Made by a program: the position numbers and the translations under genes
Notes under the pieces: generated by a model
Told to the model about the DNA's origin: nothing
The model's input: only the letters and a program-made list of their open reading frames with translations
The model's database searches: none
Part shown: piece after piece, positions 1-64,000 of the stretch
How the letters are laid out: each line of letters begins with the position of its first letter
Position numbering within the stretch: the stretch's first letter is position 1
Origin: Moniliella sp. 'wahieum'
Lineage: Eukaryota
Direction of reading: 5' to 3'
Length of the DNA stretch: 64,000 bases
NCBI GenBank assembly: GCA_003971905.1
Contig: RSEE01000001.1
Coordinates: forward strand, 868,001 to 932,000

Positions 1-5
1 CTGCT

Positions 6-1506
6 TTGGCCTCGTTAGAGCAGGCCATTCTTTCCAACCCTACGTGGCCTGCTATCCCTGGGCAGGGCAAGTGGGCTGGCCTGCCCCCGGAGCTCAGACC
101 AATTTTTGCACAGATGGAGGAGGTCAGCTACGAAGGCTCCATTGGCTGGTGGCTTAACCTCGTCGCCATTGGCGCCATTGGGTTCGACTGGATTGTCTCT
201 CTCCCTTCTGATATCAAGTTTGTGTTTTGGCCCGAAATCCGCCGCGTCTTTTGCCTTGACAGTACCTCCGAATCGAGGCAAAGGCGGTATCGGCTGCCTC
301 ATCCCATCATTATCTGCCACTTTTTCTGTCGCATCCTCGTTCCCGCGTATTTTGGCGCGCTGATTAACTACTGGCGCGTTTCCACGTCGTGCGCCTCCGC
401 CTTACGTGGGCAATTGAGCATGGTGGCCATTCTGACCATCTGTGGTCAGATGCTCTTGACGTTCCGCTCCATGGCCATTACCCGTTCACTTTCTTTCCAC
501 CGCATTCTCTGGGCCTTCCTCTGGACCTGCAATGTGGCCATTGGTGTTATCTGGTTGTACTTTGCCTTTGACACCACCACTACCACGTACGTCCCCTCTC
601 CATCATACATACTCTAACCGTCTCTAACTCGCGTATTCATTCAGGTTGCCGAACGTTGAGCCACTTGGCTTTAGGTTTGGTTTCCGGTGCGGCACCCCTC
701 AATCAAAGCGGTACTTGCCCGTCTGCTTTTACTCCATCACTGTGGTCATGGATACAACGATGTATCTTTCCTCTTTGTTCGTGATTCAAACCACATTTGT
801 ACAGCCCACTATCACAACCGCTAAGCAACGTTACCCTTTCCTTGCATCCATCCGCTCTGTGGCACGCTACACGTACTGGTGCCTGGTGGGCGTCGACAAG
901 TCTAGTTTGACCGGAACTTCGGCGGTTGCAGCTACGTTCATTGCCGATGGCGCACGGTATCTCCTCATTGCTTGGGCGTTGGAAACTGTGGGGATTGTGT
1001 TCGCCATTCGCTTTGTCCTCACTCAGGCCCATCCAAATCAGGTCAAGATGGCATGGATGCTCCCCTTCCATGCTATTGTGTATGCCACAATCGTGCCCAA
1101 GGTACGTTCCGGCTTCCAAACTTTTTCTTTCTTGTTTTGAGATACTGATGGCCCACATTCCAACCCATAGACTGTTGTCTCTCTTAAGCGTGTGAGCTGG
1201 ATTGAGCGCATGATTGCTCGTCGGAACATGGACGAACCCTCGGAACCCTTCGAGTCGGAATCGAACGATCCGCGTCGGAACGATGGGGTTGCGATCCGAA
1301 GCGTCGTCCAGCAACATACCGACGTCCACCCCGGTGCTTTTGCCACCTACCGGCCCAACCTGGTCGAAGATATTGTTCGGCAAATCCCCAGCACCGGCGG
1401 GGAGAAAGAGAAGGACTCGCTTGACGGAAATTCTTTCCGGGCTAAGAGCGAGATGCCCTCGGAATCGGCCGAGTACCCTCCTCCCGGCCACGGCATGTTC
1501 TCCTAG
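6..1506 (+). CDS. Multi-pass membrane protein, DUF6533-like fungal family; 3 exons (<6-586, 645-1101, 1171-1506); 5' end may lie outside the window
   Basis: Introns 587-644 (GTACGT..CTAAC..CAG) and 1102-1170 (GTACGT..CTGAT..TAG) join ORFs 6-617, 646-1140 and 1192-1506 in frame. Several hydrophobic helices are present, and FDWIVSLPSDIKFVFW resembles the YDYxLTLxxEixxiW motif. Confidence 0.7.
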
Positions 1507-2115
1507 ACCTCACTAGGCCCTTGTTCTGTCGGGGTGCAAACCACTGCCTTCCGTGGGTACGCCTTTTCGACGTTCACCATACCCTCTTCTTTTCTCCCTT
1601 TGCTAGGCTCCCTGCCTGTGTTGGCCCAATACGTTGCTAGTGTTACTTTTTTTGCTTGTTTGCCATTGCTCCTCTTTTGTTTCCTTCCCACCATACTAGT
1701 AGGTTGGTCCCAATTACTGTTTTCCAGCAAGAATGTATCAGAATGTGTCTCCTCTGCTTTCCTCATATCAACGCTATGACTTTTTTCTCCTGTCGTTATG
1801 CCAAAGGGTAAAGCGACAAATGCTCTTTTATTGTGCGTTTTGAGCCACGGTGGGCAGTGCTTTCGGCCAGTGAAAATCAGCGACTTCCAAAAACTGTTGA
1901 CATGCGCAAAAAAATAAGCAGGTATCTGCCGTGCAAAAGTGGATGCGGTTGAGTACTATATAGCCAGGGAGCAGCTATTCACCGCGACATGATGTCGTTC
2001 ACCCCCAACGCCCAACCCCTCTCTTGCGCTACTGCAAGCGAAAGTGCATATAGGCAATGAATTAGCTCGCTATGATTCACCGAATCGGGCTAGACTTAAA
2101 AAAAGTGCAAAAAGC

Positions 2116-2199
2116 GGGGTACGCCCGGGATTGAACCGAGGACCTCCTCTATTATTGAGGTAAACCCAAAGAGGCATGATACCACTACACCACGTACCC
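2116..2199 (-). tRNA. tRNA-Pro with short intron (anticodon probably TGG; reads GGG as assembled)
   Basis: The minus strand reads GGGTACG TG GTGTAGTGGTATCAT G CCTCT TTGGG [intron] AGAGG AGGTC CTCGG TTCAAT CCCGGG CGTACCC C. Acceptor, D, anticodon and T arms pair, and an oligo-T Pol III terminator follows. Confidence 0.9.
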
Positions 2200-2921
2200 A
2201 CATGTACGTTCAGCGTGTCCCGGTCCTGTTCTGCTAATTCCCTGGGATCTTGCTAACTAGAAAACGATGGGGAAAGGAGTATTCATAATGGAAGTCAGGT
2301 GTTGACTCTCAGCCCTCGTTTCCTCCGCGTAGACCTCACTACGATGGAGAAGCACATTATGAACATGGTGAGGCTGGCACCCTGGCAAACGACGCCCGAC
2401 CTTCCTCCGTCACCCCCATATGCTGAGAAGCGCGAACTTGAACCTGGGGAAGCGACAGACCATGATATGAATATCAGCAGAAAAATCCAGCGAACCTGCG
2501 ACTCAGTCATCCTGGCGCTGCACCTTCATGAACGTCATGACCGTTACAAACATCTGCGAGAGATCCCACTGCTAATAGACGATTGAGTGTCTTCATCTGA
2601 AGTGCAGGTTTGGCATTGCTTGCTGCATGTCGAATGCACAGAATATGTGCCCTTCCCGAGTACCATTTTGCAGCCAACCCCGGCATCTCTAGTAAGGGTG
2701 ACTATGGTCAGTAATCAGTGTCAAGGTCAAATGTGCATGTTACAATCATTGAAGTCCGATTGTATCCAGCCACAACCGCCAACAGCCAAACCGGGCTGTA
2801 TTTCCAAGGGAGACAGGCCCCTACATACAACGGTAACACTGTGCAACCCTTCGCCGATCAGCGCACTTATGGCCGTCGTTACTGCAATAGCCTGGTCGTA
2901 CCTTGCCACTGCCTGGGCAGA

Positions 2922-3568
2922 TCAGAGCACCCGCACGTACGAGCTCGGCACGATTCCTTCTCTTGCCTGGCCATCCTGGCTGCGTGCTCTCCACCAATCG
3001 TCTGAGATCTTCTCAATCAGCGTCACCCGCTCGCCCTTGGCTAACGCGAGGTCCTCCGATTCGGATTTGGGGTATCTGCGCCCGCGTCAGCTGCGTGATT
3101 CATCATCATCCTCCTTCTTCCGGGCTGCTCCACGCTCAACACGGAGTGGGTACGTACGCATAGATCGCTTCCGCTTCGCCAATACTGTCGGGATCCTTGG
3201 CGGGCATCGTGCGCGCAGGTGACGAACGCGTGGGAGGGGGCATGCCACCGGCCTAAACACGTCCAGCACTCTATTAGTCATTTCCATCGGCAAACAGTAA
3301 GGGCGGGGACGTACAGCAGCGAGAAAGGGAGACGGTTTGCTCCCCTAGGGGCGGGAGGAGAGCTGTAAGAGGGTTGCGACACGGCAGGGGCCAAGCCAGA
3401 GCCGCCCTGGGCGCGCAGCTCCTCCCCGAGCCGGACAGGATCTAGGTGAGGGCGCTGGGCAAAGTACCTGCGCATGTCAGCTCAGTAGGCGCGTAGATTG
3501 AGATAAGCGCACTCGTCCAAAATGGAGAAGAAGGCCGTCTTCTCAGATGGGGGCAGGTCGAAGGACAT
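2922..3568 (-). CDS. Small C-terminal SH3-domain protein (multi-exon)
   Basis: Starts MSFDLPPSEKTAFFSILDE/intron/YFAQRPHL. The spliced C-terminus EAEAIYA/YPKSESEDLALAKGERVTLIEKISDDWWRARSQDGQAREGIVPSSYVRVL* carries the SH3 signatures (AxY, EDL, WW, GxxPxxYV). Confidence 0.85.
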
Positions 3569-3760
3569 GGTGGAGGTGGGGGTGGCGAGGGAGGCGGGGG
3601 CGCTGGAGGCGCTGGGGTTGGTGGGGCGCTGCGCAGCACAGCACAAATACGATGGAATTAGTTGGCACTGCCAATTCCGCCCCCATCGTCGCTGGTTCGC
3701 TCCTGCGTCTGTGCTCCCTTCCACCGCCCGCCGCTGTCCCCCATCTACTCGCTCTAGGCC

Positions 3761-5315
3761 ATGCCCGCACCCGATCCCGTACCCCTCGACGTGGGCGGGC
3801 GCTATTCGCTCCCTCTTTCGCTTGCCACCGGCCAGCCTCTGCCGGTACGCCTCCTCGCCAACACCGACGGCGCGGCTCCTGTTCCCGCGCCTGCCACCCA
3901 CGCCCATCTCAGCAGCACCAGCGCGCGTGCAGCCGCCGAACGCGCTGCCGTGGCACTCCTGGCTGAGCAAGGATTCGATGGGGCGAACGCGTCTGCGCTT
4001 CCGGTGGTGTGGATGCAATGGGTGCCTTCATCAGACAAGTCGCGCGCCTAGCCCAGGAGAACTTTGCCGAGCCTTCTCACCGCCCCCGCCCGGTCCTACA
4101 CGATGGCGTTGCAGCTCTGTGGGATGTGGGAGGCCCCCTCGCGCCGCCACAGCTCAAATTGTATGCGCAAAAGAAGGGCGCGCGACCAGCACGCTCTGAC
4201 CGCTCGTTTCAGACATCGCCACCGCCTGCTGTTCCGCGATCCCCGCCCCCCATCCCGCTCGAGGTAACTCCTACCCCGCCCCCCCTCTGGGCTGACCCGG
4301 GGGTCGGCTTTCTGACGGCAGAGGGGGACCTGGAACCCGAACGCCCGGTCCAGCCGGACCGGGAAGAGGTTCCGATCCCTGGCAAGGTAGGCGCGTTCCG
4401 GTCCGCAATTCGGGCCTTCCCCCCTCTCCCGCCGGGATACACGTACAAACCTCCTGAGGGCGAGAGTGAGAGTGGCTTTACGGGTGCACGGCCTTCCTCG
4501 GCCCTTGTTGCGGTCGAGAAGGCATGGACCAAGTCCCAGCTGACCCAAGCCAGTCTCAAGTCCCTCATCCGTCGGATCGATGCCGCAACCCAAGGTGGAC
4601 CCTTTACCTCAGACAACCAGCCTAGCCCCCTCCTGCCTCTGGCCTCACTGTCGCACCTCCCGCCCCACCTCCCACCCTAGGCCCTGCCTCGCTGCCTGTA
4701 CGCGCTGCAACTGCTACTGGCGAGGCACCCAAGCCAGAACCCGATCTATCACAAGACGCTCCGCTCCCCATGGATTTGGACTCCAGTCCTCTTACGTCCC
4801 ACTCTGCCCTTCCCACTGATGAAGAGGTGCGACGGAAACGGATGAAGTTGACGCTATCCACCAACCCTTCCCAGATGGAAAGAGAACGGGCTGGGAGGCC
4901 GGCGGGGGTGAGTGGGCAAGCATCAGGCCGCCACGCGGGTGTCGGCCTGTCGATCGTTGTACCGCAAGAAGATGGACTGCCCTCTCGATCCTCCATTCCC
5001 TCGGCTCCAGCAGGCATGGGCACTGCCCCCAACTCTGCGTTGGCTAGCGCCGCCCCACTCCGGGCCCCCTCTGCGCCCTTGCTCCACCTCACCCGTAGCC
5101 CATTCGCATTCCCACCCCCTTCACCCGTATCGACGAGCTTTGTTCGCGCCTGGCAAGAGGCGCACCACCCGTCCCCGATGACCCCGGTCACCCCAGCCTT
5201 GCCCGCCCCTACCCCCCTGCCTGTCGAAGACTTCACCCCAGGCTCCTTGCCAGGTGTGGTCAACTTCAAGTCCGCCTGGTTTGCTCCCCGCGTGGCCCGA
5301 CGCGCACACCATTGA
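3761..5315 (+). CDS. TAF8: TFIID subunit 8 (bromodomain-associated histone fold + TAF8_C), with assembly frameshifts
   Basis: AAVALLAEQGFDGANASAL..DAMGAFIRQVARLAQ..SHRPRPVLHD matches the Bromo_TP histone fold. FPPLPPGYTYK...SQLTQASLKSL matches TAF8_C. A Pro/Ser-rich tail follows. Confidence 0.75.
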
Positions 5316-5477
5316 ATCCATTCGCCGTTACCTTGGTTGGAGAGGCCGAGTTTCCTGTCGCTCACCCTGTGCTGGTTGTTCGCGAGCTGTGCTATGTGCC
5401 CAACTCAACTACGTGCCTATAGGCTGGAGCTCGGGAGAAGGGATCGAGGAAGGCAGTGTAATGGGTATTCGATATTC

Positions 5478-8400
5478 TTAGTTTTGCAGCAACGCCAGCG
5501 CCGCCAGCGCCGGGCCATTCTCGTCGCGAAAGAGGAGGTGCTCCAAATTGGAACGGCTGGACCAGGCACGTTGCGATCGCAAGATCATCGCTTGTTGCGC
5601 TGCGAACTTGCGCCCTTCCCTCTCAAACCGCCCTGTGGGTCGTTTGAGCTCCGGCCCCAGCACCCCCAACAGTGTATCCAAGTCCTCCAGAATCGCCTGC
5701 AGCACCTCGGCCACCTCACTTGTCGGTAGCGTTGCTGCAGCCCAAGGTGGGGAGGAGCGGAGCGAGGTGGCAGCTGAATTGGAAGTATTGCGGAACAATG
5801 GTGAGCTCTTAAACCCGGGCAGCGCATGCAGCACCGACTCGATCATCCGTCGATTGCTCTGCAGGAGGTGAAACGCTTGCGCCAGGTCCCGCTGGGCGAC
5901 CAGCAGGCCATTGGTTACCAAGCTTGATGTGAGCGTTTCCATGGTGCGCCGTGTCACGGCGGGGTGGGCCAGGGCGGCAGCCTGGGCGGCTGAGAGGCCT
6001 TGGGTGGGGTCGCACCTTACCCCGTCAAGTTCCGTACTGAATTCGAGCGGGTGAGGGAAATGGGTAACCGAGAGCAGCGTTTGGGGGTCGCGGTAGGCCA
6101 GGTCGGCCGTCAAGATCGGTACCTCCACCACGTCCACTACCCCCAGCTGGCGGCGATCGAGCAGCGCGGGTCAAAGCCGAACTGGGCTAGGTAGTCGTCT
6201 TCCCCGTTCAGCTCTCCACCCCGCAGGTGGAGGGGCGGGCACTGGGGCTGGGTGCTCCGATGGAGCTCGTCAAAGTCAAAAAACAGTTCCAACAAAATCT
6301 CTCGTTTTTGTCCTAAAGCAATCGAGCCGATTGGCACCTCGATCAACTTCCCGCCCTCGTCGACGAGCTGGGATGATGAGCCATGCTTGGGTTTGCGTGC
6401 AAATTGGGGTGGAGGCCAACTTGATTCGCAGCACCACATCCGTCATGCCTGTCGAGAGCAGCGAGCCTACGCACCCGCTTAGGCAAACGCGTAATTCAGA
6501 CGTCCGACGGAGGAAAGTGTAGGATCCCTTGGTGTGCGATGCAATGAGCCACAGGGAGCTGGGATCGTGCGCGGGGCCCAGACCAAAGCAGTGCACAGGG
6601 CAAGATGCCATCTCAGCCCGGGAAAGAACCAGGTCCATGGCTGCGCGGCGAGGCCCGGTGGGACAGTCATCTACCATCAGGATGGCCGACACTGGGTTCC
6701 GACTCGTCCGTTGCAGCACATCCAGCGCCACATTGAGTGCAGCAGCCGTGTCAATGTGATCAGACGTGCCCCCAGCTGGGCGGTGTCCTCAATATAGGCG
6801 GCCATGTTCGGGCGTCGCCGTCGCAAGCAAGTCCAAGAAAGCAACAAGCTTCTCGCGGCTTTGGGGCAACCCAGGTCGAAGCAGACGCGTCTTGGCAACG
6901 AAGCCACCTTCAGAGCAGCGGTTGGAATGGTAGGCCACAATGCTCACCCTGCTCTTCTCTCCTACCGCATCCAAAAGGAAAAGCAAAGTGGATCGAAGCA
7001 TGCCTAGCTTGAGCGCATTGTGAAGAAAGCTCCCCCTCCGACGTCGCAGTGGGATGGCCACGGCGAAGATAAGTCAATGGATGCGTGTGGTACAGACTAG
7101 GTGCCTCGATAGGCACTTCGGGGGTAATGCGTAGCGTTCCATCGGGTCCGTGGGGGGGGATGGATGGCAGAGCAGTTTGGGGGAGCGGGGGTGGCAAGGA
7201 ACGGGGCGCGGGAGGCACAGCCGATTTCTCTCCAGGAGAAGTAAGGAAACACGAGAAGGCTTCCATCCAGCCGAGTCGATGGATGGAGACCCAAGCTCTC
7301 ATCAGTCAATGGGCCCGAACCAAGGGGATCCGGGGTAGAGATCATCTCCTCCGTACGGCCAGTGAGGTCGTGTCCGCGTGGCAGTGGGACTTTCTCCCCG
7401 GGGTTTCGGATAATAAATCAAAGCTCTAACCGTCCCCCACAATCGGGCTTGCTCATCCGAATGGAAAACCATCACGAGTCAGATAGGGTATCGTCAATCA
7501 TCTTGATCCTCAGTGCGGGCTGGGTGGGAGACGAATTATTGATGACGGAACGGATGTGGCGGAGGTAAATGTCTTTCAGCTTGAGTGCAGAGGGGGTGGC
7601 ACAGAAGGTGGAGGCGCCGGGGAACGCATCATCAAAGAGAGAGTGGGGCACACTCACGTATCTGCTTGCCCGTTTCCTCCTGTCCTCCAATGTGCACAAA
7701 ATCGCTTCTTCAAGCAGGTAAACTCCGAACTGTCGTACCGTTGTATCTTGAAGCACGTCCAGCGTGTCAAAGTAGTGCAGCTCGCCAAAGTGATCGAGAT
7801 GGTGTCCTTTCCAACCGACAATGCGTTGGTCCAAGTCGAGCTTGACTTGGTCGCGTAACGACTCACCTGTCAGCGGCAGAGCCATTTTGCACGAGGGCGA
7901 AAAACTGCCGCCCTCGTCAAGGAGATGGTAGGGTTGTTTGGTGGCTCCTTCGTATACACTTGCCTCTTCTGAACCTGTTACCGGATGAGTTGCCACTGCG
8001 ATCGGGGGAGGGTGAGGGAGGCAGTCAGGCAGCGTCGAATTGGTAACGGCCGAGAGCGTGCTGACTGGGCGACTAGAGCTTCCATTGTGGGAGTGACGCT
8101 GAAGTGTGCGACCGGGTCCAGGCCCGTACTCGTGTGGTGGTCTCCGTCCTGCTAGAGCCACGCTGATGAGAAGATTGAGTCGTTGTTGTCCATCGGGTCC
8201 AGGTTCCCGTCGATAGATGGGTGTAAAGTCGGACGTTATGCCCATTTCGGGTTGAACAATGGTCGACGCCATCCGCACTGGCTCGGCCTTGTCGTCTCCG
8301 TTGCTATCAGATGTCAGGACACGGCTGGAGGAAGCATCGGGGGAGTGTGAGGTGCGAGTGGAAAGGTGGGCTGAGCCCATTAGCGCTGCCGACTTGGAGA

Positions 8401-9184
8401 TGGTTCCCTCCCCACCGAGGACAATGCGTTTCCTACACACCTGGCATAGCAGCTCGTCATCGTTCCTCGGCAGTGGACCTGGGGAGTCTTGCAGCAGTCG
8501 AAGCCGCTCCCTTCGTTCCTGTGCTGCCAAAACAGTTTTGGGATCGCCATAAGCGGCGGTGAAACAGTCGTGGTGAATCGTATGCCCACAGTTGGGTACA
8601 ACGTGTTGCCTCTCTCCCTTGAGGCGAAGCGAGAGCGCCTCCAAACAGATGGGGCACTCGGGCTCATCATACACATCCAGCACTGACTGAATGGGCACGC
8701 CGCTTGGTATAAAAGCTATTGGAGATGCCCCGCGACTGCTGGCGTGACGCTCGAAAGCAGGTGCGGTGACCTGGGTTTGGCTCAAACAGCGGCTGCTGAG
8801 CGATGCACACTCAGACGAAGAAGCGACTGTCGAGGTTTCCACGCTGGGAGAGTGTGTGAGGCGACCTGTGGAGAGGTTGGGGGCAAGGTCGGAACTGGTG
8901 GTAGAGTTGCCTCCGGATCGGTAGGTCGAGGGCACGGGAGAGGGCGCGAGTGAGGGGGAAATGGGCCGCGGGGGGAGAGGTGTAGTGGCCATACCATTGG
9001 GTGAGTTTATCCGCTCTCTTCGCCCAAGCAGACTAGCAAAGCGGCTAGAGCGTTTTCCAGTCGGCACCGAGGCGGGAGGGGAAAGCTGAGCGGGCACTTG
9101 GCGTACGGGACGGAACTGGGGGAAGCGGAGCATGGATGGGCCAGGCGCGGACGCTGCAGATGTGGTTGGAATCGAGGGATGCAC
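5478..9184 (-). CDS. FAR1: Far1/Ste5-type RING-H2 + PH + vWA signalling scaffold (frameshifted in assembly)
   Basis: RING-H2 CPICLEAL..CGHTIHHDC..CQVCR; PH-like FGELHYFDTLDV..VYLLEEAILC; vWA-like KLGMLRSTLLFLLDAVGEKSRVSIVAY, AILMVDD and PVHCFGLGPAHDPSSLWLIASHTKGSYTF. This domain order is characteristic of Far1/Ste5. Confidence 0.8.
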
Positions 9185-10537
9185 GCCGGATGGAGCGGAA
9201 GGTGAGTGATAAATACCTGCGGGAGAGGGTGGTCTTCAGTACATGACCATCGCAGGTGGGCGGGGTATACTGTACGCACCTCCCATCTCAAACTCCCACG
9301 GAGTGACTTGCGCAGCATAGGCCGAAGCAGGATCAGGCCCGACGAGGGCAGGACGAGGTGGCGGGGGCAGTGAGGTTAGTGAGGGCGGAGGAAGTGCTTC
9401 CGTCGGTGGGGAGGAAGGCTGGGCTGGACACGCTGGCCACAGGGACAGGGGGTGCTTTGTTGGAGGTGCGGCGCATCCGGACCATCGTTGGTCGAAGCAG
9501 CGGCGGCGGCGGGGTGTGGATGGATGGCGGTGTGGTGGTGGGCAAGGAGAGGCAAAGCGGACGACAGGAGGGCGGGACGGATGGCGGGGAGGAACGTCAG
9601 ATCTCAAAGAAGGAAAGTGGGGAAGGCGGGGGAGCGCAGCGCAGCACACTACTACTATCCGTGCACACATGCACATCTGCCCCCAGCAAGCGAACGCGTG
9701 GAGAAAGCCAGAGCCCAGCGAAACGCATGGACAGGGCACACTCGCCCCCTGCGCTTGCGCTCTCTGCGCGTGGCTGCAGCGGCCTGCTGCAGGCTGCCTT
9801 GGCACGGGCACTACACCAGTGCCAGCCAGACAGGGTCCAAGCGGGTGTGTGCCAGTGCGGCGCCACCCCTCGGCTCGGCAGCCAGCACCTGGGCCGGCGA
9901 CGCAGTGCCCCAGAGGACCCCACACGGCATGCTGCATAGCTCTCCCCAGCGTTGCCTGCCTTGCCCCCGCCCCCAGTGCCTGCCCACGCCGCCCAGGCCC
10001 CGTGGGCTCCCTCCTGCACCTGCACGCGGTGCGCCGCATGCCGCCTGCCACATGCCACATCCATGCCAACGCCAAACCCCGACCATACAGCGGCCAAAAG
10101 GTGGCATTCGATCGGCAATGCTTACTGCTTGGTGCCTGGCAATGCACAACGCCCTATCCGCTGTTGACAACGTCGACATCCGAGTTCAGAAGCCGAAATC
10201 GCCCCAGCTCCCCAACCAGACCTACGGGGCCTACAGGCCACCCTCCCCGCTCCCCGCTCCCCCTCATGGATCATCGATCGTCGACATCCCGCCCGCTGGG
10301 GGGCCATGCTGGCTATGCTCGACGTGCTCCCACCCGTCACACACACATGTACTCTTTCATACTGCATACACCCACCTGCCATGCAATGTGGCAAGCGTAT
10401 GTACATTCGTGCTTACGTACCTGCGTTTTTTCATGTTGCAGAGCCAATATGCATGGCCGATCGTGTGACATGTGGCATGTGCCTTCGACAGGTGAACGAA
10501 CGTACGTACGATGAATGTTATGCATGTTAACCCGTAC

Positions 10538-10574
10538 GTTGAACGTTAAATGTCAAACGTTAAATGTGTTAAAC
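10538..10574. repeat. 7-nt-period GTT(G/A)AAC-type array
   Basis: GTTGAAC GTTAAAT GTCAAAC GTTAAAT gt GTTAAAC. Confidence 0.75.
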
Positions 10575-11040
10575 TAGCTTCAATGGTGCAGCTGAAGCTT
10601 GAAGTTGATCCACGGCAAGCCGGCCAGCGCTAACCGGCGCTAATAACCGGGTAACCATGCTAAAAACCTCCACTTTTTTGACGTCCTTAGTACTGTTTTG
10701 TCGATTATTCCCAATTGCGCACGCCTTCCTCGGGCCCATGGCCTCGGGTTCGATGTCAGGATCTCAGATATCAGATCCAAGGGTACTCATTACTAGTGTC
10801 TTAGTTACCAGTGGCTGTCAGAAACGTCGCTGGAACCGTCGGGAGAGAAGATACGCCGCACTTGGCGGCCTCAGGCTGAACTACCCTGGTCGTGTTGCGC
10901 CTGGCTGCGCAGGCTGCGCTACTGCTCCACGCCCGCTTGAAAGCCATGCGGTTCTGGAATCCCACATCCCCCGCAAACTCTGCTGAAAGCGCTGAAGCAG
11001 GCTGAAGCTGAAGCTCTTGAAAAACTAAGTTCAACTGAAC

Positions 11041-11075
11041 GTTTAACACGTTTATAACACGTTTAACCGTTTAAC
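11041..11075. repeat. GTTTAAC array (inverted counterpart of the 10538-10574 array)
   Basis: GTTTAAC at 11041, 11061 and 11069, plus GTTTATAAC. Confidence 0.7.
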
Positions 11076-11944
11076 GAAGGTTCAGCCTGAGCACTTAGCC
11101 TGAGTGCCTGAACAATCATCAAATCATCGATTCGATCGCCGGTAAATATATTGTGAATCATGGTGACGATCACCTGTCCGAAAAGTGCTTCGGGAAGCTG
11201 AAGGGCCGCATATGTCCAAGTACTAAGTATAGGGATGCAAAAAAGGACTCATGGAGAGAAAAAAGATGGAGAGAAGGTTTGGGTTACTCCGGCCCGGTTG
11301 TTGTGGGTCTCAGATCTCATCGATCTCATGATAGAGGCCACGATTTTCCAATGATTAATGGGAAAAGATGCATGTGGTAACTCGAGGATCAGACCTCCAG
11401 ATGGTTGCATGCCGTGTATTCACATCAGACAGCGCTTGCCAAGGGCGGGCCAGGCCAGGGGGATTACCCAGGTTTGAGGGGTACAATCCCTTACAAGACG
11501 GAAGGACGACTCACGGTCGTTTCGGGCGTGGGCTATAAAAAGTTAGTTGGTGGATCCGAGAGAAGGAGAACTAAGAGCGAGGAGAGGCCTTTGGGCGTGA
11601 AGCCGAGGCGGCGGCATATGTGGCAAGGCGCATCCGCTTAGTAACGTGTGAATCCTCCGGGTCTTGGGGACGGATATAGAGGCAGTGGAAGAGAACAAAC
11701 GTTGCCAGAGTTGGGACGGAACAGGGGTTACTGGTGACGTGACTGGAAAGGAACCCAAGGGATAATCTGGTACGGGGACTCGACGAGGCTGAAAGAAGGC
11801 TCGCCCGACTGGGTAGATGGAAAGCTGAGGGACGAGGTTGGAAGACGAAGATGTAGCTAAATGGAGACGAGAAGTACTATAAATCAATTAACTGGAAACT
11901 AGTAATGGACGGAAGGGAAAACTAGGCATGGGCTAGCGGTGCTA

Positions 11945-12698
11945 TGCTTCTCACCAATGTGGCACTGCATTCTCGAGGGCCTGTATTAATTCGGGCCAAG
12001 TTTTGGCATCTGATTTGGTTCCAGTTTCGGATCAGAAGGTTTTGGTTCGGGCGGAGGGGGGCAAAGCAGTCAAGGTGAAATATCCACTCTGCTTCGAGGG
12101 GGGGCTCGGAAGGAAACCAAGGAAGCCAGGGTGGACAATCTAGCCAGGCTCCCTGCGGTGGTGGTCACCTAGTAGTGGCTCAGCAGATGGCTCTAGAGGC
12201 GGGCATCGCGGTGGTGATCACCGCTCGGGAAACGACCAGTCGTGGGACAACACCATAGTTCACTATTACAACAAGGTCCGCTCTGTCCACCAAGCTGGAG
12301 CCGTTATGTGGGATGATACGCTGGCTCAGTATGCCAAAAACTCTCTGGCCTCCGATAACTGCGTGTTCAAGCACAGTGGTGGAAAGTATGGCGAGAACAT
12401 CGCCGAGGCTTACTCCACCGTTATACGGCTGCGATGAAGGAGTGGTACGATGAGTACAAAGACTACAACTACGCCAACCCTGACTTCCTGGAGAACACGG
12501 GGCACTTCTCTCACATGGTCTGAAAAGGCACCAATAAAGTTGTTGGATGCATCCAGCAATAAACGTGCGAGTACAGCGACACATTTGTCGTGTGTGACAT
12601 GTGGGTACAGCCCAGCGGGCAATATCGTCGGTGGTAATTCCTTCAAGGAAAACGTTCTCCTACGGAAGGGAGATTCGAGAGATAGCGATAAGCAGTGA
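11945..12698 (+). pseudogene. CAP/SCP/PR-1 (Pry1-like) family gene, apparently decayed; 5' end approximate
   Basis: Translates YNKVRSVHQAGAVMWDDTLAQYA..CVFKHSGGKYGENIA..AMKEWYDEYKDYNYANPDF..TGHFSHMV*KGTNKVVGC..*..YSPAGNIVG. In-frame stops lie at 12521 (at the conserved W of HFTQVVW) and at 12560, plus frameshifts. Confidence 0.8.
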
Positions 12699-12941
12699 TC
12701 TGCCGTGTATATATCGCGCGAAAGCTGATCATCTCCGGAGGCAAAAGTCAAATTCTTTCTGTGACGATCGAGATCGATCAGATCCTTCTCCATTATGTTG
12801 ATCCAGCTGGCCTGGGCCAGCTATGGTGTAGGCCACGAGAACGCCACAGCAAAATTTTGTGACAAATTCAACACGTTGATCGCCTATAAGGAGGTGCGTG
12901 GAAAGGGCGCAAGGCGAAAGAAACGCGAGGGAGCGAACACT

Positions 12942-14341
12942 TTAGTACTCCTCTTCAACCTCCTCTTCCACCGTCTCGGCAGCAACCTCCTCGTAGTCCT
13001 TCTCAGAGCCGCCAGGTCCTCGCGGGCCTCGGAGAACTCGCCCTCCTCCATACCCTCACCAACATACCAGTGAACAAAGGCACGTTTCGAGTAAAGCAGG
13101 TCGAACTTGCGGTCCAAGCGGGTCCAGGCCGAAGCAATAGCCGTTGTGTTGGACAGCATGCAGAGTGAGCGGCTGACCTTAGCCAGGTCTCCCCCGGCAA
13201 CTTGTGTGGGTGGCTCGTTGCAGATACCAATCTTGAAGCCAGTGGGGCACCAGTCGACGAACTGGATCGTGCGTTGGTCTTGATAGCCGCCACGGCAGCG
13301 TTGACGTCCTTGGGGACGACATCGCCACGGTAAAGGAGACAAGAGGCCATGAACTTGCCCTCACGCGGGTCGCACTTGACCATCTGAGTTCCCTTCTCAA
13401 ACGCAGAATAAGTCATCTCCGCCACGCTGTTCTGCTCGTGTGCGGCATTGTCTGCCGAAAGGATGGGGGAGAGCGAGGCGAGGGGAAGTGGATGCGGGGG
13501 AAAGGAACCAGGTTAGTCTGGAACTCGTTCAGATCCACGTTGAGTGAGCCATCGAAGCGGAGCGAGGCCGTGACGGATGAGACGACCTGAGCAATGAGCG
13601 GTTGAGGTTCGAGTATGACGGCGATTGGATACCGAGCTTCGTCTTGGCAATGTCGTACAGGGCCTCATTATCGACCATGAACGAACAGTCAGAGTTCTCC
13701 AGCGTGGTATGAGTCGTCAGGACTGAGTTGTACGGCTCGACAACCGACGACGCATCATCGGGGCAGGATACACTGAGAACTCGAGCTTGGCCTTCTTTCC
13801 GTAGTCCTGGGCCAGATGGTCGAGCAGGAGAGAGCCAAAGCCCGAGCCCGTACCACCACCAAACGAGTGGAAGACGAAGAAGCCCTGAAGGCCCGACGTG
13901 GCGTCGGCCAGCTTGCGGACGCGGTCGAGCGTCTCGTCGATCAACTCCTTACCCACAGTGTAATGACCGCGGGCGTAGTTGTTCGCAGCATCTTCCTTGC
14001 CGTCACGAGGGTCTCGGGGTGGAAGAGCGAACGGTATGTACCCGTGCGCACCTCGTCAACAACGTTGGGCTCCAGATCAACGTAAACCGACCGGGGAACG
14101 TACTTGCCCGAACCCGTCTCAGAGAAGAAGGTGCTGAATCCGTCGTCACTCTGCGAGGGCGAGCCCTCCAGAATGTGGCCGTCAGGCGAAAGGCCGTGCT
14201 CAGCCAGGTAAAGTTCCCAGCAAGCATTGCCGATTTGGATACCGGCCTGGCCGACGTGGAGAGAGATAACCTGTCGGCGGGGGGAAGCGTTAGAGCTGGA
14301 GAAGGCAAGCGAAGCCACGGGATGCGCCATACCTCACGCAT
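12942..14341 (-). CDS. TUB1: Alpha-tubulin (one intron after MRE; several 1-nt assembly deletions)
   Basis: [66 protein letters not shown], and C-terminal EEY*. Confidence 0.98.
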
Positions 14342-14529
14342 GTTGCTTGAGAAGGATCAAAGGACTAGGGGGAGAGATGCGGAAGCGATGGGGGGGAGTA
14401 CTCAGCCCTGGCAAAGTAACGTGCAGTGGCGAAAGCGGCCGGTGGTGGAGAGAAAAAAGAAGCGCAGCTGCTGCGTGCTGCTCTATACCCGATGATGCGT
14501 CGAGCCAGCTCGCAACCCACAGGGCCAGG

Positions 14530-14550
14530 CCTTAGGCCTTAGGCCTTAGG
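14530..14550. repeat. (CCTTAGG)x3 in the alpha-tubulin promoter
   Basis: Three perfect units about 190 bp upstream of the ATG. Confidence 0.85.
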
Positions 14551-17144
14551 CGTTACTGAGGCTCGCTCTCACTGCTCCAGTGCAGGTCTCTGTGCCTGGC
14601 GCTGCCAACAACATCGTGCAAGTTCCCCCGTGCCTGTGTTGATAGTGTCGATCATGCAATACGCATCACGCATCACACATCAAATAGTCTCGGGCCCATC
14701 CAGGGGCACGCGTCGGGTGTGCTCTGGCACTCGACTTCCTTTTTGATTTTTGCGCCATACAGAAGCGGCCTCTCAACGGTATGGCTGGGACCACTCGCTT
14801 TCACTTCCCTGGGACCTCTCCTCTCTCACTCTTGTCGTATAGCACACCGGCATCACGCATGTACGGCATCTCTATGCCATCCAGCCTCTCGCCCGGAATC
14901 GGGGGGGTGCTTGTGTGGTCCACGGATAAAGATGACATCAATTTTATGCAATGGCCCATGGCTCCTCGCCCTATAGATCGAGATTAATAAAGGGTTCTAA
15001 CGTATCCTGACGAGAATCTCCCTTCTCTTTGGATCTGAGATAGAGGCAGGGGTTGGAGTGCGATGTGACTAACGATGCGCTATCACTTGTGATAGAGCGG
15101 CTGTATGGGTCAAGTCCCTATTAGGGCAAAAGCAGATGATAAACTACTGGAGTATAGCGACTACTGTAGCGCTTGCCGTGACTGACGCCTCGTCTTCACC
15201 TTCGTTTGCACCGTTGCGCTCAAGGTCAGACTAGCGTCAGATGCTCAGAGGCAGCAATCTCTGAAGATTGTTTCCTTTTACTCGAAACAGTGCAATCATC
15301 TTTGGAAGTTATATAGAAGCTGTAGCTACCCTCATTAAGACGCGTGATGCATGATGCACCAACGCGGATCATCCCCCTGGTGATCATCGACACGTCTGCT
15401 GAGCGCCACCACCTGCCTGGTGTGTTTGGCCAAGATCACTATCGAGTCCCTCCTCCGGCTCAGTGTGGTCGCGTCACCCTCGAAGACCATCAGATGGCTC
15501 CAGGTCTCATCAACATCCTCGCATGTCTCCCTATCGATCGACCCGCAGGTGGGGAAAACGAAAATTGGAGGGGAGGTCACTCTGGCAGACTGTGGCCTGG
15601 TGAGCTATGCTGCTGCACAGGTCGGTGGTATTGGGGTCGAAAGGCGTACACACAGGGGACATGGTCAGAGGGCGTTTGTGGAGCGGCTTGCGACAGAGAC
15701 GGAGAGGGTGGGCCGTGTCAGAACTGGAGCGGAGTCCAACGATATATAAAGGTGGTGATGGGGAGAGGATGGATTCATGACCTCCAACGAGAAAAGAACA
15801 AGGATATGGCAGTTGGCATTCGAAGGATTCTTTTAGCGGACGAGCGGCAGTATGAGAGGGGAGGGGGGAGAGGAATCAGCGCAAGCAGCGTAGAATGCGG
15901 CAAATGCGGCACGATTTCGCAGCCACACTGAGGAAGGGATTGGGCAAACAAGAACGTCCAAGGAGAAAAGTAGAGCACTGCAATGATGGAGTGGTGGTGG
16001 TGGGTTGAACGTTAAACGTGGTCGGAGGCCGGAGAGTCTGCTAAATAAGCCTCACACTGCTAGACTAATCATTCAGCCACACGCCACGCCCTGCTACACC
16101 AAGAAGAGGCGTGGGTTCTAACAAGCCGATTGTGAAAGAGGACGAGGTCTGCAGGGAGAAGGTGATGGATCTATACTCCAAAAGAGAGAGGGGCCCGTTA
16201 GGCCGCGCTTAGGGACAGAATATAAGGGAGAGTCGGATAGAACACTGAGAGCGCCAAGTGTGATGCGTGACCAGCTGCATGCATGATGCATGATGCCGCT
16301 GACTCCGATGTTATACACCACGAGATCCGATCGATCCCAATACACACAGATGCATTTTGCCCTTAGTGCCTAGTACTGGAGTCAGTGTTTGAGCTATTAG
16401 CCTCGCATTACTTATTCGTTGTTCAGGCACTCTTTTACTGCAAGTAGTTTTCTTGGCACCTTGGCCTTAGGCCTTATTGCCCGAGAGGTGTGGTCAATGA
16501 TCGGCATGTGAAGGTGACGTGGCATTTGATGCCGTCGAGGGGGTCGGACAGGGTCAGACAGAGCCAGACTGCAGACTACTGTGGAGCAGCCAAAATGTTG
16601 TCGTGGCGTCAGCGGCGGCCGGATTGCGGGGAAGGTACGTCTATCTGCCGGCGAACGGGCAGGAGGACTTGCTCGAACAGCAGGAAAGGCAGAGCGCGGT
16701 CTTTGTTGCGACACATTGTGATGTGCGGTGCGCGACGCGTGGAGTATGAACGTTTCAGGGTTCCGTTTATTGCGGGGGCGGGGCATGGTGATATCCGGTG
16801 ATATACGTGTCCTACCCGCCCCCTCTGTCCCACCAGGGCAAGGGCTTCGCCCGTCGGCCTGGGCGCTGAGCCCCTGAGCCACCGGCCGAAGGGAGCAGCA
16901 GGCCATACGGTTAGTGCAGGCAACCAAATGCACCTGGCCGGGCGGGGCGAGCCAAAGAGCAGATGCGACGTGGCGGGGGAGATGGCTCTTGCCCCATGGC
17001 CAGCGGAGCTAGCGTCCATAGTATGCGCGATCTCTGGGATGCCTGTCGTGGCCATAAAAGTTTGAAGCTTTGCGGTTTGGCCTGCAAGCGGCAAGCTGCA
17101 GCTTCAGAGATCTAAGGGCGCGCTGGTCGCTGATCGATGTCGAG

Positions 17145-17193
17145 GATCGCTGATCCTCGATCCACGATCCACGATCACCGATCACCGGTCACC
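17145..17193. repeat. Drifting 7-nt-period GATCNNN array upstream of the OSBP gene
   Basis: GATCGCT GATCCTC GATCCAC GATCCAC GATCACC GATCACC GGTCACC. Confidence 0.75.
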
Positions 17194-17539
17194 CGCGTTC
17201 AGCGCCGAGAAAATGGAGGCACTGGGGCACTCTTGGGGGCCATCAGGCGGGGATGGCGGGCGGACAGCGTATGGTGATATGAGGCAGGCTGGGCAGGGCT
17301 GTGCATGAGGGCAGTGTAGCGATTAGGGTTGCCCACGTCTTTCAACCACATTCGTCCGCTCCCCGCCGCGGAAACTTGCGAGTTTTGGGTTGAACGTTGG
17401 ACACCACCACCACCCGCCCCTACCTCCTCCCTCCCCTCCCCAGCACCTCTGGCCCCTCCAGCATCCCCACCCTCTCCTCCTAACACCAGTCCCTACGTGC
17501 CTGCATTGCTCCCTCTGATTTCACCACCACGAACGCATA

Positions 17540-18834
17540 ATGGGATTGTCTGGCTTGCTCGGCTCGTCCAAGACGCCGCCCAAGGACAAGGACGCACAGG
17601 ACAATGCCGACGACATGGAGGAGCTTGACGAGGAGAATGGCAGCATCCTTCTCAGCTTGATTGGACAGCTGCGTATTGGGATGGATTTGTCCCGTGTTAC
17701 ACTGCCCACTTTTGTCCTCGAACCTCGCTCGATGCTGGAGCGCATCACTGACTTCATGTCCCACCCCGACCTCATCTTTGGCGCGGGAAAGATCGAAGAC
17801 CCAGCCGAACGTTTTGTTGCGGTCATGCGCTACTACCTTGCCGGATGGCATATCAAGCCAAAGGGCGTAAAGAAGCCGTATGTACCGCTCTGCCTGCCTC
17901 CTTTACGAGCGCCTGAACCTAACCTCATCCTCATCTGCAGGTACAATCCTGTGCTTGGAGAGTTTTTTGAGTGCTCTTACACATACGCCGATGGTTCTCA
18001 CGGCTACTACATTGCGGAGCAAGGTGTGTTGATATCTCTATTCTTTCGTGCTGGCCATTAACCTTGGCATTACCAGTGTCGCATCACCCCCCGATCAGCG
18101 CCTACTTTTACTGTTCGCCCGACCACAATGTGCTTATTTATGGCGAGCTGCAGCCGAAGAGCAAATTCTTGGGTAACAGTGCGGCAACGCTTATGGGTGG
18201 CGAGAGCCGGGTTGTACTTCTTGACCGGCTAGCCGACGGCGAGTATGTCATTGGAATGCCCAACATGTACGCCCGAGGGATTCTCTTTGGCAAAATGGTT
18301 TTGGAATTGGGCGACACGTCGCTAATTGAGTGCAAGGCCACCGACATGGCCTGCACGGTTGAATTCAAGACCAAGGGCTATTTCACAGGCACCTACAATG
18401 CCATTGAGGGCAAGGTGACCAAGAAGGGTAAGAGTGTGGGCGAGGTGACTGGTAAGTGGTCAAACGAAATGGATTACAAGAATGCTTCGACGGGCAAGAC
18501 GTCGGTCTTGTTCTCTGCCAAGAATGCTGTCATTGCACCTAAATCAGTGCGACCCGAAGCTGAGCAGGCGCCCAACGAGTCGCGTCGCCTGTGGGCTCAG
18601 GTTACCAAGGCAATCGCCGCCAAAGACATGAATGGCGCGACTGAACACAAGACCGCGATCGAGGATGCCCAGCGGCGTTCGACGCGTGAGCGTGAGGAGA
18701 ACAACTTGGACTTTGTTCCGCGCTTCTTCGTTTATGCCGAGTCGCTTGGGAGGTACGTGCCGCGGATCAACGCTCTGTCAGCTCCCTTCCAGGCTCCTGC
18801 TGTGGCACATTATTTTGCTCAGCTGCACTCGTAA
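17540..18834 (+). CDS. OSH6: Oxysterol-binding protein, short Osh6/Osh7 type; 2 introns (~17878-17940, ~18024-18077)
   Basis: LIGQLRIGMDLSRVTLPTFVLEPRSMLER, KKP/YNPVLGEFF, and the EQ/VSHHPP OSBP signature. Confidence 0.92.
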
Positions 18835-20514
18835 ACTGTTCGTGCTAGGCTAAGGGGTTCATCCTCCTGTCTATCTCTATCTCCTCCCTTCTCTCTAGTT
18901 TTGTTCAACCGGTCAACATGCTGTGATTTTTCTCTATAGTGAAATCACCCCCACCCCGATATGTGGATGCCTTAGTAGTCGCAGATCACATTCTGAAGTA
19001 GTGCCACACTGCCACATCCCAACATCATTTCCCGGCGGTAGGAACTGTGGCTATTTGAAGAGCCGGCGAGCGGGGCACCGCCAGAAGGGGCTTGCCTTGC
19101 CAAATATATTGACCAATGGCACTGGATAGACCAATGTACCTGAAGTTGATGACGTTGATGCATGGTCATATGTGCATGCCGTACCTGCCGCACCACCATC
19201 TTGCATCACAAGCATCGCTCTTGGCAAGTCTTACACATTGCAGCATCAGTGCCATCACAGCTGTTTAAGAGGACCGCATACGGCAGTTCATCACTCCACG
19301 TATCCAAGCCGCCTGTCGCATTGCTCATCATCACTCTTCGACCCGTGGTTGATGTAGAGCCGAAACACCCTGTGGCAAGTTCACGGCTCATCTCCGCTCT
19401 TCGCTCCGGCGGCCACAGCGCTGGTAGCACCTCCCCGCCCGTGAGACGGCCCTGCCCCACCTTTTGTTACGCATGACGACTGGCGCGCCCACCTCCTCCT
19501 CCTGTACAGCCTGCCCCAAGCAATTGAACCCGTGGGGCACACGCGACGATGAGTGTGTATGTGTGTGCATGCACTAGCCTTGCCCGAGTGCATTGGACAG
19601 CACGCCGTTGTCCGCAAATTCGTTGAGCCGATCCACCCCCCACTGCTATCTGGCGCGCCGTGACCCTCACAACGCATTCCGGATCGCTTGGCGACCCTGA
19701 GGTGTGCTGGGGCACTGCCCTATAGGTTATAGTATCTGACTCATATGCGGCCTATGTACCTTCAGCCACCTGTGTGCCCCACCCCCATCCTATCTCGAAC
19801 TCAAAACGGGTTCCTCTTCCCTCTCAATATCCTCAATATCATGCGGCGCTCACGACACACAAGTCCCGGCACCTTTCCATCATTACACGCTTTGTAGCCT
19901 ACAACAGGCCTCTTCAGTCGCGGTGACCATGGCTTCCCTTATTCTATCGGTAATTGTGTCTCTCAATCGTTTCCAGAGCGCACATGTTCCTCATCATATA
20001 TATAGACTAGGAGAGGTTTATACAATAACCAAAAGGCAGTTCGCTCACTGGGCAATTGTTTTCGGCTACTCACACCTACTGTACATCAACTACCATTTTA
20101 ATGAGGACTTTTTGTACACTCACTATCTTCATGCCGGATCTCTTATCCTAACATCCCATATAGCTGTAACGATGAAGCTAAGAATGCGTTTTCTACACAT
20201 TCGAAGTATATATATAGTCTACAAACTAAGCCTGCAGTGGTCTTCTCGGTGCCAGAGTCGTCGTCAGAGCGCTGCATGGCTGTGATGGAGACTTGTGTGC
20301 AAAAATGCAGTTGTGTTTCTATTCCTGGCCGATGAAATGATGAAACGGTTGATGTGAATGGTCATATGTGCCCTTATTGGCATACAAGATGTACGAGCAA
20401 GCAAGCCAATGAATGGCGATCGCACTGTTGCTTAATGGTCCTGCGAAGAATAACAGCGGTTTTCAGGTTTGAGCCTTTGTTCAATCTAATACCTTGGGTT
20501 GTACCCAACTGTCA

Positions 20515-20611
20515 GGCGAGATAGCGAAGTGGTCTAACGCGCTGTGTTAAGGCATCTTGAGTTCCTTGACCGCAGTCCTCCGGGGCGTGGGTTCGAATCC
20601 CACTCTCGTCA
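20515..20611 (+). tRNA. tRNA-Leu(AAG) with 17-nt intron (20553-20569) and long variable arm
   Basis: GGCGAGA TA GCG..CGC G CTGTG TT AAG G [intron] C CGCAG TCCTCCGGGG C GTGGG TTCGAAT CCCAC TCTCGTC A, followed by TTTTT. Confidence 0.93.
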
Positions 20612-21366
20612 CTCTTTTTGCTTCTTGTCTTTGCAGTCGTTCTGGCAACGTTTTACATGCACCAGCCATTCCTGTGCTGTTCACGCTGGGTTGTCTGAAC
20701 AGCGTATGCCAAGCTCAGGCACATCAGGAATAGGCCACTGGGCCTGACGAACGCAAATACCCCTTGGAAGTACATGGCGGTGCGTAGCAGTTCCCCTCAC
20801 ATACAATCTTTCTATTAGTTGTTTTTGCTATAGTCCTGTCGCCAATCCGTACCCAGCGAGAGAGGCATAACAACCAGCTAGAGGCACGCACACCAGAAGT
20901 GGGTGCTGTGTTGAGAAGGGTAGCAGCGCGCAGGTGGGAAGACAGGACGAGTGATTGGACAGAGCAGCGTGTAGGAGACGACGACGTGATGATACCGATA
21001 TTTCTTTTGAAGGGCTGGGGTAGAAGATTTGTGCACCTTAGAGAGCCAGGCGATTATAAGCCGGCAAGAAAGCACAAATGAGAGAGGAAGATAGGCATGC
21101 GAGGGTCAGGAAGGAAGTTGGGACGTGGGGGTTCACGTAAGACAAGCCAAGGGGGTAGATATGGAATGAGTCCAGCTGCACTTTTGCGTGCTGCTGTTGA
21201 TCGGGGAGAAGGGGGAGGAGAGAATTCAAGCCAGGCGCAAGAACGGGAAACGGATCCTCTCAAGGCGCGTGCGTGAACAATACTGACACCTTCCCTACCC
21301 AGACAGGAAATCCTGAGGTCAGTTTAGGCCGTTAGGACATTTCGGCCTTCGTCCGGTCACGTGCTT

Positions 21367-22567
21367 TAAGGCCGAAGTGCGGAAGACAACCTATTCACTC
21401 TTCTTTGAGCATTGAGAAGGCGTTGTTGCTGAGAGAAACGCGGTGTGGACCGCTGACACCCGAGGGTGCCGCCTTACCAACTGGCTCCTTAGCGGGCTTG
21501 GTGCCACGCGGTGCCACGGGGGCGGACGTTTTCCCACTCGGGTTCGAGGGGGGGACTAGGGTGAACAGGAGGAGGCGCAGTGAAAAAACTCCGAAGGATG
21601 TGCCTCGGCAGCCGCCGGCTTCTTAGGCCACGCCGACCCGGCGAAACCGCGACAGGTTCAGTGGGCGACAGCGGGCGCAGATTTAGGAGCTTGTGCCTCC
21701 ACTTCATTAAAGACAGACGCACTCTCGGCCGTCACAGGAGGTGCCGCGGAATAGCATCGGCACCCCATCCGCCCCCAGCAGACCAATCGTCTCCTTCCGG
21801 CGGGCAGGGCCCCAGTCGATGGGCCTCTTCTTCTGGCCAGGCGGCTGCCCGTGCGGGGAAGAAGTGCTTTCAGCACTAATGTTTGTCCCACCTGCACTCT
21901 CCGGGGCGGGAGTAACAGGGGTAGAATGGGTGGAGATGTTCTGGCCGTTGGTGCTGGCCAACACTGGCTTGAGAGTGGGTCACCATTGATCGTAGCAGGA
22001 GTAGATGGGTCACTTCAGATGTAACGGGACCAGCAGCGGCAGCTGCCGCGGCTGCCAGTGGCCTTTTGGGAGCGCTGTCTACTCTTGCGCGGGGCCGGGT
22101 GGTCTCCCAACCATCCTCTTCGTCGACGTGAGTGTCGACTATGGGCGTGGACGCCGCAGATATAACAGGGCGACCGGGGTAGATACAGAAGGATCGGGTG
22201 ACACGATTGCAGCCTTTGCCTTCTTGCGCTTGTTCTTCTTCGCCGATTTAGACTGACTGGGTGCAGGGTCAATGGGTGCAGACGTCTCGCCCATTTGGAG
22301 GGGAGGGACAGGCGTCGGCTGCACCAAGGGGATACAGAGGACGAAGGCGTGGAAGGTCGTACAGACTTGGCCTTGGCTGCCTGTTCTTCCTTGTCCAGAC
22401 CTGGCTGAGCCGGGGGCGGCGCCCGATGGATGGAGAGGGGACTTCCGGCGGGCCTCGAGCGCTGCTTGGCGTAGAGGAGGGCGAGCGGGATAACTGGAAA
22501 GGAGAAACGAGGGTCCATAAGGAGTAGGTTGTTGGGTGGCGTGGGCCGAGCTATGGCTGGAGGGCAT
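21367..22567 (-). CDS. Hypothetical low-complexity protein with a basic NLS-like stretch; boundaries uncertain
   Basis: Overlapping minus-strand ORF pieces have coding-like composition (SKSAKKNKRKKAK; GQKKRPIDWGPARRKETIGLLGADGVPMLFRG). No family was recognised. Confidence 0.4.
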
Positions 22568-22860
22568 GGCGAGAGGGGGTGGAGAAGGTGGTGGTGGGCA
22601 GGATGACGACCCCCCGTCTTCCACGTCTCCGTTGTATTCGAGCCGACACAGGCCGACACCCGTGCTTGGGTGGTTGCAGGACGGCCGAATTGAAATGTAC
22701 AAGAGCCACCAAGGGCAGCGAAACGCGAAGACGGGTATTGAGATTGAGAATTGAGACCTGAACATTTCACCGAACTTCAATGGATCTGTATCTATGCCAT
22801 CGGTCATGTTATTTCACTGACTGCTACGGTACATGGGCGCAGCGTTTCCCTGTCCCAGCC

Positions 22861-24431
22861 TTAAGCCCTGTCAATGATATGGATGCAGTACATGGCTTTG
22901 TTTTCAGCAGGCTCTGGTCGGTGTTTCGGCCATTGGGAAACGAATGCAGCAGTTGCGAAGCAGTGCGCCAGCTCGTGCTTTTTTAGCGTCGCCTTCGTCA
23001 GCCTCTCCACTTGCTCCAGCACTGCCCGCTTCGAGGTTCCCCCCACCACGTCGCGGCGCTCGACCGACGTGTCAAAGGACCAAACGTCCATCAACGTCCG
23101 CCGTAACAGTGGCGACAGTGTCTGCAGGTCCTCCAGCGTCAAGTCGGTGAGCTGACCCCGCGCTCCTCCGACATACGAACCGCCTCGCCAGAGATGTGAT
23201 GCGTTTGGCGGAAAGGTACGCCCTTGCGCACCAGGTACTCAGCCAAATCGTGTGGCCAGCATGTCGGGCGTGAGGGCCGCGCGCATCTTCTAGGGAAGAT
23301 GGTGAGCGTCGATACCACTCCGGTTGCGATCTTGAGCGAGTTGGACACGGTACTGACCGCATCAAAGAGTGGCTCTTTGTCCTCTTGCAAATCCTTGTTG
23401 TACGTAGATGGAATGCCTTTCAGCGTCATAAGGAATCCACTCATCTGTCCAAACACACGGCCGCTTTGCCCCGCAGCAGTTCCAGCGAGTCGGATTCTTC
23501 TTTTGAGGCATGATTGACGAGCCCGTCCTTCACACAGAGATGTTAGCACTTCCCTCGAATAAGAAAAAAAAATGGTTACGGTGGCAGAGGGGAAACATAC
23601 GAGTAAGCATCGCTCAACTGAATAAAGCCAAACTCTGCACTCGAGTAGATAATTAGGTCCTCGGCCATCTTAGACATGTGGATCATCGTAGCGATGCCCA
23701 CATGAGGAATTCGGCAACAAAATCGCGGTCCGAAACCGAGTGCATCGAATTAGTGCCAACAGTTTCGAACCCGAGCTCCTTAGCCAAAAAGTCGCGATCC
23801 AGCTTGGCGAAAGGGTTTCCTGCAAGGGGGCCCGAACCCAGGGGAAGAACCGAAATACGTGGAATGAGGTCACGAAGGTCGGTGATAGTCATTCGCGAAG
23901 TAGGTGGCGTGCGAGAGAGGAGGAGATGAGACCACCGAATGGGCTGGGCACGCTGCAAATGAGTGTAACCGGGCATGAGAGCGTCCACCTCGCTCGCAGC
24001 ACGTTTCAGCATCACATCCAAGAGCCCCTTGAGCGATGAGGTGATGTCCCGATGGTGTCGGAAGCCAAAGGCGCATGTCAGTGGCTACCTGGTCGTTACG
24101 GCTCCGGCCCGTGTGCAGTTTACCCGCCACAGCGCCAATCAACTCCTTGAGCCGGCGTTCATTGGCGGTGTGGATGTCTTCATCGTGAGCAGGAATGAAA
24201 GTGCCTTCTCCCACTCTTCGCCGACCTTTGTAAGTCCATTAACAATTTCTTCTGCCTCACTCGGGTCGCACACCAGCCCCACGAGTGCTTTGGCGTAGGC
24301 TTCGAGCCGCGAATATCTTGTGACCACATGCGCTGGTCGTAGGAGAGCGATGGTTGTATTCGGCATCAGCGGGTCGGTGCGGCCGTGAATCGGCCGCCCC
24401 AAAGCTTCTGTTTGGTGAACTCCTCAGTCAT
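22861..24431 (-). CDS. ARG4: Argininosuccinate lyase (intron near 23530-23600; frameshifts; 3' end approximate)
   Basis: [64 protein letters not shown]. Confidence 0.96.
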
Positions 24432-24746
24432 GTTTGTAGTGGGACAAGAGGGAAAATTGGGTGGTGGTGGGGAAAAGAGAAAAACAAATCAACAACAGTG
24501 CTCTCCGCTTTATCTGGGTGCAATGACTTGGTGACTGTCCAGCGGACTTCACTGTTGCCACAGTGCCCTCGTGCCTGTCCCCGGTTTTCTCCGTTCGAAG
24601 ATCACTTTGAAATTTGACGCGCGCACGACGGATAAAAGTTCGGTGGATGCACTTGGAGGCTCCGGTGGCTGCGACAGGTCGTGAGCGTCATATGGGCATG
24701 GCCGGCCACTGTTCGTCCTGGCTGCTTGTTGGCTTTCTGCCCACTA

Positions 24747-27433
24747 CTACAGCTCCACCAAGCTGGCATGTTGCCATCCCACTCGCACGATCACATAGAG
24801 GGCAAACAGTTGTATACATGTGGGTGCACTCGTTGGAAGGGAGAATGCGATATAAGGCAAACTACAGTGTAGGCGCCAGTGAACCCAAACACATCCATCG
24901 AAGGCCGGTTGGGACTCCTTCTTGGAACGCCGTTTTTCTTCGCGAGTGCGGCGCTGCCGTGCTCCTGGGCGCTCCTTGAGTCGCCCCAAAACGCTCCTGG
25001 CATACGCCTTTGCAGGACCGTTGGTAGGCGGTGATCATGTGCATCGCATCGCACGATGATCAGGTCAATGCCCATAAGCGCGCGCCCTTGGGAGTAAGGC
25101 CGAGCTGTCTACTGATGAACTTCAGTTGGCCATCGGATATGGGATCTTGACGCCAGGGGGCATCACGAAGCATAGTCTTGCACCCATTTCCGCAATTAAT
25201 GGAAACATAATTGTCGCTACCCGGATCGCCACCTCCAATTCGTAGTCCGCTACAATGCGCATTGATTGTGCATTGCGCGATCTTTGTCCAGGAGAGATAA
25301 GCTGAGGAGTAAACGTAGCCAGCCAAGCTGAGAATCAGGACAGTTAGTATAGTACGAAAGATGGCAAGTTGACTTACCCGGCGGACGGTCAGGAGAACGG
25401 TCGAGGCTACATTTAGTATCCAGGTCAATCAGCCACCCGCCTTCATCCTCTCTTCTTCTTTCTTCTCGCCCTCTTCGTCGTCTAGTTCATCATCAGGAAT
25501 AGCATCCGCACTTGGAACCACTCGAATACGCCCAAACGAGGGGATACTGAGAATGTATGTCGTTGGCACATTGGGTCCACTCAAATTGCGAGAGCTTTAA
25601 AACGGGGTTGCGATGTTCCTCCTGTATGTCAATCGCTTCCTGCAACGAAGCGACTGAGTCATAATCGACCATAGTCATAACATCGGTTCCGTTGGGAGTA
25701 TCAGGCCCCTCTTCTAGTGCCATTGCAAGAATAGAAGGATTAGACGGAGTCTCCTTCTTGCGCTCTTTGAGGGCAGCTTTGCGTGCTTTCAACTCTTCCA
25801 GGCTCACTTGTTCCATCTCCTCATGAGGGTCCAAGCCAAACAAAGTCGGAGCACATACTGCCCCTCCTGCGCCCTTAGCGGCAGAGACATAGTCAAGCAC
25901 CAGGCAATCCACTTTTCCCGTATCGGGCGACTGGCGCGTCCCGCGTCCAATCATCTGCTGGTACCTTCCTTGGCTGCGGGTAGGGCGCGCGATCAATATA
26001 CAATCCACGGGTGGGATGTCAGTTCCCTCGGTAAACACGCCGCAGTTGACCAAGACCGGGAATTCCCCCTGCCGAAAGCGCTGCACAATGTCGGTACGAT
26101 CAGTCGAGGATGTCAAACCATCCACTCCATATGCGGCAATTCCAGCCCGACGGAAAGCATCCACCACTCCAGCCAGATGAGAACGAGTGGCACAAAATAC
26201 CAACGTGCTTCGACGGCGGTATTGCCCGCTTGTGTCGCCATCTGCTCGTGAGGGTAAATTCCAACACCGATCGAGCCAAGTATTGACAAGAAGCTCATTG
26301 AGTCTGTTGGTATTGAGTGCCTTGTCCATACTTGCCATGGTAAAGTCGCCCTGTCCGTCCAGGGTATCTGGTCGATCGGCGGTCGAGATGCGCAAGTCAC
26401 TCAGGTCGATGTGCCCTTGGATCATAGTAAAACGTAATGGCGCAAGGTGTCCTAGATCCATCAAATCAAGCATACCGTTGTGATACACAATCTTTTCAAA
26501 CACCGAACCCAGTGCCAGCCCATCGCTCCGGGTAAGGTGGCTGAAAACCCAATGAGGGGAGCATTATATCTCTCAACAGGTGTGGGGGACGCGGACGTGT
26601 CAACGGTATCCGGGGGCGCAACGCAGGGTGGAAGTATTCGAGGACCTGCCTCCATGTCCCTGCACAGACATGATGGGCCTCATCGATGATTACTGCCTTG
26701 AACCCAGAGGGATCAAACTTCCGTAATCGAGCCCCATTTTTGGCTGCTAGGGATGCAACAGTGGCGATCGTCACATCTGCCATGCCCGTGGCCTCTGTCT
26801 TCCCTTGCTCCATTTCGACCGTAAGATCCGGGTGGCCCCGCGAGACTGATATGGTTGTCTGCTTGGCAATCTCAACTGAGGGAACAAGAATCATGACTTG
26901 GCCTCCCCTCTGGTACTCTCGCCCGCTCCAAGTGGTGTCGTCGTTGTTGGTACGTGAGGGTATCAGCTTGAGCAGAGAAGAGCTATTCAAGGAAGTCAGT
27001 ATCAGTGTCCCCAAAGGAGTGCATTCACTTACAATATAATCGTTTTTCCACTTCCGGTGGGTGCACTGACAGCTATCCTGGTCAAGCCATCGTCCAGAGC
27101 CCCGGTGCAAGCATCTATGCACTCAGCTTGGTAGAGGCGCAACTCAACGGGTGAGGGCGAAGCCCCATCCGTAGGAGAAGCGAGAGGTACCATATCGTTG
27201 CGCGTCAGTCCTTTAGAGATAGTAGGCCTCTCAACCTGCTCTTCCGAAGCCTCAACTGGTTCCCGATTGCGTACCCGAGCGCGCTCGGAGAGGCCCCTGG
27301 AACAGACGCGGCAGCCGTACGCAACGCCGACAGGGCAGTAGCATTGAGTTTGACTGCACCTTCCACGCATGCGGGTAAGCTGATAGGAGAGGACACGAGA
27401 CAGCGGGACGCGAGCCCCGCCGAGCCAGACCAT
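24747..27433 (-). CDS. IRC3: Irc3-like mitochondrial DExH helicase (ends approximate)
   Basis: LRLYQAECI, APTGSGKT, IIDEAHH, IGFSAT, LVNCGVFTEGTDIPPVDC, RPTRSQGRYQQMIGRGTR, and C-terminal APWR; Arg-rich N-terminus. Confidence 0.88.
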
Positions 27434-27833
27434 CGTGTGGCAAAAGGTGCGTAGATGCAACTCGGTGTGGTGGAGCCGAAAAATCGCATTCGCCCCTCGT
27501 TGAATTGCATCTCGGTACCCCCGGTCGGTGCAACGCACTACCGGTTTCAACGTTAAACTAATGAGGCTGTTTTCTCTCAGACGTACAGCTGCCGGAATAA
27601 ATACTTCAAGCTTCATCGACATCCCCACTCCTGTATAATGGTTGTCACCGGCCGTTTGCGTTCTCCGTTGGGTTTGTAGATTGTTATATGGCAGTGTGTC
27701 GTCGTCTACTACTATGACTTCGATGATCGATGACTAGGGACTGGTCAAAATGATAGGAAAAGTGGTTGAGTATGTAGTAGTACATGGCTCGTGATCACGA
27801 CCGCAGGGGCTTTTAGAGGGTGCCTGCTCCTCT

Positions 27834-29150
27834 TTAGTCAGACTCGTCGTCCTCATTATCATCTTCGTCCTCGCTTCCAGCGCGGCGAGCAGTGACGTCC
27901 TCCATGACTAGCTCTTCGTCGTCGTCGTCGCCATCGAAATATTCGTCCTCCGACTCGGGGACGGGATATTGGCCTTGAGGCCCTTCATCTTCCGAGTTTG
28001 CAACTTGGACAAGTCCTGGCGGCCCAAGTGGACCTGACCCACAATGTCGCCCATGTCGTCCACATCCACGTTCTTCCGGTCGCCCTTGCCCAAGGTCGAC
28101 TTCTCTCCCTGGGTCTTGGGGCGCTTCAGCGTCTGGCAAGCTGGTCGAGCGCCGCAGGACGCCGGCGTCGAATAACGAAATCAAAGCTCGGCCCGCACTC
28201 GACGAGCTCAACCCGAGGCTTGCGCTCCCCGCTGGCACGCAGGTCAATGCGTAAGTCCGGAAGTAAATCACCGAACCCTCAGCGGAGCGGTCCACAACAT
28301 TGTGCGCTAGCTGATTGCCAGAATCGGCACGCGCCACACCAGCAGCATAGAGGGCACTGAGGGTGTCTTCGCCGCCAACGGCCGCATCTGCTGCTGCTTT
28401 GCTCGATGCATTAGCAGACATTGGCCCGGCTGTCACCGAGATGATGTGTTGCAATCCCGAGAGTGCAATCTGGTGCTCGCCCAACTTAATCCCTTGCCCC
28501 CGTGGAAGCTCCTCGCCACGGTAAAAGTCCATAAGAAGCGACTTGAGGTGCTGGTGGGCAGGATATTCGTGTTGGTGTACGCGCTGGCCAGCTCCATTGG
28601 GGATGCCGTGGCTGGATCCAGCGACTCGTCGAGAGTGAATTGGGGACCAGAGAAGTGGAAGAGGGGCGGTTGCCTAGTTGGGGCTTGATAGACTGGAACC
28701 CAAGTCAGTATTAAAACCCAAGAGGGGGGAGCAATATGACATGGGGGGAGGAATATGACGTACGCCCTTAAAGTTGCTCATGGGATACGCTTCAAGGATG
28801 CCCATCTCGAACATGTCCAGTACTTGCCCGTTAAACATACGGACCCAAATCAAGTTGTCCTTGCGCTTCTTCTGATTGGATCCCACAACAAATAGGGATG
28901 CATCGTTTTTGGCCGAGAAAAACTCGAGGCTGGAAGGGTCATCAAAGGGGGTGATGTCGTTCTTCTTGTTGAACATGATAACATCAGGCTTTTTTAGGGC
29001 GGCCAACTCCCGCATTGCCACATTCACCTTCTCCCCCGTACGCAGGCCATGAACAAAGATTGCCGTTTTGGCGTTCTCCACTTCCTTGGCATCGCGCTTC
29101 TCGAGGGCGCGCTTGGAACGGGCATTGCGCGGCTTGCGGGTGACCAGCAT
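27834..29150 (-). CDS. RPF2: Brix-domain ribosome biogenesis factor Rpf2 (one intron ~28693-28763)
   Basis: KPRNARSKRALEKR..VENAKTAIF, KKNDITPFDDPSSLEFFSAKNDASLF, DFYRGEE, GQVHLGRQDLSKLQTRKMKGLK. Confidence 0.95.
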
Positions 29151-29831
29151 TGTCCTCTCTTGTGGGATGCGGTGGTAGCTCGCGCTTTGAGCTGGGCCTC
29201 ATTTTCTCAGAGGGAGGAGGGGGCAAAATTTTTGCAACTCCGCCTGGGCGGAACGCGGAGGACCCAGTGCCGGACTGGACGTATTTGAACGTTGAACAAA
29301 CTTAAATTTCAACTTTGCTGATATCAAGCTCAAGTCTGAACTCAATGCGTCCTGTCCGGGGTTGATGCTGACGCGTGACGCGTGACGCATGGCGCCAGCA
29401 CGCCTTTTCTCATTGACTGTGCGCTCGTGTGGCGTGCCCCGTCAAGGCGGCGCCAGGCGTCAGATCTCGGATCTGCGTCCGTTCGGCAGGCACGCTCTTT
29501 ACCATGACCCGAACAAGTAGTCCCAAGGGCAGACTCTCAACAGATTCATATCCATCTCATCTGCCCCCCCTTCCCTACGATCAGTTCTACTCTCCCCCGC
29601 GTCTCCTCACGCCAGACATCCGTCGACTGAGAGTGAGGAAGAAGGTAAAGCCCTCGACGCCACTAACAAGAAAATCATCCGATGACACTTCCTCGTACAA
29701 AACAAACGGGATAGGTAGAAGAAATCGTAGGTACCATCAACAAAGGAACTGCATACACATATGCATGTATAGCTAACATGGTTTAGCACCGAGTCCAAAC
29801 AAAGGACTAGAGGCATGATGCTGGCTGTCGC

Positions 29832-31642
29832 TTACTCAGACCCCAGCGGCGAGGCTGAGAAGGTGCGCGAGATGAGCCAGGAGGTGAAGCCGGCTTTGCT
29901 GGGGCAACTGAGGCCGGTGGATGGAGTGCAAGTGGGGATGTGATCCCAAAGGTCGCAACAGGGCAGGGGGGGAGGCAATCCCCTTCTAACCGCGGGGAGG
30001 TCAGCGGAGGAAGGGAGAGGTGAATGTGCGGCAGGGACCTTCCAGCACGCACAGTCGAACCAGGTGCGAGAGCCACGGTGGCCAGCATCTCCCCGGTTCC
30101 TTCTGATGGACCGGGTGGGTGTAGGGGACCGACTGGGAAGATTGTTCATAGAGTAGTGGAGGTGGTGATGATGTTGATGTGGGAGCAGTGTCGGCGAGAG
30201 GGCACGCCTGTCCTGTTCGCTCTCCTTTCTTCTCTGTTGTGAGAGCTTCATGGCATTGGGATGAAGAGCGAGGCCGTTTGCGGTTCTTTCTTTCCTCCAC
30301 GAATTCAGCTTGACTGTTAATACCCGGTGCTGAACTGCACTTGGGGCGAACGGTAGAGTTCCATGATCCCGTCAGCGGAGGTGTACTGCGGTTTGTGCTT
30401 TCCTCGGTATCAGACCGCAGGAGAAGGGGTACGTCTTCGAATGCGAATGAGCTGGTTGACGAGCACGGGGAAGAAGGCATTGGAAGAGCAGGGCCCCGTA
30501 GCATGGGTTGCATCCTAGCAGCACCGCTGTCTTCGTTCTCCTTACAGGCTGGGCGAAAAACTTCAGCCGATATAGGGGGTGGACTCAGGAGGCGAAGGGG
30601 CCTGAGTAGCAAATTGTCTCCCCTCTATCTCATCGTGATGGTGGGACAACCGATACCACCGATACACCACTCCCACCTGCGACGGATGAGAGAGAAGAAC
30701 GGGGAGAGACGTTGGTACCATTTTCCGACGGACCCGACAATTGGGATGCGATGGAATGGGGTTGTCTGAGCCCCAAAAGCGCTGGGCCTTCCGCCGATGG
30801 GAGGGGCAACAAAGAGGGAATTCGGCTAGCATCGCGGAGAGTTGTTTTGGAGTGTCACTGGGAGAAGCGCAATCACACTCCTGATCGACCACTGACCCCT
30901 CTTCCCGAGGCAAGTACTGCTTCCAGATAATGTGGCTTGAACGGGGGGGAAGGTGGGCACAGTGGGTCTTTAAGAGGAGAAGCCTTTTGCTTTCACTTTC
31001 CTGGCCCTCTTGCGCTAGTGAATGAGCAAAGGAAAAGTGATTGGTGTTGGCCACATTATCATCCCCTGATCCTTGAGAGGGAGGGGCAGAAGAAGGCATC
31101 ATATGTGGCGGATTCAGAGAAGCATGGAAAGCAGAAGCTTCTTTCACGTGCGAAGGGATACCGTTAGGATAGATGCGCTGATACTCCGCCAGTTGTTTCC
31201 GCAATTGGCAGACGTAGTCTGTGTCCCGTTTTCATGGTCAGCGTGATCGAGAGGAGAGCAAACGTATCCTGACGCACCGTATGTGTGGGAGATAATGCAG
31301 AGCTTTTCGAGCACCATATCACTCTCTATGCGGGTTGTCATTTCAGCCATAGTCCACTCTCCAAGTTCGCTGCAGTCGCCTTCTTTACCTCTCCGGATGA
31401 AGCAGGACCGGCTTGAGCGCGGGCGGCGCTGGACAGTGCGACGGCGGGCAGCAGGTAAGGGTTTGGCACGGAGCACGTCTAGAGCCTCGCATAGCAGGCA
31501 GGAACGAGTGTCTGGAGTCGAATCAGACGCTCGTTTATCTTCTCCGCCGGCGACGCTCAATGAGCGAATGATCCGTTTTGCGCTTGAGGACCCGGGACTT
31601 GCGCGGCTGAGTAGGAGGTAAGGATTGGTCGGGCAACGTCAT
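29832..31642 (-). CDS. bHLH transcription factor (3' extent uncertain)
   Basis: Basic-helix 1 LKRKTDHSLIERRRR(E)KINERL, helix 2 LEKLCIISHT, then coiled LRKQLAEYQR and a Ser/Pro-rich tail across frameshifted ORFs. Confidence 0.72.
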
Positions 31643-32579
31643 CAGTATGGATCGCTGCAGGGCGCAAGGATAAGGGCGGGAGAGGAAAACAAGGAGGAGG
31701 CGATAGAAAACGGTAAGGCGGGCCCGGGGGTGGCGGTGGTGGAAGTGATGAAGGCAACACTGACTATATACATGTGCGATGGCCATGTGGGTATTCAATG
31801 GTGCAGACGCTCAACAACGGGGACAGTAGCGGTGGCGTGCGCATTTGTTGCTCGACACAAGACGTCAGATCTCAGAGTGCGCTGTCAGGCGAGTGAAAGT
31901 TTTAGGTACCTTCCGCGCTGTGTTGCTGAGCTTAAACACCGTTCGGTAATAGAGCAACAGCCGCTCCCAGGACCTTTTCTGGGTTGGAGCCGCAGCATGT
32001 CACGCGCACCTGCTACTCCTTACCTCGACGCTACCCATTCACCCTCCCGAAGAGACGACACAGGGCCGGGCTGGTGTGCATTTACCCACAACATGACAAG
32101 TCTTTTCGTTTAATTGATGGAGCGCATCAGCATTTTTGCGATTATGTTTTCATGGCCGTCTGGTGTACGGCAGCAGCAGGAAGCGCGTGCTTGTCTAGCC
32201 CCACGATTGTATCGCATGAAGACAGCAGGCACCACCGCCGCCTCCATCAGGGATGATGTCGATGACGCCTACCTCTCAAGCTGATGGCAGCCTTGGGACC
32301 ACAATAAAATGGTTGGGGGGGCAGCGGCCGCGCGGGAACAGCCTGAAATATTGGAAAACATCCGCCTGGGGGTATCGAGCATCCAGGACGCGGAGCCATA
32401 GCAGCGCACAACCCTAGTGGCCGGTGAGGGTGCGGGAGGGATGTGTGATGGTGATTGATGACGACAATGCCGATGGTTCGCCACACGCGGTTCCCCAGCA
32501 GGTCCTCCTATCTCCATCTCCCACCGCGAGCCTCCCCGTTGCCTACTCGCTTGCTGCCCGAGGGCGCTCCTTGCCCGAC

Positions 32580-34276
32580 ATGCTCATCCCCACCCTCCCA
32601 TACTCCTCGCCCTGCTCGTAACAGCATTGACGTTCGTTCATGCCGCCCCCACCCAGCACCGGCGCGGCCGCCCGCACGCGGCCTCGACTGGGACTCTGCC
32701 CTCCATGTTCCCTCGCCCCTCCATCTCTCGTCTCTGCGCCCTGGTCGGTCGCACTCTGGCTCAAACCCAGGTCGCCGCATGGCCCCGCCCTTCCACCTCC
32801 GTCTCCCCCCTCTGCCGAATCGATTTCCTTCGCCCCCGCTGTTGGGGTGCACGTAGGCGGGGGCGATCACGATGGCCTGCTCGCCTGGGCGGACTGACGG
32901 GAGAAGCGCATGCTCTTTCCGAACCTCTGGTGGTGCGTTCGCGCCTCGCACGCTATCGCCGCCTCCGCAACCCCCACGAGTTTGCCCGGCCTCGTGCTTA
33001 TGGAGATTGGGACCGAGTTGTCACCTCGTCCCAGTGCTTAACCGAGCCTTCGGGAGCAGGCTGGGAAGACGTGACAGTGCGTGCGCCCAACGTGACTGAC
33101 CGGAATACGTTGCTGTCGCTAGTACGCATGGCTGCACACGCCTATGTTCCCGGAAACGCCACATGGGTTCCCGCTACGGGCGGGTTTAATCAAACCCTCT
33201 CGTTTGGTTGGGACAGCGATGGCATCCGCGGTCACGTTTTTGCCGATGCTAAAAACGAAACGGTCGTGGTCGCGATCAAGGGAACCACCGCTGCATTTAT
33301 GCCTGGTGGCGGTGGCGACACAGCCAAGCGCGACAAGATGAACGACAATTTGATCTTCTCCTGCTGCTGCCCCGGGTCAGCTGGACTGGACTACCGTCTG
33401 TGGCTGTTATCGCTCAATTTCCGGCGGAAAGGGGTGTGGTCAGTCATGTGTGGAGGGAGCTCTGCTGGAGAAAGCTTTTACTACCGGCTGCGACGGAGCT
33501 CTACAGCAATGTGACTCGCGTCTACCCGAATGCCCAAATCTGGTTGACAGGCCATTCCTTGGCGGCGCTGTCTTCGCTTATCGGTATGACCTATGGGCTG
33601 CCCACTGTGGCTTTCGAATCACCAGGGGAACGCATGGCCGCCCGTCGTCTCCACCTTCCTGTACCGGGCGACTACCCATCGGATTGGGGTGAACCCCAGG
33701 ATGATGGATTGCCGATTGAAGAGCTTCCGTTGTGCATGTCTATACACGGGGACCCCCTTGCGGGGCCAGTGTGTGGGGCAGATGAGCCCTGTGGTCAATT
33801 TGGGTATGCGATGGAATCGCGCTGCCATGCGGGGCAGTCGATCGTGTACGATACGGTGGGCTGCTGGGCTGGTCGCCATCGCTCTTGACACATCGTGTGA
33901 TTACGTTGACGGATGATTTGCTCCTAACGGACTGGAACGCGAGGGTAGCGCAGTCCAACCAAGCCCAAATCGAGAGCAAGGGAAAGAAGCCAAAGACGCC
34001 GTCGGGCGATAGTTTCCTGGGGTGGCGTTGGCCTTGGCCATGGAACCGCCGGACGACAGCGACGACGGATCGTCAAGTGATGACGATGATTCTCAACCTG
34101 AACCATCACCGCCCGGTCGCACTCCCGGCGGAGACGACAGCATGGGTGACGACGATCCAGCTCCACCGGATTGCCTGACCCGGGTCGGGATGGAGATGCG
34201 GATCTGGTGTGCCACGGGCGAAAGTACGAGAGCGAGTGCGAGGACTGTAGGCTGGCAGTTCGGTGACCAGATTTGA
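32580..34276 (+). CDS. ATG15: Vacuolar autophagy lipase Atg15
   Basis: N-terminal hydrophobic anchor ILLALLVTALTFV; SFGWDSDGIRGHVFAD..VVAIKGT, DKMNDNLIFSCCC, YPNAQIWLTGHSLGG (lipase GxSxG), FESPGE, GYAMESRCH. Confidence 0.93.
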
Positions 34277-34972
34277 ACCCTACGCCCGGCAAAAGCCTAC
34301 CAACCATTTCCTCCTATCCGAGGCCCGCTCCTTCTCCGAGCCCCTATCCTCCTCCCTTTAGGTGCGAAGGAGGGATAATTTCTACCCAGCGTGCAGCTGG
34401 CACTCGGTTGATTATTTGTGTTATGCTTTAACCAATGAGCCGAGGGCCTCCGTGGATTAGCTGTGACATGTTGTGAGCTATCAATGGGGCCCCTTACACT
34501 TGCGCCGTGTTCCTCTCCCTTTTCCGGTCGCCTGGCCATGGTCACCTGGGGCAGGTGGTGGCGCTGTACCGGAGGTGAAGCTGCGACTGGGGAGGACGTT
34601 AATTTGAAGTACCATATTGGAACCGGGGGGGAGGCTGGAAGAGCTGATGATGATGATAACGCTTTGTGTAATATACTCTGTTCTGTTTTGGTACGATTGT
34701 GTAGTAGGACATGAAACGGTGCACGAAGTTCACCGCCAATATTCATGCAGATGCCTGAGAGTCGAACGTCGAACGTTGAGCAACCGTTTGAGATCAGAAC
34801 TCTCTTCTCTGAACTCTGAACTCTACTAAAACTGTCGGCACGCGTGCGCATCACGTGTGTGTGCTATGCATGCTATGTGCCATGCATCGTGTCCTGTGCA
34901 GCCCGGGGAACGAGGAACGGAGGCCAATCCTCGGAAAGGGCAGTCTGATGTCTGACCCTCGTTCCTCTGCCC

Positions 34973-35014
34973 TTGAAGCTTGAAGCTTGAAGCTTGAAGC
35001 TTGAAGCTTGAAGC
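34973..35014. repeat. (TTGAAGC)x6 perfect heptamer array in the CDC42 promoter
   Basis: Six perfect units about 330 bp upstream of the ATG at 35346. Confidence 0.95.
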
Positions 35015-35345
35015 TCGACTGTCCAAGGTGTGCCAGTGGCGTGCCCAGAGTGCTCCAGATGGGCTACGGCAGCCGGTCAGCTGAGCCTGAGGCCTCGGCA
35101 CCAGCTGGACTTGAGCCTCGGATCGCTAACCCTGGGCCGCCGCCCTCGCCCTTACGTCACGTATCACGCGTCGTGCTTCATCCATCATCCACGGGCCCAG
35201 CCAATCGCCGCTGCCCCGCATGGGGCGAGTGTCCTGCAGCAGCGGCCGTCTGGCCCATCTGTCGGACGCGCCGCCAGGGCGAGATAGACGGGGTGCTGGC
35301 CAGCCCCTTCAAGCTGACCACCACCTGCTTGTTGCGCTGCCGGCC

Positions 35346-36053
35346 ATGCAGACCATCAAGTGCGTCGTCGTTGGAGATGGCGCTGTCGGAAAGGTATGTA
35401 GGCTCGCGCCACATGCTGCTGCATGCGTGAGGGTGGCACTGACCCTGCCCAGACATGTCTCCTCATCTCGTATACCACCAACAAGTTCCCCTTGGACTAT
35501 GTCCCAACCGTACGTCCTCCTGTCTGCCTAGCCGCTTCCTTTCCAGGCTGAGGCCCTGACACCTCTCCTCTCTCGTTCGCCAGGTGTTTGACAACTATGC
35601 CGTCACTGTCATGATCGGCGACGACCCTTACACTCTCGGGCTCTTCGACACAGCCGGGCAGGAAGACTACGACCGCCTCCGCCCACTCTCTTACCCCCAG
35701 ACCGACGTGTTCCTGCTCTGCTTCAGTGTTACCTCTCCTGCCTCATACGAGAACGTAAAGGAGAAGTGGCATCCGGAGGTGCGGCATCACTGTCCAGGCG
35801 TGCCGTGCTTGGTGGTGGGCACCCAGATTGACTTGCGAGACGATGCGGTGGTGGTGGACAAACTGGGGCGGTCTAACCAGCGCCGCTGACAGCCGAGCAG
35901 GGTGAGCGCTTGGCCCGCGAGCTGGGCGCGGTCAAGTACGTTGAATGCTCAGCATTGACCCAAAAGGGCCTCAAGAACGTGTTTGACGAGGCCATCGTTG
36001 CAGCTCTGGAGCCACCGGTGGTGCGGAAAAAGTCCAAGTGCACATTGCTTTAG
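35346..36053 (+). CDS. CDC42: Rho-family GTPase Cdc42; introns 35394-35452 and 35510-35583
   Basis: [104 protein letters not shown] (CaaX); one 1-nt deletion near 35883. Confidence 0.98.
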
Positions 36054-37599
36054 ATGGGGGGAGTCTGCTGGCCTCTTACTTTGCCATGCACTTCACGAAC
36101 AACCCGCTATCTTCTTGCATAAGTCTTCGGCTTTACTCGTCCTGTTCGGACGAAAGGGGCGGGAGGGGTGCATCGTCTACCTTTCCGGCATGACCCCCGC
36201 TCTCCCTAGCCCACTCCTCACCATCCCCCACCTCCATCCCCCTTCCATTCTTTCTCATGTCGCCTTACCCCGACCCTCCCTCGAATCTCCTATTGCACAC
36301 TTCTTCCGCCACCGCTTCCCCCTCTGTCTTCTCTCGCCCCCATGTACGGCCTGCCTACTTTTTTTATCTCGCGTGTCATCTATACAGCCCCCCTCCGTTC
36401 CGCTCCGCTCCCCTCCTCACCCCCGAACGAGATGGTAGACAAGTTGAAGAAATTTCTCTCTGAAACCTTCCACCTCTTATACCCCCTCACCGAGGTCCGA
36501 GTCAGGCAGCAGGGACGCAGCGACACGCCCACACCCCGCTCAATCTTGGGGATGCTGTGATGACCCTGACGTGAAGTGTGGAGGAGGGATTGCCAGTCAA
36601 CTAAGAAGTGGGATGCGAAAGAGGTCAAAACCTATTTTGGCTGTAAGCACTGGGGTCCATGACCAGGCCGAGTGATGCCAGGCCTGTGCCGGATACACAG
36701 GGGTCGGCAGACTAGGGCATGCCCCAATATAGGACTCTTGCAGGAGCCACGTTCCATATTCCTACCCTGTAAAACATCGACGCGAGTGGTAGAGATAGGT
36801 AAAGGTTTGGACGCCGTGGTACCGCATTCGGGGGATTATAGTGCTGTAAAGCAATCATAACAGAACTCAACCCCTGCTTCGCCGAAAGGGGGCGGGGGAG
36901 GCTGGGGTCAACCAGGCAGCACGTGCAATCAGTCCAGTACGTCAGTGTATGTTCATATCACCACTTCCACAGAGATTGCATTTGGCTCTGCAACAGCATA
37001 TTCGACCACAGGTCTAACATAGTACATCGACGCTCAAGTAAGTGATGAGCGGATCAAATCAGTATGAAGTGATGATAGACTGTTTGTCCCCCCTCTAACG
37101 CGCACATTGCGGCATCGTACGGAAGAGATCGAGGAACTTTATGCTAAGGAACACATTTTCTGCTCTTGTCTTCCTTCGTAGGCGATCGCCAATGTCGTGA
37201 CCACCAACGTAGATTGGACCTCAGAATAAACTCATTGGTGCAGAGAAGATGGTATATAGAAGCTTGACTGCAGTAGTAGCGAATCAAGAACCCCTGCTCG
37301 TCTTCGGGTACCCTTGCAAAAATTCAAACCCCGCGTCAGCAACCCCCGCGTCAGGAGATGCTCTTAGCGGCCTTACTCCCTCGTCCTATCTTGCGCGAAG
37401 GCCAAGTTGGGCAGATGCAGAAACACGATCAAAGATAATCGGCATATACTCCCCAACTTATGTTCGCCCTTCCCAGCCAATTAGGTGCATTCACAGGGAC
37501 CTGCTTATGACAGGGAATGGAGTGCAAAAGAAAGACCTGTAATAAAGGAAACTGGTATGCATGAATATGGAGTCCCGTCGTTCTCCGTCGTCCTATCCG

Positions 37600-38608
37600 T
37601 TACGCCCGGGAGTTTGCAATCGTAGTGATCAGAATGTCCGATGCGCCCACGGCCTCCAGACGGTCCATGATCGTTGCGGCCTCAGAGCGCGCAATCATTG
37701 CCGATACAGCATTCCAGGTCTCATCTTCAAGGGGCATAACGGTCGCTGCCCGGCGGCCGGGGGTGATCTCGAGGGCGGCAGGCAGGGCGGACTTGGTAAT
37801 GTTGTAGGTGCAGAGCACGTAGCGTTGCGCTGCAATTACACCGCGGATTCGGTTGCTGATCAGGTTGATTAGTTTCGTATCCGACCGGGTGTGGGGCTCA
37901 GCGGAACGGATAAGCGTGGCCTGAGATTCGAGGAGGGTCGCAATCGGCGCCAGACCACAGGCGCGCATCGTCTCCCCACTCTCCACCAAGTCAACGATGC
38001 CGTCCGCAATGCGAGGGCGCAGGCAGCTTCAACGCTCCCGCTAACAAACTGGATCTCTGTCTTCTTGCCTGAAGCGACGCGCTTGTCCAGGTCGGCAAAG
38101 TACTCGCCCGCAAGTGGTCAAAGGAGGGGTAGCAATCCGGCACCCCACCAGGTCCTCCACCTTCTTCATTGGACCCTGTGCGCCAAGCTCCCACGAGGTT
38201 GCAGAGATGGGTCGGGCACCTGCACTTGCAGCTTGCACTTGCCAAAACCCAATGGAAGTACCTCGGTCACTCGCGACGAAATTGCCGTGCCGCTCTCGGC
38301 AACCATGTCCTGGCCCGTGATGCCGAGATCGACGTTACCGAGACCGACAAAGCGAGGAATGTCGGCAGCGGAAGGAAAACAAGCGCCATAGGGAAATTCT
38401 GCACCAGCGCAACGTCAAGCCGGTGCTGGCGCTTGAATTGCACATCCGCCCCCTGCAAAAGCTCCAGGCACTTTCGTACAGGCGGCCTAGCCTCCGCGCG
38501 TCAGCGGACCGTCCACACCTGGGATCAGAAAAAATACACACCCTTTTTGGGGATGGCAAAGAGCATCCGGTTGTTGAGGTCTTCGCTCGCCAGGAGATTC
38601 GAGGCCAT
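37600..38608 (-). CDS. HIS1: ATP phosphoribosyltransferase (one intron after PKKG)
   Basis: RMLFAIPKKG/RLYE, GADVQFKRQHRLDVAL, GNVDLGITG, DLVESGETMRACGL, ITPGRRAATV. Confidence 0.95.
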
Positions 38609-40285
38609 TGCGGTCAGCGGTGGTGGAGGTGGTTGTTGGGAGGTGGGCGGCGCTTCGCGGTTCCCGTTGTCTCCAAAGCCCAGTGGCTGAACCAACTTTC
38701 AAAAATAGGCCCACTCCAAGGGCACGAGGTCAGTCTGACTCACAAACGCCGCAGTTTTCTCCCGCTCAACTTCTCGGCCTTCACGATTTGTCCGCCGCGG
38801 CAGGTAGGAGCATCCCCAAGCTATAATACAGTAGCGGCTGCTACATGGGACACAGCACACCCACTAGACACAAGATCTTCAGAAGGGGTTCAGTTTTGTC
38901 GACTCTGTCCCGCACGTTCCCAACTAGGTAGGCGATAAATGATGGAAGGAAAAGATGATTAGCTGTCGAGCATAATGTCTTCCGCAAGCAGTCTTTCGTG
39001 ATGACGTTGATGAAAGCCAAGTCGATGCCAACGCTGTGACCTGCGCCAAGGTGCCCATAAACCACAGCAGGAAAATGTAGTCACATACTTGCACGACCGT
39101 CGGGATGCCTACGTAGAGAACCAGAGCAAGCGGGCTGTGCTCCGTTTGCGCTATCGGGAGCATGGGCTTGCGGCATGGTGATACAAGCTCCACCTGGTGC
39201 TACCTCCGGAACTTAAGTATGCGACCAGGGCACGGGACGTAGGCCCCTTGTCTCTTCCTACAGATTTGCCCAGCTCCAGCGTCAAAAGGGACTGGTCGAG
39301 TCGAGGTTGGGATGGCGGCGGAGGATGGGATCAGGGTCGCCTATCGTAGGTTCGCGATCGTGACCAGTTAAGGGAACGAGGATGAAAGCGGGGAAAGCAA
39401 TCAAGGAAGCAAGCCGATGCAGCAGTGGTTTGCTGCATCTCATGTTCAACCGCCTCGGCATCTAAGCCAGATGAGATATAGCTACAATAATGGAGCTATC
39501 AGGGGCAGAGGTCGTCTCCGCCAGAGGAAGGTAGAAGCGTGACAAAATGTAAACAATCTGCTCGGGGAGGAGAGCCACGCTGCAGTATTATAGAAGGGTA
39601 AGCCCTCATTTTCCAAATCCACTGCAACCCATCTTTCCCAATTCGGGCCAGGATCAAGGCATACATATTCTTCCAGCACCTTGATGTATGCCCGCGGCTG
39701 GGAATGGCCGGATTGAAGATTGAATCGCTGGAACAGCCCTTTGGCGACAGCATGTTGTTAAGGATGGAATTAACAACATCGGAGCCAAATTCAGGCATAT
39801 GGGCCCGCCTGATAGCCGAATAAGGCGATGAAGTCCATCATTTGCTCACCGAGCGCAAACTGGTCACAACTGGCTCGAAGCAAAAAACGTAGTGCCAGAC
39901 GGGCACGTCAAGCCATGTGCGTTCCGCTAGAGGATCCGTATATAAGCGGGTCAAAATACATCTCCGCATCGTTCGCGCCAGGTTGGATCGGGGCGGGGCC
40001 AGTTATACCTGGGACAGCGATAGGCTGTCTTCTTCGCGCGGAGCTACAGCCGCAAAGAACTGCAGCTACCTAGACCTTGAGTAACGAGCAAACGAGAAAA
40101 TCATGGGTTGGAGGTGCGATGTCTGGGGCGAACCGGACTCATGCAACACTCCGTCTTGCTCAGTGTTGAGCGCACTCAACGCGGCGTGGTGGGGCAGTGG
40201 TAGTGTTGATGACAGATATGGAGCTGGATGCAGCGGTGCTGGCTTGAGTGCCGCAATTGCATAGGTTGGACTGTTGTAAGTCAAC

Positions 40286-40334
40286 CATGATGCATGACGC
40301 ATGATGTATGATGAATGATGCATGATGCATGATG
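40286..40334. repeat. (CATGATG)-type heptamer array, 7 units
   Basis: CATGATG CATGACG CATGATG TATGATG AATGATG CATGATG CATGATG. Confidence 0.9.
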
Positions 40335-40588
40335 AACTTTGAAATTAGAAAGTTTGCTGCCGTTCTCGTTAAGGTCTTCGCATTGGGTCTTCGCATGGTT
40401 AGTGCCAAGGCAATGCTACCTCCAACTTCCACTTCCGCTAGCAACTACGCGCCGGAGACAAGCGCTCTCGTTCATGGTGCGAGACAGCCATGACGAGTTG
40501 CCTGCCCCGTAATCAAACACACGCAAAGGATACCAATGCACGACAAAATTGCCCTCTTCTTGAGAATACGACAGAAACAAGCAGGGAG

Positions 40589-43297
40589 TCAGGTTGTACA
40601 AAAGAACAGCAGAGCGCGGAGAAGAGGAAAAGTAGAGAGAAGAGAAGGAGAGAATGGAAGGAGCAAGATGGATAGTCGGGTGAAGCCGCACCAAGCCCAT
40701 GGCATGGCTGGTGTAGTGTGTGTCCGCCTCCGACTCGGATACGGACCACGCTGCAGAGCGGGGGCTCGATCTTGGCAATTCGTCTGCCAACGTGTCGTGT
40801 GGGCCGAGCTGTTGGCCTTCACCAACAAAGGCAAAGTACCGTCTCCGTGGTGGGGCTGGGGGAGGTGTAGGGACCGATCAAGCCACACTTCTGTCCCTGC
40901 CTCCCCTTCATCCACTCCATTTCCCACTGCCGGAACTTCCACACCCTCAGCAGGGGGGTAGAGAAAGGGGATGAGTGCCCAAGGAATCGTGTATCCTCTC
41001 GGGTTGGGGGGTAGGCGCACTGGGTTGGGTGGGACTAAGGGGAACAAGGGAATGCGAAACAATCGTCCGTGAGCGCGAGGCGGCGGCGGGGGGGATAAGC
41101 GGGCGCGAGTTGTTGGGCGCCGGAGGGGCAGAGCTGGCGCCAGGGAGAGGGAGTGGGTGAGTGGGCAAAATGAGCGGCGCCTCGCGAGAGAATTGAGATG
41201 GAGGGCCCAGGTACGACTCGGTAGCGCGGTACGAGTCGGTCTCCGGGGCCATGAGCTGCGACGTATGGTCACCCATGTAATACGAATACGTCGCGTAGGG
41301 ATTGGGGGTGGTGTAATAGGGGGTGTAAGTTGGGTAAGGCTCTTGGTCCACCGAACGTCCGTACGGAGTGGGAGCATATGGCCTCGACAGCGACTCGTAC
41401 TGTGGTGGCAAATCGACAACTTCCCCTGCCTCATTATCGTCCATCAAAATAACACCAGCATCAAGATGCTGCCGGACACGGACAGGGTTGTGATCCGAGG
41501 ACACAGTGCCCGTATCCAACCCCATCGATGAAGCAGTAACAGGCACCGAGCTTAAGGGGTGGGTATGGCCCGCCACATTCTGATCGGCCTCGTGTGGACC
41601 CGTCTCGGATATGAGCGTGCTTCCTCACCATTGGACGGTTCAGGAGTCATTGGTGGAATCATGCACATGGGAATGCAATGGTGGCGTGGGCAGGGTCGGG
41701 CATGTCGGTGAAGGGGACAGCCATCGACGGTGTTGACTGCACGGACGCGCTCCTTCCCCCGGAGGGACTGGAAGAAGAGGGTAAGTCATGTCACGCGAGT
41801 TGCTGGCCAGTGATGTCCGTCCAGTCGTCGTCCCGGCGGTGGCGTCCGCCTCGTCATGCCAAGCATCGGAGACGCGAGCGGGTGCTAGCGCATCCGTAGA
41901 TGACGCTAGGGGCGATGGGAAATAAGCAGAGTACGTCCCGTAAAAATGCCTTGTGTAATAGGAGCTTGGGCATTAAATATCGGTCGCTTGTCTCCCTCAG
42001 AGGCAGGCAAATCCCAAGCTGTGATACCACCATCGCGCCGACGTTTACGGGCGATGACGCGCCCAGCGATCACGGCAAAACCGACCAAAGCAGCGCATCC
42101 TACTACTGCAACCACCACTCCCGCGATCTGACCATGGCTCAGGCCAGAGCTTGCCCCCGCGTGGCTTGAAGACAAGTGGCCAGGGGAGCCCCATTTGTAG
42201 CCAGGTAAGGGATTTCCTTCCACAACCGTTTGGATTGCAGCAATCGGGGAGGAAGTCGCCGATCCAACCCCCTTGTATGAGAAGGTCGTGGTCACATATC
42301 GCTCAGGCAGCCCCGAAAGCGACATGGGTGCCACTGTCGCGCTGGGTCTTGGAATTTGAGCGCCATATCCCGGGATGGCCACGTCAAGGCATGAGTCGTT
42401 GAGGTAATTCTCATCCAACCCCATTACGTTGCGAAAGGACACCCTCCTTGTGGGTAGGCCCCCGAGTCCGCCATCGAGTACATGAATGCCGTGCTGGCAC
42501 GCATTGGCAACAACACCGATGCGGAACCATGAAGACTGGACGAGTTCCATGAATCGATTGGGATCTCATACGAGATGGGCGGTTGTTGTTCGGGATAATA
42601 GTACACAGTAAACGGAGGGAGGGCATGGCTGTTGGTGAAGTTGGTGCTAAGCGCAGTGGTAGTTGTTTTTGTAGACTCGAAGACGAGATTCCAGCGCTCA
42701 CATTGGAGCGGGGCGCCGGAACTGTAGAAGAAAATCAGCCGGGAGAGCGGGAGAGGGACAGTGTTGAGGGACGGGAGATGCCGATGAGACACTTTGGATG
42801 AGTGATGTGTTGGCCATGGCACCACTGGCATCAGTCAGGGCCACAACGAGATAAGTTGGGTAGTCTGGGATCAGTGGAACAGTCCACTGGTACGTCCACA
42901 AACCCCTGTCGAGCGGAGCGTAGTCTTGGGGGATTTCAAACGCGTAGAAGTACTGGTTGGTGATGGCCACTGTGACGTGGTAAGGGGGAACGCCAACAGG
43001 CGCAAAGGTAATGTTCAAGGGGCTGCAGGAAGTGGGAGGCGTCACATCGAGGGAAAAATGGATGGGGGTTGAGTGGCCGGTCGGAGCGAAGGTAGTGGCG
43101 GTGGCTGCGGGACGGGGCGGAGGTGCAGCGTTCGAGTCTGACCCAGATCCGGAGCCAGAGCCAGAGCCAGATTGGGAGTCGGAGGATCCGCTGGAACCAT
43201 TGGGTTCGTAATCGGGGTCAGTGTTGGTGTTGGGTACAGTATCGGGGTCGAAGACTGCGCGGCGGGCAGACGGTCGGCGGGAAGCAGGGGAGGGCAT
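40589..43297 (-). CDS. Single-pass membrane protein: repeated Cys-containing beta-rich ectodomain, TM helix, cytosolic PPxY motif; ends approximate
   Basis: SCSPLNITF..PPYHVTV..YQWTVP and QCERWNLVF..PPFTVYYYP repeats; TM GQIAGVVVAVVGCAALVGFAVIAG followed by RKRRR; RQHLDAG..VVDLPPQY. Confidence 0.7.
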
Positions 43298-43753
43298 GAG
43301 GACAGAGTGCAGGTCAGGGTCATCGGCAGGCCTCAGGGCAAACGTCTGTCATGGCCACCGCCAGCCAGGCAGGGAGAGGAAGAGAGGAATGCTGCAGGGG
43401 GGAGAGGGGGGGGGGGAGGAGGAGGAGGAGGCGGTGGTGGTGGCGATGGGCCTGCTGCGGGTGGTGCGCACGAGAGAAGGTGGATGTGAGCGCCAGGACT
43501 GGATGCCTGGCTTACCCAGTGGCTGGCCTGAGGCGATGCAAGGCAGGCGGCTGCAGCCACGGCGGCGGCGGTGGCCATCACTAAATCACTAGTCGCTAGT
43601 CACTGCCGTCGAGGCTGCGCACAGCGCCCAGGCCGTGCCGGCGCGCTCCGGCGGCTGACGAGTGTGTGTATTAGGTAATGCGCCTGGATCGGCAGCGGGC
43701 AGGACGCGTGTGTGGGCGTTCCAGCCCAGCTGCGCCCCAGGGTGCACCTGATG

Positions 43754-43792
43754 CTTGAAGCATGAAGCATGAAGCATGATGCATGACGCATG
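43754..43792. repeat. Mixed CTTGAAG/CATGAAG/CATGATG/CATGACG heptamer array
   Basis: CTTGAAG CATGAAG CATGAAG CATGATG CATGACG CATG. Confidence 0.88.
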
Positions 43793-44445
43793 CTACCACA
43801 CGGTGCAAGCGCGCTCCCGCCGTGGCAGCGTGCATAGAGCCTGACAGGGAAAGCGCACCTGCTGCGGAGAATTGTGGGCAGGCACAGACTGGCGCGTGCT
43901 GGCACCCGCAACGAACACCACATAGTGCAACCGTCCAACGCGCCCGCGCCCGCCCCGCCCTCGTTACATGTTACAGTGGCCACCAGCCAAATCCCCGTGA
44001 CAGCCCCCGCCTGAGCACAGCCTGTGCCCTGATTAATTATAGGCCCTCGTATGGCCTGTTGCCTGTTCCCGCGCGCTTCAGCCCACTTCGCCGTCACCGT
44101 CCCCACCGCAGCCAGCGGCGGTCTTTTATCCGCTCTCGTAATCGATAATCGCCCTGAAATACGCTGCAGTTTAGATACATCCCCACGAACCCGGAACCAA
44201 AGCGGTACCCAGCTCTCGGCTACTCGGGTGGCCAATGCACACACTAGAGACGCACACTCAAATCAATACGTCATACAGGGTCGGTGCAAAAGGAACGTGC
44301 GTAATGCCTAGTGAATGTTCAGAAGTTCATTCGCGTTGGAATTGCAACATTGCTATTGGTTCATGGATATGCGCGATTAACCATCGAGCTGGCCCACCCC
44401 CGCCACACCGACCCATCCACCACCACCACTACCAGCATCCGCATC

Positions 44446-45697
44446 ATGGCGCTTGTATCGTATGCGTCGGACTCGGATCCAGATTCCAGCCCTGAAGATG
44501 AAGTCACTTCACACGGACTGTCTCTTCCGCCACCCAGCACCGTCCCCCGGCGTATGCCTGCACCGCTCAATGTGTCGACGCCCCAAGACGAGCGACCCAG
44601 TCCCGAACGTCGTTCTGCCCCACCGGAGCCAACCGAGGAAAGGGAGCGGAAGCGTCCGCGCCTGCAATTTGGTCCTGGAGCAGGTGGTGTACCGAAACAC
44701 TCTCTTTTTTCTCGCTCCCTCCGCCCAAGAATCCCTACCCCAAGGTCCACAAGCCTCTTGGGCCCCTCGACCCCTCGAGGACAAGGACAAGGACAAGGAG
44801 GAGGGGGATGAGGAGGAGATGCCACCGCCCGGAGTGGGCATCACTTCCTTTCGTGTCTCCTCTTCTCCCCCTGTTGATACCGAGCGGGCCAAAGGAAAAG
44901 ACAATTCGGCGTTCCGGGCAATGCTAGGGCTCAAAGCTTCTTCCTCCTCGGCCTCTCCTCCCGCTTCAGCTAAAAGCAGCAGCGGCATTGGGCTTCCGCC
45001 GCCCAAAGTCTACACGCGCACTTCTGTCTCGCTCGATTCTTCCCAATCGTACTCCGCTCGCTCTACTGCGTCAACGTCCCCTTCACCTGCGCCGTTTTCT
45101 TCGGACGTGCCCAGCCCAGCACGAGCCCGCTACGCATCCCGGCCCCGCTCAGCTGCTCCCTCCCCTTCTCCCTCCCTTGTCGCATCCATCCATCCTTTCT
45201 CGTCCAGACCCATGCTCTCCTCGGCTCCGGCCGTTGCGGGGGTGGACGAGTCGCCAGAAGCACTCGAGGCTCAGGCCGAGGCCGACGAGGCAGCCGCTCA
45301 GGCGGCCCAATACCACGCCATGGGATGGAAACCTAATCCGGACGGTACTTGGTACCCTGCTACTCCCGAGGCGATGGCGCAAGCGCAAGCGCATGCTCAA
45401 GCGTCCGAATCAGCCGGTGCCCCAAAGGTCGGGGGCAAGGCTCGCCGAGCTGCCGAGATGCAGATGGCATTACCCGATGTATCCCAAATGGTCTCTGTTG
45501 ATGCCCGGGAGGTGGCGGCTTCAACACCAGACAACCCAACAGCTGTCCGCCGAGGGGGGTTGGCTGGAAGTGTGGCGATGGCGGTAGGCAAGCGCCGAGG
45601 GCAGCTGTCTGCGCTGGTCGGGATCGCGCGGGAAAAGAAAGAAGAAGAACAGCAGGCCTTTGCTCAGCAGCACAATAGCCATGCTGGTCGGTTGTAA
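44446..45697 (+). CDS. PRCC-family proline-rich protein
   Basis: N-terminal MALVSYASDSD; central KHSLFS; C-terminal KRRGQLSALVGIAREKKEE..AFAQ resembling the PRCC C-terminal motif. Confidence 0.7.
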
Positions 45698-46702
45698 GAA
45701 GGACGTTTCCCCCTCTCCATCACGTCCCCAATCCTTCTAATGCCATTAACAGTGGGTTGTGCATCATTTCCTTTTGTTCGGCATCATGGTTCGAGTTGAG
45801 CGTTTTAGAAGATAGCCAAAGTCTTACCCCCATGCCCCTGTCCCCATACCTCACGCTTGTGGATAGGTATATGGCAGCCCCAGTGGGGCTGATGCGTGAG
45901 TGGACATTGATAGGGGACAAGCTTCTCACTGTAGTGTAATGTGCACCCCGGAGTAGCCACATCCGTTCGACGCCGTCAAAGGACCTACGCCGGCCCTCTT
46001 CTGTCGTGTGTCAATCACTCTCACATGCGAGTTGCCAGAAATTGCCAGATTCAGCAAACTACTACCATATGGTGTGTGCACGGCGTTGGCTATGCTTTTC
46101 TGAACATGCGCTTCCCAGGCAGTAGTGTTGGCTTGGCGCTTATGCCTACCGCGCGTATGCGCGTGCTTTGGCAACGGCGTCGTTGTCTATGCCATGATCA
46201 TGTGCAAGACACCCGAGCACATTGTGGCTATGTACTGGTGCGTACGGGTACGCTGGTGCTCGATGAGCGTAGCTTCGTTAAATGACGGGGATGGCTTGGG
46301 GGCAGTGCGGCGTCATGTGGCGCAGGCTATCAAATTGTCCGGGAGGTGTTGCCCTGTGCGGCTGCCCAGACGCTGCAGTGTTGGGCTCGTGCAGTGGCGC
46401 AGCTCCTGACGCTCCCTTGATTCACCGGCTACCGCTGCCCGCATCCCCCTCCCGGTCCTCTCCACCACCGTGCCTCGCCTCTGCATGCCTCCTGCTCACA
46501 CCGACTCTCCGCCACCCCCAAGCTCTGCTGCTGGCCGCTTTGCCGGCGCTGCCTTCTCTGGCTGCGCAGCCGCAGCCCTAGCCCTGCTCCACCCGCTCCG
46601 CGCGGCGTGCCCACCCACCACGCCACTCCCTCAGCACCTCGTCTCTACTGCCGGTCTCGGGCATCCATCACCCCCATTCCCCTGATCCAGACGAGCAGCC
46701 AC

Positions 46703-48736
46703 ATGGGCCCCGTCCAGAACCCAGCCCCTGCAGCGCCACCCAGCCCCAACACGAGTCGTCATCCAAGCCAATGCAAACCGACGGAACAGCCCAAGAGCGG
46801 GCCGCATCCCTGCCCTCAACGCCTCGAGGACGCACTTGCATCCCGCCACTAGTAGTTCCGAGGTTCACCCCGGACCGAGTGAAGCGAATGCGTACAGACT
46901 TTTCTCTTCCGTCTTTCACCCGTTCTCAAGCAGGGAGCCGAGCACAGCAGCCCCGGGGCCCAGTTCCGGCTCGGTCCGATCCAGATCACCTCGCATTGAG
47001 GGTGTGGAGTTCCCCAGCGGTGATCGTGGGGAATCCCATCCGACCCGGAAAAGTAGGACGCTTCATGGACTTGGGATCGGCCATACCTTTGCTGCGGTAT
47101 TTGGTCGGCGCAACTCGGACCATGCCAATGCCGCCCGCTCTGCTACCCCATCCGCCTTGTCGCAGAGGACATCAATAACTGCACCTGAACCCGCACCCGT
47201 GGGATCCAACCAAGGCCTTCATCCCACACATTCTATCCGCCTTGTTCCTCAGATTGACTTGCAGTGGGACACTCCCACTTTCTTCGAGCCAGTTGAACGC
47301 CACGTCGAGCAGAACGGCGAAGCATTGCGAATTGGTCGCTTTACCGATCATTCTCCTTGGCCGCCAGAGGATGCTTCGGAGGGAAACGCCGAGGCGACAG
47401 ATGATGCTCCCGTTGTCGAATCAGCTCTGGGAGGCGAGAGGCCAGCAACTGCATCTCCTTCCCTCCCCATCGCAGACCAAATCGGGAAATTCAGACACAA
47501 GAAACACCTCAAGGGGGGTGCCATTCCTAACGTCAACGGGGGGTCCCGACCATATAGAGGCCAACAAGGTCGCATTTCTCGCCAAGGTCGTTTCGCGCCA
47601 CCATTGCGAGATTTGGTGTACTACTGACGAACCAACACAGGCGCCCTTGTCGCGAGCGGTATCCGTGCCGTTGCCGTCACTTCCTCGCCATCCGACTCAA
47701 GAGTCAATGTCGCTGGACGACTCTGCCGCGATCCAGAGGGGTGACACAGAATTGAGCTCGAGCGGAACCTCCAAGCCGGCGCTCAGATGGTGGATTCGGG
47801 ATACTGGAAGCACTGCGGGAACCTTTTTGAATAGCCTCCGCCTTGCGCCCCAGGGCGTGACAAGCAAGCCCATTCAAATGAAGGAAGGGGATACTCTCCA
47901 ACTTGGCGTCGATTATAGGAGGGGCACAGACCAGCTGTGCCAAGCAATTCGGATGCGCGTCGAACTTCACCCGCCTCCTGATCCCACCAAGACGGCCTAT
48001 TTCTGTCATGTCCAGCAGCAGCTGGCTACAATTCGCAAAGGCCCCTCTATAACAGTGGGAAACCAAGTTGCGCCCGAAACGCCTGGCGTCTTGGGCGAGT
48101 GTTGCATTTGTGCGTCTTTATTCATGGTGTTTCTCCTAAGTGTGTGTATTATGATGCTGACTCTGTGCATCTGGGTCCCCCACAGGTCTTAACAAAACGG
48201 CGGTTGCACAAGCCTTACTCATTGCGCCCTGTAGACATGTGTTCCACTACAAGTGTCTTCGCCCTCTTTTGATGCGGACCTACCCGATGTTCAACTGTCC
48301 CTATTGTCGCGCCACGTCCGATTTGGAAGACGAAGAAGACATTCCCTACAACCCGCCTAGTATTCCATCTTCTTCGTCCATGCCACCTCCATCGTCTATT
48401 CTCCAACCAAATGTTGGGCCCGCCAAACCCTCAACCGCCACTCCTGTACCGTTGGGCATGATGCTGGACCAGCTTCCATCAAACCCTCATTTAGCATTGG
48501 ACCAGATGATTGAGGAACGAGCACCCACCCTCACTCCTGACGCTTCCACCCCCATACCTGCATTTTCCTCTGACTATCATGAGGTTCGTGAGTCGCAGCA
48601 GCATGATGGGGACCACAATGCGCTCACTCCTTACGACTCACCTACCGACGATCCCTCGCACTTACTGGGCCTGGAGCTACTAGACTTTTCTTGGCCTCCT
48701 AACTCCCTTGAGCTGGGAAGGTCGCTCTCTCTATGA
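46703..48736 (+). CDS. DMA1: FHA-RING E3 ubiquitin ligase Dma1/Chf1 (intron ~48109-48185)
   Basis: HSIRLVP..LRIGRFTD, KVVSRHHCEIW, IRDTGSTAGTFLN, GDTLQLGVDY; RING ECCIC/L..APC.HVFHYKCLRPLL..FNCPYCR. Confidence 0.9.
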
Positions 48737-49477
48737 AAACAACGCCCGCGTTGTGTCCATCACAGTCACGACCCCGACCCTCGCCCCTTCGTTTTCTATT
48801 TACGACTCCCGTGACAACTACGGCTTGTACTTGTATATGTTCTCGCCAGTGGCACTTCGACTCGGCAGTTTCATCCCAATGTGGATGTCTGCTCTCCCTG
48901 CTTGACCCATTGTCGTAATGACAACGCGTATTAATTGCCCCAAGGGGGTTGTACTTTCCCTCTCCCCGTTGGGGCATACGCGCGTTGTTTCGAACTTTTG
49001 ACACCATAACGTTCTGTCCTCTCGGTCCAATAACCTACTCTAGTTTGAAGACGTGGATGTGGTCGTCTTTTCGTACTCTAGCGCCCCATTCTCGATAGGC
49101 AAGAGCATACTAGGCCACCTGGTTAGGATGAGTACTAGTAGCCCTCATTGTTGGAGCAAGCGCAACCCAAGCCTCTGCCGCCTCAACTGCAATCAAGAAT
49201 GCAATGACGAAAGAGTTGCTCGCGATCTATTGTGACCCATATTCTAAACAGAAAACGGACCGTCTTGCCAGTGATAAGTAAAGTAGTATTGGGGTGCTGG
49301 TCCGTCTCTGGCCATGCGCACGCCGATCTTCGAATGAGAAATGTTTACCCCGCTTGGCCTACGTCGTCCTTTCCCCCTCTGGGCTACGTCGTACGCTTTC
49401 CCTAGGTATTTGGGGAGCGAGACTCAAATGGGAGGCATGGAAGACGTTACCAGTCGACATAGAAACCGAATGTGGAA

Positions 49478-49998
49478 TCAGGCAAGCCCAGCCACCAGCC
49501 CGAGGGGGAAGACGAGGTGGAAGCGTGTGCGAGCGAAGTGGCTATTGGTTGCAACGCCGCGGCCGGGGTGGGGTCGGTAGGGGGAAACCCAGCCAGGTCG
49601 GGGAAGGGTCTCGAAGAGCGTAGTCCACGACCATCGGATGCCGTGGGAGATCCAACAGGCACACACCCGGGGCACATCGCTGGCCAGCGCCGCAGCGGCA
49701 GCCGCCTGCGGCGGCAGGGCTGGACTGCCTAGCTCAAACCCGCTGCGCCAGTAGCAGGTCGAAGCGAAGACGCTGACCAGGATCGCCGAGCAGTACATGC
49801 ACGGCCGTGTCTGGAGACAATAGGAGGCGAGGAAGAGCGCAAGGGTGAGGGGTGACAGACCCGGTAGCGGGAGGAGAAAGATGGGCATAAACCATCTCTG
49901 TGGAGGCGGGAGCGGGAGGAAGAAGGCATGAGAAGATCAGCTGTGGAAGGGGGGGCGGTACAACCGCGGCGTGTGGGTGGACATACTAGGCAATACAT
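49478..49998 (-). CDS. BLCAP/Bc10-family small membrane protein; 12-nt first coding exon, intron 49898-49986
   Basis: The spliced product MYCL/RWFMPIFLLPLPGLSPLTLALFLASYCLQTRPCMYCSAILVSVFASTCYW matches the BLCAP pattern MYCLQW..P..RKPCxxC; GTATGT donor, CTGAT branch and CAG acceptor are present. Confidence 0.85.
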
Positions 49999-50659
49999 CG
50001 TGCTGGGCGTACACCCGCGTGCAGAAAGCGTGGCGGCAGCAGTGGCGGTGGAGGCGGGTGTGCCGATGCTGATGCGACGGCTCACACGCGCAGGCAGCCA
50101 CTTGGGCGTTGAAAGTTGAAGGTCCCAGTTGAACGTTCAGTTTGGCCCGTGGCCTCAACGACGGCTGGAAGACGATGGATGACGCGTGGCGTTGAGGGTG
50201 GCAATGCATGACGCTGCACGTGACACGCTGTCGCTTAGGCGCTCAAAGATTCAACGAGAGAGACGGGGGGTGGGAGACACGACACGCGCGGCGCCGCTGC
50301 CTGGCCCCGACGGGGGGACCAGCACCCAGGACAGCCGAGCACCGCCTCAGAACGGGCTTTGGCGCAGCCAGCCGTGCCGCGGAGCCCCTTGGCCTGGTTC
50401 GGCCGCCGTGTCTGCGCGGGGTTCAGCGGTGGGGTGGGGACACGCCACCAGCTATAGTTATCGATTATCGAGGTAGTCGCAGTCCCACAGGCCGCGGCAG
50501 TGCTGCGACGCACATCCTCAATCATTTATCATCCGCTGCTGCGTGTTTGTCAGGCACGGATGGCCATCTCGGGACGCACATTTTGATTCAAAACCCCCCG
50601 CCCACCTCCGACCCGGCATTCTGTTCCCCCTCATCGCCACCACCTCCCCATCTCCTCCC

Positions 50660-52599
50660 ATGTCCAACAGCATCTTCTCAGCAGCCCCCTCCATCCCCTT
50701 CCCCCTTCCCTCCACGCCCTCCAAGCCTTCGGTGCCATCTGCATCGCAGCTGTGGCACTGGTCCCCGCCGTCCTGGGGCTCATTGTTTTGCGCTATGTGG
50801 CCATCACCCTCTTTAATCTTCTGACCGATTACTTTGCCCTGGGAAGATATGGCAACTTGCCCCGCCCGCAGCACAAGGGAACGTGGGTAGACATGCTTCG
50901 CGGCGACCTGCCACGCATCATTGCCGAGCCCCGGCCAAGGCGCACAGCGACTTTGCCCAAGAGGCCGGTACGCCAGTCTTGGTCTATCGTCTGCTCTTTT
51001 GGGCACCCCGTCTGCTGCTGGCCGACGCACATGCGACCCTTACATCCTCAGTGCACAGCAGTCCTATTCCTTCCCCAAGCCACAGAGGGCCCGTGAGCAC
51101 CTCTCTCGCAGTCTGGGTGATGGCTTGTTGGTTGTCGAAGGTGCGTGTTCGGGCGTGACTCCTGCGTGCTATTGAGAGATGCTTCTGACGCCCGCTTCCT
51201 TTCCTGATAGGCGACGTGCACAAGAACCAGCGTAAGATCCTCCAGCCTGCATTCAACACCTCGGCCATCCGCGAGCTGATGCCCTCGTTTGCTTGGCATG
51301 CACGACGCCTGGTTGATCGTCGGTCAAAGGGTTGATGCCTGCCAAGGCCCGAGCGACAAGGCCCGCTTCTTGGGACAAACCGACGAGGGAAGTAAGGTCA
51401 GTGAGGCAGGTGCGCCTGTGTTGGATGTGAGCCTGGTTGGGCCGGTGCACACTCGACGTCATCGGAGATACAGGGTTCGATTGGTCGTTTGACTCGATTC
51501 TCGAGGGCGACCCGAATGAGGCACAGACGGAGCGACGTAAGGTGGACGCCATGTCATCCGCTCTCCAGTCTATCTTCGTGCCCTTTCGCCCCAACTTCTG
51601 GGAGATTGCCTTACTCGTCATCCGTTCTCAGCCTGGCCTGGGATTCCTGAAACACTTGCGTCTGCCCTTTGAAGCACAGCAGGATCGCGGCCGGGCTATG
51701 ATCCAAGATTTGGCGATGGATGTTCTTAACACGAAGCGTCAACAGATCCTTCCGACCTCGCCAACGACACCAAGCCCAGCCTAAAGAAGTCGGACTGGGA
51801 AGATGGTATTCCCGCGAGGGGGGAAAGACCTTCTGTTCCTCATGATGCGCAGCAACATGAGTAGCGACCTGGCAGAATCAGAGCGTTTGACCGACGCTGA
51901 ACTCTTGGGGCAACTTACCACACTGCTCATTGCTGGCCACGAGACGACCAGCACCTTGCTCAGCTGGACTTTATATTGCCTCGCCCACAATCCCCATGAA
52001 CAGGCGAGGCTGCGGAAGGAGCTCTTGCAATTTTCCGAAGAATCTGGGCGGGACACACTTTCGTACGACGACCTGGCAGCATTGCCCTTCTTGGACGCTG
52101 TCATCAAGGAGACGCTTCGGATGAGGAGCCCCGTCCCTGCCACGATGCGAACGGCGTTGCACGATGCTGTCATTCCCCTCTCTCGCCCGTACCCCAGCCG
52201 CGACGGCAAGGGAACGGTCGATCACGTTCTAGTCAAGAAGGGGGAGGAGATTTTCTCCCGCTCTTGGTCATCAACACGTCCGAGGAGCTCTGGGGACCCG
52301 ATGCTACTAGTTTCCGTCCGGAACGGTGGTTTGACGTCCCCGCCGCCGCCAAAGCATCCGGCATGCCGCTCCACCTTATGTCGTTCATCTCCGGTCCACG
52401 TGGGTGCATCGGTAACCGATTTGCCCTGGCCGAGGCGAAGGCAATTCTCTTCGCTCTTATCATGGCCTTTGAGTTTTCCCCGGTAGACGGGTGGGAAGTT
52501 GAACCGAGGCAATCGATTGTCATGCGTTTCCGGATCAAGGGCCAGGAGAAAGCGGGCACTCAGATGCCTTTGCGGATCCGGCGTGTGGCGCAACACTAA
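50660..52599 (+). CDS. Cytochrome P450 monooxygenase (frameshifted in assembly)
   Basis: N-terminal TM; HKNQRKILQPAF; TLDVIG; I-helix AGHETTS; K-helix KETLR; FRPERW; heme loop FISGPRGCIG. Confidence 0.95.
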
Positions 52600-52794
52600 A
52601 AACGATTCCTTTTCCTATCGGGTCTCTTGTATCCAGACCGACTCTTTTTACCGCACCTGTTCAACCCCCTCATTCTTGTTTCTTGAGAAGCTCAAGGTGT
52701 GTGTGTGTGATTTCTATGGGGTGAAAGCCAATGACGAACAGGACAATAAATACTACATATCCGAGAGGGCATGGAAAGTACACTTTATTAGGAT

Positions 52795-53861
52795 CTAGCG
52801 AGTTGACGATCCTCCAAAACCGACCTGAACCGACGGTCCTGGCGATGGGGAACGAGGTCGACTGGGTTGATGGTGGGGGCCGATCGGCGCCATGGGTGCG
52901 TCGGTACCAATCGTTATCATGACGACCAAAGGGGCTGTTCCCGCGGTTAAACCCGTCACGCCAGCCCCGGTTATAGTCTTCCCAGGGACGAGGACGGTTG
53001 AGGTCATCAACCCCGCCGTAGATAGGTGCAGGCCCGGAAGGTGAGGGCGGGGCCATGAACCAACGCCAAAACCGTTGGGCTAGCGTGAGTCCCACCGCAC
53101 CTGCTCCTACCCCTGTCGCGAAGGCCGCGCCCCTTCCTCCTCAGACCAGCTCCAAGCCCACGCCCTCCTTCGGGCGTTTGGCCGGCAGATTTGGTATCTC
53201 TAGGTGTGTACGGAGGCGGGGGTGCACCTGGCCCCGGATCCGGGCCAGGGTCTCCATCCCCACCACTGCCGCCTCCACCGCCTCCGCCTCCATTGGGAGG
53301 GTAGCCTGAAAGAGGAGGTTGAGCATATCGAGCTCCAAACCAGCTCCGCAATAGACTCCGTAGCATGACGAGAAGGACAAAGACAAAGAAGGCGAAAAAG
53401 ATGACCGTCATGATCGTCCCGGCTGCAACGAAGACGTCAGTATTCCAAACCTTACAGGGAACGGATCCAATACGCACCAGGATCTGAGCTGCCCTCATCA
53501 GGACGCTCTGGGCCATGGCTTGGGAGCAGGCGGTACGTCAAGCCACAGGAGCCGCGTAGGACATAAGGGTCCCCCGGGCGGGCGAACCCTTCACAGGAAA
53601 CTTGTACCCGTCCCAGACGGACCGAAGACGGAAGGTTGGCTTCACACCGCCAGGTAGGCATCTGGCCCGAATCGTTCGGATCGACATTGGCGCACTGAAT
53701 CACGTCTGGTGCATAGCGGCTACACAACGAGCCCCTCCCTTGACGCTGGGCTCGGTGCAGGTCAGCTGGGCCACGGGGTCGCTGCGGCGTGACTCCGTCC
53801 ACTCGCCCGCATAAAACGTGAGCTGCCGCACCAATGACAGGAGCACACGCGAGTCGTCCAT
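52795..53861 (-). CDS. SARAF/TMEM66 (DUF1183) family protein
   Basis: LTFYAGEWTESRRSDPVAQLTC..YAPDVIQCAN..WRCEANLP..VQVSCEGF..DPYVLRGSCGLTYRL; TM helix; PPPPY; C-terminal GFGGSSTR. Confidence 0.88.
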
Positions 53862-54440
53862 CGCTCAAAGAGGTGGTGGTAGAGGACAAAAAGATGGCCA
53901 CATCTACGCGGCGCAGTTAAGTATTCCAACTAAGTATTGGGACCTCGTTGGCCCGCCACCTGAACCAGGGGGTCAGGCCGGTCAGGTGACCTCACCGGTG
54001 AAATTTGAGAGGGCAGTGCTAGGGCTCACCTGTACGGCCCTCAAGTTGATCGGTGACGTGTGACATGTGACGGTCAGCCAGACGGGAGAGTTCCGTTCGC
54101 AGGCTGCGAACCCCCTGTTCGCTCCATCTCTCTTCTCTCTCTCCTGTCTCCGTTTCTTCAGAGTGCTTGAAGACTTGTGGCTCACCACGTTGCCTTGAAG
54201 CCTCGTCTGATGGGTGTTCTGTGTATCATGACCAGCTGTGTGATGGTTGCTCCAAGTCGTTTTGGTTCAAGACGAGTCGACAAGCCAAAAAAATGGTTCA
54301 TGCACAGAAGGAAGAAGTACAAAGAGATATAAAGATCAAACGGGATATACAGGGCATCGCAAGGTGATCCTACCAGTACATACACACGGACTCCTCCATG
54401 CCAGTAAAGGAGTGATCACTGCAGATTCGAGGAGCAGACG

Positions 54441-56362
54441 TCATGCATCATGACTCCGCAGCAGCTTCGGACTCAATGTCCGCATCAGCAGAACCGCCTC
54501 CACTGGGATGTGAATAAGAACAAGGCGAAAGGCGTCCGCGGGAGCGGCCCCGCTGGGAACAACCATCGTCGGCGCAGGTTCGACTGCCGCAAGCAGCGCA
54601 TTCTCGTCCTCCCCCAGTTCCGTCTCATCGGCACTATCCCTTCCTCGGTAGGGCACGATACATCAGTGCCAGGTCCGGAGGCAGTTGGCTGCTGCGACTT
54701 TGACGGGAGAAAGCGAGCCCAAAACGATGGCCAGGTTGCCCTGTTGCCCGAAGTCTCTTGTACAGCAGTGTTGCGCTCGCCTGAAGCATCTGACTGAGAA
54801 GCCGAGTTGGGGGGGGGAGGAAACTTGGGGTTGGGCCAAAGTTAGGCCAGCACCTTGCGGGCTGGGGGGATTGCTGCAATAGGGAGGTGGGCTTGGAGGT
54901 GGGCTAGATTGACTTGTTGGTTGAGGAGCCTCCCGTTCATCCCCGGCGGGTGGCATAGGCGCGCCCCCAGGCTGAACTGAGGACGAAACAGGCCTTGGAC
55001 AGAGAGACGAAGTAATGGGCGGGGGCGAATTGGGTGAGCTGCTGAGGTCAAGTTGCAGTGGCGCTGGAGGAGGAATCCTTCGGATGCGTGGTACTAAATC
55101 AGGTGGAGCAAGGTGCGCCACGTCAAAAGAAGGAGGCGGAGGGCCCGACTCTTCTTGTGTTACTGGCATATCGGGAATACGCCCGCAAATCCAGACCATA
55201 CTCTGGGAGTAGTCTGTGAAGAGAGGAACCCACACCATGATCATCCAGCTCTGGAACAGCAGATCCACCCCGCCGCAAGCAAGATCGAGCCCCGGATAGC
55301 ACCATAGGGGGGTGGGGGGGGCAATGTCCCCATCATGGGGGCGAATCCGAGCCGGCGCACGTTAGCTTCAATAAAGAGGAAGCCAGCTTGGCCAAAGTTA
55401 ATGTGAATCTCGGCAGGTCCATTGGCAGCGATGGTAGGGAAAAATTGGCCCACGATAGGCCACAAAAGGCATCGCGCAAACGCCGACCGTTTCGAGTAAA
55501 GAAAACGTGCCCCCCACGCGGGTGGAACCCAACACCAATCACGTCGCCTTGAGAATAGGTTGGGCCATACGATGTTTGTTCCAAGGGTGGTTGTGGCACT
55601 TTGTTCCATCGGAAAAGTATCCGACCGATAGGCGCTGGAAACCGGGAAACGGAAGTGAGGGTAAGGCTTAGGAGCGAGGCCGACGGCAACTTGGTCTGGG
55701 GCGGCAGATCAAACATCTTGACTTCGAAGTAGTAAACACTGTTCATTCGGGGCACCGGCAAGTTCGACTGCACGCATGCCGCCCCTCCCTCTTGCAGTGC
55801 CATACCCACTCCGTCCGGGAGAAAGCTGAGCTCGGTCCGTGCCGAGACAAGAATGGAAGGATTGTCTTCATAATTGGGCTCAACGACCAAGCTGCTACCC
55901 CCTTTTCTTGGATACTTACCGACTGGCTCGAGGTAATTTCAGTAGGGACCGATCCCAAGGGATGCTCGGTGGCCCAAACTTTGGCCCGCATGTACCCCTC
56001 GGCGGTTGCAGATTGGTTGTTGGCGACGAGCCCCTGAATATAAGCCGACTCGCGGCACGCCAAACCTTGTCCCACCTCATCATCGTGTTGTACGTCGACC
56101 AAAATTCGTCATCGCCAAGTGGATCGAGTCAGACCGACGAAAAAGGGAAACAGTGATGGTGAAGAGGAGAAGGATGAAAAGAGCGTGCCAAACAAGATGA
56201 GCAAGGTTAAAAGCGAACAAAGGGATCATGCTCGGGAATCATCCCCCCAGGGGGGGACATCCCAGTCATCTCCAGCTGGCGCTGCGGCAGCGCTAGAGGG
56301 AGCGGCGCTGACGTGCTAGAGCGATGAATGAAAAGAGCCAACGCTGAGCCTGGGCAGCCCAT
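54441..56362 (-). CDS. SSH4: SPRY-domain membrane Rsp5 adaptor, Ssh4/Ear1 family
   Basis: N-terminal TM; SIQEKGVAAW; CVQSNLPVP..VYYFEVKM; YGPTYSQGDVIGVG..FFTRNG; FPTIAANGPAEIHINFGQAGFLFIEANVRR; PPPPY. Confidence 0.88.
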
Positions 56363-57297
56363 GGTGGCATCGGGGAGCGACGCGGTGGCGCGTGCAGGTA
56401 CGGCAACCGGCTGGCTGCTCGAGTGGCGAGGGGGAGGAAGAAGTGTGCGGCCCCTGGACATGCGCGTGGGTCGCGGGGGGCCCTGGGCGGCGAAGCGGGG
56501 AGCATTCCTGCCGCGTTGCTCGTAGCGGCAACGGATGTGCGGCGCGCCAAGGACGCCTCTGCGCACGATCGTTGGGAACCATGGCACAGCGTCACGGCCA
56601 CAGCCAGGCAGCCCGTCGCCGGGGGAGCGCCAGACACAGACACAAGACGGAGGCGGTGGGCCAGAGTCGCAGAGCAATCATCGGAGTGGACGATGCGTTG
56701 AGGCAGCGGGGACTGGGCAACTGAAAGTTTGAACCGCTCTCCAAAATCTCTGATCTCAGCACTTGTGAAATGCGATGTGACCCATGTGACCCGTGGCACG
56801 TCGCATCCGGCGTACCCACGGACCACAACGCACCCTCTAGGATTCCGTTCTTGTAGTCCAAGGCCTATGAGCTTCCCCGGTCTCTCCCCCTGTCGATACA
56901 CCTCCAGAGAAATGTGCATGACATCCAGGTATCTCGTCCAGAGAAGCGATCTCCTGCCTTGTGCTGCCCGCTCACCGAGATCATCGGGTCTATAGGGCTG
57001 TTCGAACGAGACTGGCTAGTAGTACTAGCCACAGCTTGGTAATCTGAAGATATGACGCGGCGAAGAAGTGTCGAGCAGCGCAGCGCTAACATCATTCCAA
57101 CTATGTTCTCCGCCTCGGCCAGAAAGGAGGTCACGATAATGCCGTGGTTTCAGCCTCGCCCTAGGTTCTAGATGGGGCCATCCGCGAATAAGACCATCAG
57201 GTAGCGAGACACATGCATGTCTATGTAAGTAATAGAATAACGCTGTTTTGTCCCACAGGAAGCGAGAGAAGGGAACAGAGGAAAGCAATCCAGTGCA

Positions 57298-58188
57298 TTA
57301 TAGTTTGGGCGCCTGCAGCATTGGGGCAAGGCCAAGGTATGGCATGCAAAAAGGCAGCCATTTGCTACAGAAAAGGTCATTGGCTCAGTGAGTGATTGCA
57401 AGAACGAAGATGGTTACTCACCTCCATGCGATCCGATCCGAAGAAGATGGCCTCCTCCCCATCAGGTCGGATAACCTGGATCCAAGGCACACCAAACGCA
57501 CCCAATTCATCCACCAAAGCTTGTGCTTCAGCCTTCATCCGGGCTTTGTTCTCTGGGGTGTTGGAGAGGGACAACAACTCGTTCAAGTAGGATTCCTGTT
57601 GGGAGTACAATGGCAGTAAGATCGCCTTCAAGTCGTCCAAAGTGGCCAAAGGCAAATCGGATGCCCCCCACGTGGATTCGAACAGGGCCTCAATGGCAGG
57701 AATGAGACGTTTGTTGTCTTTGTCTTTGATGACACGCAGCAGAGCCTGCGCTCGGAAGGTGGGGGCAGGGAAGTTGTCGTGAAGGCGAAGGGGAACTGAG
57801 AAGGAGGAGGGATAGAATACGGATTAGCTCCTTCCTCGTGGAAGCAATCGTAAGTGGCTAAAGGGTGAGAACGTACCATTGAAAGAGCTTTGATGCGCGC
57901 GGTAGGTCCTGAGTCATCATCCATGTGCCCTTGTTGGCGACTGTCATGGGGGGCTTGTTGTTAGAGAAGTGCATGATGTAGCCCTGATTGACGGCGTAAA
58001 ATCCTGAATGTGGCCGTGCAGTGGCAATTGTCAGCGCTGGAGAATGCGGGGGGAGGAGGGTTAAGGTGAGAAGCGAAGGCGGACGTACAGGGAGAGGGTT
58101 CCATGCTTTTTCGAGCGCCGTAGCGTGTAGAAGGCGACCTTGGACCAGGGGGAGACAACGTCAAGTAGAGGCGCACTTGGTTCTTCAT
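57298..58188 (-). CDS. GST-kappa / DSBA-like (HCCA isomerase family) thioredoxin-fold protein, multi-exon, ending APKL*
   Basis: VRLY.DVVSPWS; ENKARMKAEAQALVDELGAFGVPWI..FFGSDRME/intron/QMAAFL..APKL*. Confidence 0.85.
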
Positions 58189-58441
58189 CGTGGTTGGTCG
58201 CAGTCAGGTGGTTGAACACAGTGAAGCGCTGAGTCTCTTGCACCAGTGGATAGTGCCACATCCAATCGGAGGCTGAAGGAGCCACGGCGTATGGATTCAT
58301 TGCCGCCTGGGTGGGGCAGCCTGGCCCCTTTCGATTCTGGGCATACCCGGAAGCTGCCGCAGCGAGTACCCGTGGCTGATCTCCTCTGCCACACAGCTGC
58401 CACCCGGCGCAGCCGCTCCCGGAGGCCACTGTTGGGCGATG

Positions 58442-58468
58442 CATGATGTATGATGCATGATGCATGGT
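58442..58468. repeat. CATGATG-type array in the divergent GST-kappa/APS2 promoter
   Basis: CATGATG TATGATG CATGATG CATGGTT. Confidence 0.8.
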
Positions 58469-58591
58469 TGTGGTTGATGATTGCCTAATAGCACGTGGCG
58501 CCGCATTCCGCTGGCTACGCACATGGCATTTGCGCGCAACCCCAGCCCCCACCACTATCTGCCGGCCCTGCTTGCAGCTGCGCCCGTGTCG

Positions 58592-59105
58592 ATGATCCGC
58601 TTTATCATTGTCCAAAACAAACAGGGAAAGGCCCGTCTTGTCAATGGTATGCGCCTTACGATGACGACGAAAGCCCAAGGTGCAGGCCGAGGTTCATCGT
58701 CTCGTTGCCCCCGCGATACCAGGAGCCAGTCCAACTTTGTCGAGTTCCGCACGCACAGATTGTCTATCGCCGCTACGCCGGCCTCTTCTTCTGTGTCTGC
58801 GTCGATAGCAACGACAATGAACTGGCATCCCTAGAGGCAATTCACTTCTTTGTCGAGGTCCTCGGTATGTTGTGGCCCTTGCGCCCAGAGGCAAATAGGC
58901 ATACCAGCCCTAACCATGCATGGGAGCAGACGCCTTCTTTGGCAATGTGTGTGAGCTGGATCTCGTCTTCAATTTTTACAAGGTATACGCTATTTTGGAT
59001 GAGGTATTCCTTGCTGGAGAAGTAGAGGAAACAGCAAGAGTGCCGTGCTCAACCGGCTGGACTACCGTGCGTCTCTTGATCGATTGCCGGGAAGAAGGAT
59101 ACTAA
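58592..59105 (+). CDS. APS2: AP-2 clathrin adaptor sigma subunit (3' end approximate)
   Basis: [93 protein letters not shown]. Confidence 0.95.
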
Positions 59106-60043
59106 CTATAAGAGGTTTGCATGCTCCCAGTGGAGCGGCTCGAGTAGAAACCCCACGCGCAAATTGGCACTCCCGGGTCTTTTACGAGCCTTTTCCACCT
59201 TTCCATCCATCTCTCTTGTCGCAGTGGCTAGCTTCCTGTATATTTGTACTTTTATTCCAACTGCACTTTCCATGCGACCCTTTTTGGTTTCGGTTGCCAT
59301 CACTAGCAAGGTAGCGCGCAAAGCCTCTGCTTGTCAGCGATTTCATCGCCCTTTGCTTGTGCACGTATGAGCCAGGACCGGACACGCAGCGCCTTCGATT
59401 CTGGATAGCTCGCCGTAGCGCTACCACCTCACCTCCGTGGGGAGGGGAACTACACCAGAACCCCCCGTATCAGCGATGCGCAGCTGATGTTAAAGTCAAT
59501 GGCGAGGTGAGTGTTGAAGAGGAAGGCTTGAGGGTACTGGCCCTGAGGATGAGATTGAGTATCGCCGACTGAGGACTGACTGAGTATTGGTGAGGATCGC
59601 GGGAGGAATGAGCGGGTGAGACCAAGGCCCGAGGCGTGCGGGTGGCCTGAGCGCTGGCGCGGCTGCGCTTGGGCCGAGCGGAATGGATGGTGAATGTTTC
59701 ATGGCCGGCTGGCGCGGCGTCAGCTTGGCTGCATGCGACCCCAACTGCCCCCCCGCGCCGCAGCCCGCAAGGAGGCAGTGTCACCCGGCGGGCGGAGGCG
59801 GCCGAAAGGGGCTCAGCACGAGGGCAGTGTGCTGGGTTATCGCCACCCACTCACCTATACCCTCGCCCCCCTTGCTGATACGCTTAAAACAGGACCTCAA
59901 AGCCTGGCCCTCTGACGCAGCTCCTCCTCTGCCGTCCATCCACCGCCTGCCCTTCCCTCCTCCTCTCGCTCTTCCACCACCTGCCCGCCTCCGCCCCGTC
60001 TTGTCCTCCCCCCCCCGTGCCCCCCATCCAGCTGTGCAGCATC

Positions 60044-62716
60044 ATGTTGGACCAGCAGCGCACTCGAAGCGTACCCAAGACCTCTTGGGATTGAGCCCCA
60101 GCCTCAGCATTTGGCGTTCCTTGCCCAGCCCCAGCCCATCGACATCCACGTCATTTCCAGTGACGAAGCCTCTGACTCTGAGGACAGCCACGATTGGCCG
60201 GCCCATATTCCCTACCCGGCCTCCAGCACCTGCGTCCGTGAGCTCCAGCGTTGCGGACGATGACCTACCTGAGGAAATCGGAACGAAGAACGAGTGTACC
60301 TGGACGCATGCGGTCCATCATACTATGAAGAGTTCCCCTCTCACCGATCCAAAGCAGTTGGGGACCCCAGCCGCCACACACTGGACTCTCGACCGAATCA
60401 CATCAAGGGAATGAACAAACGAGACCCAAGCCCCGACGGTATTTTTACAGGAAGAGGCCGAGACGCAAGAGGAAGAAGGACCCTGGTTTGCTCATGATGC
60501 ATTCTTTCGACCCGCCCCTTCTCCGTTCCATTGCCCTGCCCTGCCTGTCCTGAACGATTCGCCTCAACCCGATTCACCTCACAGGGCCGATTGGAACGAT
60601 TGGGACAAGCAGAACCTTGATTCAGACATCTGGAACGTGAAAGAGGAGCAGTTTGTTTTTGGTGAACCGAATACGGAGTCCAACGAGTCGGAAGGTGAGG
60701 CCGAATTGGGTGCTAAGGGCATGTGCATTTTTGGAGGCGGAGACGTCTTCAACCCAAGGGGACGCTAGTCTCCACCAGACCACCCTCGAGCGTTGGGGTT
60801 CGTACACTAATAAGACACAAGGCCCTTTCCAACCCCCATCGCCACGAAAAAAGGGTCCGACCAAGCCGCTGAGCGACACTCTTACTGCAGCGACGAAGCC
60901 TGGTGGCGAAGACGCAGTTGAGTCGCGCTGCCGATCTGCAATAATACTTGAGACCAAGTATCCGTCGATTGTTAAGGGAACGGCACTTGGCTCGGATGCC
61001 AGCGTAGAGTGGAAGAGTACATCGTGTCTGGTACTTCGCTTTAGCGATGGCGGCCTGAGCGACTTGGACAAGAATGAAGATGATAATCTTAAAAGTGAAT
61101 CCAAGTTGCTTGAACCCGTCGCGAGGACTCCTGTGATGACCAAGGGCTGGTGTCCCCCGGATTGGGGGAGGAGACACCACTTTTACCGCCTTCACGGTGC
61201 GTTAGGAAGGCCGCCGACGGCAAAAACTGGGTAGAAGAGATGAGGCTGCCCTTGCCTCGAATCACGACCGCGGACAATGTCCTTACGACGACGCTGGCCC
61301 AGATTGTTCTCGGCCGCAATCGGGTCGAGGTGCAAGTAGCGATTGTAGCCCGGCGGAAGGGGGGTTCTGCAAAGACTTTGTGGACCTTCCCACATGTCCG
61401 ATCGTTTGGGGCCCTGGTACCTTTGGCCAAGAGTGGAAACCAGGGCAGAAGTTTCTGGATTGTGCGCTGTGTTCGTGGGTGATGTTGGGACTGTTCACCT
61501 TTGATGGCTCTTCAGCTGCAACCAGGTCGCGAGTGGTGTCAGGCCACCACGTCCGCTTGGATATGTCATCGGAGAAGGTGAAAGCGACCGACCTAGGTTC
61601 TACGCATGGGACACACATTATTAACGGTACCAGCAGCACGCCCCAACCCCAAGAGTTCGTCGGATTGGGCACCGGTAAAGACTGCATCTGTCGTGCTCGG
61701 CCGACACCGCAAATCGCGTGAGATGGGGACGGTTCATCGTCGGGTCGAAGTCTCCGTAAGCCCCTCCCCCTCCTCTCTCCTAATAGTGGCACTGGACATG
61801 ACCGATTGACTTGCTCCCCATCTTGCTTTTCTTGTTTTGCAGATTACATTGGAATTGGAGCCTGCTGCGCCGTCGTTCAGGTTGCCCGCCACCAGAAACG
61901 GCATGCCCAGTACGCACCAGCACCGGCCCCATCGTTTGGCAGATCGCCATCGACGCATGCTTTGGCGTGACTGGGGCCGGTCACGGCAAGGAACGGCACC
62001 TGCTGGCCTCGGGCGCCCTGGTTGTCGTCGGGCGCTACGCCCCCCCTTGTTCAGCCGACTGGCCACTAACCCAGTCGCCGCTACCACCAGATTCACTAGT
62101 TGGCCAAAGCTTCCCGCACCCCCTCGACCTCAATTCTGGCACGCTGCGAGCCGAACCTGACTCGGCTTCCCCCACTGCTTCCACCCCTTTCCGTGGCGCC
62201 CATGGCTCATGACGGCCTAGGTGCTAATGCCAAGGAACCGAAAGCAACGGACAAGGAATCACCCGTTCCAGGCCCCGGTTCGGAGGACATCGACCCGACC
62301 CCAACTGTCGTGGAAGTACAGGCTGAGGAGGACCCTTCTTCTGAACCGGAAGCTGATGTCACGGTCACGGTTGCCCATGAATCCGAGCCACCTGACGATC
62401 TCGAGGAAATCCCTACCGTGGCTGATGAGACGGATCTCTGTTGCGGGCCGACGGAACACGAACCCGCAGAGGAGGCGGACGTGACACTTGTCTCTCCTCC
62501 CTCTATGCCGGTTGTTCAATCGGAGGAACTGAGTTTGAAACGCAAGCGCACCATCGATCCTGAAGACGATCAAGACGAAGAGCAAGAGGGCCGCAGCAGG
62601 CGCCGCCTCGGAAGCGCCTGATGCGGGACCGTGTGCATGACTGGTTGTTGGGCGGCGCGGTGGGCGCCGTGGCCACGTTTACCTCCCTTGCCGCTTTGGG
62701 AGCTAGCTTGGAGTAG
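60044..62716 (+). CDS. FHA-domain protein with acidic linker and C-terminal tail anchor (Vps64/Far9/SLMAP-like architecture); the 5' half may be the same gene or a separate one
   Basis: FHA-like SRVVSGHHVRL..ATDLGSTHGTHIING at ~61500-61630; terminal LKRKR and RRR followed by hydrophobic WLLGGAVGAVATFTSLAALGASLE*. Confidence 0.6.
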
Positions 62717-64000
62717 ATGTCAAGCACGTGGAGTAGGAAACGCTAAGCGGCCGCATTCGACCACATGGATCGAGGCTGTGGGCCTGGCTTGTTTCGACTG
62801 TTGATAAGTATCCTATACGTGGTGATCTTTTATCACTTCTCTTCATCTTGGCCATTCTCCCCTGTTCCAAGTCTTCTCCCCCCCCCTCTCCCTCCACACA
62901 CACGCATTTTTTCGGTTCTCGTTTCGTTTTCGTCCCTTGTTTCCCGGGTTTCCCCCTCATGGGAGGATTCCTTTTACTGTCTGTTTGTTCTATGAGCTCG
63001 TTGGCATATATGCTGCTGTTTATACCGATGCCCCTTTCTCGTAGAATGTTGGGTTGTGAAAAGTTGGTTGGTTGGCACTTGCATACCCTGTGCATTCCAT
63101 ATCCTTTGCCAAGATTCTAGCACTGCAGTGTAATAGGCAAAGTGACAGGGACAGGCCAACCTCGATTTGGCGCACTTTTCTATGGCGGGCGGGAGGTCGT
63201 GGGAGGGGGGAAGAGGTTATGGGGAACTATGTTGCGACGGTGACTGGCCTCACCGATCGCGGTGCACTTCCGGCCTCAATGGCCCCGATGCTCCGCACTG
63301 CAGGTTCGCGAGCTCCCAGGACTGCTCATACGCGCGTACCCGGTAAGCCAACGACTTACTAGTAGCCTTCTCCTGTAGCCCTTGTCCTGCTTCCTATACT
63401 ACCAATGCCTATCTCTCGCCCGCAATCGATCGCCTACTACTTACTGTCCTAGACGCTTCAACATCCATTGCGCTCTCCATAGTGATAGTTGTAGCGACAA
63501 TGGTGGTCTCCATAGCCGAATGCACCACGATGTCGCTACAACTATCAATACTATCGCTTGTCGCGCAGGACCCTGAATGGTTCCTGAATGGTCCTCTGCA
63601 AACCACATCATAATGACCGTCTGTGGGCAAGGCTCAAGACTATCACAGATAAAGTCTGTAATGAGAGTTGCGGGACGGAGGCTGAATGAGCCTAGTAGAG
63701 AGCGGGAAAAGAACCAAAAGCCGTTGCATCGCACTGGCGGCGATCAAGAGAGACAGAAGCAGGGAAAAATGCAGTCATAGGGATTGAGAATTGGGAAAAA
63801 AACAAAAAACATATACAACCGATAGAGGGGGGAGATCAAGACCACACCCTACACGTCGCGGGTGCCGGCGCGTGCAGCCAGCTATTTAGACAGCCCCTGC
63901 CAGGGACGAGGTGGGAGGCGTAGTGTACTGCCCCGCGTCAGGGGAAGCGTAGAGGTCCGGCACGGCCGGTACGGCAGGTACCGTGTCCGGCTGCCGCCAC

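Follow-up and report, generated by a model that had tools for sequence, protein, structure and literature searches.

All of the analysis rests on a single window, a 64-kb stretch of the genome of Moniliella sp. 'wahieum' (assembly GCA_003971905.1, contig RSEE01000001.1, positions 868,001-932,000). Coordinates below are positions within this window, position 1 being its first letter. The gene content is eukaryotic, with OSBP, clathrin adaptor, Brix and SPRY domains assigned to open reading frames (ORFs) of the window. The best match of the OSBP protein is fungal (Sympodiomycopsis, 63%) and, to judge by this match, the host is a fungus related to Ustilaginomycotina. The coding map is crude: putative coding DNA makes up 58% of the window and putative non-coding DNA 26.9 kb. 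Among the 149 ORFs of at least 70 aa that overlap the gaps, no Pfam family was found except in ORF ends of neighbouring genes. The positions and orientations of repeats relative to genes all depend on this rough gene map.

The commonest tandem-repeat period in the window is 7 (19 of 74 TRF rows). Exact lag-7 runs of 10 or more occur 10 times as opposed to 0.0 in dinucleotide shuffles (n=20), and no exact runs of this length occur in the window at periods 4, 5 or 8. Runs of 6 or more number 59 at lag 7 (12.9±3.3 in shuffles) and 19-34 at lags 5, 8, 10, 11 and 13 (about 13 in shuffles). We took exact lag-7 runs of 6 or more as tracts, and merging of the 59 tracts gave 53 arrays. The preliminary description of this DNA had suggested looking for an autocorrelation peak at lag 7. 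Such a peak is present in putative non-coding DNA, where 3-mer identity rises to 0.032 at lag 7 from a baseline of ~0.020, and is absent from putative coding DNA. Seven-base tandem duplications thus lie far above chance in the window, with an excess of head-to-tail copies of the slippage type.

Individual arrays differ widely in sequence; they are given here on the + strand unless the - strand is indicated. Units of the GTTNAAC type form a degenerate array at 10538..10572 (GTTGAAC GTTAAAT GTCAAAC GTTAAAT), which carries the ten-mer TGAACGTTAA at 10540. An isolated ten-mer, TGAAGCTTGA, lies at 10593..10602. GTTTAAC units follow with irregular spacing at 11036..11075 (TRF periods 8 and 11), GTTGAAC GTTAAAC is found at 16004..16017, and TTGAACGTTGAAC (GTTGAAC type) lies at 29285..29297, with the Brix-domain gene's ATG ~140 bp downstream. 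The CCTTAGG unit occurs in 4.1 copies at 14527..14555 (TRF) and, as (GGCCTTA) x2, at 16463..16476. CATGATG, found at five loci, is seen as (TGATGCA) x2 in an exact lag-7 tract at 15345..15358, in 2.6 copies at 16279..16296 (TRF), in seven copies with the variants CATGACG, TATGATG and AATGATG at 40286..40334, and in 4.1 copies at 58438..58466 (TRF), 126 bp upstream of the sigma-adaptin gene ATG. The array at 43749..43792 is composed of CTTGAAG, CATGAAG x3, CATGATG and CATGACG; here two palindromic units are joined through a non-palindromic one (CATGAAG). The purest array is (CTTGAAG) x6.3 at 34972..35015. It is preceded by a cluster of non-palindromic heptamers (GTCGAAC x2.3 and CTCTGAA x2.6; 34761..34824, TRF), and five different heptamer duplications fall within 34761-35015.

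The remaining arrays include (TCGATGA) x2 of the GATGATC type at 27720..27733, ~100 bp upstream of the helicase ATG, (CGTGACG) x2.9 at 29369..29388 (TRF), GTTACATGTTACA (TGTTACA type) at 43963..43975, TAATCGATAATCG (GATAATC type) at 44139..44151, (TTATCGA) x2 (GATTATC type) at 50458..50471, and GTGACGT GTGACAT GTGAC (TGTGACA type) at 54053..54071 (TRF). Two were assigned to the - strand. The first, (ACGCATC) x3.1 at 14661..14682 (TRF), reads CGTGATG on that strand and is palindromic except for one G-T pair; the second (17152..17193) drifts from GATCCTC through GATCCAC x2 and GATCACC x2 to GGTCACC, the last unit alone being palindromic.

According to the preliminary description, these different sequences follow one rule, each unit being an odd palindrome XY-T-N-A-Y'X' with a freely variable spacer. 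The words it named are all present where it placed them and most of them are arrays, but GGTCACC (17187) and AGTCACT (43598) are single end units of degenerate arrays. The rule itself is borne out. A fully odd-palindromic unit is found in 17 of the 59 lag-7 tracts (5.6 expected), and an XY-TNA-Y'X' unit in 14 of the 53 merged arrays as opposed to 1.16 expected (binomial P 6.4e-12). Where the inner pair is not T...A, palindromic units occur in 2 of the 53 arrays (3.9 expected). XY-T-N-A-Y'X' units are therefore ~12 times over-represented; they form most of the longest arrays, and at least 10 different unit sequences obey the rule. The other 39 of the 53 arrays are off-rule, ~13 of these 39 being expected by chance.

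The same picture emerges from counting ten-mers with different spacers, as had been proposed. TNA-(palindromic N4)-TNA occurs 41 times in the window against 7.1±2.5 expected, and no other class tested in the window shows an excess: neither palindromic N4 spacers between ANT (5 vs 8.6 expected), CNG (19 vs 24.8) or GNC (23 vs 24.5) cores, nor TNA pairs separated by non-palindromic N4 (114 vs 127.6) or by N2, N3, N5 or N6. Isolated XY-TNA-Y'X' heptamers are likewise not enriched (210 vs 191, z 1.4). A simple enzyme-scar model, combining a 3-bp duplication with a 4-bp footprint, was rejected, since the repeats usually run past the ten-mer with full-unit periodicity.

Among 22 distinct units in the T.A register, both outer pairs are complementary in 10, compared with 1.85 in arm permutations, and none of 20,000 permutations reaches 10. 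The arms therefore covary beyond position preferences, which points to base pairing rather than to a protein reading TNA. TNA-palindromic arrays are longer than the remaining ones (Mann-Whitney P 0.017). The palindromic bias is already visible in two-copy tracts, so that it is not merely an expansion filter. In period-6 repeats of the window, perfect even palindromes are absent (0 of 131, 5.3 expected).

Putative coding DNA holds 16 of the 53 heptamer arrays and only one of the 14 TNA-palindromic arrays, and this one sits upstream of the ATG. The excess of TNA-pal4-TNA ten-mers is likewise confined to putative non-coding DNA, with 35 ten-mers (4.3 expected) or 25 loci (4.2 expected), ~ one locus per kb; in putative coding DNA there are 4 against 3.8 expected. 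The tests proposed in the preliminary description came out in favor of its rule, and none of the outcomes it had named as refuting was seen; the statistical rule is real, T-N-A-specific and confined to non-coding DNA. We found no description of this regularity in the literature.

Within non-coding DNA the distribution is uneven. Four to five TNA-pal4-TNA sites each cluster at 9.6-11.3, 16.0-17.2, 43.8-44.1 and 54.0-54.4 kb, and the arrays are concentrated in certain intergenic regions, for the most part upstream of genes, several others having none. On the crude gene map, the distance from an array to the putative start downstream of it is mostly 100-750 bp, and not one array falls in the four putative convergent spacers (~4 expected). 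The second largest array (40286) has a gene's 3' end at a distance of 126 bp, and the next putative start is ~1.8 kb away. Array orientation is not fixed with regard to the nearest downstream gene (13 to 9 on the rough map), yet there is a bias with respect to the chromosome: of the 22 arrays containing TGA or TCA, 18 carry TGA on the + strand (P 0.004). Thus, of the 'one promoter grammar' originally proposed, the symmetry rule holds in non-coding DNA, whereas upstream placement and the empty putative convergent spacers only weakly suggest a promoter role.

For ideal units, the strand with G at the centre is predicted to fold ~2.4 kcal/mol more stably than its complement (five units); for the 34972 array the predicted hairpins have -13.7 (G-centre strand) and -11.0 kcal/mol (complement). 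Comparison of single-strand folding with shuffles gave mixed results. The 34972, 14527 (predicted fold -8.5 kcal/mol) and 58438 arrays have z values of -5.5, -2.8 and -2.3, while 40286, 43749 and 17152 have -0.4, -0.6 and -0.3. With a mean of -8.3 kcal/mol over five units, the TNA class has the lowest predicted stability. The ANT class, although equal in predicted stability (-8.7), has no array in the window, and both CNG (-12.5) and GNC (-13.1) are predicted to be more stable than TNA yet are not enriched. Hairpin stability therefore does not account for T-N-A. At 43749, 17152 and 40286 the units drift in blocks of adjacent copies, which, as expected, fits duplication and slippage. Within arrays (67 units) there are 11 mismatches at the three central positions and 39 at the four outer ones, a count biased by the choice of register and by array edges. 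On the TGA strand, 11 mismatches are G-T and 4 are A-C, a non-significant difference.

We tentatively favor, at somewhat short of an even chance, the view that mutation in the non-coding DNA of this lineage has produced the arrays, as short quasi-palindromic heptanucleotide micro/minisatellites; in this reading they do not act as sites for a transcription factor that reads sequence. A single array strand would fold back so that 6 of 7 positions pair, leaving one N-N mismatch per unit and a tip of three bases (T-N-A). Such a folded strand could stabilise slipped intermediates during replication or repair, so that units of this kind would arise, or persist and expand, more often than others. A period of 7, not being divisible by 3, would restrict surviving arrays to DNA outside reading frames, and the better folding of the G-centre strand would give them a preferred orientation relative to fork direction. 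Orientation-dependent instability is established for hairpin-forming CTG/CAG repeats.

This reading best accommodates the arm covariation, the enrichment of palindromic N4 alone, the lack of enrichment of isolated sites and of any excess in coding DNA, the chromosome-strand bias in the absence of gene-relative orientation, the stabler G-centre hairpins and the drift in blocks. The greater length of TNA-palindromic arrays and the lack of perfect even palindromes in period-6 repeats also agree with it. Counting against it are the 40286 and 43749 arrays, which fold no better than shuffles, the bias already present at two copies, the clustering upstream of genes, the recurrence of CATGATG at five loci, and the finding that other contigs holding a (CATGATG)3 array show no TNA-palindrome excess. 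Moreover, the hairpin model does not explain the inner T...A pair. The preliminary description had named a hairpin-templated mutational process as its second option; this option fits better than its TNA-reading factor but leaves the T-N-A rule and the upstream placement of the arrays unexplained.

It is possible, though rather unlikely, that the arrays instead have a function at promoters or in chromatin and are recognised by their structure. Negative supercoiling at (divergent) promoters would extrude them as cruciforms or hairpins with T-N-A tips, which would either be bound by a structure-specific factor or exclude nucleosomes. The clustered non-coding loci, their placement upstream of putative starts and the empty putative convergent spacers (on the crude map) would suit such elements, but the 40286 array near a gene's 3' end, the intergenic regions without arrays and the variable orientation relative to genes would not. 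Paired arms and the T-N-A tip are jointly required, which resembles structure-specific recognition, and the central TGA is the least variable part of the units (in the biased count above); however, 6-bp stems broken by mismatches are weak for cruciform extrusion, and copy number and purity vary widely among arrays. Outside arrays, A....T hexamer palindromes number 122 in non-coding and 55 in coding DNA compared with 99 and 81 for T....A (P 0.009), which agrees with this alternative, as does an excess specific to this genome relative to control contigs.

We consider it improbable that the repeats are enzyme scars, left by a lineage-specific transposase or nuclease making 7-base staggered cuts centred on T-N-A, or by hairpin end processing. 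The resulting 7-bp duplications, their arms templated from each other, would later have been extended by slippage. DDE enzymes with symmetric T-N-A-centred target consensuses are known (Tn10 GCTNAGC, HIV GTWAC), and hairpin opening with templated palindromic nucleotides is established for hAT/RAG-type cleavage. Scars would explain a T-N-A specificity not given by thermodynamics, although a position-weight target preference cannot yield the observed arm covariation. They would also explain a period of exactly 7 across many unrelated sequences, different duplications within a few hundred bases (34761-35015) and an excess limited to this lineage among the DNA compared, but neither arrays as long as 6-7 copies nor the centre-base strand bias (18 to 4) are expected from them, and the 64-kb window contains no transposase domain and no terminal-inverted-repeat element with a 7-bp or T-N-A flanking duplication.

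Very improbable is the main idea of the preliminary description, a sequence-specific factor that reads TNA-N4-TNA and oligomerises with a 7-bp period: it is consistent with TGA recurring at 7-bp spacing in non-coding DNA, with TGA as the best-kept part of units (biased count) and with known half-site-like words (TGACG, ACGCGT) in some units, but it should also accept the non-enriched non-palindromic spacers, does not account for arm complementarity, and fits poorly with the lack of both isolated-site enrichment and gene-relative orientation and with a 7-bp step that would place successive sites ~240 degrees apart on the helix.

Whichever reading is adopted, the window gives a sharp rule open to falsification, namely a 7-base period with T-N-A flanked by paired arms of any sequence, in non-coding DNA only. 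It is testable in existing fungal assemblies. If it holds genome-wide, it would represent either a new kind of promoter element, read as structure, or a new type of mutational signature whose polarity follows the replication strand; such a signature could help to map fork direction and to understand the birth of tandem repeats. An unlikely but consequential extension is a lineage-specific 'structure code', in which T-N-A-tipped heptad arrays are written or read by a dedicated structure-specific protein, with polarity set by replication direction. Candidates would be a nuclease/transposase-like enzyme making 7-base duplications or a cruciform/hairpin binder at promoters. Such a code, if true, would be the eukaryotic counterpart of bacterial heptamer repeats, with an experimentally tractable sequence rule.

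Several known systems resemble the arrays in part. An inverted-repeat/cruciform survey (PMC13155455) likewise concerns self-complementary DNA, which it finds enriched in the vicinity of gene ends and in non-coding regions. It counted perfect arms >9 bp only, so the fungal arrays (6-bp arms with a mismatch) would be missed. Eukaryote surveys of microsatellites (units 1-6) and of perfect inverted repeats (arms >9 bp) are blind to this class. Tandem 7-base promoter units are also found in bacteria (Vibrio ctxAB TTTTGAT and the heptameric direct repeats bound by SARP), where copy number reportedly matters for transcription. These heptads have one fixed sequence and one protein, whereas the fungal arrays have many sequences, one symmetry rule and no fixed orientation. 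In microhomology-mediated tandem duplication (bioRxiv 10.64898/2026.02.28.708716), TGA-N4-TGA ten-mers would correspond to microhomology arms of 3 bp set 7 bp apart, from which the arrays might have been born, and a 7-bp duplication later expanded in Pseudomonas is cited there. Neither a palindromic spacer nor a T-N-A rule nor a preference for 7 is predicted by that mechanism.

Other likenesses are found among repeats. At least 120 metagenome contigs contain (CATGATG)3, and among these are prokaryote-like, heptamer-rich ones. Among 121 CAWGWTG x3 loci of prokaryote genomes, the 103 pure arrays comprise CAAGATG (46), CAAGTTG (33), CATGTTG (13) and CATGATG (11), so that, unlike in the fungal window, the T-N-A form is not preferred. 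With neither this bias in prokaryotic arrays nor an excess in the control contigs, the excess is specific to this genome. Many bacterial genomes contain heptanucleotide tandem repeats, which have long defied explanation. STRR-type and other bacterial heptanucleotide repeats share with the fungal arrays short head-to-tail 7-base units that are intergenic and often near-palindromic. They differ in the host, and STRR-type arrays are often paired as inverted arms of long hairpins, whereas none of the 23 local inverted repeats in the window has paired heptamer arms. Microsatellites of the CTG/CAG type share self-complementary units with one mismatch per unit, a strand predicted to fold better and a strand bias. 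Compared with them, the fungal units have 7 bases instead of 3 and form very short arrays (2-7 copies), and many units obey one symmetry rule together with a T-N-A inner-pair rule that stability does not explain.

Tandem Repeats Finder reported period 7 more often than any other in the window (19 of 74 rows), and exact lag-7 runs of at least 10 bases occurred 10 times, compared with 0.0 over 20 dinucleotide shuffles. No exact runs of this length appeared at periods 4, 5 or 8; periods 3 and 6, which are coding-related, were the only ones to come near period 7. At a threshold of at least 6, lag 7 yielded 59 tracts (12.9 ± 3.3 expected), compared with 19–34 at lags 5, 8, 10, 11 and 13 (about 13 expected). 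The words that the preliminary description placed at individual positions are each found there, and the periodicity that it proposed for intergenic DNA appeared as a lag-7 autocorrelation peak in putative non-coding DNA: 3-mer identity rises from a background near 0.020 to 0.032 at lag 7 and 0.024 at lag 14. The only rhythm in putative coding DNA is one of 3 bases. By inspection, tract starts have no clear preference with respect to unit register. The segment 34761–35015, in which five different heptamers are duplicated within 255 bases (GTCGAAC, CTCTGAA, GGAACGA, GTCTGAT and CTTGAAG), is a local hotspot of 7-base duplication.

The symmetry of the units was analyzed next to their periodicity, all statistics on the arrays being derived from one 64-kb window. 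Once homopolymer units were removed, a fully odd-palindromic unit was present, in some rotation, in 17/59 tracts (5.6 expected). After tracts had been merged into 53 arrays, 26 could be rotated into the register in which T and A flank the central base (null 26%), and in 14 of these 26 both outer pairs are complementary (null 8.3%). The resulting form, XY-TNA-Y'X', thus accounts for 14/53 arrays, where chance would give 1.16 (P = 6.4e-12). Just two palindromic units have a different inner pair (ATCAGAT and CAGACTG; 3.9 expected), and among the arrays not of the XY-TNA-Y'X' form the T.A register is not enriched (12/39). Therefore, the T.A center and the palindromy of the arms (XY and Y'X') occur both together or not at all. 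The bias is visible even in two-copy tracts, and isolated XY-TNA-Y'X' heptamers are not enriched (210, 191 expected). Our analysis bears out the observation, which is stronger than could be known from the preliminary description. Among other periods, none of the 131 period-6 tandem tracts in the whole window has a palindromic unit (5.3 expected, P = 0.004). Two of the 10 period-9 tracts do (0.3 expected), GCCATTGGC at 164–181 and GCAGGCTGC at 10903–10919, neither with a T-N-A center.

All four Watson-Crick pairs were seen at arm positions 2/6 and three at positions 1/7. When the right arms of 22 distinct T.A-register units were permuted, the 10 fully complementary units observed were reached in 0 of 20,000 permutations (mean 1.85); the array lists behind this test, as well as those behind coding location, orientation, within-array units and the wobble count, were hand-picked. 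Complementarity of this kind can arise through base pairing but not through a protein that reads each position independently of the others. In the array at 43749–43792 (CTTGAAG, three copies of CATGAAG, CATGATG and CATGACG), a mismatched intermediate joins two palindromic units.

Viewed as ten-mers, the rule reads TNA-N4-TNA with a palindromic spacer, and the preliminary description had supposed palindromic spacers to be favored. Only TNA with palindromic N4 was in excess, at 41 occurrences (7.1 ± 2.5 expected from 60 shuffles), 17 of them outside tracts of at least 13 bp (7.1 expected). With the same spacers, the alternative cores ANT, CNG and GNC occurred 5, 19 and 23 times (8.6, 24.8 and 24.5 expected), and TNA with non-palindromic N4 114 times (127.6 expected). 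TNA spacers of 2, 3, 5 or 6 bases displayed no excess over shuffles in the window. The excess is confined to non-coding DNA: with within-segment shuffling, the 26.9 kb of putative non-coding DNA holds 35 ten-mers at 25 loci (4.3 and 4.2 expected), or about one locus per kb, and the 37.1 kb of putative coding DNA holds four (3.8 expected). The loci are clustered, four to five in each of the spacers at 9.6–11.3, 16.0–17.2, 43.8–44.1 and 54.0–54.4 kb and none in several others. One ten-mer, TCAGATCTCA, recurs in three unrelated contexts (9597, 11310 and 31865), far above chance for its length.

The coding map behind this division is a self-trained order-2 model, which drifted toward strand composition, with several same-strand frames scoring together, and served only as a rough guide to coding DNA and strand. 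An order-3 model was overfitted and 3-periodicity was noisy; both were dropped. The map is incomplete, since an exon at 38169–38414 (−) matching the N-terminal end of ATP phosphoribosyltransferase (HisG) escaped it. Besides HisG, Pfam domains of eukaryotic proteins include oxysterol-binding protein (OSBP), argininosuccinate lyase, IRC3-like helicase, Brix, FHA-RING, P450, SPRY and clathrin-adaptor small chain. Identity of the OSBP exon is 63% with Sympodiomycopsis kandeliae and, for part of its length, 66% with Malassezia; the helicase reaches only about 40% with any fungus. On these identities we place the source of the window in or near Ustilaginomycotina, not with a sequenced close relative of Ustilago. 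In tblastn comparisons with relatives, the OSBP gene (17522–18822, +) and the helicase gene (25526–27163, −) shift frame between exons over gaps of about 40–80 bases. The gaps are consistent with very short introns, which would explain the scarcity of long ORFs. A tRNA at 20515–20611 (+), detected by Rfam (47.4 bits), probably carries an intron as well, because the full model length spans 97 bases; ARAGORN calls none in the window. The sigma-adaptin N-terminus (58592–58760, +), followed by eye along what we take to be the expected protein sequence, can be read on only with a one-base frame change at two short homopolymers (AA at 58643–58644 and CCCCC at 58708–58712), pointing to indel errors in the assembly or to decay of the gene.

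To judge how general the rule is, we turned to other genomes. At least 120 contigs from metagenomes contain the pattern (CATGATG)3; among the matches listed, GC ranges from 0.33 to 0.70. As a control, 33 contigs of at least 6 kb were classed by ORF coverage and 32 were used, leaving out 87 shorter ones and one (L036) that appears to overlap another (L022). Apart from the seed, TNA-(palindromic N4)-TNA occurred 40 times in 18 eukaryote-like contigs (210 kb; 47.3 expected) and 35 times in 14 prokaryote-like ones (184 kb; 38.4 expected). In prokaryote genomes, CAWGWTG x3 was found at at least 121 loci. The 103 pure arrays among the matches listed, a lineage-clumped sample, comprise CAAGATG (46), CAAGTTG, an A-N-T palindrome (33), CATGTTG (13) and CATGATG (11). 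A universal T-N-A bias is ruled out by these counts; together with the absence of excess in the control contigs, they mean that the ten-mer excess and the T-N-A preference belong to this genome or lineage and not to DNA universally. Viral contigs gave one T-N-A and no A-N-T array match, too few for comparison. Comparison of the window with the 120 array-bearing loci by blastn and tblastn revealed no homology, and none of the 98 metagenome pattern matches for relatives of the OSBP exon was confirmed. Five prokaryote-like contigs (L005, L013, L068, L070 and L007; ORF coverage 0.89–0.96) carry 5–9 different heptamer arrays each, including TCCTGCA, CAATTTG and GTCAAAC, and are further cases of the bacterial heptamer-repeat phenomenon. 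CATGATG and CTTGAAG arrays share a contig in three instances: L064 (7974 bases, ORF coverage 0.09, also with CGACTCG), and L067 (1681 bases) and L108 (448 bases), both below the size for classing.

Of the two explanations offered in the preliminary description, a hairpin-dependent mutational process fared better. An origin by mutation that depends on base pairing is the best single account of the arrays, although we hold it tentatively: it agrees with the pairing of the arms and leaves the T-N-A center over. The array strand would fold into a hairpin tipped by T-N-A, and folding would promote the mutations, with a strand asymmetry of replication type. In a single-stranded DNA folding model, five ideal units are predicted to form a hairpin with a tip of three bases and a single mismatch in every unit; the G-centered strand exceeds its complement in stability by about 2.4 kcal/mol. 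For the real array at 34972 the prediction is −13.7 (z −5.5), and −11.0 for the opposite strand; two long impure arrays show no folding advantage over shuffles. TGA lies on the + strand in 18 of 22 arrays containing TGA or TCA (hand-picked among the 53; P = 0.004), and no direction is preferred with respect to the closest putative gene downstream (13 to 9). A wobble test for the folding strand was not significant (11 G-T, 4 A-C). Arm complementarity, the lack of enrichment at isolated sites and of gene orientation, the strand bias and G-strand folding favor this folding-dependent origin over a gene-directed element.

Generic hairpin stability is ruled out as the cause of T-N-A, which ranks lowest of four classes of five ideal units (predicted −8.3 kcal/mol; A-N-T −8.7, C-N-G −12.5, G-N-C −13.1). 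A-N-T is level with it yet has no array, and C-N-G and G-N-C are more stable yet not enriched. By the rough gene map, most arrays lie 100–750 bp upstream of a start (126 bp from the sigma-adaptin ATG, 140 and 230 bp from that of Brix, about 100 bp from that of the helicase), and four putative convergent spacers hold none (about four expected); the second largest array lies 126 bp past a gene's 3' end. Palindromic hexamers of the type A....T that lie outside arrays (ATGCAT, ACGCGT, ACATGT, ATCGAT and others) are distributed 122 to 55 between putative non-coding and coding DNA, twice the bias of other palindromic hexamers (368 to 330); T....A hexamers are less biased (99 to 81, P = 0.009). Because of the stability ranking, the two-copy bias, the clustering, the upstream placement and this hexamer bias, two rivals stay live. 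A functional promoter element read as structure is the less improbable of them, though unlikely. Duplications of 7 bases written by an enzyme that prefers T-N-A are more doubtful still: neither a transposase domain nor a mobile element with a fitting duplication was found in the window, and a search for inverted ends with flanking duplications gave only chance-like 3–4 bp cases. A Tc1-like footprint (3-bp duplication plus 2+2 terminal bases, 4-bp footprint) was rejected on tract structure, since repeats grow by whole-unit periodicity and two-copy tracts such as TGATGCA x2 lack a third TNA at their end. The factor reading TNA-N4-TNA that the preliminary description had put forward is very unlikely, arm covariation being incompatible with independent reading of positions. 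None of these explanations accounts for the T-N-A rule.

In the literature, searched as full text with few subscription journals, so that absence is unproven, we found no account of heptamer arrays in fungal nuclear genomes, and nothing on the subject under array 14-mers (n = 6), 7-bp fungal transposon targets or cruciform promoter repeats. A tree-of-life survey of inverted repeats (PMC13155455) counts only perfect arms longer than 9 bp and would therefore be blind to these arrays. Their nearest described counterpart is the heptamer tandem repeats of bacteria, from which they differ in host, in having no paired inverted arms and in the strict T-N-A rule. Next come hairpin-forming microsatellites; compared with CTG/CAG-type repeats, the fungal arrays have another unit length, and many different units are governed by one rule.
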